Shown: in pieces, positions 1-64,000 of the stretch
Position numbering within the stretch: the first letter of the stretch is position 1
Layout: each line of letters starts with the position of its first letter
Virus record (IMG/VR): IMGVR_UViG_3300022699_000302
Coordinates: 130,115 to 194,114 of that record
Source of the DNA: a virus
Reading direction: 5' to 3' (one strand)
DNA: 64,000 nucleotides
The notes under the pieces: generated by a model
What the model was told of the DNA's origin: nothing
Database searches by the model: none
The model's input: only the letters and a program-made list of their open reading frames with translations
Made by a program: the position numbers and the translations under genes

Positions 1-528
1 AGTCCTGTCTATGCGGTACCGGGAGTAGATTACGGCCCGTTTACGTGGTCGTTAGATGCTGGATCTTTGCCTTCCGGTCTTTCTCTGGATACTGCTGAGA
101 TTGATTTAGATACATCAGTTTCTGGTATCCCCACTACGCCAGGCTCCTATAACTTTACTGTGAAGATCGAAGATTCGGCTTCGGGAAGCGATACTCAGCC
201 CTACCTGGTCCTGATCGGTAACGATCTCGGTATACTGAAGTACAGGGTGTCCTGGGCTCAGGGAGCCGGGGCAACCTGCCGACTCTATGTATCGTTGATC
301 ACAGGAGGTGATCAGGATCCACCACTGGAGCTTGCGAATAGAGGTGATTGGGCACTTTATCAGAACGGCTTTGCTCTAGCCGGACAAGGGACGATGAACA
401 CAGACGGTGAGATCACGTTCCAGTGGACAGAGAATGCACATTTAGAAGGAAGACTTCAGGCTATTATTCTACCCACCGGATCCCTCGGCATTTGTACAAA
501 CTCCCTGGTTTATCCGGCAAACCCATGA
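1..528 (+). CDS. Ig-like (putative Ig/He_PIG-type) virion protein, 5'-truncated
   Basis: Frame 1 is open from base 1 (SPVYAVPGVDYGPFTWSLDAGSLPSGLSL...ISGIPTTPGSYNFTVKIED), the typical putative-Ig repeat pattern. The stop TGA overlaps the next ATG (ATGA). Confidence 0.7.
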   Translation, partial: SPVYAVPGVDYGPFTWSLDAGSLPSGLSLDTAEIDLDTSVSGIPTTPGSYNFTVKIEDSASGSDTQPYLVLIGNDLGILKYRVSWAQGAGATCRLYVSLITGGDQDPPLELANRGDWALYQNGFALAGQGTMNTDGEITFQWTENAHLEGRLQAIILPTGSLGICTNSLVYPANP

Positions 529-1187
529 GAAAACTAAGCCTCGCTATTGTTGTAACAGCTTTGGCCGGCTGTTGCTCGCTCCCTCTTCCGCCACTACCTC
601 ATCCCGAACCACTAGATCTCGAACCCGACGTACAGATCGAGCACTTGGTTGCATCCGACGAAGCCAACGATCATCGCTTCTCGGTTCGAGTGAAATTTTA
701 CGAGTGGACCTCGTATGAACACGTAATCCAAGAAGTCCATCTTCCCGGAGGTTCAACTCTGGTGGAGGTATTTCGTACACCTAACGGGCGACTGGAAAGG
801 TGTCAAAGCGATCACCATCGAACAGACTGGGGCCCCGGTCACATCTACACTGGAACGTATGTGCGTCGCATGTTCGTATATCCTGGTAAGGTAGAAGGTG
901 TTGACTGGACGTCGAAGGGATTCGCTCAGCTACCCCAGAACAAGGACGGTAGTGTAACTACTACCATTGGAGACGGGTTCAACTCCAGCTATCAAGAGAA
1001 CCATGAGACTCGGGGAAGAGTAGTTGAGGCCGATCGTTCAGCGGGTTTCTGGTGGACAATCATCTACGAAAACGGCACAGTTCGAGTGGTAATACCAGAC
1101 CTTCACGAGTACTCCCCAGAAGAGGTCGAGGATGACACAGACGAGGATCTTTCAGTTCCACGCGCCCGAGACGGCGAGGCGGCATAA
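525..1187 (+). CDS. Predicted lipoprotein
   Basis: ATG at 525 (ATGA overlap) gives MRKLSLAIVVTALAGC: basic N-terminus, hydrophobic stretch and lipobox LAGC. The track start at 423 is probably too early. Confidence 0.6.
   Translation: MRKLSLAIVVTALAGCCSLPLPPLPHPEPLDLEPDVQIEHLVASDEANDHRFSVRVKFYEWTSYEHVIQEVHLPGGSTLVEVFRTPNGRLERCQSDHHRTDWGPGHIYTGTYVRRMFVYPGKVEGVDWTSKGFAQLPQNKDGSVTTTIGDGFNSSYQENHETRGRVVEADRSAGFWWTIIYENGTVRVVIPDLHEYSPEEVEDDTDEDLSVPRARDGEAA
645..667. repeat. 23-bp dispersed palindrome, copy 1 (inside CDS)
   Basis: TTGGTTGCATC C GACGAAGCCAA, read as LVASDEAN. Confidence 0.85.
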
Positions 1188-3513
1188 CAAGAAAGTTAGC
1201 AAGGCTTTTGACGTCGGCGTTTACTCGGGGTACTTTCCTCGGGTCAATGCTGGTAACCCGTCTGAGATTGATCTGATTACTGGCTTGGACAGCGTTTCCG
1301 CTGCGATCCAGGAAGAAGGTGTTAGGATCGAAGAGGATGCTGATGTCTTGTCAGCAGTTACGATCTCCACCCCTCATCCCTCGTTGCCCCGCTATGACCT
1401 TGTTGTAGTTGAGTACCAGTACACCACAAACACTGCTGTTTCAGCGGTGTACAAAGTGATCCAAGGATCTGTGGCGCCGACCGCTTCAGATCCTATTCCT
1501 CTTCCCCAGGCCGGATCTTACCAGGTCCCGATCTGCTATGTCCTAGTAGACGCGGGACCTGGTCCGGTAGTCCTCGACCAAGAAGACCTTCTTCCGGTTG
1601 TTCGAGGGCAAGATGTCGCCGCCGCTTCTGAAGTCGGATCTCTTAAGGCCCGTATCGATCCGACCGACACACGTCGGATCTACGTTCATGCTGGCCTGTT
1701 CTACGGCCAGGACGGTCAGACGATCGTCGATTTTAGGGGAGGATACTCCTCAGCTTCGGATCTTATCGATCCTGGCTTGGGCAGCACAAACTACCAAGTT
1801 TTTGCGCTCAACGATGGTGGCGAAGTAGTCCATAGAGGGACCGCCTCAACTTTTGAGACGGTACCGAGTCTGGACAATGAATCGGTACCGCTGGTGGTGG
1901 CTGAGGTACAGAATCCCGCCGGCACCCCTGAGATTAATCGTCTCCGTGATATTCGATCAGCTTTGGTCCGGCGTACAGTCGAGAACGAGGAGATCGAAGA
2001 ATATCGGGATATGCTGGACTCTACGACATTTACCGAGATGCTCGTGGAGCCCTTTACCGATGACGACAACATTGACTTCTCTACGTTGAGCGACGGTGGA
2101 TTAGGTGCTGCTCTGGAAGTGTCGGTTGATACCTCAGACTCTTCTTTGACTTTTGAATTCGACGGCAGTGCTACAGCGGTCAGTGACATCGAGATCGTTC
2201 TAGGGGACCTCTTAGCCGGTGCAGGTCTTAGCGCGATTGAAGATTTTTGTGTAGTGGCTCAGCATGATATCGGTGCGACAGTTCCGTCACTCCAATATGA
2301 TCGAAGCTTTTCCAGCGCAGTAGCCGGGTTCACCGGTACCCCCCGGGATTTGGCCAACAACGCTACATCTACGGTAGAACAGACTGTCTCGACCCCGGCT
2401 AATTTCTTCCTGAAGTTGATCATCCCGGCGTCATTCTTCGTCGCGGGTCCGGCTCAGACCTACAAGATTAGCTCGGTCGGAGTTCTCACCAATACCGATC
2501 CGGAGACCGCGCGTCTGGACTCCGTTCTTGACGACGCCAATGAAGCATTCCAGCAGTCCTTGCGTAACGCTATCGGAAACCCGTTTCAGTTCTGGACCCA
2601 TCCCAACGACACTGAATTCGCGGAGATGACGGATAACGACATCTTCTCGGACACGATTAGTACAGCCTCGGACGACATTACGAACTTTGTTAAACAGTTC
2701 GGACCTGACGGATGGATCACTCCCTGGACTTCTGGCATTTCGGTTACTCCGGTTGTTCGTAGGGTGCCGGCGGGATCGATCTCCCCAAGTGATATTGCCT
2801 CTTTCGACTTAGAGGTGGACCTTCCTCAATCTATTGGTTCTTCCGAAGACGCCCCTCTGGAATATCGAATTCCGTTCCACGAAATCGAGCGGGGAAAAGA
2901 CTACTCGTTCGCCGTAGATGTCGACTCTAGTCTGCCCGATCAACTCGGCGTGCAGATCATTTTCTACAAGAAAACGTTTTCCGGCGCGGGGATCCTGGCT
3001 GTAGAGAATCAGACTGCCGCAGTGTTCAACACAACAGCGTCCCAGAGAATCCTTGTTTCAACTTCCGGGTCATTCCAGACTTCGGCCGAGACGTATGCTA
3101 TTGGATTTCGGTTGGTCTTCCGTTCCTCGACTTCAGCGAATACTACGGTTCTGGCCGGAAGCCCCATGGCAACATCCGGAGGATTCACCTCATCCTTGCC
3201 GTTTGTTCAGCCCGAGAACCCGCTGCTCAAGTCTCAAAGGTATACGTATTTGTCCCACATCCGTTACCTCGGATACGCGACGGAAGGGACTCGGGTCGGG
3301 ACAAGAGTGCCGCATCCCACGATGTATTCGATGCTGGGCACTCTCCGCGCCAGTCTGGTCCAGACACCGAACGCACAGAACTCGTCAAATGTCGGAAATA
3401 TCTCGGTATCAGCAGACGAGAACGAAGTGGAAATCTCTGGGGACGTTTCGAACTCCGGGCCGTTTGTCATCGATGCTTTGGTCCTGAACGAAGTACTTTA
3501 CGAGAGAGTGTAA
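1132..3513 (+). CDS. Baseplate/fibre-attachment structural protein
   Basis: N-terminal 'TPHPSLPRYDLVVV...VIQG...PIPLP...VPICYVLV' is a common phage tail-structural pattern, followed by beta-rich domains. It lies in the tail module. Confidence 0.55.
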   Translation: MTQTRIFQFHAPETARRHNKKVSKAFDVGVYSGYFPRVNAGNPSEIDLITGLDSVSAAIQEEGVRIEEDADVLSAVTISTPHPSLPRYDLVVVEYQYTTNTAVSAVYKVIQGSVAPTASDPIPLPQAGSYQVPICYVLVDAGPGPVVLDQEDLLPVVRGQDVAAASEVGSLKARIDPTDTRRIYVHAGLFYGQDGQTIVDFRGGYSSASDLIDPGLGSTNYQVFALNDGGEVVHRGTASTFETVPSLDNESVPLVVAEVQNPAGTPEINRLRDIRSALVRRTVENEEIEEYRDMLDSTTFTEMLVEPFTDDDNIDFSTLSDGGLGAALEVSVDTSDSSLTFEFDGSATAVSDIEIVLGDLLAGAGLSAIEDFCVVAQHDIGATVPSLQYDRSFSSAVAGFTGTPRDLANNATSTVEQTVSTPANFFLKLIIPASFFVAGPAQTYKISSVGVLTNTDPETARLDSVLDDANEAFQQSLRNAIGNPFQFWTHPNDTEFAEMTDNDIFSDTISTASDDITNFVKQFGPDGWITPWTSGISVTPVVRRVPAGSISPSDIASFDLEVDLPQSIGSSEDAPLEYRIPFHEIERGKDYSFAVDVDSSLPDQLGVQIIFYKKTFSGAGILAVENQTAAVFNTTASQRILVSTSGSFQTSAETYAIGFRLVFRSSTSANTTVLAGSPMATSGGFTSSLPFVQPENPLLKSQRYTYLSHIRYLGYATEGTRVGTRVPHPTMYSMLGTLRASLVQTPNAQNSSNVGNISVSADENEVEISGDVSNSGPFVIDALVLNEVLYERV

Positions 3514-3514
3514 T

Positions 3515-4099
3515 ATGCCGTTTGTTGAAGAAATCCCAGGATCCTCGCAAAGAGCCTTTCGTAAAGACAAGGTTCCTCAGGAGAAGTTCAGGTTCGTCAC
3601 CGCTACTTCGGGCCAACGGTTCACTGCCGAGTTCGGTACATCCGGCAGTACCGCCATCAACGCCGGTATTGGTACGATCACCCTTCCGTTCGAGTACTTT
3701 GTTGGACAGAAGCAGGTTCAGGTGTTCCTGATCACTCCCGGTACTGCGACCCGAACTCCGTTGATCAATGAGACCGATTATCTGCAGGCCATCGCCGATG
3801 GTGATGTTGCGACAGGCTTGGGTGGTTCTGGGTATGTCTTCAGAGAAATTACCAAAAATACTGTGGAGGTCGAGAACCTCGCTGGTGCCATCACTACCGA
3901 GATCTTCGAGGTCTTTGTGCCTCATACTTCAGTTCCCGGAGCTAATGAGAACCGTGTAGTGGTCAACGATCAGCCCGACGATATCGCGATTCAGCTGAAG
4001 GGCAACGGGGACGGTTTTGAGATGGTGGCTCCTGGCGGAATTGTCTACATCGTCTCAATCGGTGATGGCGGTGTGCTCAACGTAAGGCAGAAGCTCTAA
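3515..4099 (+). CDS. Tail-module structural protein (hypothetical)
   Basis: 194-aa beta-rich ORF translationally coupled to its neighbours. Confidence 0.5.
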   Translation: MPFVEEIPGSSQRAFRKDKVPQEKFRFVTATSGQRFTAEFGTSGSTAINAGIGTITLPFEYFVGQKQVQVFLITPGTATRTPLINETDYLQAIADGDVATGLGGSGYVFREITKNTVEVENLAGAITTEIFEVFVPHTSVPGANENRVVVNDQPDDIAIQLKGNGDGFEMVAPGGIVYIVSIGDGGVLNVRQKL

Positions 4100-5280
4100 T
4101 GACCCAGACTCTGGACGGAAATTCCATCCCGAACCTCTTGATCAACGGAGGTTTTGAAGAAGAGACCCCAGACGGGCTCGACCCGGTTTGTTGGTCGATT
4201 CGGGACGCGAGGGCTACGTCCTCGATCACGCTAGCTGCTGAGGATAGCTGCCCCAATAATGTGTCCATGATCTCTAGTGGTGATTCCCAGGGTAATTTCT
4301 GGACGCGAGTGACCCAACCACAGCGCTACCCCGGCCTGCGTAATTTCATGAGGGTTGCCGTCAATAAAACCTCGACACCTGTTGAGATGTTTTATGACCT
4401 GTTTTTGACACGGTTGGCTTCGACTATTGCTCGAGACACCTCGCCGCTTCCCGAGAATTACGACTACACCACGGCCACGACGACTGCTTTCTTCAATCAA
4501 TATCGAGGACTTCCTGGGCGAACCGGTAATATCAATAACGCGGGTCCCGACCTTCTCGGCAAAGTCGTAACGATCGCTTTCTCGTATTTCGTTGAAGAGG
4601 GTTCTGGCCAGATCGAGCTATTTCATGAGTTTGCCGATGAGTCTCTGGGTAACATCGAAGAATTCGGTCCTGACCCTACTGCCGCCACCACTGGTAAAGT
4701 CGTGGTGAACAACGCGATTAAGTCTAATGCCTGGAAAAGGGTTGGTCAGGTTTTCCAAATCCCGTCGGCCCGAGCTGTCCATACATTTCCCTCTGGTCCT
4801 TCTGTCTCACAAGAAGACACACTGAGAGGCTTGAATCTGCGGCTGACGCGAACTTCGGAATCTGATGCATTCATCGTATACATTACAGCTGTAGCGATGG
4901 TCCACGGGGACTATGGGCTGCCTGACGGTGTGCCTTACAACGGCGATCTGTCCTATATCTTGGACCCCCGTAATATCGTCCGTCCTAGCTTTGGAGAAAC
5001 ACCCCCACCGGGGTTCCGGCCGTTTACTGATCTAGTAGGATCAGATGTCTTATTGCGGTTCCCTTCTGGAATCACAACGGATCCGACGCCCCTGCAGCTT
5101 GATGGTGAAGAGACTCACATACACGAGCTCTCGGGAAGAGGCGGAGTATCGAGTAAGAAGAGAGCCGGCGGAAGCGGAGATGCTGGAGCCAGAACGAGAG
5201 AGCACGTAGACGAGCACGAAGTTTCTGAGGCACTGAATGCGCCGACTTCACGATCAGCGTATCTAACGATCAAACTGTAG
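4099..5280 (+). CDS. Short fibre/baseplate paralog 1 (CBM-like N-terminus, collar, HxH tip)
   Basis: NLLINGGFE start, PPPGF collar-like motif, ETHIH near the C-terminus. Confidence 0.6.
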   Translation: MTQTLDGNSIPNLLINGGFEEETPDGLDPVCWSIRDARATSSITLAAEDSCPNNVSMISSGDSQGNFWTRVTQPQRYPGLRNFMRVAVNKTSTPVEMFYDLFLTRLASTIARDTSPLPENYDYTTATTTAFFNQYRGLPGRTGNINNAGPDLLGKVVTIAFSYFVEEGSGQIELFHEFADESLGNIEEFGPDPTAATTGKVVVNNAIKSNAWKRVGQVFQIPSARAVHTFPSGPSVSQEDTLRGLNLRLTRTSESDAFIVYITAVAMVHGDYGLPDGVPYNGDLSYILDPRNIVRPSFGETPPPGFRPFTDLVGSDVLLRFPSGITTDPTPLQLDGEETHIHELSGRGGVSSKKRAGGSGDAGARTREHVDEHEVSEALNAPTSRSAYLTIKL

Positions 5281-5282
5281 AT

Positions 5283-7433
5283 ATGGGTGTAATTCCCGAC
5301 ATTGTCTCTCAGCTCAACCTGGTCCGGAACGGGGACTTCAGGCACTATGTCAATACGGACACTTCGCCCGCCCCAGGAGCCACGGTGTGGCCTCCTCTAA
5401 TCGCGCATTGGGAACTGTCTTTATCGGCAACCCCGCTTGCATCTACGGTGACGGATCAGGTCGTTGTGGGAGAACAGGAGCCCAAGAGGTACCTGGAGCT
5501 GCAGACCGGAGAAATCTTATCTCAGCGAATCATCTCAACAGACGTATTCCAGAGGCCGTCGGTACGGGAGAATGAGTGCTCTATTTCGAGTCTGGGCGTT
5601 GGTAACCAAATCACAGTGACAGCCACTGCTCCATTTTTCATCAATGATGAGCCGGCCCCCGCTCCCCTTTCTGCAATCTCGGTCTCCATGAATGTCGGCG
5701 ATCTCGTCCAAGTCGCTAATTTCACTGATTCTGATGGATCGGGCACGTATCGGGTGGTCTCAGTGACTTCCGATACTGTGGCGATCCTCGAACCGGTTAC
5801 TGTCCCTGACCCATCGGTCAATGCTGTTGGTCATGTCCTCAACGTGATCCGTACGCTCGATACCCACTTGATCGATCTGACCTTGGTCTACTCGATTCCG
5901 TCGGGCCAACCCGATACAGCTGTCACCCCCTCTATCGAGTTGATCCGTGAACTTCCCATGGCTGCTGACGCGGTCGGACCGATCACAATCGCCGGCGGTA
6001 ATACCTATGACTCTGTCATTAACCCTGGCGGCATCACCAAGCAAATGATTCATCGATTCGTTATCGAGCGTCCCCGGAAGCCTCGATACATCAACCTCAA
6101 GTTGCGTGAAACAGGCTTGGGCAGCATCGATATCGGAGATGTGGGATTGTTCATCGGCAATTACCACATGCCGGTTACAACGACTTTTCCTGTGCCTTCC
6201 GGCACGGTTCAGGATGCAATGCCTGTTCCACCCGATCATTTGCATCTATTGACTGGTCGGGGGGACCTGATCCTCATGAGGGCGGGATCCCAGGCGCCTG
6301 AAGGCTACAAGAAGCTCAAGGAAGAGATAGCCTTCCAGAACGCTGTAGTCACCATTACTTACGACGCTGTATCCGATCTTTCCGAGATTACTGTTACGGA
6401 CTGGCAAGTTCCTCCTGACCTTCTGTCGGGAACTTTCGAGATTGTATTCGAGGATAGTCCTGCGGCCCCTGGCAACCCCGGCCCCCTCGACATGTCGATT
6501 CGTATGTCGGACGTCGAGTTTTCCGATGGCCGAATTGGTGGGGCCGAGATCGACCTTGCCGGCTTAACTGCTGGTGAAACCGTTGAGATCGGATACCCGC
6601 CGTTCCCTAATACGGTGACTCTCACTGAAGGGATAGACTTCACCGATGCAGCGACCCTAGCAGCCGCGATCAATACGGATACGAATCTGAGCCCTGTTAT
6701 CGTAGCAACAGCCGTGGGCACAGTAGTAGAGATTAGAACTGTTACAGCTGGTTGGACTAATGCCCAGCTCGTTACAGAGGGTTATTCCGTGGCAGACACG
6801 GTTACCGGTGCTGACTGGGAAAAGATCGGCGGCGGTGCCTTATCTCCGGGGGGTCATCTCAACATCCCGACAGGTAACCCGACTTCAGCGTTGTTCAATG
6901 TCCGGGGAGACCACTCTCCTCGTTCCGGCTCATCGGCTCTAGTAGTAGCGACTGCCCCGCTTCTCTCTAACGCGTCTTCGCAGGCCGGCGACCTAGAAAA
7001 ACCATCGAAGCGAGGTACTGATGCAGTGGCTCTCGCCGCTGATCAACTCGAGCTCGATACGGCAGGTGTGGAGCTCAATGATATCCTGACCTTCACAACG
7101 GAAGACGGGGACCCTTTAGCTCCCTCAGGTGGTCAGGGGCCGACATATCAGATCACATCTGTGAATATCGAGGAAAACGAGGTCGTAGTACAAGACATCA
7201 CCGGGGGTTCTACTGATGTTACGGTGTATGCCACCACCGTGAACAACTATTATGTGATCGAAAAGTCATCAGCTAAGCACAGCCACTACGGCAGCAAAGC
7301 TGACATTGATGAGCGAGAGCTAGACTCCGGTGGTGCGAATTCCAATACTGGTCGTGGTAACCACGGTCACGAATTCTACGCGGACGACGCCATTCCGCCG
7401 TACCGTAAGTTCATCATCTGTGAGAAGTTGTAA
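5283..7433 (+). CDS. Short fibre/baseplate paralog 2, carrying an inserted domain shared with the sheath
   Basis: NLVRNGDF start, APEGYK collar, KHSH and NHGH motifs, ends FIICEKL. Confidence 0.6.
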   Translation: MGVIPDIVSQLNLVRNGDFRHYVNTDTSPAPGATVWPPLIAHWELSLSATPLASTVTDQVVVGEQEPKRYLELQTGEILSQRIISTDVFQRPSVRENECSISSLGVGNQITVTATAPFFINDEPAPAPLSAISVSMNVGDLVQVANFTDSDGSGTYRVVSVTSDTVAILEPVTVPDPSVNAVGHVLNVIRTLDTHLIDLTLVYSIPSGQPDTAVTPSIELIRELPMAADAVGPITIAGGNTYDSVINPGGITKQMIHRFVIERPRKPRYINLKLRETGLGSIDIGDVGLFIGNYHMPVTTTFPVPSGTVQDAMPVPPDHLHLLTGRGDLILMRAGSQAPEGYKKLKEEIAFQNAVVTITYDAVSDLSEITVTDWQVPPDLLSGTFEIVFEDSPAAPGNPGPLDMSIRMSDVEFSDGRIGGAEIDLAGLTAGETVEIGYPPFPNTVTLTEGIDFTDAATLAAAINTDTNLSPVIVATAVGTVVEIRTVTAGWTNAQLVTEGYSVADTVTGADWEKIGGGALSPGGHLNIPTGNPTSALFNVRGDHSPRSGSSALVVATAPLLSNASSQAGDLEKPSKRGTDAVALAADQLELDTAGVELNDILTFTTEDGDPLAPSGGQGPTYQITSVNIEENEVVVQDITGGSTDVTVYATTVNNYYVIEKSSAKHSHYGSKADIDERELDSGGANSNTGRGNHGHEFYADDAIPPYRKFIICEKL

Positions 7434-8449
7434 TGGCTCTGGGATCTTCAGCTGCGGGTGCGGGGCTCGGCCACGCGATCAACTGGCTGCGTAACGGCAG
7501 CCTGAACCGCATATTCCGGGGCGTCAGCTATACCACGTACGACGATGCACCAATTACCGATCAGCCTGCTAGTGATTACGCTTTCCAAGTCACAGATGAC
7601 GGTGGTGCAGGGGTTTACGACCCCTTCCCCTCATTGACTCTCGACGTTGGTGGAGACGCACCAACCGAGTCTCTTATGGCGAACTGGAGCATTTCTGGTG
7701 CCCAGGGGCAATTTGTTACTGAACCTCGAGATCCCGTTTCAGGAGAACGAGTAACAGGATTTGCAGGTACTTCTCCAGTCCGGTTCACTTTCCTTGAAAC
7801 TGGAGAGGTTGTTCTCGAACAATCGATCGACCCTTTCTCTCATCTACTAGATCGAGCTGCAACTCTGTTCATGTTTTTGGGAAAAGATGCGGGGTCGGTA
7901 AACGCTAAGCTACAGATCGATTACGGCACTCGAGTCGATGAGTCAATCAATGTCCCCAGCTCTGCGTACGGAGCCGGCGGGAATCTCCGACTCAATGTCA
8001 CACCACCTTACGATGCAACTCAGTTTGTTGTGAAAGTCACCTTGAGCGGGAATTCGAACAACTCGTTGTATCTCGGTCAGATGGGCCTTTATCTCGGTAA
8101 CTACAGCACAGTCCGCTTTGTCGACGATATTACAGAGCAGGGTCGACCTCGAGGTGAGTGTGCTTTCTATTGGGGGTATCCCGCACCTCCCGGATATCGA
8201 ACCATTTGTGAGGAAGACAATCTTCTCGTTTTCCATTCTACCGGAGATGCTCAAGTCGATGGTTTTGTCGAAGATCCCGTCGGAGGAGAGCGCGAACACA
8301 ACCATGGTGGCCGCACTAAAGTGGCGGACTCGGCTGACAACCCTAAGAAGGACGGCAAATTCGTCTTAGCGAAGAACCACTACCACTTTGTAGCACCTGC
8401 TGAGATGAATCCGCTCAACTTCAAGATCCTCATTGTCGAACGAATCTAG
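7433..8449 (+). CDS. Short fibre/baseplate paralog 3
   Basis: NWLRNGS start, APPGY collar, EHNH and NHYH motifs, ends ILIVERI. Confidence 0.6.
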   Translation: MALGSSAAGAGLGHAINWLRNGSLNRIFRGVSYTTYDDAPITDQPASDYAFQVTDDGGAGVYDPFPSLTLDVGGDAPTESLMANWSISGAQGQFVTEPRDPVSGERVTGFAGTSPVRFTFLETGEVVLEQSIDPFSHLLDRAATLFMFLGKDAGSVNAKLQIDYGTRVDESINVPSSAYGAGGNLRLNVTPPYDATQFVVKVTLSGNSNNSLYLGQMGLYLGNYSTVRFVDDITEQGRPRGECAFYWGYPAPPGYRTICEEDNLLVFHSTGDAQVDGFVEDPVGGEREHNHGGRTKVADSADNPKKDGKFVLAKNHYHFVAPAEMNPLNFKILIVERI

Positions 8450-8465
8450 CCTAAAAGAAAAGGAC

Positions 8466-8488
8466 TTGGTTGCATCGGATGAAACCAA
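8466..8488. repeat. 23-bp dispersed palindrome, copy 2 (intergenic)
   Basis: TTGGTTGCATC G GATGAAACCAA, extended by AC/GT flanks to 27 bp. Confidence 0.9.
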
Positions 8489-8490
8489 GT

Positions 8491-8519
8491 AAAAAAGGGG
8501 TGGGGCCCCGAAGGGCCCC
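8491..8519 (-). terminator. Intrinsic terminator
   Basis: Minus strand GGGGCCC-TTCG-GGGCCCC (UUCG tetraloop) followed by ACCCCTTTTTT. Confidence 0.75.
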
Positions 8520-8614
8520 CGGTGCGGCAGCTATCGCTACCTGCTGCTCCTGATGATCGTTAGATCGGTCATCCCCCTTACGGAATTGTCCCGCGAGATA
8601 ATTTCCACTCATCT

Positions 8615-8623
8615 TCTTAGGCC
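8615..8623 (-). promoter_or_regulatory. GGCCTAAGA promoter-like motif, copy 1
   Basis: Identical 9-mer also at 31893 and 33453, all intergenic and all on the minus strand. Confidence 0.55.
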
Positions 8624-8662
8624 GCATCTATCGCCCATACTGGATGTACGGAGGATCAGCGG

Positions 8663-9979
8663 ATGGCGATGAAAGTTATAACTCGGTCCCTACCCCGAGC
8701 ATATGTAGGTGAGCCCTACAGTGCTCGTCTTGATGTTGTGGACGGTGTCGAGCCATACACCTGGGCTCTGGACGGGGCGTCTGATCCCCTACCTACTGGA
8801 CTGACGCTCAATGCCGATGGAACAATTACCGGCACGCCTACCGCCGCTCCCGATACCTATACCAACTTGATTTTCGAGGCTACGGACGGAGTTCCCTCTA
8901 CCGCAACGACCAACCCTCTCTCTATTGAAGTAGAGCCCGGTGTTTACAAGCGTGCCGGCGCTTACCTCATGGAGCCTAACGTCAATGAAACGATTGATCG
9001 GGTTCAGGGCGACGGTGATCAGGTAAGTCGATTCGAGTTTATGCGCCATTTCCATCGCAGCCGCGATGTAGCTAGTGGTGAGCCTGACTACTTGCAGGCT
9101 CTCCAGTTCCTTCACGACGGGAGTGACTTGCAAGCCACAGCACTCCCTTCAGGATTTACTGCCGGTCAGTCCATCAATGCAGCGTTGATCTACCTGGACG
9201 GCCTTATTACAACCATCGATCCGCCATTCACTGTCCTGCCTGATCCCAGTGGGGATACTACTGGAGCCACGGATGCTGCTGCACTTAACGCCGTTTGGGG
9301 AGACGCTTCCACTAAAGAGTGGTTAGTGATTCCTCCTAGTTGTGACGCCGCGAACCCCTACTACATCGACGCGGACATAACTAATGGAGGGATCAAAGGA
9401 TTTATGCTGACTGCAGCTAACGTGAAGCAAGATTTTCATTTCCTCGACTCAATTTCTTCTCCGCATACCCCCGGTACTCCTCGGGAAATTCGGGAGATCA
9501 ATCAGATGCATGGCGTGGGTATGGGATTAGGTGTTCGGCCCATGCCTTTCTCCACGATGATTGAAATCGTGAATTCAGTGGTGGAGATTGAACAGTACGA
9601 CCTTCTTCCCGGAGATATAGGATATATTCGAGAAAGCGAGATTCGCATTGCTGACGAGACGGCTCGCATCTCTTCGGCAGCATCGCAGGTTTCTCTGTTC
9701 GAAAACGATATCTTATTTACCGGGTCCGCCAATAACGCCCAGAATGCTCTGACGATGGGAGCAGTCGCTAATTCAACGGTGAGGATCTCGAGTAATTGGA
9801 TTAATGGGGACCTCGGAGGGTCCGCCACAATTTTTGATTTTTCCGCCGGTGTTGCAACAGCATTAGTGGCGGTAGGCCCTAATACATTCAGGGATACGAC
9901 AGGAACGGGTACTTACACCGCTGTCAATACGGCCGGATTTGCAGGCGGAACTGCTGTTAGCCCCCAGGCTACGATATAA
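8663..9979 (+). CDS. Ig-like (He_PIG) plus putative beta-helix virion protein
   Basis: LPRAYVGEPYSARL...PLPTGLTLNADGTITGTPT Ig pattern; Asn/Ile-rich repeats at the C-terminus. Confidence 0.65.
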   Translation: MAMKVITRSLPRAYVGEPYSARLDVVDGVEPYTWALDGASDPLPTGLTLNADGTITGTPTAAPDTYTNLIFEATDGVPSTATTNPLSIEVEPGVYKRAGAYLMEPNVNETIDRVQGDGDQVSRFEFMRHFHRSRDVASGEPDYLQALQFLHDGSDLQATALPSGFTAGQSINAALIYLDGLITTIDPPFTVLPDPSGDTTGATDAAALNAVWGDASTKEWLVIPPSCDAANPYYIDADITNGGIKGFMLTAANVKQDFHFLDSISSPHTPGTPREIREINQMHGVGMGLGVRPMPFSTMIEIVNSVVEIEQYDLLPGDIGYIRESEIRIADETARISSAASQVSLFENDILFTGSANNAQNALTMGAVANSTVRISSNWINGDLGGSATIFDFSAGVATALVAVGPNTFRDTTGTGTYTAVNTAGFAGGTAVSPQATI

Positions 9980-9990
9980 GGGAGGCTATA

Positions 9991-10443
9991 ATGTTCTTGT
10001 TGGAAGCTATAGAGTCAGGGATCAGCACCGCCTGGCTATCTTTGATCCTGGGACCGTTCGGCGCTTTGGTGCTGTCTCTCTGGGTCGGATACGAACGTAA
10101 GAAGGAGATCAAACGCCTCCAGGATTTGTTAGGGGAAAGAGCTAAGACGCACGAAGAGTTTATGCTTTCTGTGATCGCAGAGAAAAGCGAATTGCTTGAG
10201 AAGCAGCTGAGGGCTGCCGAGAAAACTAGAGAAGCACTTGCCAGTTTTGCTCGTACGCTCGAGGCTCTCTCGCAGCACATGGAGAAATCCAATGGGATTA
10301 TGGCACAAGCTCATGGCGATCTTGACACGCTCAAGCTCCAATGGGCTCGTTTTGAAGGACGAGAAGAAGGGAAGCGAGGAAACACTGGACCCGGAGAACC
10401 GGGAACAGGAGACCAAAACGAGGAGAAAGGTCCTGGAGGATAA
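9991..10443 (+). CDS. Single-TM coiled-coil protein (holin-like?)
   Basis: GGAGG RBS, one hydrophobic segment (WLSLILGPFGALVLSLWV), then coiled coil. Confidence 0.45.
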   Translation: MFLLEAIESGISTAWLSLILGPFGALVLSLWVGYERKKEIKRLQDLLGERAKTHEEFMLSVIAEKSELLEKQLRAAEKTREALASFARTLEALSQHMEKSNGIMAQAHGDLDTLKLQWARFEGREEGKRGNTGPGEPGTGDQNEEKGPGG

Positions 10444-10561
10444 AGCCGCCGTTTGTCAGGCCGCTCTTACCGTGGAGCAAGCCAAGCTGGATGAGGAATT
10501 TTCTCGTGTCAGTCGACTGAGCGAAGAGATTGCTCGTTCTGCGTCTAAGAAGGTTTCTTAA
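10292..10561 (+). CDS. Small coiled-coil protein overlapping the previous gene
   Basis: GGAG 8 nt before ATG 10292; MGLWHKLMAILT amphipathic start; fills the gap up to 10561. Confidence 0.45.
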   Translation: MGLWHKLMAILTRSSSNGLVLKDEKKGSEETLDPENREQETKTRRKVLEDKAAVCQAALTVEQAKLDEEFSRVSRLSEEIARSASKKVS

Positions 10562-10579
10562 TGCACATCAGGTATTCCA

Positions 10580-10843
10580 ATGAGTTCACGGCCTCGTCGG
10601 CACATCATCCGCCGAATCAAGCGGTTATGGAGGATTTTCAAAGGACGCTGTCCTTACTGTGGTAAGGCTCTGAAGTGGCAACACCACGACTTCAGGACTC
10701 ATACCAAGATCTGTCCTGACCTACACTATGGTGTTCAAAATCTAGGAGACGGTCGGGTTATGATCCACGATAGAGAAGGCGATCCGATCGAGCTATTATT
10801 TGACCGCAACTTCCGACTTCTGAAGAACGAAGAGAAAGACTAG
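10580..10843 (+). CDS. Small zinc-ribbon protein
   Basis: CPYCG...CPDLH. Confidence 0.5.
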   Translation: MSSRPRRHIIRRIKRLWRIFKGRCPYCGKALKWQHHDFRTHTKICPDLHYGVQNLGDGRVMIHDREGDPIELLFDRNFRLLKNEEKD

Positions 10844-11718
10844 TGGAACCGCCGACCATCGTATTGACTGCCGCTGATTCAGCCACTGGGACTTTGACCT
10901 TTAGTCTGTCCCAGGACCCTCTGTTCCCCGCAGCAACCACTGAGATCTTTCTTATCGATCCTGTAACAGGATCTGTGGTCACCTCGTTTCCCGGGGAGAC
11001 TCCGCCGACTGCGGTGCTGGGACCTGGCATTACAGTGACCGACCCCTATGTGATCTTGGCGGTAACCACGGACGCAGGTCCTCCGGTGACTACGTCCCCT
11101 CCGTCACGACCTGTGGATCTCAATCCGGAAGGTTGGGACGACACCTACAAGACTGTAGTTGTGACCGACTACATCAAAAACGCCAAAACCTATGAGCTGT
11201 GGCGAATCGATACTGGAGTCCCTTCTCTGATTTCGACATCACCGGTCCACTGGCTGGTCGACGATACGGTCTATGCTGACGAGCCTACAGCTCAAAAGGT
11301 GCAGTACGAGATCCGTCCCATCGTCTTCGGGGATAATGCAGGCCAAGCCCGAGTTGTTCGTAGATTCCGCACCACTGCGCGGCTCTGTTTTGTGACCGGG
11401 TACGCCACAGGGCTCGATGGGAATCCCGATGCCGATCGAGAAATCTGGTTTGGGATCAAAAACTATGGTACCCGTAAGACCCTGAAGCCTCGTGAAATTC
11501 AGCCGTTCTATCAGAGTCGGCAGATCAGCAAGGAAGAGATTCGAGTCCACACCAATATTGACGGCGTGTTCGGGGCATATCTTATACAAGAAGCCCTTGT
11601 AGAGATCGACATTCCGAATACCCACTTTCATGCAGAATTCGTGGTTCCGACCACGGCCACTGCAGACCTTGAGACGCTGCCCTTGGTGGCACGTCCGATT
11701 ATCCCGCACTTGTCGTAA
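10843..11718 (+). CDS. Virion structural protein (hypothetical)
   Basis: Coupled ORF, Thr/Pro-rich beta-sandwich-like N-terminus. Confidence 0.5.
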   Translation: MEPPTIVLTAADSATGTLTFSLSQDPLFPAATTEIFLIDPVTGSVVTSFPGETPPTAVLGPGITVTDPYVILAVTTDAGPPVTTSPPSRPVDLNPEGWDDTYKTVVVTDYIKNAKTYELWRIDTGVPSLISTSPVHWLVDDTVYADEPTAQKVQYEIRPIVFGDNAGQARVVRRFRTTARLCFVTGYATGLDGNPDADREIWFGIKNYGTRKTLKPREIQPFYQSRQISKEEIRVHTNIDGVFGAYLIQEALVEIDIPNTHFHAEFVVPTTATADLETLPLVARPIIPHLS

Positions 11719-13067
11719 TGCCTATTGCTGCTCCGATAATCTCGCTTATCACAGCTACGATCGATGAGATCTCGTGTACTCTCATGCCTCCTACCGATCC
11801 GACTTACGATCATACCGTAGCAGTAGCCACCGACTTGATCGATGGATCTACGGTAACCCTAGATCCTGCTCCCGACCCCTCGTTCACTCTAACCGGATTG
11901 AACCAAAATCGGTCCTACGTAGTAGTAGCGTACGCTGTCGATACCTCTGGAGATTTCTCGGCGCCGTCCAACGTGGTATTTGGCATCACCAATTACGAGG
12001 CCCCCGAGCCCGTACTGCCTGATCTCGAGATTACGTCAGTCGCTCAGGCTGGTCTCGGTGATGCCAGCCGAGTCTTGATAGCGTATTCGCTGAAACGTCC
12101 GGTTAATCCTTTGACCTGCTTCAGAGGAGATCTGGTTCGATTCGAATACAGCTTCAACGGGACCTTTACCGATGCGGCACAGATGACTCCGGATTGGGAT
12201 CATACCCTGATGTCCGGTATTACAGATCTGGATTTCTGCCCGGATTCCCTGATTGCACCCCCTCAGCATTACTTTGTCTGGGACATCACCAAAGATGTGC
12301 CGGATGATGAGATTCATACTTATGGTGTTCGTCTTCAAGGACGTTTGAAAGGCGTAAACACCCTAATCCGAAGTGACACCGTTGACATCGATAGGACAGC
12401 AGTTAAAGGCGTTGTCGGCACCGTCATTTCGGGTCAGACTTTGGACTACTCTATTTTCCTGTGGCAGGCTGGATCGCCGGTTACAGGTGCGACTCTTACG
12501 GTTGATACAATTCTGGATCCCGACCAGACCGACCGTTTAGGCGGCGCAGTGGTCCTCACAGAAGATCCCTCGGTTCCCGGAAAGTACGACGGAAGCTTTA
12601 CGGTTGATTCAGCTTGGCCGACAGGTCTTTGGCAGATCAACTATAACGCTACGTTGGGCGGCCCACCGGCTACCTTCACAATCGTGGATGTCGAGCACTT
12701 CTTCGCGATAACTTCAGCAGCCCAATCGATAGCCTCCTTGACCGACCCGGATCTTTGTCTGGTCTACGGTACTCTTTACTCGATCGAGCAAGGTACTCTG
12801 TCTGAATCGAATGTCAGTGCCGTCTATAAGAGGGAGCCGTCGCGATACGATAATGTAGGGACGATCTCTACCCAGGTTCAAACGGATGACAACGGTTTCT
12901 TCGTTCTTCCTCTTCGTCGAGGAGTTGATGCAACCCTTCTGATTCCGGACCTGCAGTACGCAGAACTAATCAAGGTCCCGGATCAGCCGGCTGCTGAGTT
13001 CCGTTCTATCCAGGTCAATCAGCCGGCAGTCCTTCAGAGAGGTCCATTCGGTCATACTGTTCCGTAA
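11718..13067 (+). CDS. FN3-like domain virion protein
   Basis: SFTLTGLNQNRSYVVVAYAVDTSGDFSAPS is an FN3 signature. Confidence 0.6.
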   Translation: MPIAAPIISLITATIDEISCTLMPPTDPTYDHTVAVATDLIDGSTVTLDPAPDPSFTLTGLNQNRSYVVVAYAVDTSGDFSAPSNVVFGITNYEAPEPVLPDLEITSVAQAGLGDASRVLIAYSLKRPVNPLTCFRGDLVRFEYSFNGTFTDAAQMTPDWDHTLMSGITDLDFCPDSLIAPPQHYFVWDITKDVPDDEIHTYGVRLQGRLKGVNTLIRSDTVDIDRTAVKGVVGTVISGQTLDYSIFLWQAGSPVTGATLTVDTILDPDQTDRLGGAVVLTEDPSVPGKYDGSFTVDSAWPTGLWQINYNATLGGPPATFTIVDVEHFFAITSAAQSIASLTDPDLCLVYGTLYSIEQGTLSESNVSAVYKREPSRYDNVGTISTQVQTDDNGFFVLPLRRGVDATLLIPDLQYAELIKVPDQPAAEFRSIQVNQPAVLQRGPFGHTVP

Positions 13068-14035
13068 TGCATAGGATTCGGAAAACAGCTGCGCCACCTT
13101 CTGGAAAAGTGCCCCCGACTGCATTGACGGGGGCCCTGAAGGATCTATGGGGATGGGCTAATAAGGGCTTATTTCGTAGCGGAGGACTCCCCGAAGCTGA
13201 CCTACCCGGTTTGGGTAAATGGTTGAAGCAGCCCGGCCAAGCAGTCAAGCATTTTGCCAAAGGACAGCGCGGACACCTCAAGCGGTTGGCTGAGCCTGGA
13301 GGCGCACGAAAGGCCCTTCTTGATGTAACTCCTCTGACTGCTGCTGGTTTGGTGGCTCCTGAGCTTCTCGGCATGGGATTCATCAGGGGTATCAAAGATG
13401 CTCCTTCAGAACAAAAAGGTGAGCACATGGGCAGCGCAGCCGGCCGTCTCTTAGGTGGTCAGTTGATGATGCGTTCCGGTCTTCTCGGCGGATTAGCTGG
13501 AGGTGCTGTCGGCGATGTACTCGGCGGAGCAGCGGGACGCAGTATTGATAGAGCCCGTTCAATGTTCAAGGGCAAGCCTAAGCCCAAACCCAAAGAAGAG
13601 ATACCTCCTCAGCGGAGATCCTACACCTATCCTCAGCCGTCTTTCCAGCCTCGAGGTTACTCGTTCGATGAAGATTTCTCAGGGTACCAGTACGGACCTG
13701 GATATGCCAAGCATAGCTCTGAGTTTGGAAGTCCCGGATCTGCAGGTTTACCGGAAGTAGCCGGTACCGCCCCCTCTCTGGCTATGGGAGGGCCTGGTAT
13801 GGATGAGGTAAGGAACCAGGGTCGATTCGTAGGAAGAAACGGACCTTATCGCAAAGTCGATGAGTTCACTCGTCTTGATAGCCCTGAGATGCAGCACATT
13901 TTCTACGCTGGTAATGGGCTCGGCAGTGGAGGAGGCCAGCCCTATGCAGACGGGGATGCCTACAAACACACCGGAATCTTGCGTGGACTACTGAACCGGC
14001 TCAATAAAGAGGAACCTAATTTAGCGGAGAGGTAA
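13067..14035 (+). CDS. Gly-rich putative internal virion/ejection protein
   Basis: KTA at residues 6-8; Gly/Ala/Leu-rich hydrophobic stretches. Confidence 0.5.
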   Translation: MHRIRKTAAPPSGKVPPTALTGALKDLWGWANKGLFRSGGLPEADLPGLGKWLKQPGQAVKHFAKGQRGHLKRLAEPGGARKALLDVTPLTAAGLVAPELLGMGFIRGIKDAPSEQKGEHMGSAAGRLLGGQLMMRSGLLGGLAGGAVGDVLGGAAGRSIDRARSMFKGKPKPKPKEEIPPQRRSYTYPQPSFQPRGYSFDEDFSGYQYGPGYAKHSSEFGSPGSAGLPEVAGTAPSLAMGGPGMDEVRNQGRFVGRNGPYRKVDEFTRLDSPEMQHIFYAGNGLGSGGGQPYADGDAYKHTGILRGLLNRLNKEEPNLAER

Positions 14036-15045
14036 TGCCATTCGAGTCAGAGGCACAACGCCGGTACATGTATGCTAAGCATCCCGAGATTGCAAAGCGG
14101 TGGGAGAAGCATACGCCTAAGGGGAAGGACCTGCCGGAGAAGAAAGAAGGCGGACTGGCCCGGTTAGACCGGCTGACTTCTGCAGCAAGAAAAAAGGGTG
14201 TTACGCCTCGTCAGCTCGGGGGAAAGACTCCTCAACAGGCAGGCATTAAGGATCCCAAGACAGTAAACCTAGCCAAAAAGGTCAAATCGGAGGGACTGAA
14301 GCAGAGAGCTTCGGAAACACGCCGGGGAGGCCTTATGGCAATGGAAGAAAAACGCCGTAAGTATCGAGGAAAAGGCAAGGTAGCTATGAATGAAGATCAG
14401 CGAATCGACGCCATTCTTGGCGATATTGACCCGATCGAAGAGGTTGTGCTCAAGAGTGAAGACGACAAGATCGCCGACATCCTCGAGAAAGAGGGTGCCG
14501 GTCTTCGCCGTTTGACCCGACAGCTTGAGGGTATTTCGAAGCGGCAGGCTCGTGGTGCTCCTACTGAGAAGCTCACTGAAGACGCCGCCCGTACCTTCCA
14601 AAAGGTAAAGCATAAGGGTAAGGGCCGAGTCGGTGTGTCGGGCGAGCGTGGTACTCAGGAAGCCTACAAGAAAATCAAGAAGCTGCAGAAGACGAGTGCT
14701 GATGAAGACGAAACACTTCGGAAGGAAGGTCTTGGCGCTGACATGGCCGGTGAAGGTGGTGCTGCTGGCGGTCCTCCTCCTGCTGCTATGGGCGCTATGC
14801 CTGGGCCTGGTGCTACTGACGTAGCAGCTCCAGTTGAGGAAATGCAAGATCCGATTGAATCGGAGAACGAGCAGCTCAAGAAGATGATCGAAAACATGAA
14901 GCTCAAGCAGGAGCTCAAAGAGCTGAATTCAGCCGTGACCGGTGTGTCCGGCGAAGCATCTGGCGAGATGGTGGGTATGCCTCCGGCGCCGGACGAAGTA
15001 AAAGAAGACCCCATGCAAGCTATGAGGGAAACGCTGACTGAGTAG
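14035..15045 (+). CDS. Low-complexity putative internal head protein
   Basis: MPFESEAQRRYMYAKHPEIAKRWEKHTPKG start (a small motif I recognise from phage hypothetical proteins); repeated KEG, KVA and KTS motifs. Confidence 0.55.
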   Translation: MPFESEAQRRYMYAKHPEIAKRWEKHTPKGKDLPEKKEGGLARLDRLTSAARKKGVTPRQLGGKTPQQAGIKDPKTVNLAKKVKSEGLKQRASETRRGGLMAMEEKRRKYRGKGKVAMNEDQRIDAILGDIDPIEEVVLKSEDDKIADILEKEGAGLRRLTRQLEGISKRQARGAPTEKLTEDAARTFQKVKHKGKGRVGVSGERGTQEAYKKIKKLQKTSADEDETLRKEGLGADMAGEGGAAGGPPPAAMGAMPGPGATDVAAPVEEMQDPIESENEQLKKMIENMKLKQELKELNSAVTGVSGEASGEMVGMPPAPDEVKEDPMQAMRETLTE

Positions 15046-15058
15046 TAAGGACACCAAC

Positions 15059-16231
15059 ATGCTGAAACTGGCCGGAACCATTCTCGATTTCACCGATGAT
15101 CCGGACTTCGTGAACGATCGGGAGAAGATGGCGCTGATCGAGGGGAAATTGATCTCTTTCGATAAGCATGCTGATCTACCTAATGATGCGTTTGCTCTTT
15201 TGGTCCGAGGCAACACCGGTCTGTTCCGCCGGTACCCTGTTTACTCCAAAGTTGCGACGAAACTGTCGGCGCAGTACTTCGATGAGTGGAGCCAGAACCT
15301 CCATCCTTCGTTGGCTGAGGCTGCGGCTGTCGGGATCAAAGAGGCTTGCCGGCATTTCGGCGTAGCTATCCCGGATTCGGTCAGTGACCTGGCCGGTACC
15401 AAGACCGCTTCGGCGGATCGCGTGGTGGATGCTCGTCGTGTCCCCTCATCGGACCAGGTAGTCTATGAGGACAAGAAGGCGGCTGTTGAGACTATGCTGC
15501 ACCGCTATGAGTCTCGTATCAACGACATGAATCTCTCGGAACGTTGCAACCGGGCTACGGTGCTCCACGAGATGGGACAGAAAGTTGGTATGCAGCTCCC
15601 TTCAACTGTAACCGACTATTCGGAGAAAAACGGATCCGGCCCGCTCCTGCGCCTGGCCATTCAGCAACGCGAGAATTTCGCAAAAGATGCTGGTCAGAAG
15701 TTTGCCACCATCGAGCTTCGTAAGCTCCTGAAAGACGACAATCCCCAGCGAGTGGTTGAGAAGCTCTCAGTCTGGGACGAGAAGTACCGAGTCGAAAAGT
15801 TGGGGTATTACCAAGGCGGTCGGGTCATCGACCCGTACCGTGCGGTCTACGGGGGCCAGAAAGAAGCGATGGCTCCGATGGGGAATCCGGAAGAGGACCT
15901 TCGGACCTACGCCCTCCAATCCATTGTCGCTCAATACGACGATGAGCTCTCCCGCGTTCTGTCCCGTAAAGGCATGGAACAGTTCCGGTCTGATCCGATC
16001 CAGTTCTATAAAGACACTTCGCCGGCGATGCGACGCTATCTTGACTCAATGGTGGACGCCCTGACTCGTCGGGCCGGCGATGCCACCAAGAAAGACGACA
16101 GTCTGGTCAACGTTGAGCGTAAGAACTTTGAGGAGAAGCATCTGAATCGTCCTCGCTCGCACGAGGGACGAGAATATGATAGGGTCTCGCATTCATATGC
16201 AGTTCCTATCAAGTCAAAGGCGACTAAATAA
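15059..16231 (+). CDS. Hypothetical head-module protein
   Basis: 390-aa ORF with AAGGA RBS and KLA/KHA/KTA/KKA motifs. Confidence 0.6.
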   Translation: MLKLAGTILDFTDDPDFVNDREKMALIEGKLISFDKHADLPNDAFALLVRGNTGLFRRYPVYSKVATKLSAQYFDEWSQNLHPSLAEAAAVGIKEACRHFGVAIPDSVSDLAGTKTASADRVVDARRVPSSDQVVYEDKKAAVETMLHRYESRINDMNLSERCNRATVLHEMGQKVGMQLPSTVTDYSEKNGSGPLLRLAIQQRENFAKDAGQKFATIELRKLLKDDNPQRVVEKLSVWDEKYRVEKLGYYQGGRVIDPYRAVYGGQKEAMAPMGNPEEDLRTYALQSIVAQYDDELSRVLSRKGMEQFRSDPIQFYKDTSPAMRRYLDSMVDALTRRAGDATKKDDSLVNVERKNFEEKHLNRPRSHEGREYDRVSHSYAVPIKSKATK

Positions 16232-16851
16232 TGATCTCGCATAAGGTCCTGAAGGCAGACGCTAACCCTCTGGACCTCGATGCTGCCCTCAAGAAAGAAG
16301 TGCCCGGCTACCCCGGGGAGCCTGGCAGCTCCGAGGTAGTTACATATTTCGTAGCGTCAGCTTTTGGTGAGCTGGAAAAAGAACCTGATGAGAGGGTACT
16401 CGAGAAAGCTCGAGCCCTACAAACTTGTCACATCAGTAAAGCACCCTGGAACGATGCGATCGTCTTCGAGAAGGTAGTTCTCGCTCTCAGCGGGTTTGAG
16501 CCGGATCATCAGATGATCGAGGCTGCTTCGCCCGCTGAAATCGCAGCGGGTGTTTGCGTGATGAACAGACTCAAGCCCAAAAATAAGTTCGACCGTGAGG
16601 TCATCTATTACATCCGTGGTATCATGCATGACTGGGGTATCGTGTGTTATCCCGAGTGTCTGGAGTTTGCCCAGGAAGACTATACCAACCCCGAATTGAA
16701 AGAGTTGTGCGAACGTGTCGGTAAGTCGAATGAGTACAAAAAGGTCCACCAAGAAGGCATGACGTACGAACCAAAAGAGGACGAGCCGCTTTCAATTCAA
16801 TTGAACAAGCTGTCCTTGATACAGGATTACGTCAATTCGGTGTTGAAATGA
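16231..16851 (+). CDS. Hypothetical protein
   Basis: Coupled 206-aa ORF. Confidence 0.6.
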   Translation: MISHKVLKADANPLDLDAALKKEVPGYPGEPGSSEVVTYFVASAFGELEKEPDERVLEKARALQTCHISKAPWNDAIVFEKVVLALSGFEPDHQMIEAASPAEIAAGVCVMNRLKPKNKFDREVIYYIRGIMHDWGIVCYPECLEFAQEDYTNPELKELCERVGKSNEYKKVHQEGMTYEPKEDEPLSIQLNKLSLIQDYVNSVLK

Positions 16852-17102
16852 ATAAGCTCTCAAACCCTACAAGTAAGACGTTAGAGATGTTACACCATCC
16901 AGCGGTACAATTGCCTCTTTACGGGGCCCTCGCTGGAGGAGATATTGCTGCAGGTATCAAGGAACGCAAAGAAGGCGGATCAGGGTTTTGGCCTTTTGCA
17001 GGTGCCGCTGCTCTGGGTATGATGGGGGCTCCTTACGCAATCGAGACAGCCCAGAAAGTTCCTGGACTCGCGTCCAAGCTCAAAGGGCTACTGAGCAGGT
17101 AA
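16848..17102 (+). CDS. Small Gly-rich hydrophobic protein
   Basis: MNKLS start; GFWPFAGAAALGMMG segment. Confidence 0.5.
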   Translation: MNKLSNPTSKTLEMLHHPAVQLPLYGALAGGDIAAGIKERKEGGSGFWPFAGAAALGMMGAPYAIETAQKVPGLASKLKGLLSR

Positions 17103-17105
17103 ACC

Positions 17106-19082
17106 ATGGCTGGACAAGGCGGACTACTCACCGACAAGACGACTCTTACCGAGCCAGGTAAGCAGTATCCTCACTCATTCTTTGGGATCTCCGATAAGTT
17201 CATCCCGACTACCGCGAAGGAGATGTACCGCTGGGCGCAGTACATCTTCATGATCAACCCGATCTTCGCTCAGATCATCAACAAGTTATCGGGGTACGTC
17301 ACTACCGACCTTGTCTATGATACCGATAGCGGCAAAGCGACTGAGAAGTGGAAGAACATGCTGGACCAGCAGCTCCACTACAAGCGCTTCGAGAAGCGGA
17401 TGCTTCTTGACCTGTTCACCTACGGTAACGCATTCGCCCGGTTTATCTGGCCCCACGAAAAGTACCTGACCTGCAGGAAGTGCAAGAACGAACAGCTCCT
17501 CCGAAACTCGGACTGGAAGTTCAATCGGTTCACCTTCTACGGCAAGTGCAAGAGGTGCGACTACAACGGGCCGATGGACGTCAAAGAAAAGCAAGTCAAG
17601 AACCGTCGTCGAATCAAGCTGATCCGGATCGACCCCCGTTTGATCCAGCCGATCTATGAGCCGGTGACCAAGACTTACGTCTACACTTATACCGTCCCCA
17701 AACAGGTTGCTGCTGTTCTTCGTTCCTCAACGGCCCGACCGCATCACATCAAGCTTTTTGTAGAGGAGCTGCCCCTGGCCGTTATCGACGCGGTCAAGAA
17801 CAACGCGTTAGTCAAGTTCGACAAAGACTCAATCTATCACATGAAGTCGGATTCGATCAGCCAGGACGACGAGTCTCTGGGTTCGATCCCGTTCCTTCCG
17901 ATCTTCAAGATCATCTGGCTCTATCATACGATCTGGCGCGCTCAGGAAGCTGTTTCGCTGGAACGAATCATCCCGTGGACAGCTCTGAGTCCTCGAGCTT
18001 CAGCTACCCAGGACCCGATCGGACAGATCAATCTGGGTGAGTGGCGCGAAAACCTGCAGGAATTCGTCAAGCGCTGGCGCCGTGACCCCAACTTCGTTGG
18101 GATGATGCCGTACCCCATGGACGTCATCAATCTTCGCGGCGAAGGCAAAGCGCTGGATAACTGGAACGGTCTGACCCACCTCCGTGATGTCATGGCCGGC
18201 GGCATGGGCGTTCCCCCGAGTTTCTTGTTCGGTGGCTCAGTCTATTCCGGCGCTAACGTTGAACTCCGTGTGCTCGAGAACGACATGCGGAACTACGTTT
18301 TGATGCTGGAGGACATGCTCCGCAATTTCGTTGTACCCAAACTGACGACGTTCGCTTCTCTGCCGAAGATCGATATTCGCCACGAAAACTTCAAGATGGC
18401 GGACGACATCCAGCAGAAAAGCTTGATCACATCGCTACGTCAGGAAGGTGTTATCTCCGAGGAGACTCTGGTTACCGAGCTCGGATTCGACTATGAAGAT
18501 GAGCAGAACAAGACTCGAGAGGAGATGCGAGAGAAGGCTTCTCAGCAGCTCCAGCAGCTCCGTGAACAGCAGGAACTGCAGATGGAGTTCCTCAAGAAAC
18601 AGAACGATGAACAGCTCCGCATGATGCAGGTCCAGATGCAGATGCAGATGCAGGCCCAGCAGGAGCAAATGCAAGCCCAGCAGCAAGCCCAGGCCGAGCA
18701 GATGATGATGCAGCAACAGATGGGCATGGATCCGGCTATGCAGGAGGAACCAGATGCAGTGCCTCCTGGCACCATGGGGGGTCAGGCCCCGATGGACGTT
18801 GCTCCGGTTCAGGCGCCTACCCCGGGAGGTGCTGATGTCATGGCTCAACAGGCTCAGCAGCTTTCTATGACTCCGGAGTTGATCGATCAGCAAGCTCGAG
18901 CTTTCCTGCAGACCACAACTCCGAAACAGCGAGATATCCTCCTCAGTAACATGGAGAAGACCAATCCGGAGATGGCCCGCAAGATCCGGCAGCGGATGCA
19001 GCAGATCAAGAAAGAAATTGAAAGCTTGAAGAAGCCCAACCCGGACCAGAAACCGTCTACCAGCAAGACACCGTCGCTGTAA
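17106..19082 (+). CDS. Portal protein (with Zn-ribbon insert and Q/M-rich tail)
   Basis: Portal-like helical N-terminus (INPIFAQIINKLSGY, LLDLFTYGNAF), GMGVPPSFLFG wing/crown motif, and position in the head module. Confidence 0.7.
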   Translation: MAGQGGLLTDKTTLTEPGKQYPHSFFGISDKFIPTTAKEMYRWAQYIFMINPIFAQIINKLSGYVTTDLVYDTDSGKATEKWKNMLDQQLHYKRFEKRMLLDLFTYGNAFARFIWPHEKYLTCRKCKNEQLLRNSDWKFNRFTFYGKCKRCDYNGPMDVKEKQVKNRRRIKLIRIDPRLIQPIYEPVTKTYVYTYTVPKQVAAVLRSSTARPHHIKLFVEELPLAVIDAVKNNALVKFDKDSIYHMKSDSISQDDESLGSIPFLPIFKIIWLYHTIWRAQEAVSLERIIPWTALSPRASATQDPIGQINLGEWRENLQEFVKRWRRDPNFVGMMPYPMDVINLRGEGKALDNWNGLTHLRDVMAGGMGVPPSFLFGGSVYSGANVELRVLENDMRNYVLMLEDMLRNFVVPKLTTFASLPKIDIRHENFKMADDIQQKSLITSLRQEGVISEETLVTELGFDYEDEQNKTREEMREKASQQLQQLREQQELQMEFLKKQNDEQLRMMQVQMQMQMQAQQEQMQAQQQAQAEQMMMQQQMGMDPAMQEEPDAVPPGTMGGQAPMDVAPVQAPTPGGADVMAQQAQQLSMTPELIDQQARAFLQTTTPKQRDILLSNMEKTNPEMARKIRQRMQQIKKEIESLKKPNPDQKPSTSKTPSL

Positions 19083-19351
19083 TGGCTAATCGGCGAAAAG
19101 CTACCGACAACGACGTCCAGAAGTTTCTGGATGGCCCCGAGGCATCTACAATGTCTTCGGAAGGCGTCACGTACTTTGAGATTCTCGATATGAACAACGA
19201 GGAGGATCAGCTGCTATACCATGCTATCCTCAACGACACTGACAGGTTCGTGATCCACATGGAAAAGCTGACCTGGGATAAAAATCAAGGTGTCACCCTC
19301 GGAATGAAGATCGCGCTCAAGTACACCGACCGTCATGCCGATCCGGAGTAG
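19082..19351 (+). CDS. Hypothetical protein directly upstream of the RNAP gene
   Basis: 89-aa coupled ORF. Confidence 0.55.
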   Translation: MANRRKATDNDVQKFLDGPEASTMSSEGVTYFEILDMNNEEDQLLYHAILNDTDRFVIHMEKLTWDKNQGVTLGMKIALKYTDRHADPE

Positions 19352-19357
19352 ATGTAG

Positions 19358-22300
19358 ATGCTTTCGATTGAAGAGCAATTCCAGAGCCTTCTGGACAACG
19401 TCAAAGGCCAGGTATCCGACTTTTTCCCTATTGAGGGTCGGAAGCGCATTTTGAGGGCCAAGAACATTCGTATGGACAAAGCCGATCCTGGCCGGATGTT
19501 GGCCTGGAACCAGATCCAAAAAGCTAAAGACAACGAGGGGTCTTTCCTCTCTATGGTTCGAGGAGATCTCGAGCTGGTCGACAAGAATACCGGCAAGGTT
19601 GTTGAGAACAAGAAAAACCAGGTCTTAGCTCACGTCCCCCACATGACGGGCCTCAACTCGTTTGTGGTCAATGGTAAAGACCTGCAGGTCATCAACCAGC
19701 TCCGACGACGCCCCGGTATCTACCCGTCTTACACCTCGGACGACAACGTCCAATCGCGTATTACGTCGACCGGCGCTAATTACGACGTCATTCTGAATCG
19801 TAAGACCGGTGAGTACCTGATGAAGGTGGGGACCTCGAACCTCAAATTGGTTCCTTTCCTTAAAGATCTCGGCGTACCCGAGAAGAAGATTATCCGGGCA
19901 ATCGGCAAGGACGCCTACGATCAGAACATCAATGTCTCGAGTAATCGTGACGAGCTCAAGCGCTTTTGGGACAAGGTTCGTTCAAAACCGGCCCCTGAGG
20001 ATCGGAAGGAGCTCATCAAGGAGGTCAATAACTTCCTTGAGTCGAAGCCTTTGGATGCGGACGTTACCCAAACTACTATCGACACGCCTCATAAGAATAT
20101 CTCAGCTAACGCTATTGTTGATGCTACTCGAGCAGTTCGAGAAGTAGCTAACGGCAAGCGTCTCCCCGCTGACATGGAGTCTCTGGTCTTCAAGTCGATC
20201 CACTCTGTAGAAGATTTTGTCGGGGATCGGCTTAAGAAGTCAATTCCCGGGATCAAGGCTCGAATGAAGTTCCAGGTCGACGAAAAGTCCAAGATTAAGG
20301 ATATGTTCGGTCCGATGCTTCTATCCAAGCCGATCCTGTCGGAGTTCACGATGTCGGAGTTCACTCGCTACTCCGACCAGAACAACCCACTTGATGTCCT
20401 TGGTACATCCCAGGGTGTGACAGTCATGGGCGAAGGCGGCATTTCTACGGTCCACCAGGTTCCCGAGGATGTGCGTAATATTCACCCCACCCATCTAGGG
20501 TTCATCGACCCTCTGCATACTGCGGAGGACATCAAGATCGGTCTTTCCAACCACCTCACTGAGGGTGTGTTGAAGCGCGGTAATCAGATGTATCGTCGCG
20601 TCTGGGATGCCAAGAAAAAGAAGATGACGGTTAAGAGTCCGGTTGAGCTTTCTCGATCTGTAGTAGCATTCCCGGATCAATTCAAACCCGATGATCCCAA
20701 GAGGCCGAAGGCTTTCAAGCCGATCAATAAGACGGTGATGGCCATCAATAAAGGGACATTCGATAAGGTATCGTCCCGAAAAGTCGACTACGTATTGCCG
20801 ACTACTCAGTCTCCTTTCAGTTTCGTAACCAACGCTGTTCCGTTCATGCATTCCAACAGCGGTGCGCGAATGTTGATGGCCGGCCGCCACCTCGAACAAG
20901 CGGTTTCCCTGACGGACCGTGAAGCCCCACTGGTTCAGAGCGAGTATCACGGAGTCCCTTACGACAAGGCTATCGGGAACGCGATGCTGACCGCTGCGGA
21001 TAAACCTGGAGTAGTCACAAAGGTCAAACCAGGCGTAATCAGCATTCGTCACGAAGGCGAGAGGAAGTCGACCAAGTACGAGATTCCCGACCATTATCCG
21101 CTGAACTCAGAGACTTACATGACTGAGACCCCACTTGTCAAAGTTGGAGACAAGGTCAAGAAGGGCCAGCGCCTTACCGAATCGAATTTCTCGAAAAACG
21201 GAGATCTGGCTCTTGGTAAGAACTTGACCACTGCTTTCATACCGTGGAAGGGTCACAACTTTGAAGACGGTATTGTGATCTCTGAAAATGCGGCTCAGAA
21301 GCTGACTTCGGAACACAAACACGAAATGCGGGTCGAAAAAGACCGCAACGTGAAGATCGGTAAGAAGTATCTATTCGCTCAGTTTCCCGACATGAAAGAG
21401 CATTGGGATTCTGATCGAAAAGATGATCTTCCTAAGCCCGGAGACACCATCAAGCCGGGTCAAATCATTATTCCTGCGATCCAGGAACAAAAGCTTGGTC
21501 CGCAAACCGAATACAGTCGGATCCACAAAGCGCTGCACAAACCCTACAAAGATGCTTCGGTACGGTGGAGAGAGCTGACTGACGGTAAGGTTGTCCGTGT
21601 CGTCAAGAACCCGAATTTCGTCAAGGTATTCGTGAAGACGAAGGAGCCGATGCAGGTCGGCGATAAGCTGTCGTCGCGGGCGGGTTCGAAAGGGATTGTT
21701 ACCAAGATCGTCCCCGATAATGAGATGCCTCGTAACGAGGAAGGGGAGGTCGTAGATGTCCTATTCAACCCCTATGGTCTGCCGGGACGAATGAACCCGG
21801 GTCTGATGTTTGAAGCCTCCATGGGTAAGGTCTCCAAGAAGACCGGTAAACCCACGGTGGTTCAGAACTTCAATAATGTCGACAGCCAGGTCAAGTGGGT
21901 CAAAAGCCAGCTGAAGAAGCACGGTCTCAAAGACACTGAAACAATTGACGACCCCACGCATAACAGGCAACACAAGAACATCCTTTCCGGACCGGTACAC
22001 TGGCTCAAGCTCAAGCACCAGGTTCGTAATAAGCTGTCAGCCCGTGGCCACGCCGATGGATACACCATTGATGGACGCCCAGCCAAGGGTGGGGTCGATG
22101 AAGAGGACATCTCTACATCGGCCCAGTCCATCGGCCCTCTCGAGCTCTATTCATTGATGGCCGGGGGTCATACCGAGTTCTTGAAGGACGCTTCTGGGAT
22201 CAAGTCGAACCAGAATGTGGATTTCTGGAATGCGTATCAAACCGGTCAGCCCACCCCGGAGCCTGTGGTACCTACAGTCCTGGATCGATTCCACTCTTAT

Positions 22301-25300
22301 TTGGAAGGTGCCGGCATCCGTCTCACCAACCGAGACGACACATTGCAGGCTACTCCTTTTACCGACAAGGAGATCCTGAAGCGATCAAAGGGTCGTATCA
22401 CGGAACCAGGTGTAGTCCGCACGTCAGGGTTTGACCTGGTCGAGGAAAAGAACGGGTTGTTCGATAAGAAGATCACCGGAGGCTTGCAGGGCGGACCGGA
22501 TAAATGGTCTCACATTGAACTGGCCGAACGCATCCTCCACCCGCTTTACGAGAAGCCGGTTCAGGCGGTCACGGGTCTAAAAAAGAAGGAGTTGGACGGC
22601 CTTCTCTCCGGTAAAAAGTTCGTCGATAAGGATGGCAACTTGGTTTCGTCCGATGCAACCAATAATCTAACCGGAGGCGAAGGAGTCCATCGTCTCCTGT
22701 CTAAGATCGACGTCCAAAAGGAACTGAGGTCGTCTCGAGCCCGGTTGGCTACTGCGAACAAGACTGAAAAGCCCAAGTTGTTGAAGAAGATCAAGTACTT
22801 GTCGTCTCTTGATCGGATGAAGTTGAATCCGGCTGAGGCATTCACCAACAAGTATCTTCCGGTGGTCCCTCCGACAGCCCGTCCAATTTATGCGATGGAT
22901 GACGGAAACCTCAATGTAGCCGACCCCAACCACGGTTATCGAGAGGTCCTGTTTATCAATCGTGCTCTCGAGGATCTGAAGAAGCACAAGATCGGTAACG
23001 AGACTCTAGCGCCGGTCCGGGCAGGGCTCTACAAAGCTACAGCAGGCCTGGTGGGCCTCACCACTCCACTGACCCGAAACGCCAACTTCAAGGGGTTCAT
23101 CTCTACAATCGCGGGTCAACAAAATAAGACCGGTCTATTCCAGTCCAAGGTGGTCAAGCGCACCCAGGACTTATCAGGTCGCTCGACCTTGATCGTGGAT
23201 CCGAAACTCCACATGGATCACATCGGGATTCCGAAGCCGATGGCGAAGAAAGTATTCGCTCCTATGGCTATTCGGAAGATGGTGGTGTCATACGGCCTGA
23301 ACCCTGTTGATGCACGAGATGAGCTGCAGAAGCTGACTCCTCGAGCCGAGAAGGCTCTTCAAGACACCATGGCGGAGCGCCCGGTGATCCTCAACCGTGC
23401 CCCGTCGCTCCACAAGTTCTCGACGGTTTCTGCTATCGGTAAGCTGGTCGACGGCCAGGCTATCCAGATCAACCCCCTGACAGTGGGAGGCCTAAACGCA
23501 GACTTTGATGGAGACACTGCCGCCCTTCACATACCGGTATCAGAGAAGGCCCGTATCGAGTCTTGGAAGAAGCTTCCCTCAAAGACTTTGATCTCCCCGA
23601 AAGATCTGAAGGTCATCCACGCACCCTCAAAGGAAGCGCTGTTCGGGTTGTACTACATGACTAAGCCAGTAAAAGGAAAAGCGACTCCGGTTAAAGATGC
23701 TCAGGACGTTTTGAAGCAGCTCAAAGAGCGAAAGATCGACGTCAATTCCCCGATCAAGTACAAAGGGAAAACGTGGACTCCTGGCCACTTCATGATCAAC
23801 TCAGTACTGCCGGATAAGTACAAGATTAACCACGAACCATTCACCGGCGGCAAGATCAAATCAGTGATTAATGATATGGCCCGATCTCATCCCAAGCAGG
23901 TCGGTGATGTGATCACGAAGCTCAAGGACTTTGGGTTTGATCACGCTTCGAAGCTAGGCTTCTCGGTAGGTCTGGATGACCTCGATAATCCCCAGATCGA
24001 CAAACTCAACAAGTCGATTCTTCCGAAGATCATGCAGCGGGCTAAGAAGAAGGATCCCGTCGAAGCGATCATTTGGGGGTCCGATAAAGCCGAAAAGGCA
24101 ATGGACAAACTCAAAGACAACCGGTTCGCTGAACTGACTTACCTCAGCGGAGCCGGAGGCAAGTATAAGGGCAACGTACAGCAAATGGTCATGGCCCCGA
24201 TTGGAGTAAAAGACACTAAGGGAGCTGCCGTACCGATTCCGATTACTCGAGGTTATGCTCGAGGAATGGATATGGGTTCCTATTGGGCAACTCTTCCCGG
24301 CATGCGTAAAGGCCTGGCGGATCGTGCAATCTCAACAGCAGACACCGGTGCTTTTGCTAAAGAACTGAACAATACTACTATTGGTTTGAGGATCGGTGGA
24401 GAGGATTGCAAGACCACGAACGGGATTGAGCTGCCCGTCAACCACAGCGATCTAGCCGGTCGATTCATTGCTGACGGTTCATTCAAAGGAAAGTTAGCGT
24501 CCCCTGATATCTTGAAGCAAATGCGAGGCAAGGGGGTGAAAACCGTCAAGGTCCGCTCGCCGGCCACCTGTGCACTCAAAACCGGAGTTTGTGCGAAGTG
24601 CATGGGAACCAACGAATCGGGCAGTCTCTACAACAAGGGATTTCATATCGGAGCTTTGGTCGGAACAACGATCTCCGAGCCCCTGACCCAGATGGTGATG
24701 CGCACGTTCCATACCGGAGCGAAGATTGGTGGTGGCGAGGTTGGCTATCGGAGGATCAATCAGATCTTCAACATGCCGAAGAATATTCGTGGCAAGGCCC
24801 CCTTGTCGACTCAGGCCGGTAAAGTCGAAGATATCCTTGAGACTGATCGTGGTGGCTGGGAAGTCACTGTTGGAGGAGCAAAACATTTCGTACCGACTGA
24901 GCTTAAGTTGAGAGTGAAGAAAGGACAGAAAATCAAGGCCGGTGACCAGCTGTCCCAACACGGTGTCGTTCATCCTCGCGAGCTCGCGAATTACAAGGGG
25001 ATCGATAAAGCTCGAGATCTCCTTCTGACCGACATCGAGAAAGAAATGAAGGCTTCGGGTCAGAATGTTCGCCGGCGTATCTACGAAGCGGCCGTGAGGC
25101 CTCTTATCGACAAAGCGTTAGTAACTAACCCTGGTGATGCCGAAGCGAAATATCATGTACAACCCGGAGATGTGGTCTCTTCTAACCACATCCCTGAGAT
25201 GAACAAGGGACTCAAACGTCCTCTGCAGGCCGAACCTCACTTGATGTCGATCAAGGAAGTTCCCTTCACGAGAGAAGACTTTATCGGCCCGCTGATGTTC

Positions 25301-25462
25301 CAGAGGATCCCGAGAACTCTAACTAGAGCTCCGGCATATGGGACGAAGACCAAACTCAAGGGAATGGACTCTCACCCTGTTGTCGAGTATGTATATAACA
25401 AGATGGCAGGCGAAGAACCGAAGTACCCCGTGATCATCTGGGATGACGATGTGGCCGAATAG
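19358..25462 (+). CDS. rpoBC: Fused beta-beta' multisubunit DNA-directed RNA polymerase
   Basis: beta motifs: QLRRRPGIY, HPTHLGFIDP, WKGHNFEDG, GDKLSSRAGSKG, NPYGLPGRMN, LKLKHQVRNKLSAR. beta' motifs: GLFDKKITG, HIELA, LPVVPP, LNRAPSLH, NADFDGD (23495-23515), RKGLAD bridge helix, CALKTGVCAKC, ISEPLTQMVMRTFHTG trigger loop. Confidence 0.97.
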   Translation: MLSIEEQFQSLLDNVKGQVSDFFPIEGRKRILRAKNIRMDKADPGRMLAWNQIQKAKDNEGSFLSMVRGDLELVDKNTGKVVENKKNQVLAHVPHMTGLNSFVVNGKDLQVINQLRRRPGIYPSYTSDDNVQSRITSTGANYDVILNRKTGEYLMKVGTSNLKLVPFLKDLGVPEKKIIRAIGKDAYDQNINVSSNRDELKRFWDKVRSKPAPEDRKELIKEVNNFLESKPLDADVTQTTIDTPHKNISANAIVDATRAVREVANGKRLPADMESLVFKSIHSVEDFVGDRLKKSIPGIKARMKFQVDEKSKIKDMFGPMLLSKPILSEFTMSEFTRYSDQNNPLDVLGTSQGVTVMGEGGISTVHQVPEDVRNIHPTHLGFIDPLHTAEDIKIGLSNHLTEGVLKRGNQMYRRVWDAKKKKMTVKSPVELSRSVVAFPDQFKPDDPKRPKAFKPINKTVMAINKGTFDKVSSRKVDYVLPTTQSPFSFVTNAVPFMHSNSGARMLMAGRHLEQAVSLTDREAPLVQSEYHGVPYDKAIGNAMLTAADKPGVVTKVKPGVISIRHEGERKSTKYEIPDHYPLNSETYMTETPLVKVGDKVKKGQRLTESNFSKNGDLALGKNLTTAFIPWKGHNFEDGIVISENAAQKLTSEHKHEMRVEKDRNVKIGKKYLFAQFPDMKEHWDSDRKDDLPKPGDTIKPGQIIIPAIQEQKLGPQTEYSRIHKALHKPYKDASVRWRELTDGKVVRVVKNPNFVKVFVKTKEPMQVGDKLSSRAGSKGIVTKIVPDNEMPRNEEGEVVDVLFNPYGLPGRMNPGLMFEASMGKVSKKTGKPTVVQNFNNVDSQVKWVKSQLKKHGLKDTETIDDPTHNRQHKNILSGPVHWLKLKHQVRNKLSARGHADGYTIDGRPAKGGVDEEDISTSAQSIGPLELYSLMAGGHTEFLKDASGIKSNQNVDFWNAYQTGQPTPEPVVPTVLDRFHSYLEGAGIRLTNRDDTLQATPFTDKEILKRSKGRITEPGVVRTSGFDLVEEKNGLFDKKITGGLQGGPDKWSHIELAERILHPLYEKPVQAVTGLKKKELDGLLSGKKFVDKDGNLVSSDATNNLTGGEGVHRLLSKIDVQKELRSSRARLATANKTEKPKLLKKIKYLSSLDRMKLNPAEAFTNKYLPVVPPTARPIYAMDDGNLNVADPNHGYREVLFINRALEDLKKHKIGNETLAPVRAGLYKATAGLVGLTTPLTRNANFKGFISTIAGQQNKTGLFQSKVVKRTQDLSGRSTLIVDPKLHMDHIGIPKPMAKKVFAPMAIRKMVVSYGLNPVDARDELQKLTPRAEKALQDTMAERPVILNRAPSLHKFSTVSAIGKLVDGQAIQINPLTVGGLNADFDGDTAALHIPVSEKARIESWKKLPSKTLISPKDLKVIHAPSKEALFGLYYMTKPVKGKATPVKDAQDVLKQLKERKIDVNSPIKYKGKTWTPGHFMINSVLPDKYKINHEPFTGGKIKSVINDMARSHPKQVGDVITKLKDFGFDHASKLGFSVGLDDLDNPQIDKLNKSILPKIMQRAKKKDPVEAIIWGSDKAEKAMDKLKDNRFAELTYLSGAGGKYKGNVQQMVMAPIGVKDTKGAAVPIPITRGYARGMDMGSYWATLPGMRKGLADRAISTADTGAFAKELNNTTIGLRIGGEDCKTTNGIELPVNHSDLAGRFIADGSFKGKLASPDILKQMRGKGVKTVKVRSPATCALKTGVCAKCMGTNESGSLYNKGFHIGALVGTTISEPLTQMVMRTFHTGAKIGGGEVGYRRINQIFNMPKNIRGKAPLSTQAGKVEDILETDRGGWEVTVGGAKHFVPTELKLRVKKGQKIKAGDQLSQHGVVHPRELANYKGIDKARDLLLTDIEKEMKASGQNVRRRIYEAAVRPLIDKALVTNPGDAEAKYHVQPGDVVSSNHIPEMNKGLKRPLQAEPHLMSIKEVPFTREDFIGPLMFQRIPRTLTRAPAYGTKTKLKGMDSHPVVEYVYNKMAGEEPKYPVIIWDDDVAE
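22640..22662. repeat. 23-bp dispersed palindrome, copy 3 (inside RNAP)
   Basis: TTGGTTTCGTC C GATGCAACCAA, read as LVSSDATN. Confidence 0.9.
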
Positions 25463-26621
25463 CCCGGCAACCAACCAAAGCATGCAGTTCGATACCGGAA
25501 CGGTCATCGAGTATGTACGAGATCGGGACGTTCATCAAGTCCGTCTGGATCGGGGGTTGGTTATCGAAGCTCGCGCTCTCGATCTCGGCGTTCTCCGCGC
25601 TATCCGTAGGGATCAGAAAGTAGTTGTGTTCCGGGCCCCCACAATGCAGTGGGCTATCCTTGGGTCACTTCCTGTTCCCAATAAGCATGTATCAGGCGAT
25701 CCTGAGATCGATGACCTCTACGCCCGGCAACCGGATTCCGCCCCCGAGGGGGAGGCCACGTACCGTCTTCCCGGGCGAGAGGTTCTCGGTCCTGACGATA
25801 AAGAGATTGAAGCCAGATCAGATACATCTTTCGCCAGGATGCTCCTATTCTCTGCTGGTGGTGTTGTATCTGAAGCGGGGAAATTCTGCTTCCGCTATAT
25901 GAACGGTATCCGTCGGCGCATTACTGAATTTTGCTATCACTTTCTGGTCAAGATTCCCGGTATTACCGTCTCAGCTAAAACTGATGACGAGAACAAAACA
26001 GCTCAGACATCGATTTCGATCAAGCCGTCATTGACCCAGGGAGTTTCGGAAACGAACAACCTCAAACTCGTGATGGGGGCGGATGCCATTAATGCTGCAG
26101 ACACTGCGCCCAACGTCACTCAGAAAGGGCAGGGCGGCGAGCTTGAATCCGCGTCATCCGGTAACCCCGGGATTGGTCTTGAGCTGGGCGAATTCATAAA
26201 AATGTTGGCGTCGGCTCAAAGCGGCAAGGTCCGCGTAGCCGTCGGAGAGGCCAACAGCGTCGAAATCGACACGACACAGCTCCTAGCACAGATTACTGAA
26301 GCACAGATTCAGATGTCCTCAGAAGGTATTACACTGCAAACCGGGGAAGAAACCATCACGCTCGGCCTATCTGAGCTACTTTTGACTGTGTCAGCACTTA
26401 CAATGACTATAACGGGTGCAGCCAATATTACGGCTAGCACGATTGCGTTGAACGGGACGACTACGATCGAGAATTATCGATTCCTGGTTGATCTCATCAA
26501 TAAGTTGAACGAGGAGTGGGTAACTGTCTTCAACGGGCACATCCATACCGCCGGACCGATTCCGACGACTGGACCCAGCGGAGCCTTCACTCCCATTGTA
26601 CCGACCGGAGCTGGAACATAA
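25443..26621 (+). CDS. Baseplate central spike (gpV/VgrG-like); start may be 25482
   Basis: OB-fold-like N-terminus (GTVIEYVRDRDVHQVRLD), beta-helix-like repeats, FNGHIHT metal-binding tip. Confidence 0.7.
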   Translation: MTMWPNSPATNQSMQFDTGTVIEYVRDRDVHQVRLDRGLVIEARALDLGVLRAIRRDQKVVVFRAPTMQWAILGSLPVPNKHVSGDPEIDDLYARQPDSAPEGEATYRLPGREVLGPDDKEIEARSDTSFARMLLFSAGGVVSEAGKFCFRYMNGIRRRITEFCYHFLVKIPGITVSAKTDDENKTAQTSISIKPSLTQGVSETNNLKLVMGADAINAADTAPNVTQKGQGGELESASSGNPGIGLELGEFIKMLASAQSGKVRVAVGEANSVEIDTTQLLAQITEAQIQMSSEGITLQTGEETITLGLSELLLTVSALTMTITGAANITASTIALNGTTTIENYRFLVDLINKLNEEWVTVFNGHIHTAGPIPTTGPSGAFTPIVPTGAGT

Positions 26622-26623
26622 CG

Positions 26624-28369
26624 ATGAACGACCTCTTTCTTGACCTACCCGCAGAACAGTTCGAGAAGGGTGCCGATACTCGCCTCCCCGCTGATATGTC
26701 TCAGTGGGATCATGCAATTCTGAATTCTTTGGCGGAGCAGCATCCCTACATCCCTCTCGAAGATTATCGACTGGTGATGAATGCCAAAGATGCCGAGATG
26801 CGTAATGCTGTCGGCAATATCGTAATCAAAGAAGGTGTTCAGATCCCTGTCCTTGTTGAGCAGGGAAGGCTCAAGCCGTTCGATATGTTCCTCAAGGAAG
26901 GCAAGTACTACACGATGAACTCGGACGAGCTTCGTCAGGTACTGCACTCTCCTTCATTTGGTGAGCCCATTCCTCCGGGACAGGGTGAAATCGCTGACGT
27001 CTTCCTGACTCATACTCGCCCCCCGTTCGACGGCAAATACACTTTTGCCGCGATGATCGGAGACAAGGCTTCCTACGAGGATGCTTTTACCACGGTCTAC
27101 AACAAGGAAGGCGAAGAGTACCTCGAGAATGACCCAATACTTCAGGACATCCTAGGGGAAGCCGGTAGTTTCCCGGTCGAGGGAATTGAGTATCAAGCCA
27201 AAACAGCTTCGATCGTGAAGTCTGCTGCTGTTCCGATTCAGACCGATGAATTTGAGCCGATCGACAAGACCGGATCTTTCAAAGTTCAGGGCCAGAACGG
27301 CAAAATCTATCGCGGATGGCACTTCTCAACTATCGATAAGGGAAACCTGTTTGTTCCGTTTTCCAAGCACGCTTATGATTATCGGTTCGGCAAAGAGGCC
27401 GAGACGCCGATGGGCGGTATCGAGGAGACTACTGGCAAGCTTCCCGATGATGAAGTCGGTCACCATGGAGCTTGGGTCTGGACGGATAAATACGGCGGTT
27501 TGCGCTCTACCTCTCCTGTGGAGATTGAAAGGGATTTTGGTAAAGACAAATACGCCGTGAAGAACTCTTTCGGTTCACAACTTTTGATCCAGAAAGATGC
27601 TAGTTTTCAGGACGGTACGAAAGTCGGGTCCGACATTTTCTTGCCGGAGAGCGCGACATTCATGCGTCTCAACCCCAAGTCCTTGAAGATTCGGGAAGCG
27701 GAGAAGCGTAGTGCTCTGTTCGAAGATCCGTTCATGTCGGTTCTTAAGGTCGATGACGGGCAGTACCGGGTCGAGCTGCAGGATCGTTACAAAGAAGCCT
27801 TGGATACTGAGCTGCCGGAAAGTCTTACCGAGAAGCAGGCCGCGAAATTCCTCAGTGAGTTCTATGAGCCGGAATCAGTGAAAACGGTTCTTGCCTCTTG
27901 CAAGCGTCGTAGTGCTGTATTCCTCAAGGCTCCGATGGTGGAGAAGCGTGCGGGTGTTGATGAGAAAAAGCTGGCTAAAACAATCGAGGAGATAACGCCT
28001 CGTATCCAGAAAAATGCCCGCGTTGCTCTGAAGGCCACCATGCAGATCCGTAATGTTCCTGATCTGTCAGATCTCAAGCTGTTTGACTTCAGCAAAGCTG
28101 CGGCAGATTTTGCCGATGAGGAGATGCCCAATACTTTGGACACTGCTCTGGGCTTGAATATCTTGACGGATGAGAACATCTTGAAGTATGTTGAGTTTAT
28201 TGACTTGCTGGACTCGGCCCGGCAAGTTTGTCTGAAGCTCTTGTTAGCTTCTCGTCTTGGTCTTCCGATCGATGACGGCGCCGCTCGCTCCGCTGCATAC
28301 GCTCTTGATGCAGTGATTTCCGACCTCCGCCGCCTCCGGACCGTGTACGCCGAGGAGTCGGTGGTGTAG
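26624..28369 (+). CDS. Putative head protein with multiple KxA motifs
   Basis: ATG 26624 just after the spike stop; KGA, KTA, KSA, KRS, KRA and KAA motifs. Confidence 0.6.
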   Translation: MNDLFLDLPAEQFEKGADTRLPADMSQWDHAILNSLAEQHPYIPLEDYRLVMNAKDAEMRNAVGNIVIKEGVQIPVLVEQGRLKPFDMFLKEGKYYTMNSDELRQVLHSPSFGEPIPPGQGEIADVFLTHTRPPFDGKYTFAAMIGDKASYEDAFTTVYNKEGEEYLENDPILQDILGEAGSFPVEGIEYQAKTASIVKSAAVPIQTDEFEPIDKTGSFKVQGQNGKIYRGWHFSTIDKGNLFVPFSKHAYDYRFGKEAETPMGGIEETTGKLPDDEVGHHGAWVWTDKYGGLRSTSPVEIERDFGKDKYAVKNSFGSQLLIQKDASFQDGTKVGSDIFLPESATFMRLNPKSLKIREAEKRSALFEDPFMSVLKVDDGQYRVELQDRYKEALDTELPESLTEKQAAKFLSEFYEPESVKTVLASCKRRSAVFLKAPMVEKRAGVDEKKLAKTIEEITPRIQKNARVALKATMQIRNVPDLSDLKLFDFSKAAADFADEEMPNTLDTALGLNILTDENILKYVEFIDLLDSARQVCLKLLLASRLGLPIDDGAARSAAYALDAVISDLRRLRTVYAEESVV

Positions 28370-28371
28370 GA

Positions 28372-29517
28372 ATGTCAGTGAAGTGGTTGTCGCGACAGGC
28401 CATCCTGTCCGATTACAATCTCGCTGAAGACAGTCTCGATCATCTCACCGACCTTGAACTCTTCATTCCTGAAGAGAATAAGGTTGTCAGAGGTGTTCGC
28501 CACTTCCGTATTGATCCGCTCCAGGAAGATATCCTTCAACTAGGTGCCTTGCACTACTCCTCGATGAAAAACGGAAAGCGTCCCCTCTTTCCGTATCAGA
28601 AGATCTTGGTGTTCTATCTGTTGACCATAGGGCCCAAGCAGACCTACGACATCTTGCGGAATCGTTTGTTCATCACGTCGGAGCGTCCTACCCAGACCTA
28701 CCTCAAGAATTGGCTGACAGAGATGGTGAAGAGGGCCCCTGATAAGATTAAAGCATGGATCAAAGGGGAACAGACTGAGCCGGATGACAATAACCGAATG
28801 CTGGTCGATAACTTGCTTGTTTTGCTGGACATCGAAGATCTTTTCGAAGATCCCGATTTGGCGGATCTTCCTTTGATCTACGGAAACGGGGTCGTTCGCA
28901 GATCAATCGAGTCCATGCTGGTGACTGATGCTCAGTACGCTCAGATCCGAAAGGTGCTGGAGAGGGTTCACGAGCTCGACATCACGCTTGAAGATCTGAA
29001 GCTGTACCATCGATTCTATTTCGAGTACGACTTGCTGACTCCTGAGGAATTGATCAAGCATGTCGAGACGTACGGGGCGACCCAGTACACCGCGCTCATC
29101 AAGAAGAGCTATAATAAGTCGTTCAATGAGTATGTCCGAGAAAGGCGGTTACCTTTTCTGGTTGAAACTTCAGACATGCTTGATGACATGATTTCTATTG
29201 AGCAGCATCATTACCAGAAATACGCCACTGCCGGAGTAAGTGTCGAAGACTCGAGGAAGCGTACCATTGCGATCAATAACACGCTTTCTCTGATTGAGGC
29301 GAAGAAAGCAGTTCAGGTTGATGATGGTGTTTCCGAAATGGACCGCTTAATGCTCGAGTTTGAGGAAGCCCCGCCTCAAGAAATGAAACTACTCAAACGA
29401 GAAGACATGAACCCGGGCGAAATCGATAGCAAGGAAGTGGTCCAAGGCGCCGGCATGTGGACCTCGGCCGAGGAGATCGAGGATGGTATCAAACGCGACA
29501 GCGGAACCGGCTCCTAA
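28372..29517 (+). CDS. Hypothetical protein, possible terminase small subunit
   Basis: Helical 381-aa ORF directly upstream of and overlapping terL; assignment is positional only. Confidence 0.35.
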   Translation: MSVKWLSRQAILSDYNLAEDSLDHLTDLELFIPEENKVVRGVRHFRIDPLQEDILQLGALHYSSMKNGKRPLFPYQKILVFYLLTIGPKQTYDILRNRLFITSERPTQTYLKNWLTEMVKRAPDKIKAWIKGEQTEPDDNNRMLVDNLLVLLDIEDLFEDPDLADLPLIYGNGVVRRSIESMLVTDAQYAQIRKVLERVHELDITLEDLKLYHRFYFEYDLLTPEELIKHVETYGATQYTALIKKSYNKSFNEYVRERRLPFLVETSDMLDDMISIEQHHYQKYATAGVSVEDSRKRTIAINNTLSLIEAKKAVQVDDGVSEMDRLMLEFEEAPPQEMKLLKREDMNPGEIDSKEVVQGAGMWTSAEEIEDGIKRDSGTGS

Positions 29518-31090
29518 AAAGGTCTATCGGTCCGACGCCTTCCCAGTCATCATTCACATCCGAGAAGGGCTCAAGTACAACATTACGGATCGACCCTACA
29601 TGAAGGAGATCCTCGAGCACCGGTCTGAATACACCACCTGGAAGTGTGGTCGTCAGGTCGGTAAGTCGGTCAACCTCGGTGGCGACTCTGCTATTGAAGG
29701 GGCCATACATCCCGGCTTAGGGCAACTCTACGTGGCCCCTCGCGGTGAGCAGTCCCAGACATTTAGCCGAATGGTCTTTGCTCCGATGTGCAAGTACAGC
29801 CCGTTCCTTCAGAAGTTTATACCGAAAGGGAAAGACGCGGTCTGGCAGATCGGTACTCGAGAGTTTACCAACGGCTCTTATTTTTACTTCAGATCTGCTT
29901 ATCTCGATCCCGACTCGATTCGTGGTTTGACTGCATATCGCATCAAATTCGATGAGTACCAAGATTTCATCTCAGATCATGTCGGGCCGATCGAGGAGTG
30001 TGCCGGTAACGCTCCTCCTGAAGTTCGGCAATTCTATCGAAGCGGTACTCCGAAGACTTTTCAAAACCCACTGGAGAGATCTTGGCAGGATTCGTCGCAG
30101 TGCGAGTGGTTTATCCGGTGTCCGTCCTGCGGTCACTACAACTTCCAAGACGTCCACATTCTCGAGCCAGAGAGGTATGTCTGTCATAAATGCAAAGGGA
30201 CTTTAGATCCCCGCATCGGTATCTGGGTTCCTGGAAGAGAAGACAGACTGGGTGAGCACGATGGTTGGCGTATTACGCAATTGATGAACCCCAACGTCAC
30301 TCCGAAGATCTTGTGGAAGAAGCTCAAAGACTACCCGATTTCACAGTTCTTCAACGAGTGCCTTGGCCTGTCTTATTCAGAGGGTAAGCTTGTTTTATCC
30401 GAAGAGGACATGGTTCGAGCTTGTGTCCCCAAAAAGAAGATGCTTCAGCCTTACGAGAGATCCGGTATGGCTTTGGTGGCGGGTATCGACTGGGGTACTG
30501 GTGGTGTCGGGGCAACCCGTAAGCGCGGTCAGACCCAGGTTAGTTACACCACACTAACCATTGGTGGGCTGAGGAACGGGCAATTCCATGTTGTCTACAT
30601 GAAGCGGTTTACCGGACGAGAAGCAGAGCTCTCGGCTCAGCCCGGTATTATCCATCGACTCTTGAATCAGTACGGTGTTCGCCTGGTTATGTCGGACTGG
30701 GGGTTCGGCGCACCCCTGGCTGCTGTCTTGATGAACAAGTATGACTGGAAATACCGTAACTTCTTCCAGGTCCAGGAAGGTGCTCAATCTGCTCTGATCA
30801 AATGGAATAAGCAGGCCCATCGATACATCTTGGACCGGAACGAGGGATTCCTGAAGGTTATCGAAGATATCAAGGGCGGACGCATCACCTTCTTCGAGTG
30901 GGAGCAGATGAAGGAATTCGCCCAGGATTTCACTACGATCTTTGTCGAGCTCGACGCCGATAAGCGTAAGATGAGGTTCGACCATAAAGATCCGGACGAC
31001 TGCTTTCACTCAACCATGTATTCGTATCTTGGAGCGTTGAAGTTGGCCGGTGCCCTGTCCCGATACGATCTCACTTCGTTGACGAAATAA
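29483..31090 (+). CDS. terL: Terminase large subunit (GpA-like, with Zn ribbon)
   Basis: Walker A CGRQVGKS, YVAP, Walker B IKFDEYQD, SGTP coupling motif, CPSC/CHKC, nuclease GIDWG and DDCFHS. Confidence 0.92.
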   Translation: MVSNATAEPAPKKVYRSDAFPVIIHIREGLKYNITDRPYMKEILEHRSEYTTWKCGRQVGKSVNLGGDSAIEGAIHPGLGQLYVAPRGEQSQTFSRMVFAPMCKYSPFLQKFIPKGKDAVWQIGTREFTNGSYFYFRSAYLDPDSIRGLTAYRIKFDEYQDFISDHVGPIEECAGNAPPEVRQFYRSGTPKTFQNPLERSWQDSSQCEWFIRCPSCGHYNFQDVHILEPERYVCHKCKGTLDPRIGIWVPGREDRLGEHDGWRITQLMNPNVTPKILWKKLKDYPISQFFNECLGLSYSEGKLVLSEEDMVRACVPKKKMLQPYERSGMALVAGIDWGTGGVGATRKRGQTQVSYTTLTIGGLRNGQFHVVYMKRFTGREAELSAQPGIIHRLLNQYGVRLVMSDWGFGAPLAAVLMNKYDWKYRNFFQVQEGAQSALIKWNKQAHRYILDRNEGFLKVIEDIKGGRITFFEWEQMKEFAQDFTTIFVELDADKRKMRFDHKDPDDCFHSTMYSYLGALKLAGALSRYDLTSLTK

Positions 31091-31126
31091 AATAAAAGAA
31101 AAAGACAAGGGCCCCCGAAGGGGCCC
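31091..31126 (-). terminator. Intrinsic terminator closing the minus-strand island
   Basis: GGGCCCC-TTCG-GGGGCCC followed by TTGTCTTTTTCTTTT. Confidence 0.8.
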
Positions 31127-31148
31127 CTGGAAGTGGCTGAATCTTCTG

Positions 31149-31466
31149 TTATGCAGCGGGTGTCACCACTTCGTGTTGCTCTTCCTCGATCGGTACGGCT
31201 CGATCCTCACCGAGTCCACGACCCTCTTTCTTCCTGATGTAGACCAGGGCCGAGAGTGCCGCGATGCCGGCGATGAACGCAGCACCGATCAAGAGGGGAT
31301 TGGCGACGATTCCGAGTAGCAGGAAACCGCCGGCCATCCCCGTTAGGGTAAACGGTGCGAACTTCCTTGTTGTGGAAGTCCACTTTCCGTAGGCCTCTGA
31401 CGCGGCCCAGCCGAACGAAGCAACCGCAAGAGCAGCGGTTGCAACGCTGAGGATGAATGTGAACAT
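31149..31466 (-). CDS. Small membrane protein (about 3 TM)
   Basis: GGAGG RBS; three hydrophobic segments. Confidence 0.7.
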   Translation of the reverse strand: MFTFILSVATAALAVASFGWAASEAYGKWTSTTRKFAPFTLTGMAGGFLLLGIVANPLLIGAAFIAGIAALSALVYIRKKEGRGLGEDRAVPIEEEQHEVVTPAA

Positions 31467-31510
31467 GATACCTCCTGGACAAGTTCACAGATTAGTCGCG
31501 CGAAAGCTGC

Positions 31511-31852
31511 CTACGCAGCAGCCTTCATGGTCGAGCCCTGGAACCCCAGGTACTCGAAGGTCTGACCCCACGAAGTCTTCTGACCTCGCAAACGGCGAAG
31601 CGATTTACGCATCGCCCAGGCATCGACACCGCACGCCAGGATCAGCGTGGCGCCACCGACGATGGATATGGGATTGCCGGTCAAGATCCCGAGGGCGATG
31701 GCGGCACCGCCCCCCAGTACTCCGGTGTAGATTGCCAATCGCCTCATTTTGGGTTCTCGGCTCGTGTTCCTCGACCCGAAGCTGGCGCCGGTGAAGAAGA
31801 TCGACCCGCTCAGCAGAGCGGACGTGACAAGCGAAAAGATTGCCATGAACAT
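31511..31852 (-). CDS. Small membrane protein (about 3 TM)
   Basis: AAGGAGG RBS; three hydrophobic segments. Confidence 0.7.
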   Translation of the reverse strand: MFMAIFSLVTSALLSGSIFFTGASFGSRNTSREPKMRRLAIYTGVLGGGAAIALGILTGNPISIVGGATLILACGVDAWAMRKSLRRLRGQKTSWGQTFEYLGFQGSTMKAAA

Positions 31853-31892
31853 GCTAACCTCCTTATGTTTAGGACTAGATACCTCTCTATTT

Positions 31893-31901
31893 TCTTAGGC
31901 C
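31893..31901 (-). promoter_or_regulatory. GGCCTAAGA promoter-like motif, copy 2
   Basis: 41 nt upstream of ATG 31852 and adjacent to palindrome copy 4. Confidence 0.6.
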
Positions 31902-31905
31902 ATAT

Positions 31906-31928
31906 TTGGTTGCATCTGGTGCAACCAA
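31906..31928. repeat. 23-bp dispersed palindrome, copy 4 (intergenic)
   Basis: TTGGTTGCATC T GGTGCAACCAA (one deviation from the consensus). Confidence 0.9.
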
Positions 31929-31936
31929 GTCGAGGT

Positions 31937-31963
31937 AAAATAAAAGGACCCCGGAGGGTCCTT
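31937..31963 (-). terminator. Intrinsic terminator
   Basis: AAGGACCC-TCCG-GGGTCCTT followed by TTATTTT, directly after stop 31962. Confidence 0.75.
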
Positions 31964-32309
31964 AAATTTGATCCATCATCCACTTATAGGTTAGGGGTGT
32001 CGGGGTAAAGACAACATACGACCCTGCCCCTTCTTTGACTGAAAATAGATTAGTTTCCTCCAGGTAGCTTTTCCCTCTTTCCCTGGATACCCGGGTACGC
32101 AGTCCAGCCGCTCGAGAAAAACTGACAAACGGGATAATCATCGGGTCACCTGGTTGAAGGGTTATTTTCTTGGCCAGGATTTTCAGTTTTTGGTACAAGA
32201 ACAGCGCGCTTTTTTCGCTGGGAGGGAATCGATAGTGGACCCATTCCGCTTCGGATTCGAATTCAGACTCAAATTCGTCTTCTCCGTTAAAGGCTGTTTC
32301 GGCAGTCAT
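31962..32309 (-). CDS. Hypothetical protein, possibly winged-helix
   Basis: CAGGAG RBS; helix-turn-helix-like FSRAAGLRTRVSRERGKSYLEE followed by a beta-hairpin. Confidence 0.5.
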   Translation of the reverse strand: MTAETAFNGEDEFESEFESEAEWVHYRFPPSEKSALFLYQKLKILAKKITLQPGDPMIIPFVSFSRAAGLRTRVSRERGKSYLEETNLFSVKEGAGSYVVFTPTPLTYKWMMDQI

Positions 32310-32326
32310 GGCATCTCCTGATAGTA

Positions 32327-32363
32327 AGAAAACGGAACAGGGGCCCCCTCGCGGAGGCCCCTG
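32327..32363 (-). terminator. GC-rich hairpin, terminator or 3' end of the ncRNA
   Basis: CAGGGGCCTCC-GCGA-GGGGGCCCCTG followed by TTCCGTTTTCT. Confidence 0.65.
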
Positions 32364-32534
32364 CTAGATGTTGGTCGAGGATAAGTACGAGCAGATTAGC
32401 TACCGGGCTTATACCTTAGACACAGATGTGGGCGGGCGAGTCATTGCCCTGATGCCCAGACACAGATAGGTTTGACCGGCTGTAAATCATCCCCTCTCGA
32501 GGACAATTTTCCATTGGTCTCGCCCAACACCAGC
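32363..32534 (-). ncRNA. Candidate structured ncRNA of about 172 nt (unassigned)
   Basis: Ends pair (GCTGGTGTTGGGCGAG with CTCGACCAACATCTAGC); 11-bp stem with GAGA tetraloop at 32484-32509; twin ATCTGTGTCT at 32418-32427 and 32458-32467. Confidence 0.65.
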
Positions 32535-32543
32535 ACCTCCGAA

Positions 32544-33062
32544 CTACTCAAAGAGTGATTCAGGGATGTCCATCTCAACTTCCTGGGCGTTCAGGGTGGC
32601 GAGCGTCGAACGGAGTGAAGCTAACCGTCCCGCCCAGGTTTCAGCTTGCTTGCCGGCGTCTTCCCGGCTGTACCGTTTTTCCGCGTACTCCTTGTCGGCC
32701 TCTTTGACGGTACGCGTGTCGTCGTCGTAGTAGCGGCGACGGTCCCGCTTCGGGGCGGCCATCCGCCTCCACTTTTTCTCGATCCGAGAGACCGGTCCCA
32801 CCAACTTGATGATGAGGGCCAGGGAGATCTTCCCGAAGGACTTCATTTCAGCCGCAACCTTGAGGTTGTACTGCTGGTTGGCTTCCTGCAGCTGGCAGGC
32901 CTTTTCTTCCGCGCGGAACAGATCCAGCGTGATCTCGTCCATCGGCCGCTTGTCGTCGTCCTTGAAGCCGGTCTTGGAGTCGTCGAACTCAGAGTTCAGC
33001 ATATCGATCTTCAAGTTCGTCTTCTTCAGCTCCTCTCGGAGCTTGTATCCTGTGACTTTCAT
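32544..33062 (-). CDS. DIP1984-like coiled-coil protein (172 aa)
   Basis: GAGGA RBS before ATG 33062. The pattern LQEANQQYNLKV / ISLALIIKL / AETWAGRLASLRSTLATLNAQEVE resembles the DIP1984 family (recognition from memory). Confidence 0.55.
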   Translation of the reverse strand: MKVTGYKLREELKKTNLKIDMLNSEFDDSKTGFKDDDKRPMDEITLDLFRAEEKACQLQEANQQYNLKVAAEMKSFGKISLALIIKLVGPVSRIEKKWRRMAAPKRDRRRYYDDDTRTVKEADKEYAEKRYSREDAGKQAETWAGRLASLRSTLATLNAQEVEMDIPESLFE

Positions 33063-33088
33063 GGGTCCTCGATAAAATGGGAGTGGAA

Positions 33089-33185
33089 CAAGTGTGGTGG
33101 AGGCCGACCGTCCCACTACGATCGACCTCCGGGGCTTCGCGTTGCCGGGGGCAGAGGCAACTACAGGCGAAGCGACCCACACTTG
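33089..33185 (-). ncRNA. Candidate three-way-junction RNA, 97 nt (unassigned)
   Basis: P1 CAAGTGTGG/CCACACTTG; P2 GCTTCGC+GTTGCC/GGCAAC+GCGAAGC; P3 13 bp with two G.U wobbles that pair only on the minus strand. Confidence 0.7.
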
Positions 33186-33191
33186 GAGCAG

Positions 33192-33410
33192 TTACTTCTC
33201 GGCAGTGAACGCCTCAAACAACCCGATGTTTCGCCATCGGTTTCCATCTTCTGACAACTCCAGGACCGTGAGGCCTCCGGGAATGTTTTTCCCGAAAACG
33301 TCTCGGACCAAGAGTTCGAGTCTGTCGCGGTCAACTCCGCCTTCGTGGGGTTGGCGTAGCTGCAGAGCTACGCCGTTTTCCGCGACCCAGTATTTTCCTG
33401 AGCCTGACAT
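33192..33410 (-). CDS. Hypothetical protein (72 aa)
   Basis: AGGAGG RBS 5 nt before the ATG. Confidence 0.7.
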   Translation of the reverse strand: MSGSGKYWVAENGVALQLRQPHEGGVDRDRLELLVRDVFGKNIPGGLTVLELSEDGNRWRNIGLFEAFTAEK

Positions 33411-33452
33411 TTTAACCTCCTGGATAGCGGGACAATAATTCCTGCTTCATGG

Positions 33453-33461
33453 TCTTAGGCC
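33453..33461 (-). promoter_or_regulatory. GGCCTAAGA promoter-like motif, copy 3
   Basis: 43 nt upstream of ATG 33410. Confidence 0.6.
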
Positions 33462-33523
33462 GAGACTTACAGCCTTTTTGGTGCTAAATCTCTAACCTGT
33501 TGATGAGGCCATGGGAGAACTCA

Positions 33524-34990
33524 ATGGAGATAACACCGTATTCGCTTGGTCGAATGGTGAACGAAGCCGCATCCGGCTTCAGCGAATCCAAAGACCTAAA
33601 CAAGGAAGTCGCTAAAGTCGCAGAAGCCAATGAGCTAACGCCGACTCAGATTCAGGCTTTGGTAGAAGAGTCGAATCATGAGGTCTACCGCCGTCTCTAC
33701 AAGACAGCGGAGGACAAGCGATTCACTTTTAATATGGCAGAAACGGATAAAGTTCTGGATCTGCTACATCCCGGTGAATCAAAGCTGAAGGTAGCCGAGG
33801 TATCCTCAGTCGGATTCGATGAGCTTCGAATCGATTTTACCCGGGAGAAGCGTGCATCCGAAAAGATTGCGCAGCCGATTCCGGATTGGATTCGTGATGA
33901 TAACGCCAGGCTCCGCACCACCAAGCACCTGCTCAGAGGATCCTCGGACGAACTGAAGAAGTACGCCGAACAGTTCCGTCAGAAAGCCAATTATTCCAAA
34001 CTTGCGGCGGCGGAAGCTGCTAGTCGTTTTCTCCACGAGGTTCAACAGAACGTCCGGAACGGCATCCCCTATCAGACCCTGTATAAGTTGGCTGTGGCCC
34101 AGGCCCCCGATTTTCAGCCGGCGATCCAGGGTGTCTTTGAAGACATCCGTGAGGAGTATCTGAAGACAGCAACCGAAGTTGAGACCGATCTTCTTGAGTT
34201 TGATCCCGAAAAAATCGACGGTAAGGACGAAATCGGTACTCGCGTGGTCAACGGAAACAATCCGTTGTTCATCCATCTCACAACGATTTTGGATGAGTGC
34301 AAGAATCGCTTCCTTGCCGATCCTCTGAGCCGCCATCTCGAAGATACGGCTAGTGCTATTGTTTCATCGATGCATCGACTTAATACTCCGGACGATGTCG
34401 ATTCCTACATTGCGAATGAGGCGCAAAGATTCGCTCACGCCGTAAAGATGGGATCGGATGAAGCGATTACCGCCTGCGGTATTCTCGAGTTCGAACGACT
34501 CGAGCAGGCCGGTGAGAATCTGAAAACAGCTGCTGCTGAAAGCCCTTGGTTGGCGGAGATCAGCAAAGGAGCTGCTGGCGGGGCTCCTGCCACTGTCGGA
34601 AAAGCGATTTCTAAACTTCCAGTCCCCGGGGCTAGCCTTGCAGGAAGTGCGGTTCGAGGGACAGGTGAGGCGTTGAAGGCCGCTCCGGGTCGTATGGCTC
34701 GTGGAGCTAAAGGGCTTGTGAGCGGAGGCAAAGGTCTTTATGAAGGCGCCAAATGGCTTGGAAAAGGAAAGAAGCTTTTCCTTCCCAAGGGACGTATCTA
34801 CGAGATGATGTTCAGTCCTGCTGGGTTCGGGTCCGGTAAGGGCGGGCAGGGTACCGGTCTTGCCGGCCTTGCCACTGCGTTGTATGGCGGCGGACAGGCT
34901 CTGGAAGGTGCTGGTCGGGCCGCGAGTCAATTTGGTGAAGCTGCTCTGAGTCCGGGCGAGCGCATCACGGGTATTGGTATGGCGAGGTAA
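33524..34990 (+). CDS. Putative internal head protein rich in KxA motifs
   Basis: GGAG RBS before ATG 33524; more than 10 KxA/G motifs; Gly-rich amphipathic C-terminus. Confidence 0.65.
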   Translation: MEITPYSLGRMVNEAASGFSESKDLNKEVAKVAEANELTPTQIQALVEESNHEVYRRLYKTAEDKRFTFNMAETDKVLDLLHPGESKLKVAEVSSVGFDELRIDFTREKRASEKIAQPIPDWIRDDNARLRTTKHLLRGSSDELKKYAEQFRQKANYSKLAAAEAASRFLHEVQQNVRNGIPYQTLYKLAVAQAPDFQPAIQGVFEDIREEYLKTATEVETDLLEFDPEKIDGKDEIGTRVVNGNNPLFIHLTTILDECKNRFLADPLSRHLEDTASAIVSSMHRLNTPDDVDSYIANEAQRFAHAVKMGSDEAITACGILEFERLEQAGENLKTAAAESPWLAEISKGAAGGAPATVGKAISKLPVPGASLAGSAVRGTGEALKAAPGRMARGAKGLVSGGKGLYEGAKWLGKGKKLFLPKGRIYEMMFSPAGFGSGKGGQGTGLAGLATALYGGGQALEGAGRAASQFGEAALSPGERITGIGMAR

Positions 34991-34992
34991 AT

Positions 34993-35706
34993 ATGCCGTC
35001 ATTGGTTGAAAAGTACAGCAGTCTCCTTGAAGACCTTAAGATGTCGGATCAAGAGGCTGAAGATGTAGCAGGATTCGTTGCTGACGTCACTGAGGCTAAG
35101 CTAGCCGGCGATGATGAAGCTGCTTCTCGAGCCCTCTATTGCTACCTCGCTACTCTCCCTGGAGAAGCTCAGGTCAAGCTGGCAAAAATGGTTCAGTACA
35201 TCGACGAAGAAGGTGGTGAGCTCGAGAAGAACGCCAACATCATGAAGTGGTTCAAAGGCATGGGACCGGTGGGTAAGGGTCTTATGGCCGGCGGTCTTGG
35301 TGTCGGTGTTCCGGCAGCTGTTGGAGGTGTTCTCCAGTTGGCCGGCAAAGCACTCGACAAAGCTATGGCGGATCGCGGCGGTAAGGTATTGGAGACGGCT
35401 ACGCAGAAATTCCCGGACCTGCAGGGCGATATGGGTCAGACCGTTGCGAACTATGCCACGATCCAGAAATTCGCTCCCACTCTTGCTAGTGACCCCAACG
35501 CAGTCGGTGGTCTCTTGTCGAACCTTCAGCAACTCGGCCCCGGAGCCATGACCTATCAGACCCTTCAGAACCTGGCGAAAATGGAAGCGGATGTCCAGAA
35601 GGCCCGTAAGGATCGCTCAGGGTTCTTCTCGACACTGGCTGAGGGAGCCTCTGGTGCTATGGGTGGCGCAGGAAGCGCTCTGACCCGGGGCATGATGGGC
35701 GTGTAA
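34993..35706 (+). CDS. Putative internal head/ejection protein
   Basis: Acidic N-terminus, EKNA, then a Gly-rich hydrophobic segment. Confidence 0.6.
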   Translation: MPSLVEKYSSLLEDLKMSDQEAEDVAGFVADVTEAKLAGDDEAASRALYCYLATLPGEAQVKLAKMVQYIDEEGGELEKNANIMKWFKGMGPVGKGLMAGGLGVGVPAAVGGVLQLAGKALDKAMADRGGKVLETATQKFPDLQGDMGQTVANYATIQKFAPTLASDPNAVGGLLSNLQQLGPGAMTYQTLQNLAKMEADVQKARKDRSGFFSTLAEGASGAMGGAGSALTRGMMGV

Positions 35707-36113
35707 TGCCGATTGATTATAGCCAAATCCGAACGCATACGAACGACCCCTACCCGCCGACGGGTGGAGGAGCTCGTAACTACAACCGCTCTAATCTTAT
35801 TCCCCTGCCCTCGATCCAGGGTCAGCCTCTCCACAGCGCGGATCCCCATGGTTACGGAGATATCGATGAGACCTACGTCGATGATCCTGTAGAGCAGGAA
35901 AAAAGGCCAACGATTGATCCAGTTCGTACTATGATTGGAGGCGTTAGCGGTCTCTTGGGAGGCGCTGCCGGCTCTCCGATAGGTCGACTGATCAAAGGTA
36001 AGCGACCTGTATTGGATCCGAGTGAGATGGCCACGATGGGCGCTATTGGTGCCGGTACAGTCGGAGCCGCTACTCTGGGACGACAGATTCTGTCGAAGCT
36101 CTTGAGAGGATAG
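35706..36113 (+). CDS. Gly-rich hypothetical virion protein
   Basis: Coupled ORF with two Gly-rich hydrophobic helices. Confidence 0.55.
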   Translation: MPIDYSQIRTHTNDPYPPTGGGARNYNRSNLIPLPSIQGQPLHSADPHGYGDIDETYVDDPVEQEKRPTIDPVRTMIGGVSGLLGGAAGSPIGRLIKGKRPVLDPSEMATMGAIGAGTVGAATLGRQILSKLLRG

Positions 36114-36115
36114 TT

Positions 36116-38941
36116 GTGCTGATCAAATATACACCTCCTGCATTGGATGATTTTGAGCCGCCTGCGGTCGATATCTTCGGTCGTGAATGGGGGAAGTATG
36201 CCAGTCGCAGCTATACTCCTCCTAAGATCGAGGAGTACCTTAAGACAGCTGAACCGGTAGACGGGCACCGTATCATCCTTGTTCATGGCCTGGGTTCATC
36301 CGAGGTATGGGGGGCTAACCGTAACGGAGACGCTTTTCCTGAGCACATGGTGGGTCCCGAGGGTCAAAAAGAAGCGACCCTAATCAACGGAGACGAAGAC
36401 AAGGACTGGGGGTACCACACCTTCCAGAAATACGCTTACTCTTTTCGTGACCACAAAAACCAAGATCCTAAGCTCACGATTGGTGGCAAAGTGATCGTGG
36501 CCGACTGGAACCCCGAGATGCACCGGGTCGAGATCGTTATGCCGATCTCGGAAAAGCTGGCTGCTGATGTAGTTGAGAAGATCGATAAGGGCGAGCCCGT
36601 CGAGGTTTCGATGGGTTGCTTCATCGCGGGTACGCTGATTACGATGGCCGACGGTTCCCGGAAGCCGATCGAAGATATCCAGGTTGGTGATTACGTACTG
36701 ACTCACAAAGGCCGTTCCCGCAAGGTGACCGAGCTTCATAAGCGGCCGTACGACGGCGTGTTCTTCGCGATCAGGCCTGAGGCGCACGAGCCTTTTGTAT
36801 GTACTCAGGAGCACCCTCTTCTTGTCGTAGACCGTGATGACGTCAAGAAAGGTAAATCGGGAGGGCCTCGATGGGTCACCAAGGAAGAGGCAGATCGAAT
36901 TGAGCCCAAGTGGATTCACGCCGAGTGCTTCAATCCCGATCAGCATTATCTACTTGAGCCGGTCTTGCAGGACGTTGTGACACCTGAGTACGCCACTCGT
37001 GAGTTTGCCCGTCTGCTTGGATATTATGTTGCCGAAGGGCATGTTCTTCGAAACAAGAGCAAAGACATTTGCGGCGTAGAGTTCACCGTCAATACGTCGG
37101 ATATTTTCTTGACCGAGATTGGTGAGCTTGCCGAGAAGTACGGCACGAAGAACCCGCCTGTAATACGTCAACGGGATAATTGTGACGACGCCGTGTCTGT
37201 TCAGATTTTTGATGCGGAGCTGGCCGAGCGGTTGTACGCCCATGGTGGATCGTACGCCAAACAGAAAAAGCTGTCCGAATCCTTCATGCAGTGGCATCCG
37301 GACATCCAGCGTGAATTCGTTGGAGCCTGGGCAGAAGGTGACGGGCACGGTCTGGATTCTGGAGCACTCAGCATTTCCACCGGATCTGATGCCTTGGCTT
37401 GGCAGTTGATGACTGTCCTGGCCCGGATGGATATTTGTGCTTCAATCAATTGCCTTACCCACAAGGCCGGATCTGGTCTCTCGAAGAAGACCACATATGA
37501 GTGGGTAATTCACGTCGGAAAACAGTGGGCACAAGATCTTCACGATGTGTGTTTGAAAATCAAAGACTCGCCCGTTCTTCTGGCGAAGAATAACCGCCTG
37601 CACACAGGTAAGTTCATCATCACTCCTGTGCGGGAAATGGAAGCCAGTCGTAACGCAGTCGATGTTTACAACTTCGAGGTGGAAGAAGATGAATCCTATG
37701 TAGCCGCCGGGGTTGCGGTTCACAACTGCAAGGTCGCTTATGATGTCTGCACCAAGTGCGGCAACAAAGCCAAAAACCGAGGCTATTATTGCAAGCATGC
37801 CCGGTATGAGATGGGCAAGCGCGACCCCGACGGACGCAAGACAGCAGTGCTCAACCCGCGTCCGAAGTTCTTTGACATTTCGATCGTGAAGCGCGGGGCT
37901 GATCGCGGAGCCAAGATTCTACTGAAAGTGGCCTCGAGCCAGATCCAAGTCCCGGATTGGCCGGATCGTAAATCAATCACAGCTGGCCTCAAGCTGAGTG
38001 ATATCGAGAAAGAAGTGCCCGGCGCCATCAAAGGCATCTCTCCGAGTACTTCAATGCAGAACCTCGAGAAGTCCCTTCAGCGCCGTATGGTTCAAGCCGA
38101 TATGGCTACGGCTGAGCCCCTGCCTCCCAAGGTCGCTTCTCTCATGAAAACGCGTCCTGACGAGGCATACTCAGCCCTTACCTCAGCGGGCATTGTATTG
38201 ATGCCGGGTGAGACTCCTGACGCTAAATCTCTGAAGCTCGGTTCGTATCGCCCCGATATTTGGGCTGGTATTGATCTCGAAGAGCTGATGAAAAAGAGGT
38301 CGATGTACGACCCGTTCTTCCTGCCTCGTGTCTTCACCAAGATGGCTCAGGCCAAGCACGGGATAATTGATCTCTCTGAAGAAAAGTTGGCTGCATCCGA
38401 TGCAACCAATTCAACGTATCGTACCTATCTCAAAATGCTGGGTGATATGTTCCGCAACGGGGATAAGTTGGCGGCCCTCTTCAAAACAGCCAATGAAGAT
38501 GAGCGAGTAGTCTATCAAGTCCGTAAGGGTGTCGATGAGTGGGCGAAGTTTGCCTACTACTGGGACTCCACGGAACGAAAAGGTTACTCGATTGACGATA
38601 TCGCTAATTTTCTCGGCCTTGATCAAGAAAAGACAGCAGCTCTACCTTCAGCCAAGCAGGTAGGTGAAGCTGCTCAGTGGGGCTGGGAAGGAGCAAAAGG
38701 TTTGGGTCGCGGTCTTACGGAGGCTTTAGGTATGGGAGCAACTCCTGCCTATCCCTTCTCCGCAGGGGTTGCGGCTCTTGGCGCCCCGATGCTGATGAGT
38801 CAATTCTATGCCGATAAGATGATGCGTGGTGAGGATCCTGGTGTTGTAGGACGCACTGTCGCTAAGCATCCATTGGCTACCTCAGCAGCAGGTCTTTTGG
38901 GGTCGATGAAACTTCATTCAGCTATGAATAGGTGGCGCTAA
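36116..38941 (+). CDS. Prohead (maturation) serine protease with intein and C-terminal extension
   Basis: NRNGDAF, FRDH (His), VSMG (Ser), CTKCG..CKH, FFDISIV..GAD..AKI. Confidence 0.8.
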   Translation: MLIKYTPPALDDFEPPAVDIFGREWGKYASRSYTPPKIEEYLKTAEPVDGHRIILVHGLGSSEVWGANRNGDAFPEHMVGPEGQKEATLINGDEDKDWGYHTFQKYAYSFRDHKNQDPKLTIGGKVIVADWNPEMHRVEIVMPISEKLAADVVEKIDKGEPVEVSMGCFIAGTLITMADGSRKPIEDIQVGDYVLTHKGRSRKVTELHKRPYDGVFFAIRPEAHEPFVCTQEHPLLVVDRDDVKKGKSGGPRWVTKEEADRIEPKWIHAECFNPDQHYLLEPVLQDVVTPEYATREFARLLGYYVAEGHVLRNKSKDICGVEFTVNTSDIFLTEIGELAEKYGTKNPPVIRQRDNCDDAVSVQIFDAELAERLYAHGGSYAKQKKLSESFMQWHPDIQREFVGAWAEGDGHGLDSGALSISTGSDALAWQLMTVLARMDICASINCLTHKAGSGLSKKTTYEWVIHVGKQWAQDLHDVCLKIKDSPVLLAKNNRLHTGKFIITPVREMEASRNAVDVYNFEVEEDESYVAAGVAVHNCKVAYDVCTKCGNKAKNRGYYCKHARYEMGKRDPDGRKTAVLNPRPKFFDISIVKRGADRGAKILLKVASSQIQVPDWPDRKSITAGLKLSDIEKEVPGAIKGISPSTSMQNLEKSLQRRMVQADMATAEPLPPKVASLMKTRPDEAYSALTSAGIVLMPGETPDAKSLKLGSYRPDIWAGIDLEELMKKRSMYDPFFLPRVFTKMAQAKHGIIDLSEEKLAASDATNSTYRTYLKMLGDMFRNGDKLAALFKTANEDERVVYQVRKGVDEWAKFAYYWDSTERKGYSIDDIANFLGLDQEKTAALPSAKQVGEAAQWGWEGAKGLGRGLTEALGMGATPAYPFSAGVAALGAPMLMSQFYADKMMRGEDPGVVGRTVAKHPLATSAAGLLGSMKLHSAMNRWR
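36617..37726 (+). mobile_element. Intein with LAGLIDADG homing endonuclease (370 aa)
   Basis: N-terminus CFIAGTLITMADG; C-terminus VYNFEVEEDESYVAAGVAVHN followed by +1 Cys; LLGYYVAEG and FVGAWAEGDG endonuclease blocks. Confidence 0.95.
38387..38409. repeat. 23-bp dispersed palindrome, copy 5 (inside the protease gene)
   Basis: TTGGCTGCATC C GATGCAACCAA, read as LAASDATN. Confidence 0.9.
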
Positions 38942-38981
38942 AGAAGTAGAACCAGTCAAACTTTCTACATTGACATTGACG

Positions 38982-39568
38982 AAGGTATCCACAGTGCGTG
39001 GATCGTCTCTATCCTTAGGAGGATACAATGAATCTCAAGAAACTCGCGTCTCTTATGTCCGAGGAACAGGAACAACTGGACAACGGAGAGACGGAAGAAA
39101 CTCCGGTGACCAACAAGGTTGCCAGTCAAGAAGAAGGCTCTGACGACAGCGAAGAGCGTGTGCTCAAGGTTGCCGCCGAAGCCTACGCTCTCGGTAAGAT
39201 CGTTTCTTTCGGTGCGGCTGATCAGCTCGATAAGATCGCCCGTATGGCCAAGGAATCTGCCGAAGGTGGCGGTCCCGATGCTGCTGATGCCCCGTCTGTG
39301 GGTGGCCAGGGCTCGAAGGCCAAGGAAGAGGGCGACAGTCTGCCCACCAACTCGCCGGCTCCTGCCGATGAGGCCAGCTCCAAGCACCTCAAGGAGCAGG
39401 ACATCAAGGAAAGCCCCGCTCCGGTTCACTCGAAGGGTGATAGCCAGGGTAAGGGCATGGAGTCCCATACCGGCAAGAAGGCCGAGGACGAAATCAAAAG
39501 CCGCAGTGTCCTGAAGGCGGCTCTGGGCCTCTAAACACTGAGGTTGAGATCCACGCACAGGATACTTT
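38982..39568. repeat. Long-range inverted repeat bracketing CDS 39028-39534
   Basis: GTGCGTGGATC (38994-39004) is the exact reverse complement of GATCCACGCAC (39548-39558); GTATCC (38985-38990) pairs with GGATAC (39560-39565). Confidence 0.7.
39028..39534 (+). CDS. Acidic scaffold-like head protein
   Basis: AGGAGG RBS; KLA, KVA x2, KIA and KES motifs. Confidence 0.7.
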   Translation: MNLKKLASLMSEEQEQLDNGETEETPVTNKVASQEEGSDDSEERVLKVAAEAYALGKIVSFGAADQLDKIARMAKESAEGGGPDAADAPSVGGQGSKAKEEGDSLPTNSPAPADEASSKHLKEQDIKESPAPVHSKGDSQGKGMESHTGKKAEDEIKSRSVLKAALGL

Positions 39569-39580
39569 GGGAGAAATCAA

Positions 39581-40003
39581 ATGAGTGATATCAGCTTCGC
39601 CGAGCTACTTCAGGACTTCAATTCCATCAAGGAAGCTGAGGCTGCTGAAGCTAGTGAGGCCGAAAACAAAGAAGCTGAAGACACGGAAGCGACTGAGCCG
39701 CAGGACGTCGAAGACGAGGAAGCGTCGAAGGAGGCCGAAGAGGCTGATTACGATGCCGACGAATCGGAAGAAGTCAAAACGGCTGCGGAATGGTTGGATG
39801 AGGTCACACCTGGCCTTGTTGAGCTTTCTGAAAAGGTCGCTTCGGTGATCGACAGCGATGATGATCGTGAACTGTTTGGCCAATGCCTGGATTCCGTTCT
39901 TCTGTTCAAGACAGGCGGATGGCTTCAGGAAGGGCATGGAGAGGATGCGCCCTCCATCGTTCGCATGGCCAACGAGCTCTACAGGAGCGTCCGCGACGCA
40001 TAG
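39581..40003 (+). CDS. Acidic scaffold-like head protein
   Basis: GGAG RBS; KEA, KTA, KVA and KTG motifs. Confidence 0.7.
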   Translation: MSDISFAELLQDFNSIKEAEAAEASEAENKEAEDTEATEPQDVEDEEASKEAEEADYDADESEEVKTAAEWLDEVTPGLVELSEKVASVIDSDDDRELFGQCLDSVLLFKTGGWLQEGHGEDAPSIVRMANELYRSVRDA

Positions 40004-40029
40004 TCGGGTCAGTACAGCAAGGAGAAGAA

Positions 40030-40593
40030 ATGTCCGAGAAGTACAATAGCCTGACGAAAGTAGCCAAATCCCTTTCTCATATGTCTTCCGAGAAAGAGAA
40101 GCATGCTGCTCTGTCGCGGTATGAAGGATACGGTTACGACGATCAGGTCAAAATTGCCCGTTGCTATCTCTACCTCCAACAGGAAGAGGAAGCGACGAAG
40201 CAAGCTGCTGAGAATGGTGACGAGGAAGTCGAAGTCTTGACTTTCAAGTCCGCCGCTCAGCGACTCAATACTGCTATCGAACTTGCCCACTACCAGGCCT
40301 TGATGGAAGACGAAACGATTCAGAAGAAGGCTGAGGAGGCGGCTGCCGCCGGCGCTCTGATGTCCAGTCTTCTGGTCGATTACGTCGAAAAGAGGGCCAA
40401 GGGACTTCCTCCGGAAATGAAGGCCATGAAGCAGAAGATGCAGAAGGCCGAGGACAAGGACGATGACGGCAAGAAGCTCGAGGACACCGCTGGTGAACAC
40501 GAGAATCTTCCCGATTCGAAGTCTGAGTACAAGGACTGGAAGGAAGAAAAGGGCAAGAAGAAAGAAAAAGACAAAGACAAGGACGAGGATTAG
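40030..40593 (+). CDS. Scaffold-like head protein
   Basis: GGAG RBS before ATG 40030; KVA, KHA, KIA, KQA, KSA, KKA and KRA motifs. Confidence 0.7.
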   Translation: MSEKYNSLTKVAKSLSHMSSEKEKHAALSRYEGYGYDDQVKIARCYLYLQQEEEATKQAAENGDEEVEVLTFKSAAQRLNTAIELAHYQALMEDETIQKKAEEAAAAGALMSSLLVDYVEKRAKGLPPEMKAMKQKMQKAEDKDDDGKKLEDTAGEHENLPDSKSEYKDWKEEKGKKKEKDKDKDED

Positions 40594-40596
40594 TCC

Positions 40597-40878
40597 ATGT
40601 CTGATTTGAAGGATTTTATCAATAGCGCAGTAGAGGCTGCCCGGAAGGACAACCTAGTCCCTCGGTCATCCCCTGATGCTGTTGAAAAAGAAGCGGATGA
40701 AGACGCTGGGGAAGATAACCCCGACCTCATCGTCGAGGAACATCTGAAGCAGGAGGCCGCTAAGGAAGCGTCGGCAGAGATTCATCGGGCTGTCAAGCTC
40801 GGGTTCTATGCCATGCTCACCGCTGGAGATTCCCTCCTTGCCGTTGACAGGTGCCGTCGTGAACGAGAAGGCAGCTAA
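40597..40878 (+). CDS. Small scaffold-like head protein
   Basis: KEA x2 and KLG motifs. Confidence 0.6.
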   Translation: MSDLKDFINSAVEAARKDNLVPRSSPDAVEKEADEDAGEDNPDLIVEEHLKQEAAKEASAEIHRAVKLGFYAMLTAGDSLLAVDRCRREREGS

Positions 40879-41272
40879 AGAACTGATTCAGGTGGCCAAA
40901 CAAGCCCGAGTCCGTATTGATTCTCTGGAGACAGAGCTTAAGACGGCTGCGGCCCGCAACGAGGTTGCTTTGTTTGTGCTTGAAGCCGTGAAGGAGGGAT
41001 CAGTCGATCCCGAAGACGTCTTCGAGTACTACGACAGGGTTTCCCAAGAAGGGGTTGATTTTTTCAAGAAGGCTGTAGCACTTGGCCTTTCGGATAATGC
41101 TGAAAGCTTCGGCTCCATCATTGATCGGAAGGACGTATCTACGGCCGGTTTGTCCAAGGCTGCTTCTTGGCAGCCGACTATCGGCGGCGAAGAAGTCGAT
41201 CATTTTAGTCGCGGAGTCCTTGAACTGAAGTCTATGTTGTATGGAGAGGCCCTACCATTCGATCAGTTCTAG
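40859..41272 (+). CDS. Scaffold-like head protein
   Basis: Probable GTG start at 40859; KAA, KTA and KKA motifs; coiled coil. Confidence 0.6.
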   Translation: MNEKAAKELIQVAKQARVRIDSLETELKTAAARNEVALFVLEAVKEGSVDPEDVFEYYDRVSQEGVDFFKKAVALGLSDNAESFGSIIDRKDVSTAGLSKAASWQPTIGGEEVDHFSRGVLELKSMLYGEALPFDQF

Positions 41273-41296
41273 GGGCCCGCACAGGAGAAAGAAACA

Positions 41297-41923
41297 ATGC
41301 CTGAATTTAATGACACAACCGGCCAGGTAAAGACCTCCTACATTGTGCAGGTCGACGCCAAGGCCGAGGGTTTCGAGCGCATTAATCTGCCGCGTGGGCA
41401 GACCGACATTCCTGAAGGCGCTCTTATGGTTCGCAACGCTCAAGGCGTGGCGGATCTTCCTGACCCGGGTACGGTTGCCGGCGGTCCTCTTCTGGACAGC
41501 CGCATGGTGTACATCAACTTCTCTAACCCTGAGGCTCCTCAGACGAGCGACCGGGCGGTTTGGAACGAAGTTGGCGGCACTCAGTACTCGGTTCAGCTCG
41601 ATGCCGGTGGTTTTGCCGGTATTCTGGGTCACGCTCTTCGTGTGACTCTGCCGTACGACGATCGTTTCTTTGTCAATGCGGACATCGGCAGCGTCGCTGT
41701 TGGTGAGCCCCTGACGATGAAGCGTGAAGCGGACGGGTACGCTGTTCGTCCGAGTGAAGCCAAGTTTGGCCGTCCTACCGGCGGTGCTCTTGGTACGGGC
41801 ATGCCGACTCTGTTGGGTGCTCCGACGAACGCTGAATCGGATCTTCGGTTCGCCACGGTTGACGCGATCAACGACGGTGCGCAGAAGATCACCATCATCT
41901 TCAATAGCATTGGTACCAAGTAA
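41297..41923 (+). CDS. Capsid decoration/cement-like protein
   Basis: Directly upstream of the MCP, AGGAG RBS, beta-rich; assignment is positional. Confidence 0.5.
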   Translation: MPEFNDTTGQVKTSYIVQVDAKAEGFERINLPRGQTDIPEGALMVRNAQGVADLPDPGTVAGGPLLDSRMVYINFSNPEAPQTSDRAVWNEVGGTQYSVQLDAGGFAGILGHALRVTLPYDDRFFVNADIGSVAVGEPLTMKREADGYAVRPSEAKFGRPTGGALGTGMPTLLGAPTNAESDLRFATVDAINDGAQKITIIFNSIGTK

Positions 41924-41964
41924 GGATAAGCTCTCTTACTTGGTGTCTTGAGGAGGACACATAA

Positions 41965-43110
41965 ATGAGTCTGGTAACAGCCGAAGAATTCAACCCGGTC
42001 TTCTTCGATGCCCTCCGCGAAGGTGGTGGAGCTATCGAAAAAACCGGTCAGGTGATCGGCGACTACATCCAGGAACGCATCCGTGAAAGCGGCTTTGCAC
42101 GCAAGATCCTGGACGTACAAACGGTCACCGCCAATAGTCCCGGCATGCAGGTCGATCCGAACGGCGTGCATGATGGGTTCGAATACGTCGTTCCTCTGGA
42201 GCCGCAGACCGTGGCCCAGCGGGTCGACTTCCGTGCCGATCCTGAGCGCACCTGGATCCAGGGCAAGCGCTTTCCGATTCGCTTCCAGAAGGTCGCGACG
42301 GACGAGTTCAACAAGCCGGAGGAAGAACTCCTGGCCCACCGTGAGCCTGTCCTGAAGATCATCGAGCAGAACTCGATCAAGGATATGCAGGAGCAGGAGG
42401 ACATCGCGTTTCTTGACCACGTCAAGTCTGCGGCTGGCCTCGCCACCCTGCGTCTCAACGAGTCTGCGGCAGCGGGCGGAGGTTTCCTCGGGTTCACCAC
42501 TGGTGCCCAGGTCGACGCGTTCTTCAAGGGTACCGCAACGGCTGACCCCATTGCGAACCCGCAGACCTCGAACATCATTCTGTCGCCCAACAGCTACTTC
42601 CGTCGTGAGACCATCTCCGACCTGCAGAAGGTGCTGCTGGCCCGTCAGCTTGAGCTCAAGGTCTTCCTGATGAGCGCTCAGACCTTCACGGATACCCTGC
42701 GTTGGTTCTCAGACGAAGTAGGCCACGAGATCGCTACCAAGATCACCGTCGGTGGTTACAAGGAAGCGACTGTCGGTGGATTCACCTTCGTCACTTCCAT
42801 CAAGACTGATCGTCGCCTGGTTCGCCCGGGTCACATCTACGGCTTCGCGGATAAGGCTGCCCTCGGCAAGTTCCTTATCCTCACGGCGCCGAAGTTCTGG
42901 CTCAACAAAAGAGCCAATATCATCCAGATGGCGGCCTGGGAAGTTATCGGTGCTGGCATCGGTAACATCAACGGCGCAGCGATCCTGCTTCTGGCAGGTG
43001 CGGAACCGATCGATATTCCGGTTCCGACTGCGGTCTACACCTCTGGGTTCATTCGCGTGTTCCCGGAAGGTCGCGACCGTAGTGCTGGTGCTCTGCCTGA
43101 CGCAAGCTAA
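41965..43110 (+). CDS. Major capsid protein (HK97 fold)
   Basis: GAGGAGG RBS; IRESGFARKIL and SIKDMQEQEDIAFL HK97-like spine helix; strongly biased codons; followed by a strong terminator. Confidence 0.85.
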   Translation: MSLVTAEEFNPVFFDALREGGGAIEKTGQVIGDYIQERIRESGFARKILDVQTVTANSPGMQVDPNGVHDGFEYVVPLEPQTVAQRVDFRADPERTWIQGKRFPIRFQKVATDEFNKPEEELLAHREPVLKIIEQNSIKDMQEQEDIAFLDHVKSAAGLATLRLNESAAAGGGFLGFTTGAQVDAFFKGTATADPIANPQTSNIILSPNSYFRRETISDLQKVLLARQLELKVFLMSAQTFTDTLRWFSDEVGHEIATKITVGGYKEATVGGFTFVTSIKTDRRLVRPGHIYGFADKAALGKFLILTAPKFWLNKRANIIQMAAWEVIGAGIGNINGAAILLLAGAEPIDIPVPTAVYTSGFIRVFPEGRDRSAGALPDAS

Positions 43111-43147
43111 GCAGGGGTAGCACTTCGCTTTTGATCAAAGTACATTG

Positions 43148-43181
43148 GGGCACGAGTCTTAGGGCTCGTGTCCTTTTGTTT
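43148..43181 (+). terminator. Intrinsic terminator after the MCP
   Basis: GGGCACGAGTC-TTAG-GGCTCGTGTCC followed by TTTTGTTT. Confidence 0.85.
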
Positions 43182-43198
43182 CTAGTTTAGGAGGTACT

Positions 43199-43897
43199 AT
43201 GAGTACCCTGATTATCCGCCCTCGGCATATCTACCGCGTCTCACTGAAAGGTGAGAAGCCCATCAAGATGTACCTCTCTACAGGAGATTATCGATCTCTC
43301 GAGAAAGCATCGGATTGCATCATGACCGGCAACACTCTGAACTCTGTTGGTTTGATGAAAGAGATGGACCGAGGCAACATTGAAGTCAAGAAGTTTGAGC
43401 TCATTGCCCCGGATCCCGATAAGTCCCCAGATGCTCACGAGAGATACTCAGCGACCATGCGTCATTTGATGCGTGGTTTTGTTCTCTTCCTCTCTGATCT
43501 CGGTGTGGTTCATTCGCCGGCGTCGGATCGCGACCTGCAGGAAGATCGGTTTGCCGCTAAAAGGCAGGAAAAAGTTCTTCTTCCCAACGAAGAAGACGAG
43601 CTCCCGACCGAGGAGGTCGAACCCGACCAGGCCGATCGTCTTGAAGGTGCTCTGTCTCGAACACCTCTGACTGTCGTCAAAGGAGGCGAAGAGTCCGATA
43701 CTGAAAAAGAGGGGAAGAAAGAAGCCAAGGCCGGGTCCGAATCAAAACCAGACGACGATGTAGATCTAATTGTGGATGAACCCGAGCCCAAGTCCAAATC
43801 CGAGGACGACAAGGAGAAATCGACCAAGAAGAAGTCCTCGAAGAAAAAGGGCAGTAAGCAGGGCAAGAAACGGTCGAAGAAGAAAAGTAAGGACTAA
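43199..43897 (+). CDS. Hypothetical protein with Lys-rich tail
   Basis: AGGAGG RBS; ends KSTKKKSSKKKGSKQGKKRSKKKSKD. Confidence 0.7.
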   Translation: MSTLIIRPRHIYRVSLKGEKPIKMYLSTGDYRSLEKASDCIMTGNTLNSVGLMKEMDRGNIEVKKFELIAPDPDKSPDAHERYSATMRHLMRGFVLFLSDLGVVHSPASDRDLQEDRFAAKRQEKVLLPNEEDELPTEEVEPDQADRLEGALSRTPLTVVKGGEESDTEKEGKKEAKAGSESKPDDDVDLIVDEPEPKSKSEDDKEKSTKKKSSKKKGSKQGKKRSKKKSKD

Positions 43898-43902
43898 ACC
43901 CA

Positions 43903-44439
43903 ATGCCTCATCCTAGTGAGCGCCCCAACAACTTTGACTCGCCGGAGACGGAAGACTCCTTTTATCCCAAACCGCCTAAAGACTGGGTTGAGGTGTTGAA
44001 GCTGTATCTTCGTGATATCGCCGAGAACAATATTCTCCTGAATCAGGAGGCTGAATCCCGGCCTGAGATGTTGGAGCTTGCCTGGGGCATTGCGTTGATG
44101 GACTGGAACGAGTCGTCTCCGCGACTTCGTTCGGTAGGGTTTCATGACCACCCTTTCCGTACCGGCCTTCTCTATAAGGCAGCGATTGAGACGATTCGTT
44201 CCGTGTCTATTGCTATGATGCGTAACGAGCTCGATTACCAAGATGGTGACGAACGGTACGCCATCAATTCGCAGTATCGTGCTATGATGCAGTGGGCGAA
44301 TCAGTTAGACGAAGAGTACAAGCAGGGAAAACAGCGGATCAAGACCGAACTGAATAGCTCGTTGGCCTGGGGCGGTTGCTCCAGTGAGTTCGGGTTGATC
44401 TTTCCTAACCTGAGCCGCTCGGCTGTCACAATGGACTAA
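43903..44439 (+). CDS. Head-tail connector (neck) protein
   Basis: Helical adaptor-like ORF after the MCP; LLYKAAIETIRS pattern. Confidence 0.55.
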   Translation: MPHPSERPNNFDSPETEDSFYPKPPKDWVEVLKLYLRDIAENNILLNQEAESRPEMLELAWGIALMDWNESSPRLRSVGFHDHPFRTGLLYKAAIETIRSVSIAMMRNELDYQDGDERYAINSQYRAMMQWANQLDEEYKQGKQRIKTELNSSLAWGGCSSEFGLIFPNLSRSAVTMD

Positions 44440-44441
44440 GC

Positions 44442-45278
44442 ATGCCGATTGAATTCGAGGAAGTAACTGTCACCGCGATCACGCCTAAAAACAGCGTGGT
44501 CTCATGGGCTCTCGTTCCGACGATTGAGCCTCTTGGGCAGTGGCGCTTCGATGTTCAAAGATCGTATGCCCCACAGTCAGGATTCGAGACCGAAGTAGAA
44601 GGACTGCGCAATCAATTCTACTGGATTGACTCGAACCCAGCTGTTCTTTCCAAGTGGGAAACGACTTACTATCGGATTCGTGCTTACCAGGTTGACGCCG
44701 CCGGGGATGAAGTTCCGAATACGGAGGTTCTTTCCCACCCAGGTACGTTGAACGATCGGCTGTCCCCCAAAGTGTTGCACATCATCCGGAATAAACAGAT
44801 TGTCTACCGTCAGCTCGGTATCGGCCGAGAGTCACTAGTGTACAAGCGACGGGAATCCGGTCAGAGATGTCCGCAGTGTTGGGACGAGATCGAACAACGC
44901 GTTACCACACAAGAATGCCCTGTGTGTTATGGAACGGGCTTTCTCGGTGGGTTCTACCCGCCGATCAAGGTCTTGGTCCGCTACCTGCCTACCACCAAGC
45001 AGAATACTGTCGGAACCCAGCTGCAGGAGTACGCCTATTGTTCTGCTCGAGTAGCCAATTATCCAAAGCTGGAGCCTCGTGATGTCATCTACGAAATCGG
45101 CCAGGGCCGGTGGTGGATGGTGAACGTGGTTCAGCCTACTGAGAGTGAAAGAATTCTTGTGTCTCAGTTCTTACAGCTACATCTTTTGGACCCGCAAAAC
45201 ACTGAGCACGACCTTCCGGTCCCTACACTGGATAGTGAAGAAACCATCGATGCCCTGTGGTTGATCGGGGCGCAATAG
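44442..45278 (+). CDS. Head closure/neck protein with Zn ribbon
   Basis: CPQC...CPVCYGTGFLGGFY, then PKLEPRDVIYE beta-barrel. Confidence 0.6.
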   Translation: MPIEFEEVTVTAITPKNSVVSWALVPTIEPLGQWRFDVQRSYAPQSGFETEVEGLRNQFYWIDSNPAVLSKWETTYYRIRAYQVDAAGDEVPNTEVLSHPGTLNDRLSPKVLHIIRNKQIVYRQLGIGRESLVYKRRESGQRCPQCWDEIEQRVTTQECPVCYGTGFLGGFYPPIKVLVRYLPTTKQNTVGTQLQEYAYCSARVANYPKLEPRDVIYEIGQGRWWMVNVVQPTESERILVSQFLQLHLLDPQNTEHDLPVPTLDSEETIDALWLIGAQ

Positions 45279-45286
45279 GAGAAACA

Positions 45287-45856
45287 ATGTCCAATCCTGT
45301 TGAGGAAGCAATGAACCGTGCGACCGTAGAGCTCAAGGAAAAGCTCGCGGGTTACCACGAGAAACAGGCCGCATACCAGTCCCATCTCGAAGACCATCCT
45401 GACGAGAAGATGGCTTCTGACATTCTTACCGAAGAGATGGATCGTATCACGTCCGGCATTCGTACCGCTAACGATGAGCGTGAAGGCATCGAGCCGACAC
45501 CGTCGTATGAGGTAAACGAAGAAGGGTCCACATCTGAAGAAGACTTCAAGGCCGCCGAGGACGACGAGTCCAAGGAAGCTGAAGAAAAAGAAGTCAAGAT
45601 GAAGGACAAAGGTAACGGAAGCCAGAAGGGCGATAAGCACGACGGCGATTCCGAGTCCCCGAATGCTCTGGATTACAACGACAAGTCCAAGTCGGACAAG
45701 GACAAAAAGAAGACAGATGAGGAGCCGGAAATGAAGGCGGCTCACATCATGGATCTTCTGCAGAACGATCCTGATGTCCAGCGGGGCTTCCGTGACGGGC
45801 TGAAAGAGCGTGCGCCTCAGATTCTGAAGTCTTCGGCGATTCTGCTGTCTCGATAA
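45287..45856 (+). CDS. Acidic low-complexity hypothetical protein
   Basis: AGGAG RBS before ATG 45287. Confidence 0.6.
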   Translation: MSNPVEEAMNRATVELKEKLAGYHEKQAAYQSHLEDHPDEKMASDILTEEMDRITSGIRTANDEREGIEPTPSYEVNEEGSTSEEDFKAAEDDESKEAEEKEVKMKDKGNGSQKGDKHDGDSESPNALDYNDKSKSDKDKKKTDEEPEMKAAHIMDLLQNDPDVQRGFRDGLKERAPQILKSSAILLSR

Positions 45857-45869
45857 ATCGAGGTAAAGC

Positions 45870-46424
45870 ATGGCTTTCCAGGTACATGTAGTCGACGTCG
45901 ACCTATTGGATGACGCCGGCAACAAGCATAACACGCTGCAGAGAGCGTCTGTCCCGGCGGAGGTTACCGGATCGACTGCTGGTGTAACTCTTCGTATCGC
46001 GTTCAACGGTGTGAACTTTGATTTTATTGAAGGTACTCACTGGAACAACGCGGCAACTAATGAAGAGAACGCTCGTTTGATCGCCGCCGCGATCTACCGT
46101 GACACCGACTGCCCCGCTACCGCAGACTGGGACAACGGTGCCGCGACTTTCACCATCTATGCCCGGAAAGCTGGACGGTACGGCGAGGGAATTACAGCCG
46201 AGCGCACCGCAGGCGCTAATGTCGACATCGACGGTGGTGCGGGACCCGAGAACTTGTCGAACGGTACTGGATCGAACAGCGGACCCGATCAGCTGCAGGC
46301 CTGGCTCGACGCTAATGTACCTGTGATCGGCGGTGCTGCCGGTGAACGTATTGCCGGTTCTCTCAAGGTCCGCCCCCTCACCACAGAAAGCTCTGCCGTT
46401 CTCGTTATGTGGGAAGAGAACTAA
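45870..46424 (+). CDS. Virion protein with a sheath-insert-like domain
   Basis: GAGGT RBS; ARLIAAAI..TIYARKAGRYGEGIT pattern. Confidence 0.5.
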   Translation: MAFQVHVVDVDLLDDAGNKHNTLQRASVPAEVTGSTAGVTLRIAFNGVNFDFIEGTHWNNAATNEENARLIAAAIYRDTDCPATADWDNGAATFTIYARKAGRYGEGITAERTAGANVDIDGGAGPENLSNGTGSNSGPDQLQAWLDANVPVIGGAAGERIAGSLKVRPLTTESSAVLVMWEEN

Positions 46425-46428
46425 GTGA

Positions 46429-47109
46429 ATGGCGAATACGTTTGTTGATCCTGATGAACCCGAAAATCCGCACGAGCCTCTAAAATTCTTTTCTCTTGGA
46501 AACGAAGAGGCTCGTGCGGACGTGGGTTCGCGGGCACAGCGGCTGATTCTCGACATTCTTCAAACCATGTTCGGGTCTGACGAGATCTTAGACGGCTGCC
46601 CGAACCCCTATCGTTGGTACCCCAGCACATCCGGTGATGAGAGCGAAATCCTTATCGCTCACTCATTCGTTGAAGAGCACACCATCAAGAACCCGAATCA
46701 CTCGATCCTGGTAGGTCGCAGAGCAATCGAGACGATGAAGACTGGGATCAATAATTGGAACCAACCCAACCTGGTCAAGTCCGGAGGAAAGTTTTCCACC
46801 CTAGCCCGGACTGCAATTGACATCGAATGTAAGTCCAGAAAATCCAAAGAGGCGAATACAATCGCCACACTGGTATGGATGGCTCTTCTGATGTATCGCG
46901 ACGTGATCCGCAGAAGAGGCGACTTCTTCCGAGTAGGTAACCCTGTAATGGGCGCTGAACAAGTCGCGAAGGGTCAACAGGATTCTGAGATCAAAGAGAC
47001 CGTTGTCCTGGTGTCCTTACCTCTAGAATGGTCTATGACGTGGGTATTTTCTTCTAACCTGCGGAAAAAACTGCAAGTGATGATGACAACGAATGTTGTC
47101 GACTGCTAA
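46429..47109 (+). CDS. Tail terminator/completion protein
   Basis: Directly upstream of the sheath; IDIECKSRKSKEANTIA pattern. Confidence 0.5.
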   Translation: MANTFVDPDEPENPHEPLKFFSLGNEEARADVGSRAQRLILDILQTMFGSDEILDGCPNPYRWYPSTSGDESEILIAHSFVEEHTIKNPNHSILVGRRAIETMKTGINNWNQPNLVKSGGKFSTLARTAIDIECKSRKSKEANTIATLVWMALLMYRDVIRRRGDFFRVGNPVMGAEQVAKGQQDSEIKETVVLVSLPLEWSMTWVFSSNLRKKLQVMMTTNVVDC

Positions 47110-47122
47110 GAGGAGTTAAACC

Positions 47123-50100
47123 ATGGCCGGAGCCCCGCTTCCCAATGGCCCGATTCAGCCGCCTGATGTAACAGTTCAGCAGATCTTTCGGCTGAACCAG
47201 CCTCTGCCGGTTGATTCTGGCCTGCCGACCGTTTACATCGGGGTCAATCGCCACATCGAATACGAGGAAGAACTGGGATCTTATGTCGGAGGCGGCAGTG
47301 ATGTCGAACTGACAATCTCGTCTCTTCTGGATTTCGCCGGAGCTACCATCGTTGATATCGACTCAGTTAGTTGGGTCGACTCTGAAGACGACAGCAATAA
47401 CACTACCCGGGAACTTCCCTACGTCTTCATGCGTCATCCGCTCTATGGCGACCTCGAGATCTCTGAAGGAGCTTCAGGGTACACCATCGATTCGGCGAAC
47501 GCGACCCTGACTGTCGATAGCGGTCTTTCTCTTACCGTAGATGCGGTGGATTCGAGCACTGGGGCGTATACCGCCTGGGGCACCCCGAACTACGGTCGCC
47601 GTACCTTTACTGACCTGGAAGCCGATTTCCTCGAATCCGGAGTTGAGGCTGGCAACACGATTTGGATCGGGGGCATCGCAGCCTTCGATATCATCTCAGT
47701 CAGCAACTCCACCCAACTTATCGTGGAGGATGCTACCGGGACTAACATTCAGCCCTCGACTGAAGTGGCTTCGGGAGTCAACTATGTGGTCAAGAAGACC
47801 CTGACTGGCTCCAGCCTTTCCGGTCCGATCTACATCACGTACGCGGCTAATCGTACCGACCGACTCAACCAGATTCAGACGGTTGTGTCGGATACTCGTG
47901 AAGAACAGGTCGGATTGGCCAATATCCTCAACCCCCTCGGACTTGCCACGAGTATCGGTCTGCTAAACACGAACACTTCTGTTCTGGCTCTGCAGATTGA
48001 TGCCGACAATGTGGCCGGACATACCGAAGCACTGGAAGTGCTGTCCAATACCGAAGTCCCGTATAACCTTGTGCCGCTGACTCAAGAGGACGCTGTCTTA
48101 GCTCTCTATCAGAGCCATGTAGTCTCTGAGTCGGATCCGGACGTCAAACACGAGCGACGTCTCTGGCAGTCCAAGGACGTACTAGAGGAGAGCTGCAAGG
48201 TTGATGATAATGACTCGACTTTCCAGACTCTAACCACCCCGACAGACACAGACGTCACTTTCACTGTTCTGGCCGGCGGAAAGAATATTCACACCTTCGG
48301 TGTCGAGCAGGGCGATGTCCTCAAAGACACCACCCCCGGCTTTGGAGGCGAAGGTCGGATTGTGTCGATTACCCCGACTGGGGGAGACGACGATCCGGTC
48401 AATGTGATTCTTGCCAGCCCTAATACTCTGGGGCAGCAAGGTGGACAAGCCGAGATGACTCTGGACCCTGGTGTCGGAGCTCAGCAAGGCGGTTTCCGAG
48501 TCGACACTATCGGCGGTGCTTTGGCCGGCGAAACGTTGACCATCTTGGGCCAGGTCTTCACTAATGGCGTTGAGTGGACCAATATGGCCACTCTGGTAGA
48601 TGCGATCAACAATACTTTCGACGGAGCACTGACCGCCTCGGATCAGGGTGCCGGCGAGTTGCGAGTAGTGACTGACACTGGCGGCTGGACCGATGCACGC
48701 CTCCTGGCTGAGAACTACACGGTTTCCACGAACATTACAGGTGCGACTCTCGAGTCGATTTCCGGTAGTACCACACCTGTAACTCAGTTCGTGATCGACG
48801 ACATGCCTGACGGGATTCAGGACGGTGAGACGTTCCAGGTCCGAGATCAGGCCGGTACGGTGGTCACTTTCGAGTTCGACAACCAGTTGATCCTGAACAA
48901 CGGTGATGCCGGTGACGGATCCTCAGTAACAGCCGGCGCTTTTGCTGTTCTGGTTGGTGGGCCCGCTATGAGCTCAACCGACATTCGCGATCAGATCATC
49001 GATGCAATCAACCGTAAGGTTCATACCGGAGAGTTTACCGCCGAAGCCGATGCAGTTACTCCTCTGGTACGAATCACTGCGGACGCCACCGGGCAGGTCG
49101 GTGCTACTCCTGCAAGCGGCACGATCGTTACGACGATCGGCGGTCAAGAAGGCGGAGCTCAGATCGACGTATCCGGTGCTTTGGTCGGCGAAACGGTAAC
49201 TATCGCTGGTACGGTGTTCACCAACGCAGCTGTTCCGGCACTCTCTACTGAATGGAGTAACGCAGCAGAGCTGGCCTCGGCCATCAACGCGAACATCCCT
49301 AACGTCAACGCGACGGACGCTGGTACGGTCGTAACGGTTAGAACAACTACTTATGGCTGGACTAACGCTCTTCTGCTTTCCGACGGTCTCACAGTTGCCG
49401 ACACCGTTACTGGTGCGGACTGGACGCGAGTCGGTGGCGCGGCGTTGTCCCCTGCCGGACAATTCAATATCGAAGGCGCCACGGCCGGTGTCCGAGATGG
49501 CGAGACCTTCACGATCAATGACGGACTGATCTCCGCTGTTACCTTCGAATTCGATCGAGACGGTTCGGTCGGGGCGGGCAACGTAGCTATCAACGTCAGT
49601 GCCCTGGCAACAGCCTCACAGCTGGCCACGGCGGTTGAGTCCGCGATCAACGCCTCATCGCTCAGCGTAACCGCTAACGCGGTGGGCGGAACGGTGACAT
49701 TGACTCACGATATTGCTGGCACTGTCGGCAACAACCCTGTTACTGAGACTGTCGCTGATGCCGGCTTTACCGTAACCGGTCTTACCGGTGGTGGTAACGG
49801 AACAATGGTCGGGGCCGAGACAGTTAGCGCTGTGGCCTTTACAGTCACCTCAGTGTCGGCAGGCACAGGAGCCATTAATGGCTCGCCTCTGACCGACTGG
49901 GAGATCTGCACGAATCCGCTGACTGTGGACCAAAGGGCTAATGAGATCGCACGAGTGCCTCTGGCCCTCGATGAAAAGCGTGTGTCCAACGTCTGGCCGA
50001 GCTCAGCAGATATCGTCTTTACCGACGAGTCAGCTGGGTTGATCGGAGACCTCGAAGAGCTCGGGATCTTCAACGGGGCTGACGCTATTGTCCAGAGTGC

Positions 50101-50638
50101 GCCTGGTTACTACATCTGCGCAGCTCTGGCGGCTCGACGCTCTGGGTTGAACCCAGCGCTTCCCCTGACCAACCGGCCACTCTCCGGTATCTATCAACTT
50201 CGCGAGGTACGAGACGTCTTTACCCGCGATCAGCTCCTTCGTATCGGCTCGACGGGTAACACCCTGATGGAGCAACGAGGAGGTGAGGCCACTTCGATTA
50301 CAGCGGTACGCTGTGTGACCACAGACGTGACTGATCTTAAGGTGGCCGAGGAAAGCGTGGTCGCTCAGGTGGACAACTTCACTCGAGACGTCCGGCTCAC
50401 AGCTCGCCCGATCTTTGGGCAGAACGTAATCGATCCTGAAGGACAGTTCCTGGACTTGTTCTCTGCGAAGGTGCAGTCGGTGATCAACCGCTACACTGAT
50501 CGTGCGAACCGACGGGCCCGTTCGATTCGAATTCGGAGGGTCTTCGAGGATCCGAACAACAAGGATACTGTGATCATGGAGGTCGACTACAACCCGCTGT
50601 TCGGTGCGAACCAGGGTATCATTCGACTCTTTATCTAA
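47123..50638 (+). CDS. Contractile tail sheath with duplicated inserted domains
   Basis: PYNLVPLTQ, YYICAALAA, LPLTNRPLSG, QLLRIGSTGN, and C-terminal YNPLFGANQGIIRLFI; precedes the tube gene. Confidence 0.85.
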   Translation: MAGAPLPNGPIQPPDVTVQQIFRLNQPLPVDSGLPTVYIGVNRHIEYEEELGSYVGGGSDVELTISSLLDFAGATIVDIDSVSWVDSEDDSNNTTRELPYVFMRHPLYGDLEISEGASGYTIDSANATLTVDSGLSLTVDAVDSSTGAYTAWGTPNYGRRTFTDLEADFLESGVEAGNTIWIGGIAAFDIISVSNSTQLIVEDATGTNIQPSTEVASGVNYVVKKTLTGSSLSGPIYITYAANRTDRLNQIQTVVSDTREEQVGLANILNPLGLATSIGLLNTNTSVLALQIDADNVAGHTEALEVLSNTEVPYNLVPLTQEDAVLALYQSHVVSESDPDVKHERRLWQSKDVLEESCKVDDNDSTFQTLTTPTDTDVTFTVLAGGKNIHTFGVEQGDVLKDTTPGFGGEGRIVSITPTGGDDDPVNVILASPNTLGQQGGQAEMTLDPGVGAQQGGFRVDTIGGALAGETLTILGQVFTNGVEWTNMATLVDAINNTFDGALTASDQGAGELRVVTDTGGWTDARLLAENYTVSTNITGATLESISGSTTPVTQFVIDDMPDGIQDGETFQVRDQAGTVVTFEFDNQLILNNGDAGDGSSVTAGAFAVLVGGPAMSSTDIRDQIIDAINRKVHTGEFTAEADAVTPLVRITADATGQVGATPASGTIVTTIGGQEGGAQIDVSGALVGETVTIAGTVFTNAAVPALSTEWSNAAELASAINANIPNVNATDAGTVVTVRTTTYGWTNALLLSDGLTVADTVTGADWTRVGGAALSPAGQFNIEGATAGVRDGETFTINDGLISAVTFEFDRDGSVGAGNVAINVSALATASQLATAVESAINASSLSVTANAVGGTVTLTHDIAGTVGNNPVTETVADAGFTVTGLTGGGNGTMVGAETVSAVAFTVTSVSAGTGAINGSPLTDWEICTNPLTVDQRANEIARVPLALDEKRVSNVWPSSADIVFTDESAGLIGDLEELGIFNGADAIVQSAPGYYICAALAARRSGLNPALPLTNRPLSGIYQLREVRDVFTRDQLLRIGSTGNTLMEQRGGEATSITAVRCVTTDVTDLKVAEESVVAQVDNFTRDVRLTARPIFGQNVIDPEGQFLDLFSAKVQSVINRYTDRANRRARSIRIRRVFEDPNNKDTVIMEVDYNPLFGANQGIIRLFI

Positions 50639-50656
50639 GCACATCTGGAGCTTGGT

Positions 50657-51457
50657 ATGGCAACGAACTTTTTGAAATGGAAGTGGACCTCGGCCCACGT
50701 ACAAACCGAGATTGTCAACGGTGAGTATGTGACGTCGGAAGCCACGTTGATCTGCGCGGGCCCGCCTCGTTTGGAGATTCTCCAGGCGGTGCAGGAAGAC
50801 GCGGATGTTCAGGGCATTCTTGATGTAGCCCTGGAGCAGTCGACCGCCCCGCTTCAGCCGATCGGTTTGATTTCCAACTTCCAGATGAGCCAGAGCCGTC
50901 AGGTCAACCGCTTGTTCGAGATCGGTTCGGTCCGGGCGTATCTGATTCCTGGTAAGATGTTCGCGACGTTCTCGATGGGACGCGTGAAGTTTTACGGACC
51001 GTCTCTTCTGCGGATGCTCTACTCCTGGTACCCCAACACTGCTCTCGACTTCGATCATGGCGATTTCGAGGTTACGCTCACTGAGGAACAAAGCAGGCAG
51101 TTCGGGCCGGGTGGACCGTTCCCCGACATCACGTATGAAGACGCCCCGGGTTTCGGCGACTCCGACGCTAATACGGTGGGTATCGAGAACAATGTTGATT
51201 CGATCAAGAACAACAACGACTTCTGGATCAACCTCACGTCGGTGCTGTTCCGTCAGAGCACAGGTCTGGCGCTCATCTTCAAGGCGAGCAACAACCGTAC
51301 CTACGGCGCTTGCTACCTCGAGGATGTGATGCTGGAAGGTCACGGATTCGGAATCGACGCTAACAACGTGGTAATCACTGAGGCCACTAATGGCCAGTTT
51401 GACCGTGCTCGTCCGATTCGTATCCTTAGTTTGGATCCGCTGGCTAGTGCGGTATAA
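50657..51457 (+). CDS. Tail tube protein
   Basis: IGLISNFQMSQSRQVNRLFEIGS..YLIPG; CYLEDVMLEGHGFGIDA. Confidence 0.75.
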   Translation: MATNFLKWKWTSAHVQTEIVNGEYVTSEATLICAGPPRLEILQAVQEDADVQGILDVALEQSTAPLQPIGLISNFQMSQSRQVNRLFEIGSVRAYLIPGKMFATFSMGRVKFYGPSLLRMLYSWYPNTALDFDHGDFEVTLTEEQSRQFGPGGPFPDITYEDAPGFGDSDANTVGIENNVDSIKNNNDFWINLTSVLFRQSTGLALIFKASNNRTYGACYLEDVMLEGHGFGIDANNVVITEATNGQFDRARPIRILSLDPLASAV

Positions 51458-51497
51458 GCTTCCTCTGACGTAGTTCGTGCGTCATCTCCTGGAGGAA

Positions 51498-51523
51498 AAG
51501 GACCGGTCGTGTGGCCGGTCCTT
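51498..51523. terminator. Hairpin between convergent operons
   Basis: AAGGACCGGTC-GTGT-GGCCGGTCCTT, preceded by a second hairpin at about 51461-51498. Confidence 0.65.
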
Positions 51524-51525
51524 AC

Positions 51526-51864
51526 TTATTCTAGGAGCAGAGTGTCTTCGTCGTCTTCATCTTCATCGTCTTCGTCGTCTTCATCGAGCTCGTCTTCAGC
51601 TCCTTCAGGGAGGGCAAAGACTTCGACATATCCGTGGATGTTTGAGGGCGCAGTGCAATACCCGATCTCGTGGCGACGAAGCCATGAACAGATGCGATCT
51701 ACATTTCGAGCCGGTATCACGATAGTAAAGGGCTGTCGATAGGAGCACCACATCTCAGCGTGCGCCATCTGCAGACCAGCGTAAAACGCTTGTTTAGGAG
51801 AAAGGTCGTCGACTGGGTCTATGTCCAGCTCGTAATACTCATCCAGTGACATACTCAAGAACAT
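51526..51864 (-). CDS. Small, very acidic protein
   Basis: Ends EDELDEDDEDDEDEDDEDTLLLE. Confidence 0.65.
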   Translation of the reverse strand: MFLSMSLDEYYELDIDPVDDLSPKQAFYAGLQMAHAEMWCSYRQPFTIVIPARNVDRICSWLRRHEIGYCTAPSNIHGYVEVFALPEGAEDELDEDDEDDEDEDDEDTLLLE

Positions 51865-52708
51865 GCTCCGTTACGGGTTCAATCTGTTTAGTCTTCATAG
51901 GGTTTTCTGGGCCCTCAGGCCCCTCCTTCCCCGAGTCAAACTGATTGAGGCGGTTGCCATTTAGTTCGATATACAGCTTCCGCAAAGCATTGTTCTCGAT
52001 TTTCCTGATCTTCTCGGTGGTTAGATCCAGGATTTTAGCCAGATCGGTATAGGTGTAGTCTCGGTCAAAGAACCCATAGCGATGGCATACGATGATACGC
52101 TCAAGAGGCTGCAAAGTTTTGATCGCCTCTTTGAGTTGTTCGTTGGTGACAGCCTGATCGATTAAGTCGATCACGCTTTCGGTAGTGAAGTCTTCGTGGT
52201 CGAATTCTTCGAAGGCAGAGATAGGGACCAGGTTTGTTTTAGAGTTCTTGACCTGGCTCAGGGCCTTGGCAGGACGGGACGAATTGACTTCGAAAAGAAT
52301 AGCCTTCCGTATGTAGTCCTCGATATGCCATGCCCCGTAGGTAATGAGTTTGCACTCTTTTCCCGGATCAAACTCTTCGATGGCGCGGACTAGGCCCAGA
52401 CATCCCTCAGAAATAGCCTCCAGAAACAAGGAGTTCGATGGTCGGGAAGTGGATTGATGGTTTTTGACCAGTGACTTGGCTTTCTGGATGATGAACTTGA
52501 GATTGTGGTAGACCAGCTTTTGGACAGCATCCTGGTCGCCGGCAGCTGCTTGTCTGAGAAGAGTCTTCTCTTCCTCGAGAGTCAGTAGCTGGATGTTCTT
52601 CGACTGCTCAAAGAAGGCATGGATATCTTGATCAAAAATAAAGCGATCATAGCCCTTGGGGAGGGCTTTCTTCTTCCCCTTCTTTTTCTTCTTGGGCCTC
52701 TTCGCCAT
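51839..52708 (-). CDS. Sigma-70 family RNA polymerase sigma factor
   Basis: Region 1.2 LLTLEEE, 2.1 LVYHNLKFI, 2.2-2.4 EGCLGLVRAIEEFDP..LITYGAWHI, region 4 HTH YTYTDLAKILDLTTEKIRKIENNALRKL. Confidence 0.93.
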   Translation of the reverse strand: MAKRPKKKKKGKKKALPKGYDRFIFDQDIHAFFEQSKNIQLLTLEEEKTLLRQAAAGDQDAVQKLVYHNLKFIIQKAKSLVKNHQSTSRPSNSLFLEAISEGCLGLVRAIEEFDPGKECKLITYGAWHIEDYIRKAILFEVNSSRPAKALSQVKNSKTNLVPISAFEEFDHEDFTTESVIDLIDQAVTNEQLKEAIKTLQPLERIIVCHRYGFFDRDYTYTDLAKILDLTTEKIRKIENNALRKLYIELNGNRLNQFDSGKEGPEGPENPMKTKQIEPVTEHVLEYVTG

Positions 52709-53157
52709 TAGCCAAACGCCTTCTTCAATACCTTCAGTATAGTGTCAACAGCCATTTCGACCTGCTCACCCGGCAGTCCGGTAATGATTACGTCGTATTG
52801 ATGCTTGTACACCGGACTGACATCTGTCTCGATCGTAGTGATCTTTTCGGGGTACCTTTTGCCAGGCTCATGCTTCTTCACCCATTTTTGGATTGTCTCG
52901 AGGATACGGCGCATCACCGTAATCCCTCTGCAGTTCTTGAAGTGCATTTTGAGATCCCACTGGGACCGCCGGCGGGTCCATGGGGTACACTGTATGCTCA
53001 AGGAGAAAGCGTTGTCGAAGTAAGTCCCCGAGATGTTGACAGGTTGCGGGAAGAAATAGTCCTGTAGCTGCCCGTCATCATCCCAAAAGTCCTCGAACTC
53101 CTTGAATTCGCCTTCGGTGTCCCTCGGGAGAATGATACGTCCTGAATCATTGCTCAT
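52708..53157 (-). CDS. Hypothetical protein
   Basis: GAGG before ATG 53157; coupled to the sigma gene. Confidence 0.6.
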   Translation of the reverse strand: MSNDSGRIILPRDTEGEFKEFEDFWDDDGQLQDYFFPQPVNISGTYFDNAFSLSIQCTPWTRRRSQWDLKMHFKNCRGITVMRRILETIQKWVKKHEPGKRYPEKITTIETDVSPVYKHQYDVIITGLPGEQVEMAVDTILKVLKKAFG

Positions 53158-53680
53158 AGAAAATAGCCTCTTTGATGTCGGGCCGGCCCAATACAAAAGA
53201 TACTAGCTTGGACATGCCCAGTCGGTGCAAAAGGATCTGCATGATAGCCCCGGCGTAGTAACTTCTAGCGGTATATGCCTTGAATCGCGCTTCCTCCCCT
53301 AACCGAGAGACAATGTCTTTCCTGACGGTTAAGGTCTTTATGTAGGGGAAGGTGACTCGGATTGCCGTACGATTGGGGCCCCGGCATTTCCTTGCGGCGA
53401 TAGCGATATCGCCTAGCTCCCCCTTCCGTAACCCGTCCATGAGAATCTCAAAAACACGCCCGTATGATAGCTCAGTAACTTCCTGAAGCGTTTCTAATGC
53501 CTTGAGGGTGTCTGAGCTCAGTCTTATCCGGAGACGGGCTGAGAATCGTCGTCGCTTGGCTCGCTTACGGTGTAGGTCATCGTGAAGCCGCAGGCCGGAC
53601 ACTCGACTTCGTCTTGCTTGGTCCCGTCGGAGAGCTTCACCATCTTCTCGGTCATGTGGCTGAATCCGCATTCCGGGCAT
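53147..53680 (-). CDS. Putative tandem ribbon-helix-helix DNA-binding protein (start uncertain)
   Basis: RLRIRLSSDTLKALETL..SYGRVFEIL and KTLTVRKDIVSRLGEEA..YYAGAIMQIL both fit the RHH strand-helix-helix pattern. Confidence 0.4.
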   Translation of the reverse strand: MPGMRIQPHDREDGEALRRDQARRSRVSGLRLHDDLHRKRAKRRRFSARLRIRLSSDTLKALETLQEVTELSYGRVFEILMDGLRKGELGDIAIAARKCRGPNRTAIRVTFPYIKTLTVRKDIVSRLGEEARFKAYTARSYYAGAIMQILLHRLGMSKLVSFVLGRPDIKEAIFYEQ

Positions 53681-53724
53681 ACGTCTGATACTCCATACTT
53701 ATTCATCGTCATGTCATCCTCCAC
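53524..53724 (-). CDS. Small zinc-ribbon protein
   Basis: GGAGG RBS; CPECG and CPACG. Confidence 0.65.
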   Translation of the reverse strand: MEDDMTMNKYGVSDVCPECGFSHMTEKMVKLSDGTKQDEVECPACGFTMTYTVSEPSDDDSQPVSG

Positions 53725-53729
53725 TTTTA

Positions 53730-54320
53730 TTATAGCTCAATTTCGATGTCAGCCGTAGCACGGAACGTTTCTCGGCCAGCCAAAGCAATACCTACTGCGT
53801 CATAGACATCGCTGAGTTTATCGCTGCCGGCTGCCTCTTCAGCGATATTCCAGCTGTCTCCTACCACGAGAGCCGCAACTGCTGTTTTGATCTCCGTCTT
53901 AAGCCACTCGTTCTTAGCCTTATCGAACTGAGACTTCTTCCGACCCCCCGATTTCAGAGGAAAGTGGTTGGAGCAATCAATCAAGCTTTTCCACGTCGGG
54001 ACAGTCAGAGTTACGGGGCTGCACTCAAAAGCTTGATGTACCGAGACCATAGCTACGGCCAGGTACTGCATCAGTACGGCATAGGTCTTCATGTTGCGAA
54101 CTTTGGGAGGCTCCTCGAGGTAAGACTGAACGACGGTATCAGGACCGATCACCTCCTTGATCTCTTCAAAGATCTGCCTGAGCTGGGTTCCATAGGCGAT
54201 GAGTCGATCGGTCCCTTTAATCGTGGATTTCAACTTCGTTTTGTGGGCGTAGATCACAGCCTGCTCATTCAGCGCTGCTACAGCTCCCTTAGCCCCTACG
54301 TCGACTCCGATAAAATACAC
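53730..54320 (-). CDS. ruvC: RuvC-like Holliday junction resolvase
   Basis: FIGVDVG, YLEEPP, DVYDAVGIAL. Confidence 0.8.
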   Translation of the reverse strand: MYFIGVDVGAKGAVAALNEQAVIYAHKTKLKSTIKGTDRLIAYGTQLRQIFEEIKEVIGPDTVVQSYLEEPPKVRNMKTYAVLMQYLAVAMVSVHQAFECSPVTLTVPTWKSLIDCSNHFPLKSGGRKKSQFDKAKNEWLKTEIKTAVAALVVGDSWNIAEEAAGSDKLSDVYDAVGIALAGRETFRATADIEIEL

Positions 54321-55009
54321 TAGCTTCCACCTTTCTTCGGTATCCCCATCATACGCATGATGTTATCGGGTATGATCCGTTCATGGTCGGGCTTCGGTGC
54401 CGGACGGATCTGTTCCCAGTCCATCTGGTTGAACATCGACATCAGCAGATCTGAGGCAGCTTTCGGACTTAGGGAGTCTGGGCTTTTCCTGACCGATTTC
54501 GGTAGAAGTTGTGCCGGGAGTTTGATCTCAAAGGGGTCAGTGATCGGCAGGTAGTTAAGCCCAGGACGCTTGGCTCCTCCTTCAACGGTAAAGAGATAGT
54601 AGTGCGTTAGAGCGATGCGGCAGAGAAATGTTACCTCGGGTACGCGCATACTTCCTTCTTGCCGTACCCCGATTTTTATTTCGGCCACCGCAAGAGTGAA
54701 TTGATATTTCTGAGGACTGGTACCGTCATACTCAGGGAGCGATAAGAACCCTGAAGGAAGAATCTCATTTACATCTTCAGGTTCATCACTGGGCTGTTCA
54801 GTCTCCTGTTGGATCTCCTGCTTTTCTTCTTCGATCTCTGCGTCGGCAGACCCCATCATCGAAACAGGGTCTACGCCGAGTCCTTCGAAGTCCTCCTCTC
54901 TGACGAGGTGCTCAGGTAGGTCTTTTTTCTTTTTGCGCCGGCGCCTCTTCCTCCGTTTCTTTTTCTTCTTAGGAGGCTGCTGGGGCGGCTGGTCTGGATC
55001 GTCTGTCAT
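54320..55009 (-). CDS. Hypothetical protein with a poly-basic N-terminus
   Basis: GGAG before ATG 55009; PPKKKKKRRKRRRRKKKK. Confidence 0.65.
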   Translation of the reverse strand: MTDDPDQPPQQPPKKKKKRRKRRRRKKKKDLPEHLVREEDFEGLGVDPVSMMGSADAEIEEEKQEIQQETEQPSDEPEDVNEILPSGFLSLPEYDGTSPQKYQFTLAVAEIKIGVRQEGSMRVPEVTFLCRIALTHYYLFTVEGGAKRPGLNYLPITDPFEIKLPAQLLPKSVRKSPDSLSPKAASDLLMSMFNQMDWEQIRPAPKPDHERIIPDNIMRMMGIPKKGGS

Positions 55010-55025
55010 TGATATCTCCAGTAAA

Positions 55026-55050
55026 AGAAAAGGGGACAAGCCCCTTTTCT
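55026..55050. terminator. Bidirectional terminator-like hairpin
   Basis: AGAAAAGGGG-ACAAG-CCCCTTTTCT. Confidence 0.6.
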
Positions 55051-55053
55051 AGT

Positions 55054-56544
55054 TTACTTGTTCAATCCTCGAGCCTTCACTACCAGGGTTTTGAGTAGTT
55101 TGCGGCCCGATGCATTGAATTCGGCCAGGTCTTCGGCAGACAGCCCGAGACGATCGCGGTACTCTGCAATCTTTTCGACAACTTCCTTGTCGGTGAGATC
55201 CGAAATACGACGAGCCTTCTTCTCCGACGCCTTGTCTTCCTTAGCCTTCTTCTCCTGCTTGGCTTTTGTCTTCTTAGCCCCCTTCTTCTTTTTCGATCCA
55301 GTTTTCTCTTTCTTATCGGTCTTCAGGACCTTCTCAGCCTTGGACTTTTCCTCCTTGGTGATTTGGTCCATCACACCAGTCCGTTCGAGGAGGTGGGTGA
55401 CGTTGGCGACCTTGAGTTTGACTTCATCGACTTTGCACCCGAAAAACTTCGATGCGTGTTTCTTCGACTCCTCGATGCAAAACGTACCTTTGTGTTCGTA
55501 CAGAGACAGTCCGGTTACGCCTTCCGGCAGCTTGTCGTGTTTGTGAATCGGAAAAGGAAGCAGAGCGATACCGAAGGCCGATTCGTAGGCTTTCAACAAC
55601 CGGGCAGCTCTTGCCTCGTCTAAGTCGTGCTCCGCCATCCAGGACTGAGCCATCTGGTAGAAGTGGTCTCCCTGACTGGGTTGTTCCCGTCCTTCTTGGC
55701 CGGCTCGTTTCACCGCGATCCGATAAGTTTCATCGATCTGATCAGCCTGCCACGCTTTGACCGAGAACCCATAACGACGTTCGACTTCATCAGGATTTTC
55801 CCCTTCTTCTGCTGCCTTAAGCTCTGCCACGGCAGTAGCAAAGCGTTGCTTGAGGTACTGATCGAAGTCTTTCTCCTTCATCAGGTTGACAGGGTTGGAT
55901 GGGGTCAAGAGCATCTTGTCTTCGTCGAGTTCGAAGTCTTTCTTGGTGGCAATACCAGAGACGAAGAACTTCCAGTACTTGGCCAAGCGGCCATAGTAGT
56001 ACTTGCTGATAGTCGTGACGTCTTTTTCCAGAGCAACCAACAACTGCGCAGCGCGGGCATACCGCACCGCCTGGGACCAATCGATCTTGTGAAAGATCGC
56101 GAAGTAGTCGACAGCGTTGTGCCCAGTATTCAGCTCTTTCCAGGCCTGACGGTTGATCAACCGAAGCATAGCGATGGCGAAATCCGCTCGACTGGTGTTG
56201 ATCTTCTCGTTTGCGATCTCGAGGTGGTCTTCGATCTCATTGGTAGAAGCGTTCAGCTTATACTTCTTCTTGTTGGCTTCTGACATGTACTTGAACATGA
56301 GGTCTTCAGCGTGTTCAACCGCATGCTCAGCCAGGTCTTTCGTGGCTTGGTCAATAATTTCATCGACCGGCTTGATCGACTTTTCTTCGGATTCGTTTTT
56401 GGCTTTCTTCTCTTTGATGTCGACAACCTCCACATCAACTACTTTGGACTTTTTAGACTTCTTGGTTTTGGTCTTGGCTTTGGTCTTAGGGGTACTCTTC
56501 TTTGCTTTCTTTCCCTTGGACTTCTTCTGAGTCTTCGTTGCCAT
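55054..56544 (-). CDS. Hypothetical protein with H1-like Lys-rich termini
   Basis: AGGAG before ATG 56544; MATKTQKKSKGKKAKKSTPKTKAK. Confidence 0.7.
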   Translation of the reverse strand: MATKTQKKSKGKKAKKSTPKTKAKTKTKKSKKSKVVDVEVVDIKEKKAKNESEEKSIKPVDEIIDQATKDLAEHAVEHAEDLMFKYMSEANKKKYKLNASTNEIEDHLEIANEKINTSRADFAIAMLRLINRQAWKELNTGHNAVDYFAIFHKIDWSQAVRYARAAQLLVALEKDVTTISKYYYGRLAKYWKFFVSGIATKKDFELDEDKMLLTPSNPVNLMKEKDFDQYLKQRFATAVAELKAAEEGENPDEVERRYGFSVKAWQADQIDETYRIAVKRAGQEGREQPSQGDHFYQMAQSWMAEHDLDEARAARLLKAYESAFGIALLPFPIHKHDKLPEGVTGLSLYEHKGTFCIEESKKHASKFFGCKVDEVKLKVANVTHLLERTGVMDQITKEEKSKAEKVLKTDKKEKTGSKKKKGAKKTKAKQEKKAKEDKASEKKARRISDLTDKEVVEKIAEYRDRLGLSAEDLAEFNASGRKLLKTLVVKARGLNK

Positions 56545-56558
56545 GGTTTCTCCTGGAC

Positions 56559-56581
56559 TTGGCTGCGTCCGATGCAACCAA
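56559..56581. repeat. 23-bp dispersed palindrome, copy 6 (intergenic)
   Basis: TTGGCTGCGTC C GATGCAACCAA; it fills the gap between stop 56582 and the next RBS. Confidence 0.9.
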
Positions 56582-57505
56582 TTACGCAAAACAAATATGT
56601 CTGAACGGGCACTTCTTGGCCCGATTACATGATTTACTGGAACACACCCGTTCTACCTTATGCGGTGTCTCCCTGTCGACGTTCTTTTTGATCAACCGAA
56701 TCTGACTGTAAAGCCAGTCAACTACGTGGTCTGAACCCGTTACGATATAGGACTTCGGGGCATAGGTGTCTTTGTTGACGTAGATCACCATGACTCCGTC
56801 TACTCCCTTAGCGTGGGCGTACACCAGCCCCTGGATCATATGAGCTCGGTTCGGCTCTGTCCTCTTGGGGTGATTCCACTTATTCTGGCTCTTCAATTCT
56901 GCGATGTATCTCTTCCCGTTGACGAGGCGAATTTCTCCATCGCAATGTCCGACTACACGATAATGGGCGTGTTCTTGTTCGGTCAGATCCTCTTCCTCAC
57001 AGTTCAACACTACATGTGCAGGGATCTGAATCCTCTCTTCCTTGAACCAGATATCGTCTTGCGGGGCGCCACAGCTATCACACTTTTTCGGCATCTTGAT
57101 GATGTCGTCGTTGGTACCGTGGACAGCACTGCAAGAAAAACACTCCCAACGCCCATAAAGAATACCCATGGGTCCGAGAATACGAGACTGCCACCACAGG
57201 TGGGTAGCATGGCCGGCCTCGAAGATCATCTGTGTTTCAGGAGAGGGACGAACCGACGGGACTTTGTCGCCTGCCTTGATCGCTATGACCTTATAGACTT
57301 GTTCACGTAGGCAGAAATTCCCCAAACCCGAGGGATGAATACCGGGTAATCGGTAATCTGGCTCCCTTTCATACTTGATCCATGCTCGTACAGCATTACT
57401 GAGTTGAGGGAACTCCTGGACCTGGAATTCGTCGACCGGTCCAGTCGGCAAGCACTTCAGAAGGAGCTCGGCTTCGGTTTGGGCTGCGTGATCGATTCGA
57501 GCCAT
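56582..57505 (-). CDS. Cas4-like PD-(D/E)xK exonuclease
   Basis: HPSGLGNFCLRE, GHCDG, IAELKS, QGLVY, C-terminal C..C..KCPFRHIC Fe-S pattern, plus CFSC/CDSC insert. Confidence 0.8.
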   Translation of the reverse strand: MARIDHAAQTEAELLLKCLPTGPVDEFQVQEFPQLSNAVRAWIKYEREPDYRLPGIHPSGLGNFCLREQVYKVIAIKAGDKVPSVRPSPETQMIFEAGHATHLWWQSRILGPMGILYGRWECFSCSAVHGTNDDIIKMPKKCDSCGAPQDDIWFKEERIQIPAHVVLNCEEEDLTEQEHAHYRVVGHCDGEIRLVNGKRYIAELKSQNKWNHPKRTEPNRAHMIQGLVYAHAKGVDGVMVIYVNKDTYAPKSYIVTGSDHVVDWLYSQIRLIKKNVDRETPHKVERVCSSKSCNRAKKCPFRHICFA

Positions 57506-57729
57506 TTTACGAACTCCTCTCTATCCCCTGTGTACGTGAATTTCGATTTCTCGCCCTTCGGTGTCCTGCAGGTAATTATGACGCCGTCTTTGGTGGATCC
57601 AATAAGGTAAAACTCGTAATCGCTGTGAGCCATTCGGCAGATCGACAGGAGTTCGGCCATGTCCCTTAGTCGGTCTTCTTTGGTCTCTTCCGAAGGCGGG
57701 AGACCTTCTTTTTTGGTAGATCCTTCCAT
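57457..57729 (-). CDS. Hypothetical protein
   Basis: 90-aa ORF with GGAG upstream; overlaps both neighbours. Confidence 0.5.
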   Translation of the reverse strand: MEGSTKKEGLPPSEETKEDRLRDMAELLSICRMAHSDYEFYLIGSTKDGVIITCRTPKGEKSKFTYTGDREEFVKWLESITQPKPKPSSF

Positions 57730-58304
57730 TCTTGTTTCTCCACGAGATCTGCGAACTCCGCTTTGTCTAGCTCGTACCAGTGGGTCAGGTGGGAGTACAA
57801 TGCCTTTTCCTCCGGTATTGCTTCGATGGCTGTCTTTCCTCTAAGAGGTTTACTGAGAAGGGCCTTTGGCACAAAAAAACGCATATCCACCGCCTCAGGG
57901 TCATCTGGTACGGTACAGTCCATCCACGCTGTGGAGACGATGGGTATGCGTTTCTGTACCATAGCCTCTCTCGTAACCTTGGCAAAGATCCCATAGCTAG
58001 GAGTTTTCGGAAGACGACTGAGGCCGGCTTTGCACTCAACCAGGAGAGTCTTGTTCTTAACGTCTCCTTTAGCGAATGTGCCGGCCCCGCTAGCTTTGAC
58101 ACTACGTCCTCTAATCAAGGAACAGATTATCGCTATCTGCCTCGTCTCCGCTGCTCTCTTCTTTGGGTTCTGCCTTCTTGTTGTTTCCGCTGCTTTTCTT
58201 TCCTTTTGACTTGGTTCCTCCAGACTTAGTGCCTTTCTTACCTTTCTTAGTCCGGGGTCCTGTGAGAGAAACTTTCGCAATCTCGAGTTCCCCTTTGACG
58301 TCAT
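57666..58304 (-). CDS. PD-(D/E)xK (Hjc-like) resolvase/endonuclease; start uncertain
   Basis: E..IA..SGAG...GDV...LLVECK. Confidence 0.65.
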   Translation of the reverse strand: MTSKGNSRLRKFLSQDPGLRKVRKALSLEEPSQKERKAAETTRRQNPKKRAAETRQIAIICSLIRGRSVKASGAGTFAKGDVKNKTLLVECKAGLSRLPKTPSYGIFAKVTREAMVQKRIPIVSTAWMDCTVPDDPEAVDMRFFVPKALLSKPLRGKTAIEAIPEEKALYSHLTHWYELDKAEFADLVEKQEWKDLPKKKVSRLRKRPKKTD

Positions 58305-59514
58305 GGTCTACCTCTGCATCGTAAAACGGGTTATAGAAATAGTTCTCCGAATTGAGGTAGGGTTTGGCCGATTCCGGAAAAGTCGCATAGAAGATCGGGT
58401 AGCGTGCCATCCACTGCATGTCTTTATTCCTCAAGGCTTGCAGGGCTTCTCCTTTTTTCCCGAACGTGATGCCGAGAACTTCGTATCCTTCTTTGGTCTT
58501 ACCGGCCAACTTAAGTGCCTCTAGCCAGTCCCACAACCTCTCCGGTTCGTCGGAATCACCGACCCTCTTTCCCTTGTAGTCCTGCATGTAGCCGCGATAG
58601 CTGCCGACATAGTTCATCCCCCCGCCCATAGTGGCCTTGTCAATCTTGAACTGGAAGTCGGCGTATCGAAGGGAGTCTGCTTCTGCGATAGCTTTCTTAT
58701 CGATCTTCTCGTTGATTTTGGGTCGGTTGAGGTAGATGTTGGTTGTCATCATGTGACGGTAGGCATGGCCTCCTGCCTCTTTCTGTTTCCGTCCGTACAT
58801 CGTGAGGTTGGCCCGCATCTGATTAGTGCCTACGATCGTAATATCACCGTCCTGACTCGATCCGAGCTTGTGATTTTCACGGAGCACGGTAAAGATCAGG
58901 TTTTGGATCATCTTGGCGTGAGCGCCAACTTTGGCATTGGATGACCGTCGGCCGTCCATCTCTTCGGGGAACAACGAGGCAAACGAGTCGACAATGAACG
59001 CGTCGACAACCCGCCTCCCGCTCTTTGCTGATTCTTCGATACGATCGGTCAGGAAATCGCCAGACTTCGGGTAGCCGATCAGGAAATGCGCTTTATCGTC
59101 GAGAGGAAGGTCGAACCCTTTGTGAGCATACGCAGGGTCGAGGCGACGTTCAGCCGCTACAAAGATCGTCCGCATGCGCTTCTTCTTACCACACTTACAC
59201 GTAGTCTTGACCTCCCCAGTCTCGTAGTTATGCCAGTCGATGATCGGAGTCCAGCACTTCCGACAAGTGTTGTACATCGTGTGGGCCAGGCGCAGCATCA
59301 TGTGCGTTTTGCCGGCGTGTTCGGCTCCGACTACTGCAGAGTTCTGCCCCCGAGGGAATCCTCCCCGCAGAGCTATGTCGAGCTCGATGTACCAGGTAGG
59401 GAGCCGCACCCAAGATGTCTCGAGTGCGGCGCCCAGTGAGTCAAGCCATTTCAGGCTCAGACCTTCGTTGTCTTCGCCTTCCATGAATCTTTCGAGGCCT
59501 TGTTTCTTAGCCAT
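58111..59514 (-). CDS. recA: RecA-like recombinase with Zn-finger insert
   Basis: LDIALRGGFPRG, Walker A GAEHAGKT, FVAAERRLDP, FIVDSFASL, TNQMR, GGHAYRH; CRKC..CKC insert. Confidence 0.88.
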   Translation of the reverse strand: MAKKQGLERFMEGEDNEGLSLKWLDSLGAALETSWVRLPTWYIELDIALRGGFPRGQNSAVVGAEHAGKTHMMLRLAHTMYNTCRKCWTPIIDWHNYETGEVKTTCKCGKKKRMRTIFVAAERRLDPAYAHKGFDLPLDDKAHFLIGYPKSGDFLTDRIEESAKSGRRVVDAFIVDSFASLFPEEMDGRRSSNAKVGAHAKMIQNLIFTVLRENHKLGSSQDGDITIVGTNQMRANLTMYGRKQKEAGGHAYRHMMTTNIYLNRPKINEKIDKKAIAEADSLRYADFQFKIDKATMGGGMNYVGSYRGYMQDYKGKRVGDSDEPERLWDWLEALKLAGKTKEGYEVLGITFGKKGEALQALRNKDMQWMARYPIFYATFPESAKPYLNSENYFYNPFYDAEVDHDVKGELEIAKVSLTGPRTKKGKKGTKSGGTKSKGKKSSGNNKKAEPKEESSGDEADSDNLFLD

Positions 59515-59531
59515 GAACCACCTCAGTTCGT

Positions 59532-60287
59532 CTATTGGTCGTCTTTGTCGAGAACACCCATTCCCTGCAGGTCTTGAGTGACTTTATGCTGAGTCTTCAG
59601 ACGGTCAGTTGTGGTAACCCTGTCCATACGGAGACTCATCAGGCCCTGAGTCATGTCGTTCTCTTCATTCGGGTCAATACCGATGATGTGCTTGATATCT
59701 TCAAGCACTGCGGTCGATAAGACGCCGTCGTCGGGCCACCGATCGTAGAGATAGTGAGAAAGGATGTCAGGGACCGAGAAATCATCAAGGCTCCGAGCAT
59801 CCTGTTCGTCGAACTCTGTCTCAAGGTCTTTGAGCGGGTCGAGCTGGACAAGCGGATGAGGGTCCAGGGGCATTCCGTGGCTGTCGATCATAAAGAACAC
59901 CAGGTTCTGCTTTTTGGGCTTCTTACGGTACTCCAGCGGATGGCCCTGAGACATCTCCTTTTTCGCTTTGTGTTCCTCAAGAATCGGACTGAGCTGGCTG
60001 GCAAGATGATTAGCCATCATCTCCATGCCTTCGGGTTCCATGTAGATGTTCTGGGTTTTCCGGTCCAGGGACTCGATGCCGGCGTGAGCCAGGGCTGCGA
60101 TCTGGACAAACCGTTGTCGGATTTTCCCCGGATGGTGGTCTCGAACAGCTCGCCTGCACTTGATCGTATAGGATTCGATGAACCCCAACCAGTCGCTAAA
60201 GGTGTGATTATCGTCGTGATCGGGGCCACCCCAAATGGTGTTCTGACGGAGCCGCTCCATCAGGATGTCTTTCAATGCGATGTACAT
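59532..60287 (-). CDS. Protein with an N-terminal MazG-like helical domain
   Basis: ERLRQNTIWG..HTFSDWLGFI..FVQIAALAHAGIESLDR. Confidence 0.45.
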   Translation of the reverse strand: MYIALKDILMERLRQNTIWGGPDHDDNHTFSDWLGFIESYTIKCRRAVRDHHPGKIRQRFVQIAALAHAGIESLDRKTQNIYMEPEGMEMMANHLASQLSPILEEHKAKKEMSQGHPLEYRKKPKKQNLVFFMIDSHGMPLDPHPLVQLDPLKDLETEFDEQDARSLDDFSVPDILSHYLYDRWPDDGVLSTAVLEDIKHIIGIDPNEENDMTQGLMSLRMDRVTTTDRLKTQHKVTQDLQGMGVLDKDDQ

Positions 60288-60295
60288 AAAATCTC

Positions 60296-60799
60296 CTAGA
60301 TAAGTTCGACGTCGTCATCATCGTCGTCGGACTCTTCCTCCATTTCGGACATATCGAATAGGTCGTCTTTATCCAGCTTGTTGTCGGGTTTGTGCAGGCC
60401 TTCGGGCTTGAGTTTCACTACGCCAGCTTGTGTCTCAACCCGGCTCTTGACCAGACCGTCTGCGATCTCGCCAAGGGCTTCCACTGCATCGTCAATATCC
60501 TCCCTGTTCTCGAAAGGCTCGACGGGGACTGCTTTCATGACCAGCCAGGATGTCGCTGTCGAGTAAGCGTTGCGACCGTCTTCGTGGTGCAAGCTCAGTT
60601 GGATCTGTGTCCCCAGCTGCACCTCCCCCACGGGATGAGGGAGTGCGGTCTTTTTCGGTTTCTTCGATTTCGGCATGATTCTCTCCAGATCTACACGCTT
60701 CATGACGTGCAGAAATACCTCGTTTTCGACGACGCTATAGATAAAGATACAGCTACCGCAGGGGTCACTGCGGTGCAGTGGTGGTAGAACAGCGTTCAT
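60296..60799 (-). CDS. Hypothetical protein with acidic tail
   Basis: ATGA-coupled to the helicase; ends EEESDDDDDVELI. Confidence 0.55.
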   Translation of the reverse strand: MNAVLPPLHRSDPCGSCIFIYSVVENEVFLHVMKRVDLERIMPKSKKPKKTALPHPVGEVQLGTQIQLSLHHEDGRNAYSTATSWLVMKAVPVEPFENREDIDDAVEALGEIADGLVKSRVETQAGVVKLKPEGLHKPDNKLDKDDLFDMSEMEEESDDDDDDVELI

Positions 60800-62190
60800 A
60801 TGAGTTGCCTAATGATTCGTGGATGGTTGCCGCGAAGCCTTAACCATCGGGCGTGATTATAGACTTTAGCGGATTCAATCGCCAAGTACCCTTTTCGGAC
60901 ACGTCTGACTGCGCGTCCGATGAGTTGGGGGATGTTGTCGACGGGATCGATAACGATCGGCGTTGCCTTGCCCTCGGCTTTCCGTTGGATCCTCCCGGTG
61001 TATTGACGAGGGTCACTGACCGGCAAAGCGTGGACCAAGCAGTCGAAGTGTTCGATGTCGAGCCCTACACCTCCTTTTCCGTGGGTCGCGAAAACAGTAC
61101 ACCTCGGATCCTTCATGGCCTCTTTGACCTCTTTAGCCTCTTCCTTAGAAGTCTTCCCCATGAACAAAGCACAAGGTGTTTTGGTGGTATCAAAAACGGT
61201 CTGAGCCAGTTGGGCCAAGTGGGCTTTGTACTTACCTAGTACAAGGACCCGGCGCCGTTTCTTGATCATCGAAACAATTGCTTTGACCAGGAACCCGTTA
61301 CGATTGATGTCGTCGGCCAGGGCTCGATCGAGTTGGAATTTCCCGCACTCCTTGTACTCCTTGACTCGATAGTCGGGGTGTTCGTAGGGGTGCATGTGGA
61401 CCTCAACAGGTTCCTGATCGGTGTCCAGCGTTACTTTCTTGTAGGCCAGAGCTCGGCGGAACACCTTACCTAAGCCGTCCATCCTCTCACCAGTAGCGGT
61501 GAGGGCTAGGCTGTAGTGGAAGTTGATGTTCCACAGTCCCATCTGAAATTTGGGAGCACTGAGCAGGTGAGCCTCGTCTGCTATCAAAAGATCGAAGTCG
61601 TACCGGTCCGACTCTTTATACAGGGTTTGCAGCATGATTACGACGAGATCGGCGTCCAGCTCTTTCTTGCCTCCACCGAACCGACCAACCTTGATATCTG
61701 GGAAGAAGCGATGAGCAGCTGAGATCCACTGCTCGAAGACTACTTCAGAGGGAACAATGACCCCGGTTTTACCGCCGATGTTGCCGGCAACCCACAGGCC
61801 CGAGACTGTTTTTCCTGACCCACAAGGAGCTTCAGCATAAACACCCATGCAACTCCGGACTTCTTCGGCCAGGTCCGGAGTTGAGGTATGGGGATTTTTT
61901 GGAGTGGCCTGATGAGGCCGAAGTTTCCCGTTGAACTCCCAGGGCTTGTAGGGGCCCCGGGGCTCAATAACTTTGACTTCTACATCGAGATGGCCATGCA
62001 GTCGCTTGAGATACCAGAACTTCGGGAGATAGTAGAATTCATTAGCTACGGTAAATCCCTCGAAGGTCTCCTCGTCCATGGTCTCGTAGGTCAGTTCCTC
62101 CTCGATCTTGGTTTCATCCGATGCAGCCAAGGCGTCTTTCGGGACTTTGACAACACCACCCATTACCACTTTTCGTTTTGATTCAGCCAC
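60796..62190 (-). CDS. Superfamily II helicase (UvsW/XPB-like)
   Basis: LRPHQ, APCGSGKT, DEAH, LTAT, QYTGRIQR. Confidence 0.92.
   Translation of the reverse strand: MAESKRKVVMGGVVKVPKDALAASDETKIEEELTYETMDEETFEGFTVANEFYYLPKFWYLKRLHGHLDVEVKVIEPRGPYKPWEFNGKLRPHQATPKNPHTSTPDLAEEVRSCMGVYAEAPCGSGKTVSGLWVAGNIGGKTGVIVPSEVVFEQWISAAHRFFPDIKVGRFGGGKKELDADLVVIMLQTLYKESDRYDFDLLIADEAHLLSAPKFQMGLWNINFHYSLALTATGERMDGLGKVFRRALAYKKVTLDTDQEPVEVHMHPYEHPDYRVKEYKECGKFQLDRALADDINRNGFLVKAIVSMIKKRRRVLVLGKYKAHLAQLAQTVFDTTKTPCALFMGKTSKEEAKEVKEAMKDPRCTVFATHGKGGVGLDIEHFDCLVHALPVSDPRQYTGRIQRKAEGKATPIVIDPVDNIPQLIGRAVRRVRKGYLAIESAKVYNHARWLRLRGNHPRIIRQLI
62108..62130. repeat. 23-bp dispersed palindrome, copy 7 (inside the helicase gene)
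   Basis: TTGGTTTCATC C GATGCAGCCAA, read on the minus strand as LAASDETK. Confidence 0.9.
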
Positions 62191-62192
62191 TG

Positions 62193-62645
62193 CTATCCCT
62201 TGATATCTTGGAGGAAGTCCAGGATCTCTCCGGAAATAGCCTCCATTCCGGCCAGTAGCTCCAGATCCGGTAACTCCTCTTCATTGACCCAACACGCACC
62301 GAGATGCTCACTGGAGAGTCTGACTCTGGTATCGTAGTGGACCGGGATTGCGTAGGTATAAACGTTACAGATCTTGTCGGCATAGCCGAATTCATGACGA
62401 ATCAAAGGCTTCAGTGGTACGTCGATGATGCTGTCGCCGGCAATACCCGTTTCTTCCTCGAGTTCACGCAGCATAGCCTGAATCGGGGTCTCTCCCTCCT
62501 CGATCTTGCCTCCTGGATTCTCCCAGGTCAACGGTCCTGTGCCGTCTCGTGGTCGTTTCAGCAAAAGCATTTCAGGGAATCCATCGGGATCCTCAGGGGG
62601 ATGTCGATGGACCAATGCAGCAGCTACTCTAACTTTCTTCTTCAT
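62193..62645 (-). CDS. NUDIX (MutT-like) hydrolase
   Basis: PGGKIEEGETPIQAMLRELEEETGI Nudix box; start overlaps the pol stop (TGATG). Confidence 0.93.
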   Translation of the reverse strand: MKKKVRVAAALVHRHPPEDPDGFPEMLLLKRPRDGTGPLTWENPGGKIEEGETPIQAMLRELEEETGIAGDSIIDVPLKPLIRHEFGYADKICNVYTYAIPVHYDTRVRLSSEHLGACWVNEEELPDLELLAGMEAISGEILDFLQDIKG

Positions 62646-64000
62646 CACGCAGCCTCCGAAAACAGCGGAGTCGGGTTGTCGAACCACCGATCTCCCAGTT
62701 TTCTTATTTCTCTGGTCAGACGCTTGACCTGACTATTCCACTCCGGGTAAAGCGGCACCTCCTTCGGCACCTCCTCCTCTTTTTCGTCATCCCAGACCAT
62801 CACCGGGTCCAGGTTTTCATCTTCAATGATTTTGGTTCCGTCTTTGCCTTCAGCCCAGTTATCGACGATATGGACGTCTGCCAGAACCGGCACTTTGAGC
62901 TGAAGCCAGGGGAACTCCATGCAGTACTTGAGAAGCTTAGCTACCTCGAGGGCGTAGTCCTTGTGGACCTCGAATACGACTTCGTCGTGTACCTGCGCTA
63001 CGAAATTGAGGTACTTGGTGTAGCGGGGGTGCTTGACAACTTTCTCGTAGAACTGGGCCAGCATCGCTTTGAGAATGTCAGCGCAGAGCCCTTGAACCTT
63101 GGTGTTGAGTAGGGCACCCGGTGCTACGTTGATGCGTTCGCGGCACTTCTGGCCGTTCCTCCAATATTCTTTGTACATGTCCCACTGTCGCATGCGACGG
63201 GACAGCGGGATCTTCCACTTGCGGATCTTGTCGTAGTTCCACGCTTTGGCATACCGTTCGATCGTATCTTCGATCGCCGAGTACTCCTTGAAGAAGGACT
63301 CGTGCAAGGCTTCCGCCATTTCTACGTCGACCTGGAACTGGCGAGCAAACTTCGGGGGGCCCATCCCGTAGGAGAGGCCGAAGTTGCTGATCTTCGCCAT
63401 GGTGCGCTCGTGCAGGTCTTTCGGGCAGTTTTTCTTGATGCCCTCCAGGGTCTTCTGGTGTAGGTCCGCAATTGAGTAGTCGCGTTCGCCGTCCTCCACA
63501 ACAGTAAATCGCTGGTACTCGGAGAGCATGTTGGGCTCGTTACAGACATGAGCAATGCCTCTAAGCTCGACCTGGCTGTAGTCTGCCACGATTAATACGT
63601 GATCCTTCTTGGCGACAAAAGCGGAGCGCAGCATCTTGCCGATCTTGTGCCGGCTCGGGATCTGCTGCAGGTTCGGATTCTTTGATGTCCACCTTCCGGT
63701 GTCCGTCCCAAACGTGCGGAACAGACAATAGACTCGTTTTTTGGTCTTCATCAACTTGTTGACGAAGGCTTCCCGCAACTTCTTGAATGACCGGAGCTCC
63801 AAGACTTTCTCGGCAAACGGATGCCGGATCTTCTCTTCTCGTTGCTCCCACGGCTCTCGCTCATAGCTGTAGAGCAGGGTCATCTTGTTGGTTTTGTACC
63901 ACGCTACCGAACCGGGGTTTTTCTGTCGGTCCTTTTTCGAGCGTGCTGTTTCCTCCAAACCCTCGTCCAGCAAGCAAACTGCTCCCGCAGCGTTGTAGAG
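62645..64000 (-). CDS. polA: Family A DNA polymerase, polymerase domain (5'-truncated)
   Basis: TGRWTSKNPNLQQIP, motif A ADYSQVELR, motif B RTMAKISNFGLSYG, motif C QVHDE; frame open to base 64000. Confidence 0.96.
   Translation of the reverse strand, partial: LYNAAGAVCLLDEGLEETARSKKDRQKNPGSVAWYKTNKMTLLYSYEREPWEQREEKIRHPFAEKVLELRSFKKLREAFVNKLMKTKKRVYCLFRTFGTDTGRWTSKNPNLQQIPSRHKIGKMLRSAFVAKKDHVLIVADYSQVELRGIAHVCNEPNMLSEYQRFTVVEDGERDYSIADLHQKTLEGIKKNCPKDLHERTMAKISNFGLSYGMGPPKFARQFQVDVEMAEALHESFFKEYSAIEDTIERYAKAWNYDKIRKWKIPLSRRMRQWDMYKEYWRNGQKCRERINVAPGALLNTKVQGLCADILKAMLAQFYEKVVKHPRYTKYLNFVAQVHDEVVFEVHKDYALEVAKLLKYCMEFPWLQLKVPVLADVHIVDNWAEGKDGTKIIEDENLDPVMVWDDEKEEEVPKEVPLYPEWNSQVKRLTREIRKLGDRWFDNPTPLFSEAA

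Follow-up and report, generated by a model that had tools for sequence, protein, structure and literature searches.

An evenly spaced array of 23-bp dyads around a 194-kb phage genome, with a different sequence in each relative: candidate sites for a dimeric protein acting chromosome-wide

The region considered here (the window) is a stretch of 64,000 bp, G000:130115-194114, from G000, the whole genome (194,114 bp) of a circularly assembled phage. An earlier note on this DNA had described seven 23-bp palindromes, and all of them are present where it had placed them: the copies at 645, 8466, 22640, 38387, 56559 and 62108 match TTGGYTKCRTCNGAYGMARCCAA exactly, and that at 31906 matches it with one mismatch (TCTGG centre). 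Across 100 dinucleotide-preserving shuffles of the window, the mean number of matches was 0.00 for the exact pattern and 0.01 at ≤3 mismatches. Three of the copies are intergenic, as had been reported. The dyad at 8466..8488 lies 16 nt past the stop codon of the gene at 7433-8449, at the same position as site 67669 of the related phage G005, and a minus-strand terminator (8502-8519) adjoins it. The degenerate copy at 31906..31928, with T at its centre, abuts a leftward GGCCTAAGA promoter-like motif. The third, at 56559..56581, fills the gap between the stop codon of a Cas4-like exonuclease gene (56582-57505, minus strand) and the RBS of the gene for a 496-aa Lys-rich protein (55054-56544, minus strand), the locus reading TAA-dyad-gtccAGGAGaaaccATG on the minus strand; G005 has its site 22552 at the corresponding position.

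The other four copies lie, in one common reading frame, in genes for unrelated proteins. The dyad TTGGTTGCATCCGACGAAGCCAA, at 645..667, encodes LVASDEAN in the linker that follows the lipobox of a lipoprotein whose gene has its true start near window position 525; another peptide is found here in the homologue from G005. The copy at 22640..22662 is found within the fused beta-beta' RNA polymerase (RNAP) gene (19358-25462) and encodes LVSSDATN (residues 1095-1102); alignment of RNAP homologues, which the earlier note had proposed, revealed that this segment is hypervariable and that five homologues are missing 12 residues there. At 38387..38409, LAASDATN is encoded inside a 941-aa intein-containing gene (36116-38941); the G005 site at the corresponding position (40308) encodes MAADSAAM. 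Finally, the copy at 62108..62130 encodes LAASDETK in the N-terminal segment of a helicase (60796-62163, minus strand); this N-terminus aligns with those of its homologues, and that of G005 has LRNEDLDK at the dyad position. The previous attribution of these copies, in a single frame, to a lipoprotein, an RNAP and a helicase was thus borne out, whereas that to a protease was not, since the family search with the 941-aa product gave intein/Hint matches only and no protease family. Coding copies sit in hypervariable or indel-prone protein segments, and the encoded peptide is rewritten in concert with the DNA motif (LAASDAT in G000, MAADSAA in G005). As had been suggested, the DNA site has been imposed on the proteins. 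Because the in-frame hosts are four unrelated window proteins and most genome copies are non-coding, the dyad does not represent a peptide repeat.

The seven copies proved to be the window's part of a larger set, so that the original total no longer holds: the scan of the whole G000 genome recovered 23 dyads at ≤3 mismatches, compared with about 0 expected by chance, with no copy at 4 mismatches and none for a reversed-pattern control. Their consensus is TTGGTTGCATCGGATGCAACCAA. The invariance previously ascribed to the outer TTGG and CCAA was confirmed for T2, G3, G4 and C21, which are fixed in the 23 copies together with C8 and G16, while conservation is only ~90% at T1, A22 and A23. Just one of the 23 has a centre base other than C or G. 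Fifteen sites are intergenic and eight lie in genes, in a genome that is ~86-93% coding; outside the 23 bp, the copies show no common flanking sequence and no target duplications, and not a single isolated half-site was found in G000. These features agree with the earlier proposal of a dispersed cis-site array instead of a single operator. Searches for the exact motif in viral and metagenome collections and in bacterial ones (596 Gb) gave single-copy matches only, which are regarded as due to chance or irrelevant, and megablast of 20 kb against GenBank phages detected no close DNA relative. The motif is specific to this phage.

Alternatively, the dyads could be nucleic-acid hairpins: RNA terminators, attenuators, intercistronic stem-loops for processing or stabilisation, ssDNA priming hairpins or an N4-like hairpin promoter. 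Such a function would fit the potential 10-bp stem with a 3-nt loop, the exact fit of several copies between a stop codon and the RBS that follows, the GC-rich terminators that adjoin some copies, and the persistence of dyad symmetry among relatives though the sequence differs. However, none of the 23 copies could pair by Watson-Crick rules at every position, with 29-32 true mismatches compared with 14-17 wobbles and no strand preference, and G:U is no more frequent than A:C on either strand. The half-site covariation score (0.125) was below the shuffled mean (0.146), and 454 of 500 shuffles scored as high; the pairs 7/17 and 9/15 have changes on one side only, and the counts at pair 5/19 look independent. 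Furthermore, no T-run (the U-tract of a terminator) follows the dyad, no Rfam family matches it, and copies lie in essential genes and in both orientations. Folding is therefore a very unlikely explanation, largely refuted by the covariation test. The non-compensatory nature of the half-site changes, noticed before, was in this way formally corroborated. The fixed spacing of the two half-sites and their independent variation correspond to what is found in dsDNA dyads bound by dimeric proteins, and this independence, along with the lack of isolated half-sites, makes a dimer reading dsDNA a better fit than an RNA or ssDNA hairpin, as the earlier note had favoured.

Further information came from related phages. 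A peptide-pattern search of IMG/VR based on a single RNAP protein gave no match, but an alignment-based search did. Five related phages (G005-G009) each have their own 21-bp dyad of the form TG(G/T)-N15-(A/C)CA, at about one per 8-10 kb: TGGCKGCAGA-S-TCTGCMGCCA in G005, TGGYCATAC-N3-GTATGRCCA in G006, TGTGTC-N9-GACACA in G007, TGGGAYTAT-N3-ATARTCCCA in G008 and TGRCACTGG-N3-CCAGTGYCA in G009. The 21-bp frame is therefore constant in six genomes, and the three complete genomes of ~194 kb have 23, 24 and 25 sites. Three of the seven G005 sites match G000 sites in position despite the altered sequence, and the rest are shifted by a few kb with the spacing kept. The array is thus conserved across the clade while its positions turn over. 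For G013 and G014, whose RNAPs are 33% identical, de novo dyad searches gave only codon-driven palindromes and no such family, which suggests that the array is limited to a subclade. The genes limited to this subclade include those for a sigma factor and a Cas4-like exonuclease; most of the others encode large proteins without a family match.

The sites are also evenly distributed. Intervals in G000 are ~8 kb, with a CV of 0.456, and in G008 the CV is 0.389; in each case, none of 20,000 random placements was as regular. The corresponding values were 0.47 (P 0.0016) for G006, 0.43 (P 0.04) for G005 and 0.62 (P 0.0085) for G009. Spacing is thus far more even than random placement would give, the three complete genomes having CVs of 0.39-0.62, although operon structure could be part of the reason. 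This evenness, the clade-wide retention of the array under a changing sequence and the polarity of the centre base, described below, are additions to the earlier note.

The central base of the G000 dyads, C or G, switches from one half-genome arc to the other, and the arcs are anchored at a candidate origin, which consists of a wHTH gene and three 23-bp iterons at 23.8 kb, the unique iteron cluster of this genome. If replication is taken to start at 23.8 kb and to end at the opposite point, G falls on the leading strand at the centre of 20 of 22 sites (two-sided P 1.2e-4), and a permutation test over all possible origins yielded P 4e-4. Origins at 23.8-31.5 kb, with an opposite terminus, accommodate 20-21 of the 22 sites, the sole clear exception to the arcs being the 8466 dyad (G on the plus strand). 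Codon preference was discarded as an explanation for the centre base, since TCC, the less frequent codon (630, against 800 for TCG), is the one used in six of the eight coding copies. GC3/TA3 skew revealed no replichore signal at the motif arcs. The pattern was reproduced neither in G005, where orientation is mixed, nor in G008, while in G009 it was confounded with gene direction. Iteron clusters occur in G008 (185.1 kb), G006 (0.33 kb) and G007 (94.1 kb). The orientation of the centre base by genome half suggests that the bound complex is polar relative to replication, to which the dyads may be linked.

The nature of the protein that might read these sites was approached by family searches of the phage proteins, which gave no supported candidate. 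The three binders put forward previously (at 53147, 31962 and 55054) have no match to a DNA-binding family, and an atlas search with the 496-aa Lys-rich protein was uninformative. Only four HTH proteins are detectable with Pfam in G000, namely the wHTH/HTH_36 protein, one with DnaA domain IV and two sigma-like proteins, none of them convincingly tied to the dyads; the wHTH/HTH_36 protein probably reads its own iterons, and HTH_36 matches among the relatives are strong in G008 only. A search for ParB_N (PF02195) across the whole of G000 gave no match at E<=0.1, with control genomes positive, and by inspection the 16-bp parS, tGTTNCACGTGAAACa, shares no core with TTGGTTGCATCGGATGCAACCAA, so that the unlikeness to canonical parS stated in the earlier note stands. 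Neither a PF00589 tyrosine integrase nor an HTH_3 (Cro/CI-type) protein, as would be expected of a temperate phage, was found in G000, which makes a lysogenic silencer unlikely.

All these observations can be integrated, tentatively, in a model in which the 23-bp dyads are dsDNA sites for a two-fold symmetric dimeric protein and the 23-site array acts chromosome-wide. Protein binding, a phage-encoded reader, a genome-scale role and the connection to replication are what we infer here. In this model, a dimeric, sequence-specific reader, most likely encoded by the phage, would occupy the dyads, and the functional unit would be all 23 sites together, not any single one, with their ~8-kb intervals maintained around the genome. 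The dyads would not be gene operators but points where a process that must cover the whole chromosome is loaded, anchored or blocked. Selection would put them wherever 21-23 bp are tolerated, such as stop-RBS gaps and variable protein loops, and the site would co-evolve with its reader, giving each relative its own version within the fixed TG(G/T)-N15-(A/C)CA frame. In G000, the asymmetric centre base would be oriented by genome half relative to the candidate origin. Against this model, the proximity of many intergenic sites to start codons (11-27 nt) and the adjacency of five sites to GGCCTAAG promoter-like motifs also fit gene regulation.

Indeed, a global transcription regulator may instead use the dyads as operators or roadblocks, much as is the case for stoperators, KorB O_B, P1 C1 or phiC31 CIR, with a dimeric repressor or activator switching or insulating units at one infection stage and the spacing mirroring unit size; we consider this possible, though on the unlikely side. 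Eleven sites lie ≤30 nt from a start codon, many intergenic ones 11-27 nt before it, and the intergenic share (15/23) is high for so densely coding a genome. Five dyads are found 12-55 bp upstream of leftward GGCCTAAG promoter-like motifs and two directly precede TATACTGG boxes, and CGG faces the gene at 9 of the 11 start-proximal sites of G000 and at all four of those in G005. The phage encodes its own RNAP and sigma-like factors, and stoperators are a documented case of a site array co-evolving with its repressor (PMC6550527, PMC9283540). In contrast, eight sites are within genes, that of the essential RNAP among them, just 5 of 36 GGCCTAAG motifs are accompanied by a dyad, no fixed distance to any -10-like element exists, and positions turn over among relatives while number and spacing are kept; the missing integrase and Cro/CI-type HTH protein point in the same direction. 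Readings of the dyad as a promoter itself were rejected by inspection, the sigma-70 type because no -10 element lies at a fixed distance, and the sigma-54 type because the GG...GC elements are one base too far apart.

It is improbable, in our opinion, that the dyads are signals for DNA-processing enzymes (T5-like nicks, Chi-like sites for a helicase-nuclease-RecA module or recombination hot spots for module shuffling), even though the phage encodes a RecA-like recombinase, helicases, a ligase and a Cas4-like PD-(D/E)XK exonuclease whose conservation is confined to the subclade with dyads. Signals that limit degradation or mark one strand would be expected to be evenly spaced and strand-polar, and sites at gene boundaries are where module-shuffling junctions would be. 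However, Chi and nick sites are, as far as known, short asymmetric sequences, a two-fold symmetric site of 21-23 bp would be unnecessary, and the comparison of G000 with G005 showed no dyad-flanked gene cassettes. Short inverted repeats in many, often intergenic, copies also recall a selfish MITE/REP-like element, or a peptide-repeat by-product, without function for the phage. This notion is scarcely credible and already contradicted by the length of only 23 bp with neither flanking similarity nor target duplications, by in-frame copies in four unrelated proteins amid a mostly non-coding set, by the regular spacing, and by copies that change in concert among relatives with some positions kept.

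The model of a dimeric reader acting chromosome-wide can be taken further, to a doubtful proposal: that a subclade of ~190-kb RNAP-encoding phages keeps a chromosome coordinate system of ~24 sites, evenly spaced, co-evolving with its reader and replichore-oriented in at least one genome, whose role would be to provide replication, compaction or packaging with loading or barrier points and not to regulate individual genes. If true, this would be a phage counterpart of the Ter/KOPS/matS organisation of chromosomes, built from palindromic sites and a new reader family. Dispersed repeat arrays have been described in a few cultured phage groups and are mostly unexplained. Three properties that constrain function are added here: regular spacing with 23-25 sites in the three complete genomes, wholesale replacement of the sequence with some positions kept, and the overwriting of proteins in essential genes. 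Combined, they point to a fast-evolving protein-DNA recognition pair that operates chromosome-wide in a large virulent phage. Should the link to replication direction hold, it would represent a rare replichore-style organisation in a virus and provide a sequence handle for origins and termini in uncultured jumbo-sized phages.

The closest known systems are mycobacteriophage stoperators, the 17-bp dyad repeats of Cluster O and the KorB O_B sites. Ter sites, which are also 23 bp long, form two opposed groups whose orientation switches at the origin-terminus axis. The Tus-Ter and RTP-Ter systems thus recall the G000 array, whose centre base switches along such an axis. However, Ter, KOPS and Chi are asymmetric sequences and Ter sites are clustered in the terminus half, whereas the G000 sites are symmetric and their polarity rests on one base and is not reproduced in relatives. 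The O_B site of KorB (RK2), TTTAGCSGCTAAA, is an odd-length palindrome with a central S; like parS, matS, NBS and SBS, it exists in a dozen or more dispersed copies, some promoter-distant or intragenic, from which a dimer acts at a distance. The G000 dyads share with O_B the odd length, the central S, the dispersal and the intragenic copies, but they bear no sequence resemblance to parS, O_B or matS, in a phage encoding no ParB_N protein, and we know of no array of the KorB, ParB, matS, NBS or SBS type that is evenly spaced around a whole replicon.

The stoperators of Cluster A mycobacteriophages are 24-36 oriented copies of a repressor site, located in short intergenic regions and in some genes (PMC6550527, PMC9283540). 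They resemble the present array as oriented sites spread genome-wide that co-evolve with their binding protein, but they are asymmetric, 13-14 bp long, read by a monomer, oriented with transcription and devoted to lysogenic silencing (PMC6550527, PMC9283540). The G000 sites are dyad-symmetric, their centre base does not follow gene direction (13 of 22 sites with it, 9 against), and no CI-like repressor was found. Cluster O mycobacteriophages, in turn, carry >30 copies of a 17-bp dyad, 5'-TGTTCGGNNNCCGAACA, genome-wide, with a function that is unexplained (PMC4351075). As in G000, these dyads occupy small intergenic gaps, lie near gene 5' ends and inside ORFs, and have variable or asymmetric central bases, and the 23 G000 copies, 15 between and eight within genes, form a dispersed dyad-repeat array of this type. 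The Cluster O arrays differ in their invariant 7-bp arms, a ~70-kb genome, a density of about one per 2 kb and no meaningful orientation reported (PMC4351075), whereas the G000 array consists of sites of 21-23 bp with degenerate half-sites, regularly placed at about one per 8 kb and changing in sequence among relatives.

Six exact matches to the degenerate pattern of the dyad, a two-fold-symmetric 23-bp site (TTGGYTKCRTC-N-GAYGMARCCAA), are found in the window, at 645, 8466, 22640, 38387, 56559 and 62108, and a seventh copy, at 31906, carries one mismatch to it, against 0.00-0.01 matches expected from dinucleotide-preserving shuffles of the window; the copies listed in the earlier note were thus confirmed. 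The window is the final 64 kb of the 194,114-bp record of an uncultured phage (G000), and the 99-bp overlap between the ends of this record indicates a circular assembly. Scanning the whole genome with up to 3 mismatches allowed yielded 23 copies, with no copy at 4 mismatches and 0 matches in a reversed-pattern control. Therefore, the window's seven belong to a genome-wide set: the dispersion proposed earlier held, and the number seven proved to be the window's share of 23. The consensus of the 23 copies is TTGGTTGCATC-S-GATGCAACCAA, with T2, G3, G4, C8, G16 and C21 invariant and a centre (position 12) occupied by C or G in 22 of them.

A search with the fused beta-beta' RNA polymerase (RNAP), in which two modules of a multisubunit enzyme are joined in one gene, disclosed a large family of phages, with sizes up to about 200 kb; hundreds of RNAP homologues lie on phage contigs up to about 200 kb, many with inteins. 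Related genomes or fragments carry dyads of their own: TGGCKGCAGA-S-TCTGCMGCCA in G005 (76-kb fragment, 67% RNAP identity to G000, 7 sites), TGGGAYTAT-N3-ATARTCCCA in G008 (complete, 195 kb, 42%, 24 sites), TGRCACTGG-N3-CCAGTGYCA in G009 (complete, 193 kb, 42%, 25 sites), TGGYCATAC-N3-GTATGRCCA in G006 (131-kb fragment, 42%, 16 sites) and TGTGTC-N9-GACACA in G007 (155-kb fragment, 41%, 15 sites at up to 1 mismatch). For these site sets, reversed-pattern controls gave 0 matches each; at 2 mismatches, G007 gave 32 matches vs. 7 in the control. All dyads share a 21-bp TG(G/T)-N15-(A/C)CA frame, and a dyad search in two more distant complete genomes (G013 and G014, ~33% RNAP identity) found no such family. 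Three of the seven G005 sites occupy the gene positions of G000 sites 186673, 168501 and 138580, with matching centre orientation, and the remaining ones are displaced by a few kb. Concerted sequence replacement of a whole array, with some positions persisting, appears to be the signature of a cis-site set co-evolving with a trans-acting reader; the same behaviour has been documented for stoperators (PMC6550527). Scans for the exact G000 motif in IMG/VR, in JGI metagenomes and in the genomes of 185,579 bacterial and archaeal species gave scattered single copies only, and no array was found in a host chromosome among those species genomes.

The three complete dyad-bearing genomes (G000, G008 and G009) have 23-25 sites each. 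When the coefficient of variation (CV) of the gaps was compared with random placements, the G000 sites (mean gap 8.4 kb) gave 0.456, with ~0.94 expected (P about 1e-4; 0 of 20,000 placements as regular), and those of G008 (8.1 kb) gave 0.389 (again 0 of 20,000). Regularity was also detected in G009 (7.7 kb, CV 0.62, P 0.0085), G006 (8.2 kb, 0.47, P 0.0016) and G005 (9.6 kb, 0.43, P 0.04), and was not significant in G007 (9.5 kb, 0.71), whose site set is uncertain. One 3406-aa gene of G009 (163054-173274) holds four dyads in one frame (163901, 164324, 165521 and 167084), a cluster unusually dense vs. the ~8 kb spacing elsewhere.

According to the codon-usage gene calls of this analysis (230 genes), 15 dyads of G000 are intergenic, mainly in very short gaps separating co-directional genes, with a start codon at most 30 nt away in 11 cases, and 8 are coding or overlap a gene end. 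Coding copies in the window are found in a lipoprotein gene (in the linker behind its lipobox, with the ATG of MRKLSL... as true start), in the 2034-aa RNAP (19358-25462, +), in a 941-aa protein with a Hint/LAGLIDADG intein at residues ~165-540 (36116-38941, +) and in the N-terminus of an SF2 helicase (60796-62163, -). The claim that copies in unrelated genes share one frame was borne out, since all coding copies are read as TTG-GYT-KCR-TCS-GAY-GMA-RCC-AAn. The eight dyad-encoded RNAP residues fall within a 12-residue stretch that five homologues lack and that differs in the nearest ones; the G005 orthologue of the 941-aa protein carries a dyad of its own at this place (MAADSAA vs. LAASDAT in G000); and LAASDETK of the helicase aligns opposite LRNEDLDK in the G005 homologue. 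These comparisons agree with the former suggestion that the DNA site was imposed on the proteins, and the site overwrites segments under weak constraint. No match supports the label "protease" once given to the 941-aa gene, and its host part (~470-510 aa in G008 and G009) matched no family.

On the plus strand, the G000 dyads have C as their centre at 12-25 kb and G at each of the 13 sites in 31-120 kb; C returns at 130-192 kb, where 138580 (G) and 162020 (T) are the exceptions. A model of two arcs accommodates 22 of the 23 sites (permutation P 0.001), and the polarity is real in G000 itself. Gene direction was rejected as its cause (13 sites agree, 9 disagree), and codon preference was ruled out by codon-usage comparison. 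In the region of the first switch, which lies outside the window, G000 has a wHTH (HTH_36) gene (23198-23782), directly followed by three tandem 23-bp iterons, CCCGCACGACACATATGTCGTCC (23794-23862), all of them with a palindrome inside; an A/T-rich 15-bp repeat comes next. This stretch, 23198-23904, is a candidate replication origin, and a gene for a DnaA-domain-IV HTH protein is present at 27179-27769. The iteron sequence occurs nowhere else in G000, and the iterons are its best-scoring non-coding tandem repeat in a TRF scan that, although the origin features were sought after the switch was seen, covered the whole genome. With the origin set at the iterons and the terminus opposite (120.8 kb), G lies on the leading strand in 20 of 22 centres (two-sided binomial 1.2e-4), and a scan over all possible origins placed the best range at 24.7-31.5 kb (21/22, permutation P 4e-4). 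GC3 skew showed no replichores in G000. Centre orientation is mixed across the equivalent region of G005, and G008 has no centre polarity. For G009, half-site polarity (TGGCAC...GTGTCA vs. TGACAC...GTGCCA) fits two unequal arcs at 18 of 19 sites and also follows gene direction (14/17). An alternative rule, CGG pointing to the gene at start-adjacent sites, holds for 9/11 sites in G000 and 4/4 in G005. Within an HTH_36 initiator-like gene of G008 (184374-185684, -), a 24-bp repeat is present in 3.9 tandem copies (185122-185215), a layout like that of a lambda O-type origin, and comparable clusters exist in G006 (329-384) and G007 (94057-94122).

Profile searches found no ParB_N domain, tyrosine integrase or HTH_3 protein in G000, and a Pfam scan of all 178 proteins of 50-330 aa plus 44 larger ones detected a DNA-binding HTH in only four (the wHTH, the DnaA-C and two sigma-like proteins). 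Family searches lent no support to the binders suggested previously (53147, 31962 and 55054 in the window). Genes restricted to the dyad-bearing subclade encode several large proteins without family match, a sigma-70-like factor and a Cas4-like exonuclease. Genes for sigma-70-like factors are located at window 51839-52708 (-) and G000 108787-109317. Window 55054-62645 (-) is a recombination and replication module, comprising a Lys-rich 496-aa protein without family match, a Cas4-like PD-(D/E)XK exonuclease (56582-57505), a RecA/Rad51-like ATPase (58111-59514), the dyad-bearing helicase and a NUDIX hydrolase (62193-62645), all on the minus strand.

The motif GGCCTAAG occurs 36 times in G000, 33 of them leftward (minus strand), and TAWACTG boxes are mostly rightward, ahead of virion genes, which supports two putative promoter classes of opposite strand preference. 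Between two plus-strand genes, window 8490-8625 (-) holds a leftward promoter-like GGCCTAAG near 8616, together with an intrinsic terminator on the minus strand (stem at 8502-8519, its T-run reaching about 8492); from these elements, a leftward RNA of ~100 nt would be predicted, ending beside dyad 8466.

All 11-nt half-sites of the window are parts of full dyads and, therefore, none is solitary. That the dyads might be selected as RNA or single-stranded DNA hairpins is very improbable and was rejected on several grounds: mirrored positions vary independently across the 23 copies (covariation score 0.125, the mean for shuffles being 0.146), changes at pairs 7/17 and 9/15 are confined to one side, no copy is free of non-Watson-Crick positions, there is no preference for wobbles relative to true mismatches (14 vs. 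32 in the sense, 17 vs. 29 in the antisense orientation), and an Rfam search matched no family. The earlier argument that non-compensatory changes favour a dimer on double-stranded DNA stands, and the data fit a putative site at which a dimer reads two half-sites on the duplex, tolerating deviation in one half.

What such sites do can be proposed only tentatively. The reading we prefer, to which we give slightly less than even chances, is a genome-scale array at which bound dimers would serve as loading, anchoring or barrier points along the chromosome, possibly polar to replication. Since spacing is regular while positions turn over, the pattern argues that chromosome coverage is what selection acts on, and it would not be expected if individual genes were controlled; sites of a global transcription regulator or roadblock are a rather unlikely alternative. 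A role in recombination, or as nuclease, nick or Chi-like signals, seems improbable, and a selfish repeat is hardly credible.

The array belongs among the arrays of sites that are dispersed over phage or plasmid genomes, together with stoperators (PMC6550527, PMC9283540), KorB O_B sites and the 17-bp dyads of Cluster O, which are present in more than 30 copies and are of unknown function (PMC4351075). The membership tests applied placed it outside both parS and stoperators, and the distinction from canonical parS drawn earlier was upheld, also by the lack of ParB_N. New in this array are its regular spacing, a fixed 21-bp frame with fast-evolving content, the coding-embedded copies and, possibly, replichore polarity.

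Follow-up and report, generated by a model that had tools for sequence, protein, structure and literature searches.

Several kinds of structured RNA known from phages and bacteria provide the context for the locus described here, and gene-linked structured phage RNAs are, as a kind, already known. ROOL and GOLLD are phage-borne, strongly structured RNAs, often located beside tRNA genes and recognised by covariation; they are roughly 500-800 nt long and are not known to have a dedicated protein partner. Some phages also carry Y RNA (YrlA) and Rsr (Ro60) modules, which have a link to tRNA-like biology and in which a small RNA with an end-closing stem and its binding protein have neighbouring genes. 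The 3'-UTR-derived sRNAs are structured RNAs at the 3' end of an mRNA that use the gene's own terminator and contain a conserved single strand, but these are usually 50-100 nt long, Hfq-dependent and not tied to one protein family. The nut site of the lambda N system (boxA-boxB) and the put site of HK022 combine a GNRA-type hairpin with a single strand ahead of a terminator, with a small phage gene beside them; these sites span 50-70 nt and lack a closing helix, and N itself is an unfolded arginine-rich peptide. Finally, ToxIN joins a protein gene and a non-coding RNA in a short cassette with a terminator, where ToxI consists of tandem 36-nt repeats upstream of an endoribonuclease toxin.

The locus analysed here shares traits with each of these systems and matches none of them. 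The virus record to which it belongs is complete, with a length of 194,114 bp and direct terminal repeats, and the last 64 kb of this record, which contain the locus, are referred to below as the window. On the minus strand, an open reading frame for a 172-aa helical protein (33062-32544) ends in the stop codon TAG, 9 nt past which, at position 32534, begins a 172-nt element (32534-32363, minus strand) that, judging from its fold and from a consensus with compensatory changes, forms a three-way junction closed by helix P1. An intrinsic terminator follows, and the next gene starts at 32309, such that the layout is that of one promoter-gene-RNA-terminator unit; a covariance-model search finds the RNA as a single copy in the 194-kb genome. 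The gene with its TAG stop, the gap and the start of the element are as an earlier note, made from the sequence alone, had described them, and every sequence feature listed in that note is present at the locus.

The layout, with a start just past the stop codon and a 13-bp terminator hairpin with a T-run abutting the RNA, is that of the 3'-UTR-derived sRNAs, but in this case, the RNA is a 170-nt junction that co-evolves with the coding sequence. In contrast to ROOL and GOLLD, it is about 170 nt long, always lies behind one protein gene and has no Rfam match. From the Y RNA modules, it differs in that there is no match to the Rfam Y-RNA families and that the adjacent gene encodes a 170-aa predicted helical bundle of the DIP1984 type rather than a TROVE/vWA ring; no tRNA-like domain was detected in it either. 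The likeness to nut and put is one of layout alone, and unlike ToxIN, the cassette contains a single complex RNA, without repeats, downstream of a non-nuclease fold.

The minimum-free-energy fold of the element (-60.6 kcal/mol; z -2.35, compared with -1.82 for the opposite strand) includes the pairing between its two ends that the earlier note had claimed. The 5' strand of P1, GCUGGUGUUGGGCGAG (32534-32519, minus strand), pairs with the 3' strand, CUCGACCAACAUCUAGC (32379-32363, minus strand), and the same helix appears in the RNAalifold predictions and in an alignment of five lineages. The linker J1/2, ACCAAUGGA (32518-32510, minus strand; consensus CCAAYGG), is kept in all five lineages and leads into P2 (32509-32484, minus strand), the 11-bp stem that had been noticed at the outset; this hairpin is capped by a GAGA (GNRA) tetraloop and keeps an invariant U.G wobble at or near its base. 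The long irregular central arm, P3-P5 (32480-32402, minus strand), comprises consensus helices 4-8 and holds two copies of the 10-mer ATCTGTGTCT. It is joined to P1 by the 22-nt single strand J3/1, AGCUAAUCUGCUCGUACUUAUC (32401-32380, minus strand), the best-conserved unpaired stretch of the RNA, which carries the family-wide motifs GUAGCUAA and CUCGUACUU / AUACU. The GC hairpin with a GCGA loop that had been reported directly behind the element is present as well (13 bp, 32365-32336) and, together with its T-rich tail, is scored as an intrinsic terminator (32365-32326, minus strand). In RNAalifold, this terminator is kept in two related lineages, L003 and L005, with compensatory changes, and an additional, tentative pairing is predicted between GGAGGUG, just past the stop codon, and CGUUUUC, past the terminator. 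A GAAA-receptor-like pair, CUAAG/AAUGG, seen in the window was dismissed on sequence inspection, being absent from the relatives.

Close relatives of the protein are encoded in six assembled contigs (80%, 78% and 67% identity), and the 3' flanks of these genes align with the element. For three lineages, RNAalifold predicts 63 pairs, 20 of which show compensatory double changes. The clearest compensatory case is the 11-bp P2 hairpin, which reads AAAUUGUCCUC-GAGA-GGGGAUGAUUU in the window, AAAUUAGGUUC-GAGA-GAACCUGAUUU in L003 and CAAUUAUGUUC-GGAA-GGACAUGAUUG in L005. A covariance model built from the window and close-relative sequences (R1) finds the RNA in two metagenomic contigs, L082 and L072, a few bases past the stop codon of the homologous gene, where the encoded proteins are 54% and 51% identical to that of the window, respectively. 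Both R1 and a later model with a reduced structure (R2) match the same post-gene position in L003, L005, L072 and L082, with 84.5 bits in L082 and 67 bits in L072.

The confident RNA alignment comprises five lineages only, with protein identity down to 51%. In this alignment (A10), 91.7% of the cells pair, compared with 37-41% when the partners are slid by 1-3 columns, percentages that are inflated because the alignment was fitted to the model structure; unfitted MAFFT/RNAalifold runs yield the same helices. Both sides have changed in 23 of the 43 pairs, and none of 500 shuffles reaches any of the observed measures. The changes on both sides affect all seven pairs of helix 1 (P1) and three of the four pairs of helix 2, and seven of the 11 pairs of P2 covary. 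Together with the changes among the three lineages and those in other clades described below, these results provide the covariation in homologue flanks by which the earlier note had proposed to check its RNA. Moreover, G.U pairs account for 26 of the 181 paired cells, which on the other strand would be A.C, and the GARA-capped hairpins of the family occur on the sense strand only, in agreement with the claim that the structure works on the transcribed strand.

A conserved small ORF in the region, which the earlier note had named as evidence against its RNA, was not found. The 32-aa ORF (MENCP...) inside the window element is broken in the relatives, with MEN followed by a stop codon in L002 and no ATG in L003, and the substitutions are compensatory for RNA pairing. 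Coding by read-through of TAG, conceivable in a phage with an amber suppressor tRNA, was considered and rejected: the extensions run to 18, 12, 18 and 6 codons, and the changes follow the RNA pairing. Rfam 15 at the gathering threshold gives no matches in the window, and relaxing the threshold to E<=10 adds no more than noise over the terminator (BjrC68, 19 bits; cutoff, 39). In 14 related loci, the Rfam matches are to tRNA, tmRNA and RNase P RNA only, none of them over the element, and ARAGORN and the Rfam tRNA model place no tRNA or tmRNA anywhere in the window, nor over the relatives' copies of the element. The combination of covariation, G.U strand bias, a broken ORF and no match to any Rfam family indicates that the element is, as far as sequence comparison can tell, a real strand-specific, non-coding structured RNA that belongs to no catalogued Rfam family. 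The core of the original proposal, a conserved, discrete RNA on the transcribed strand that is inherited together with the upstream gene, is thus supported.

Phage genomes are rich in small ribozymes, and the compactness of this multi-helix junction, its GNRA loop and the strong conservation of its unpaired nucleotides might suggest a catalytic RNA, perhaps a self-cleaving one, that processes the transcript's 3' end upstream of the terminator or of tRNAs. Such activity appears very improbable: none of the Rfam ribozymes matches, even with the threshold at E 10, nor was a cleavage-site signature identified, and the variable central arm and the size are atypical of the known small ribozymes.

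The most conspicuous part of the central arm is the exact 10-mer, of which there are only two copies in the 64-kb window, 40 nt apart (32467-32458 and 32427-32418), when about 0.1 would be expected by chance. The earlier note took these boxes for duplicated single-stranded binding sites presented to an oligomeric protein. The two identical 10-mers and their spacing stand, but their unpaired state does not. In the consensus, helix 6 is formed by the cores of the two boxes, UGUG with UGUG in the window (four wobble pairs) and CACA with UGUG in L003 (four Watson-Crick pairs), so the two sites are opposite strands of one helix, which look like a repeat because UGUG is self-complementary through G.U pairing. 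Furthermore, the boxes are identical in the window phage only, the corresponding sequences being TCTCACATCT and TTCTTGTGTCT in L003 and AACTGCGTCT and TTCTGTTTCT in L005, and in L072 and L082, a different insert takes the place of the whole central arm. As the two strands of a single helix, identical in one phage only, the boxes do not bear out the idea of duplicated protein-binding sites; more generally, G.U self-complementarity can by itself give rise to a striking repeat.

Much the same evidence bears on the suggestion, also made in the earlier note, of a type III toxin-antitoxin-like pair or of an anti-defence decoy with duplicated sites. An RNA and a protein encoded side by side, a terminator nearby and 10-mers that are unlikely to be identical by chance would all fit such a system. 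The sole repeat, however, is the unconserved pair of mutually pairing 10-mers, and TRF finds no tandem repeats at a score of at least 30; the RNA follows the protein gene where an antitoxin RNA would precede it, the gene past the terminator is not conserved, and the predicted fold of the protein is of the DIP1984 type, not of the ToxN/AbiQ type. Failing as it does on repeats, gene order, downstream conservation and protein fold, toxin-antitoxin or decoy logic strikes us as barely credible.

The protein partner is as uncatalogued as the RNA. While the RNA falls outside Rfam, the 172-aa protein has no match among the models of Pfam, NCBIfam and PHROG; the Pfam and NCBIfam models, PF20935 included, match neither the window protein nor 48 of its relatives, and the PF20935 model finds no match anywhere in the genome. 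Among 1.8 billion cluster representatives, a profile search recovers 592 relatives at E<=0.001, nearly all of them 166-183 aa long, where the approximately 590 family clusters are clusters at 50% identity. The AF2 model of the protein (pLDDT 92.8) has as its best fold match 3kdq, which we take to be the Corynebacterium diphtheriae protein DIP1984 (VIA-align Z 13.1, rmsd 4.5, 146 of 152 residues; next match, Z 8.7), and Foldseek aligns the two with TM scores of 0.67/0.73 and a probability of 1.00. With an identity of 13%, 3kdq is out of reach by sequence, a profile search of PDB sequences yielding coiled-coil noise only. A DIP1984/3kdq-type fold is therefore supported at the fold level, by a predicted structure, and the label DIP1984-like that the earlier note had attached to the gene is apt for the predicted fold, although not in the sense of an HMM match.

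The viral family shares its overall fold with DIP1984/DUF6847 (PF20935, 3kdq), from which it is separated as a much larger branch without an HMM match. The closest Atlas clusters are 67-100% viral, and related clusters include PF20935 (DUF6847) in 23% of their members. The family is mildly, not strongly, basic (median pI 8.5), with conserved Arg/Lys residues. Literature searches on DIP1984, DUF6847 and 3KDQ returned nothing on function, no report of RNA association or RNA-binding activity of the DIP1984 fold was found, and neither was any published link between this protein and the RNA.

The family belongs to uncultured phages, with records of 57 to ~500 kb, and among 50,697 GenBank phage records, neither blastn with the locus nor tblastn with three family members gave a match. 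Scans of viral contigs with the window protein and with the P2 pattern, and of JGI metagenomes with a strict DNA pattern, yielded nothing. Among 185,579 species genomes, the family occurs once, on a single MAG contig, which implies that it is essentially viral. For comparison across the family, 11 viral and 73 metagenomic loci were fetched through the protein, and the non-redundant loci with enough flanking DNA, 54-63 in most analyses, were used. The gene downstream of the RNA is unrelated between the window and the 67%-identity relative L005, the divergent upstream gene likewise differs, and no neighbouring protein cluster is common to more than 4 of the 63 loci; the RNA is the protein's only constant partner. 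A riboswitch or 5' leader of the downstream gene was rejected as an explanation of the element because that gene is not conserved, with a tRNA in its place in many loci.

Beyond the five lineages, the covariance models lose their reach. R1 with filters off gives no significant match in distant loci, R2 with default filters recovers the five lineages plus a weak match in L064, and clades at <=38% protein identity yield no significant match with either model; when R2 is run without filters, the 200 nt past the stop codon contain 9-10 of its 25 best weak matches, compared with about 1 expected. Thus, RNA homology beyond ~50% protein identity rests on shared features, of which there are several. 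The distance from the stop codon to the next ORF or tRNA has a median of 227 nt among the non-redundant loci, and the interval from the stop to the start of a tRNA is 176-280 nt in about 18 loci. In 37 of 52 loci, the first ~50 nt can form a long-range stem with sequence 110-290 nt downstream that outscores at least 90% of dinucleotide shuffles, and in nearly all of these 37, the closing stem ends 166-229 nt past the stop. The 140 nt behind the stop include a GARA-capped hairpin of at least 4 bp in 25 of 54 loci (shuffles, mean 1.5, maximum 5; reverse complement, 0; coding controls, 1-3), and many of these hairpins share the UUAG...CUGR base with P2 of the window. The motifs AUACU, GUAGCUAA, CUCGUACUU and GUAGCUAAAUG are 5-10-fold enriched over controls, and CCAAT is found in 25 of 58 family loci (5-7 in controls). 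Independent compensatory changes are seen within other clades, in the pairs L031/L032, L019/L058 and L013/L075; P2, for instance, reads AGGGUA-GAGA-UACCCU in L031 and AGUCUG-GAGA-CAGACU in L032. From this shared architecture, we infer that the RNAs of the clades at <=38% protein identity are probably homologous to that of the window. The RNA diverges in step with the protein, and the models find it only directly after the homologous gene, in loci that were all fetched through the protein.

The reading that we favour, while giving it somewhat less than an even chance, is that of a two-part protein-RNA cassette, either a stable ribonucleoprotein or a self-regulating unit, with presumptive contact between the two partners. 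One transcription unit would make the mRNA of the ~170-aa protein with its predicted DIP1984 fold, and the last ~175 nt of this mRNA would fold into the compact three-way-junction RNA that ends at the intrinsic terminator. The protein might then bind the RNA in cis, on its own message, or after putative 3' processing, conceivably using as the recognition surface the conserved single-stranded motifs of J3/1 and the P2 GNRA hairpin, and would thereby either enter a stable ribonucleoprotein or limit its own production through feedback. Protein-RNA binding is the leading idea because synteny extends across the whole protein family; linkage of gene and RNA in cis is, however, equally expected for a purely cis-acting 3' UTR element.

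Such an element would be a 3'-end module that acts independently of the protein, through protection of the monocistronic mRNA from 3' exonucleases or through control of termination and of read-through into following genes or tRNAs, be it attenuation or put/nut-like antitermination. Compatible with this, the RNA always ends at the terminator hairpin or its closing stem runs into a U-run, CTTTTT is enriched behind the gene (22 of 58 loci, compared with 3-6 in controls), several terminator-like hairpins stand behind genes of the same strand block of the window, and tRNA genes begin right past the element in many loci. The GNRA-type hairpin followed by a UGCUC-containing single strand also loosely resembles boxB/boxA. 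A simple stabiliser, however, has no need of a ~170-nt junction with unpaired motifs that are kept at ~30% protein identity, and the downstream genes differ, the next gene in L005, L013, L072 and L075 having its own conserved upstream motif, GGTCTAAG. The element is, furthermore, tied to one protein family and not to terminators generally, and is single-copy in the genome. On balance, we regard a protein-independent module in cis as unlikely.

A different set of observations concerns the company that the cassette keeps. About half of the loci are located among tRNA, tmRNA or RNase P RNA genes, with a tRNA or tmRNA within 1.2-1.5 kb in 30 of 63 loci, and this frequent place in islands of stable RNA genes suggests a role in stable-RNA or translation biology. 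It also invites the reading of the RNA as a stable RNA in its own right, either a 3'-UTR-derived sRNA or an RNA of tRNA islands, that would borrow no more than the gene's promoter and act in trans on host or phage targets by means of the conserved single strand. The structured body, the single-stranded J3/1 as a would-be seed, and the terminator with its U-tail amount to the architecture of a 3'-UTR-derived sRNA, and the stable RNA neighbours, including the tmRNA of L015 and the RNase P RNA of L008, would suit a tRNA-island RNA. Weighing on the other side, the models match nowhere but after this gene (among loci all fetched through the protein), the RNA and the protein diverge together, and target complementarity was not identified; an RNA that acts in trans and merely borrows the promoter accordingly seems to us quite unlikely.

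The two-part cassette can itself be taken further, to a widespread phage ribonucleoprotein of the DIP1984-fold protein and its 3' RNA that acts on tRNA, stable-RNA or translation biology. In this extended form, the proposal is rather unlikely as well, but if it were true, the particle might, for example, protect, process or mimic tRNAs against host tRNA-targeting defences, and the orphan DIP1984/DUF6847 fold would acquire its first function, as an RNA-binding module. A search of the literature on phage RNase P RNA, tmRNA and tRNA clusters found nothing relevant. Whichever reading applies, an uncatalogued RNA with strong covariation that is locked to an uncatalogued protein family constitutes a concrete two-component module whose parts, one protein and one 170-nt RNA, lend themselves directly to experiment and bear on the role of the DIP1984 fold and on the purpose of the non-tRNA content of phage tRNA islands.

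In L015, a 194-kb viral record, a tmRNA (L015:1135-1476; 127 bits, tag ANDNVERAQLMAA) ends 26 nt before the family gene. Shortly upstream of the family gene, the phage-like contig L008 encodes a full bacterial class A RNase P RNA (L008:743-1092; 211.6 bits), flanked by tRNA-Gln and tRNA-Ser. In the window phage, ARAGORN reports two adjacent tRNA-like genes only (C1:122788-122942), outside the window and ~40 kb away, one with the anticodon CUA (amber suppressor) and the other with an apparent 4-base anticodon, CUUA. The family gene ends in TAG in 32 of 63 loci, compared with 24% of the other ORFs there and 28% in the genome of the window, and amber read-through of the 172-aa gene would add 18 codons and end at a TGA inside P2.

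Among the minor features of the related loci, the motif GGTCTAAG lies ~40-45 nt before start codons in the clade of L005, L072, L013 and L075, where it is a candidate phage promoter or leader element, and precedes both the family gene and the next gene (L005:1990-2037; L013:3340-3420); in the window, it is not enriched (3 matches against 3.05 expected). The 67%-identity relatives carry past the terminator an extra insert of ~130 nt (L005:2790-2900; also in L006 and L007), with its own long hairpin and T-run (GAGGTGCCGCGG...CGCGCACCTCTTCTTTTTT), which is absent from the window.

The window itself adds a few more. The leader of the 172-aa gene (33089-33140, minus strand) contains a hairpin, GGAGGTCGATC...GGTCGGCCTCC, that is kept in L003 with a different loop. 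The small minus-strand block of genes has its own terminator-like GC hairpin behind each gene (31106-31129, 31944-31963 and 31804-31823), and the hairpin at 31129-31106 is closely similar to the terminator that follows the RNA (CAGGGGCC...GGCCCYTG plus a T-run). Elsewhere in the window, a 941-aa ORF on the plus strand (36116-38941) contains an intein with Hint and LAGLIDADG homing-endonuclease domains, as identified by Pfam.

What the first reader, a model, noticed from the sequence alone, without database searches (positions are those of the whole stretch)
33089..33185. Compact three-way-junction RNA in the leader of the same DIP1984-like gene
Seen: 97 of the about 130 intergenic nt fold on the minus strand into P1 (9 bp, perfect), P2 (7+6 bp with a 5-nt bulge and loop TCTGCCCCC) and P3 (13 bp with two G.U and loop AGTGGG), joined by very short linkers GTC/CCC/A. 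The L2 CCC and L3 GGG could form a kissing contact, and GGG in P1 can alternatively pair with the J2/3 CCC. It ends about 18 nt upstream of the RBS. It lacks hammerhead (CUGAnGA/GAAA) and purine-riboswitch core nucleotides. Inference: an unknown riboswitch, ribozyme, processing element or protein-binding leader. Together with the downstream RNA, it sandwiches the gene between two structured RNAs.
Basis: partly seen in the sequence, partly recalled or inferred. Interest (0 to 1): 0.72.

Follow-up and report, generated by a model that had tools for sequence, protein, structure and literature searches.

The report
Conserved three-way-junction RNA between phage genes
A very stable 97-nt three-armed RNA fold between two genes of an uncultured 194-kb phage is real and kept by compensatory mutations in the only two related phages found. 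It looks like a rigid processing or stability element, or a small stable RNA, and not like a riboswitch or ribozyme.

Summary
Window 33185-33089 (minus strand) folds exactly as described, at -54.6 kcal/mol and z = -5.7. It ranks fifth of about 15,500 100-nt windows in the whole 194-kb phage genome.

P1 and P3 are kept in two related metagenomic phages: 22 pairs, 100% paired, 6 pairs changed on both sides. The element is 94% identical to its nearest relative, while the flanking gene is 77% identical. The fold is stronger on the sense strand and the element is not coding.

No Rfam family, tRNA or terminator model matches. It occurs once in the genome, and I found it in only three distinct sequences.

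It is not a general leader of the gene family:
- Homologs at 67% and 38% identity have a promoter-like region directly upstream and no junction RNA.
- Two distant homologs have a tRNA ending 30-34 nt before the start codon, which is the same slot.

Junction linkers and P2 are not conserved, P1 is very strong, and nothing occludes the RBS. A riboswitch or ribozyme is therefore unlikely. My best reading, at moderate confidence, is an intercistronic processing/stability module or an excised stable RNA within one promoter-to-terminator unit.

The "DIP1984-like" label is supported at fold level (PDB 3KDQ). The downstream RNA is conserved much more widely than this element.

The parts
33445..33461 (-). 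Phage promoter-like motif (GGCCTAAGAC-CATGAAG) that probably starts the transcription unit
   Evidence: GGYCTAAG occurs 32 times in the 194-kb genome against 13.6 expected. Nearly all copies have the extended form GGCCTAAGAnnATAGAG, 20-45 nt upstream of an RBS/ATG. It is conserved upstream of ORF73 in L005. Related motifs lie directly upstream of the homolog in L002 and L130. There is no such motif between ORF72 and the gene.
33192..33410 (-). ORF72, a small conserved protein of unknown function and first cistron of the unit
   Evidence: 63% identical to the 73-aa ORF of L005; its C-terminus is conserved in L006. No Pfam, NCBIfam or PHROG hit and no informative Atlas hit.
33089..33185 (-). The 97-nt three-way-junction RNA. 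P1 33185-33177/33097-33089; J1/2 33176-33174; P2 33173-33134 (bulge 33166-33162, loop L2 33155-33147); J2/3 33133-31; P3 33130-33118/33111-33099 (loop L3 33117-33112); J3/1 33098
   Evidence: Fold and z-score. CM R1 hits only the window, L006 and L005. Pair counts: 100% paired, 6 pairs changed on both sides. Strand asymmetry. 94% identity to L006 against 77% for the gene.
33063..33088 (-). Unstructured 26-nt spacer holding the RBS GAGGA (33070-33066)
   Evidence: Sequence. The RBS is not sequestered in the MFE or centroid fold of the 146-nt context. A 1-nt indel here in L006 breaks the upstream frame.
32544..33062 (-). 172-aa DIP1984-like helical-bundle protein, second cistron
   Evidence: All homologs are 164-183 aa and start at the equivalent ATG. 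There are 498 cluster representatives at E<=1e-3. AF2 pLDDT is 92.9. The best PDB match is 3KDQ. Atlas neighbours are viral/Bacillota clusters, and PF20935 (DUF6847) is found in one of them.
32336..32534 (-). Downstream structured RNA ending in an intrinsic terminator (stem 32365-32336), at the end of the unit
   Evidence: Terminator scan. Alignable in L006, L005 and L002. A CTTATC-like box followed by a G+C hairpin and U-tract also occurs in L130 and L132; only the box is seen in L131, L007 and L135.

Best explanation
The element is a genuine RNA structure transcribed as an internal part of one phage transcription unit. That unit runs: promoter-like motif at about 33461, ORF72, the junction RNA, the DIP1984-like gene, the downstream RNA, and the terminator at 32336.

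It is a rigid, non-switching fold. P1 (9 bp) and P3 (13 bp) are separated by a single A, so they can stack into about 22 bp of continuous helix, with P2 as a variable side arm.

I think it most likely acts in cis as an intercistronic processing/stability module. A double-strand- or shape-specific RNase (RNase III- or RNase P-like) would recognise it, or it would act as an exonuclease roadblock. Either way the ORF72 and DIP1984-like cistrons become separate mRNAs with structured, protected ends. This is the role that the tRNA at the same position (ending 30-34 nt before the start codon) would play in distant relatives.

Shown: the fold, its statistical excess, its conservation with compensatory changes, strand specificity, non-coding status, single copy, the lack of an RBS-occluding alternative, and the tRNA-for-junction positional equivalence. 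Inferred: transcription from the upstream motif, any cleavage, and the effect on mRNA stability or translation.
For: The fold is strong and dominant: z = -5.7 and 60% of the ensemble. It ranks fifth of about 15,500 genome windows.

P1 and P3 are 100% paired in three distinct sequences. Six pairs are changed on both sides, and only 3 of 500 shuffles reach this. Slid registers give 33-52% paired.

The element is 94% identical between window and L006, against 77% for the adjacent gene and about 53% for the ORF72 3' end.

It is sense-strand specific through G.U pairs.

The only promoter-like motif lies upstream of ORF72, and the only terminator lies after the downstream RNA. The RNA is therefore internal to a bicistronic transcript.

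The element is present only where a second cistron (ORF72/73) precedes the gene. It is absent where the promoter-like region abuts the gene (L001-4, L130).

In L007 and L135 a tRNA, a classic processing signal, ends 30 and 34 nt before the homolog's ATG. Here the element ends 26 nt before it.

The RBS stays unpaired. Junction nucleotides and P2 differ in L005 while the helices persist. This fits a shape-recognised element rather than a ligand pocket.
Against: There is no direct evidence of transcription, cleavage or RNA ends.

Only three distinct sequences exist, two of them very similar, so the covariation statistics are weak.

The near-invariance of loops and linkers between window and L006 is more than a simple helix-recognising RNase site would need. 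It fits an RNA with a specific partner just as well.

The C-run in L2 and the G-run in L3 are kept in all three copies and are unexplained by this model.

The host and its RNases are unknown.
Confidence: 0.4

Rival explanations
1. It is a small stable non-coding RNA in its own right. It would be excised from the operon transcript as tRNAs are. It would then act in trans or as a partner or substrate of a phage protein (ORF72 or the DIP1984-like protein). The C-rich L2 and G-rich L3 would serve as interaction surfaces.
For: Sequence conservation is far above that of the flanking genes, loops and linkers included, between window and L006.

The L2 C-run and L3 G-run are retained in all three copies despite the remodelling of P2.

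The gene family repeatedly sits among RNA genes. In L007 there are a tRNA-Gln, an RNase P RNA, a tRNA-Ser and another tRNA. In L135 there is a 12-tRNA cluster. In L139 tRNAs start about 200 nt downstream.

The gene also carries a widely conserved downstream RNA.

From my own knowledge, phage T4 has stable RNAs of unknown function in its tRNA cluster.
Against: It has no promoter or terminator of its own. It is restricted to three sequences. It is absent from most family members, so it cannot be an obligatory partner of the protein. No target or binding partner can be named.
Confidence: 0.25
2. It is a protein-binding operator in the leader of the DIP1984-like gene. Binding of a phage or host protein to the junction would control translation initiation or mRNA decay of the downstream cistron.
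For: It sits 18 nt upstream of the RBS. It is a rigid, conserved shape.
Against: Homologs of the gene mostly lack the element. The RBS is not part of the structure. There is no sequence repeat shared with the downstream RNA. No binding evidence can be obtained with these tools.
Confidence: 0.12
3. It is a processive antitermination (put/EAR-like) RNA. It would modify the transcribing polymerase so that it reads through the terminator at 32365-32336 into the next gene (32309-31962).
For: In the window the next gene starts 27 nt after the terminator and has no GGCCTAAG-type motif in front of it. In L130 and L002, which lack the junction RNA, that motif follows the terminator and precedes the next gene.
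Against: This rests on one genome. The L005 and L006 contigs end before the relevant region, so the correlation cannot be tested. The terminator's interrupted U-tract may simply be leaky. There is no similarity to any known antitermination RNA in Rfam.
Confidence: 0.05
4. It is a riboswitch aptamer or a self-cleaving ribozyme.
For: It is a compact three-way junction in a 5' leader with possible loop-loop contact, an architecture shared with purine, TPP and hammerhead RNAs.
Against: No Rfam family matches, even at E<=10. The junction nucleotides, where ligand pockets and catalytic cores sit, are not conserved: GUC/CCC/A versus A/UA/none. P2 is replaced by a 66-nt arm in L005. P1 is 9-12 bp and the MFE structure dominates the ensemble. 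No terminator or anti-RBS expression platform follows. The hammerhead CUGANGA/GAAA motifs are absent.
Confidence: 0.06
5. It has no function. It would be a fortuitously stable G+C-rich spacer, or a remnant such as a decayed RNA gene or recombination scar, that has simply not yet diverged.
For: Its distribution is very narrow. L005 has a different P2 and different linkers.
Against: The z-score is -5.7 to -6.6 in all three copies. Six pairs have double changes and not one of 66 cells is broken. Conservation is higher than in the flanking coding sequence.
Confidence: 0.08

Closest known systems
tRNA genes embedded in phage operons (tRNA punctuation, RNase P/Z processing)
   Same: The position is the same relative to the homologous gene. 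A tRNA-Ser ends 30 nt before the ATG in L007, and a tRNA-Ile ends 34 nt before it in L135. The junction RNA ends 26 nt before it here. All are compact, very stable, multi-helix RNAs far more conserved than the neighbouring ORFs.
   Different: It has three helices, not a cloverleaf. P1 is 9 bp and P3 is 13 bp. There is no T-loop, no anticodon loop and no 3' CCA context. ARAGORN and Rfam tRNA do not match.
Phage RNase III processing sites (T7 R0.3-R18.5, lambda N leader and sib; from my own knowledge)
   Same: It is an intercistronic, highly stable duplex in a phage polycistronic transcript. P1+P3 can stack into about 22 bp, the length RNase III needs. Such sites leave protective hairpins at mRNA ends.
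   Different: Known sites are single irregular hairpins, not three-way junctions. Cleavage has not been shown, and the host is unknown.
phi29 packaging RNA (pRNA, Rfam RF00044)
   Same: It is a three-way-junction phage RNA with two apical loops that are mutually complementary (C-run in L2, G-run in L3). It is encoded about 2 kb from the large terminase gene.
   Different: There is no Rfam match at E<=10. The phage is 194 kb with direct terminal repeats and a gpA-type terminase, not a phi29-like protein-primed podovirus. The element lies inside an mRNA between two ORFs. The loop complementarity is only 3-4 G-C pairs and shows no covariation.
Purine riboswitch and hammerhead ribozyme (three-way-junction RNAs)
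   Same: The three-helix topology with side-by-side P2 and P3, and the possibility of a loop-loop contact.
   Different: The conserved cores are absent, the junction is not conserved, there is no expression platform, and there is no Rfam hit.
Flavivirus-type exoribonuclease-resistant RNA (xrRNA)
   Same: It is a compact three-way junction placed directly upstream of a sequence to be protected. In the window and L006 the L3 loop could pair with a UCCCAU/UCCCGU box 12-15 nt downstream of P1 (read).
   Different: That pseudoknot is not possible in L005. There is no 5'-end-to-junction pseudoknot and no Rfam match. This is purely a lead.

Membership tests
Any Rfam 15 family | Covariance-model score at or above the gathering threshold | tested here: not met
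   There were 0 hits in the 64-kb window at gathering thresholds. Nothing overlaps the element's helices at E<=10 in 32300-33500; the one weak lncRNA match (RF02139, 16 bits, E 5.8) only touches its first 4 nt. Nothing was found on the L005/L006 copies.
tRNA / tRNA-like | Cloverleaf with a 7-bp acceptor stem, T-arm and T-loop, and anticodon arm | tested here: not met
   ARAGORN finds no tRNA in the window, L005 or L006. Rfam tRNA does not match. The fold has three helices of 9, 13 and 13 bp.
Hammerhead ribozyme | CUGANGA and GAAA core strands at the junction, with linkers of about 7/3/1 nt | tested here: not met
   The linkers are GUC/CCC/A in the window and A/UA/none in L005. The core motifs are absent. 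There is no Rfam hit.
Purine or other three-way-junction riboswitch | Conserved junction nucleotides forming the ligand pocket | tested here: not met
   The junction strands differ completely between window and L005.
Purine or other three-way-junction riboswitch | Expression platform (a terminator or RBS-sequestering alternative that competes with P1) | tested here: not met
   The RBS is unpaired in the 146-nt context. No terminator-like site follows the element. The MFE structure holds 60% of the ensemble.
Intrinsic terminator | G+C hairpin followed within 0-2 nt by a U-tract | tested here: not met
   The terminator scan of 31000-34000 reports none at 33089. The genuine terminators of the island are at 32336, 31944 and 31106.
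phi29 pRNA | Three-way junction with two loops complementary for intermolecular ring formation | tested here: inconclusive
   The L2 C-run and L3 G-run are present in all three copies. This is only 3-4 G-C pairs with no covariation. Oligomerisation cannot be tested.
phi29 pRNA | Own transcript in a phi29-like phage with protein-primed DNA; match to RF00044 | tested here: not met
   There is no RF00044 match. The genome is 194 kb with direct terminal repeats and a gpA-type terminase. The element lies between two ORFs with no promoter motif of its own.
RNase III processing site | About 20 bp or more of (quasi-)continuous duplex | tested here: inconclusive
   P1+P3 give 22 bp if coaxially stacked across a single A in the window, and 26 bp in L005. 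The stacking is inferred.
RNase III processing site | Cleavage by RNase III | not testable with these tools
   There are no RNA-end data.
DIP1984 family (NF038048) / DUF6847, for the neighbouring protein | Profile match above the curated cut-off | tested here: not met
   The window protein has no Pfam or NCBIfam hit. One of 54 family members hits NF038048 at 3.3e-4 and one hits PF20935 at 2.9e-3.
DIP1984 family (NF038048) / DUF6847, for the neighbouring protein | Same fold as the solved DIP1984 structure | tested here: met
   The AF2 model has pLDDT 92.9. The top Foldseek PDB hit is 3KDQ, a C. diphtheriae protein of unknown function, with TM 0.65/0.72 and prob 1.00. The next hit has TM 0.29. 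Atlas neighbours include a cluster with PF20935. That 3KDQ is DIP1984 is from my memory.

The most novel reading that the evidence does not exclude
The junction RNA is a new class of small stable phage RNA that has taken the place of a tRNA next to a DIP1984-like gene. Together with the widely conserved downstream RNA, it would form an RNA-protein module with a tRNA- or RNA-processing-related role. It might act, for example, as a decoy or substrate mimic for a host RNase or for tRNA-targeting defence. The C-rich L2 and G-rich L3 would mediate a specific intra- or intermolecular contact.
Probability: 0.12. Interest if true: 0.7.

Novelty: new member of a known kind. Interest (0 to 1): 0.42.

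Why it matters
The element itself is an orphan structured RNA motif with a very narrow known distribution: three metagenomic phage sequences. Its value is mainly as a clean, testable example of a conserved intercistronic RNA fold in an uncultured jumbo-size phage.

The context gives it more interest. The neighbouring gene belongs to a large uncharacterised family, with about 500 cluster representatives and a DIP1984-like fold. That family repeatedly sits next to tRNA genes, and once next to an RNase P RNA, and it carries its own conserved downstream RNA. If the junction RNA is a functional stand-in for the tRNA found at the same place in relatives, it would point to an RNA-centred role for this family and offer a handle to study it.

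Tried and rejected
Rfam gave nothing overlapping the element's helices, at gathering and at E<=10 thresholds on the window and the homolog loci; the only row that touches it is a weak lncRNA match (RF02139, E 5.8) reaching its first 4 nt.

ARAGORN found no tRNA in the window.

An N-terminal coding extension from GTG 33182 is rejected, because stops lie in that frame in L006 and L005.

A repeated or mobile element is rejected. CM R1 finds a single copy in the 194-kb genome.

The search for more copies found no true hit:
- A pattern scan of IMG/VR gave 3 chance hits.
- A pattern scan of JGI/ENA metagenomes gave 118+ hits. The 80 loci returned were screened with R1 and none scored.
- A pattern scan of GTDB genomes gave 3 hits, none significant.
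- R1 with filters off on all other homolog loci gave nothing below E 0.5.

Cultured phages hold no DNA or protein match for this gene or two distant family members.

IMG/VR searches with the 172-aa protein, TerL, P0013 and P0005 found no relatives. Alignment A3 was too divergent for the search for related loci.

The ORF72 homolog search returned only itself. A search for short fragments of the gene gave nothing. The last contig look-up, L143, gave a copy identical to L005.

A T7-like single-subunit RNA polymerase (PF00940) gave no match in the genome, but the search's control genomes also gave nothing, so absence is not shown.

The alternative pairing of P1 GGG with J2/3 CCC is rejected, because J2/3 is UA in L005. 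The L3-to-downstream-spacer pseudoknot is possible in the window and L006 but not in L005.

A literature search for DIP1984, DUF6847 and 3KDQ found nothing. Only unrelated 'septicolysin' annotations came up.

Full report
**What is there**

On the minus strand, a 72-aa ORF (33410-33192) is followed by a 129-nt gap and then a 172-aa ORF (ATG 33062 to stop at 32544).
- P1 is 9 bp.
- P2 is 7+6 bp with a 5-nt bulge and a 9-nt C-rich loop.
- P3 is 13 bp with two G.U pairs and loop AGUGGG.
- The linkers are GUC, CCC and A.

The MFE is -54.6 kcal/mol and the MFE structure holds 60% of the ensemble. Against dinucleotide shuffles z = -5.70, with 0 of 200 as stable. The fold survives in a 146-nt context, and the RBS (GAGGA, 33070-33066) stays unpaired.

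I folded every 100-nt window of the whole genome on both strands. This one ranks fifth of about 15,500 after GC correction. It is the only compact multi-branched element among the twelve best. The rest are long hairpins, terminators or structures within coding regions.

**What the genome is**

The window is the last 64 kb of a complete 194,114-bp IMG/VR virus record with direct terminal repeats. The record has 52.8% G+C. It carries a gpA-type large terminase at 29483-31090 and an intein-bearing protein at 36116-38941.

The element sits in a five-gene minus-strand island between plus-strand structural genes.

A motif GGCCTAAGAnnATAGAG occurs 32 times in the genome against 13.6 expected. It almost always lies 20-45 nt before an RBS and behaves like the phage's promoter. 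One copy lies upstream of ORF72 (33461-33445) and none lies between ORF72 and the 172-aa gene. The first terminator-like site after it on that strand, apart from a weak 6-bp stem inside ORF72, is at 32365-32336, after the downstream RNA. I infer that the junction RNA is internal to a bicistronic transcript of about 1.1 kb.

**Conservation**

The 172-aa protein has four close relatives in public assemblies. I fetched their contigs.
- L006 (78% protein identity) has the same 97-nt element with six substitutions. Five of them are in P3 and all preserve pairing, including one C-G to U-A change.
- L005 (80%), and an identical copy in L143, has P1 lengthened to 12 bp with two double changes. Its P3 has further double changes. 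Its P2 arm is entirely different at 66 nt but still ends in a C-run loop. Its L3 is still G-rich.

On the model-guided alignment all 22 P1/P3 pairs are paired in all three sequences. Six pairs are changed on both sides, only 3 of 500 column shuffles reach that, and slid registers give 33-52% pairing.

All three copies fold 4-10 kcal/mol better on the gene-sense strand.

Nucleotide identity between window and L006 is 94% in the element, 77% in the adjacent gene and about 53% at the end of ORF72.

In the window, a GTG at 33182 is in frame with the ATG. In L006 and L005 that frame has stops, so the element is not a coding extension.

With only three distinct sequences the statistics are modest, but every line of evidence points the same way. 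I put the probability that this is a selected RNA structure at about 0.85-0.9.

**What it is not**
- No Rfam family matches at gathering thresholds or at E<=10.
- ARAGORN sees no tRNA.
- The terminator scan does not call it.
- The hammerhead core motifs are absent.
- It is single-copy in the genome.
- Pattern scans of IMG/VR, the metagenome collection and GTDB genomes, screened with the covariance model, gave only chance hits.

**It is not a general leader of the gene family**

The family is large: 498 cluster representatives at E<=1e-3. In the next-nearest homologs (L001-4 at 67% and L130 at 38%) a divergent gene and a promoter-like region with GGTCTAAG abut the gene. That 94-nt leader has no significant structure (z = -0.7). 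In L132 the gene overlaps an upstream ORF.

Most telling are two other contexts. In L007 a tRNA-Ser ends 30 nt before the ATG. In L135 a tRNA-Ile ends 34 nt before it, inside a 12-tRNA cluster. In L139 tRNAs begin about 200 nt downstream of the gene.

The junction RNA, which ends 26 nt before the ATG, therefore occupies a slot that relatives fill with a tRNA. It appears only where another cistron (ORF72/73) precedes the gene.

**Mechanism**

A riboswitch or ribozyme is unlikely. The junction strands, where pockets and catalytic cores lie, are not conserved (GUC/CCC/A versus A/UA/none). P2 is replaced wholesale. P1 is very strong. There is no competing expression platform.

The features that are conserved are shape features: two long helices that can stack into 22-26 bp, and a side arm.

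I therefore favour (0.4) a cis-acting intercistronic processing/stability module. An RNase III- or RNase P-like enzyme would recognise it, or it would act as an exonuclease roadblock. This would uncouple the two cistrons as an embedded tRNA would.

The main rival (0.25) is a stable excised ncRNA with a specific partner. That would better explain the near-invariance of loops and linkers between window and L006, and the retained C-run and G-run loops.

Minor rivals are:
- A protein operator (0.12).
- A put-like antitermination RNA (0.05). This is suggested only by the missing promoter motif in front of the next gene in the window, whereas L130 and L002 have one there.
- A riboswitch or ribozyme (0.06).
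- No function (0.08).

**The neighbouring protein**

It has no Pfam, NCBIfam or PHROG hit of its own. An AF2 model built on 54 homologs is confident (pLDDT 92.9). Its only good PDB match is 3KDQ, the C. diphtheriae protein of unknown function, which I recall to be DIP1984. The scores are TM 0.65/0.72 and prob 1.0, and the next hit has TM 0.29.

One family member touches NF038048 (3e-4) and one touches PF20935. Atlas neighbours are viral and Bacillota clusters, and one of them carries PF20935.

**The downstream RNA**

The region after the gene aligns well in L006, L005 and L002. A CTTATC-like box before a G+C hairpin terminator recurs in L130 and L132, and the box alone is seen in L131, L007 and L135. 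It is therefore much more widely linked to the gene than the junction RNA is. The 'sandwich' is a peculiarity of this small subclade.

**Verdict**

This is a real and conserved but narrowly distributed orphan RNA structure of unknown function. It is most likely an intercistronic processing/stability element or a small stable RNA, and it is unlikely to be a riboswitch or ribozyme. Interest is moderate. The broader association of the DIP1984-like phage family with RNA genes is the more promising lead.

Noticed in passing
window 33445-33461 (-), 31885-31901 (-), 8607-8623 (-), and 29 further sites in the genome outside the window: The motif GGCCTAAGAnnATAGAG occurs 32 times in the 194-kb genome against 13.6 expected. 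28 of the 32 copies are on the minus strand, 20-45 nt upstream of an RBS. It looks like the phage's own promoter class, with a T7/SP6-like TATAG at the presumed start. A PF00940 search for a T7-like polymerase gave no match, but its control genomes also gave nothing, so absence is not shown.
   Followed up: partly
window 32336-32534 (-); L002 2554-2800; L130 3119-3350; L132 4520-4790; L131 675-870: The structured RNA downstream of the DIP1984-like gene is conserved far beyond the junction RNA. It aligns in homologs at 67-80% identity. A CTTATC-like box plus a G+C hairpin terminator recurs at 35-38% identity. This looks like a gene-plus-3'-RNA module worth its own study.
   Followed up: partly
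L007 743-1092 (+): A full-length bacterial class A RNase P RNA (211.6 bits, E 4e-68) lies on a 2.2-kb metagenomic contig. It sits between tRNA-Gln and tRNA-Ser, directly upstream of a DIP1984-like homolog and another tRNA. This may be a phage-borne RNase P RNA. The contig is too short to tell phage from cell.
   Followed up: no
L135 465-8357; L139 2975-3196 and 5312-5384; L007: Three of about nine independent genomic contexts of the DIP1984-like phage family place the gene directly among tRNA genes. L135 has 12 tRNAs in 8.5 kb. This suggests an RNA- or tRNA-related role for the family.
   Followed up: partly
window 31962-32309 (-): The 115-aa gene after the terminator at 32336 has no promoter-like motif in front of it. 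In L130 and L002 such a motif lies between the terminator and the next gene, which is weakly similar (27% identity). So this gene may depend on terminator read-through.
   Followed up: partly
window 33192-33062 (-): In the window, ORF72, its TAA stop, the junction RNA and the 172-aa gene all lie in one reading frame with a single stop. This is not so in L006 or L005, so it is probably coincidence.
   Followed up: yes
window 36116-38941 (+): A 941-aa protein carries an intein with Hint and LAGLIDADG homing-endonuclease domains at about residues 165-540.
   Followed up: no
genome 122788-122942 (-), about 7.2 kb before the window: ARAGORN finds only two tRNAs in the whole phage. One has a CUA anticodon (an amber suppressor, called tRNA-Pyl). 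The adjacent one has a four-base anticodon call, CTTA.
   Followed up: no
window 46437-46560 (+); genome 58776-58900 (+): These are other exceptionally stable local folds. One is a hairpin of about 100 nt with a perfect 15-bp top (-59.6 kcal/mol, rank 1 after GC correction). The other is a 70% G+C segment at -74.9 kcal/mol.
   Followed up: no
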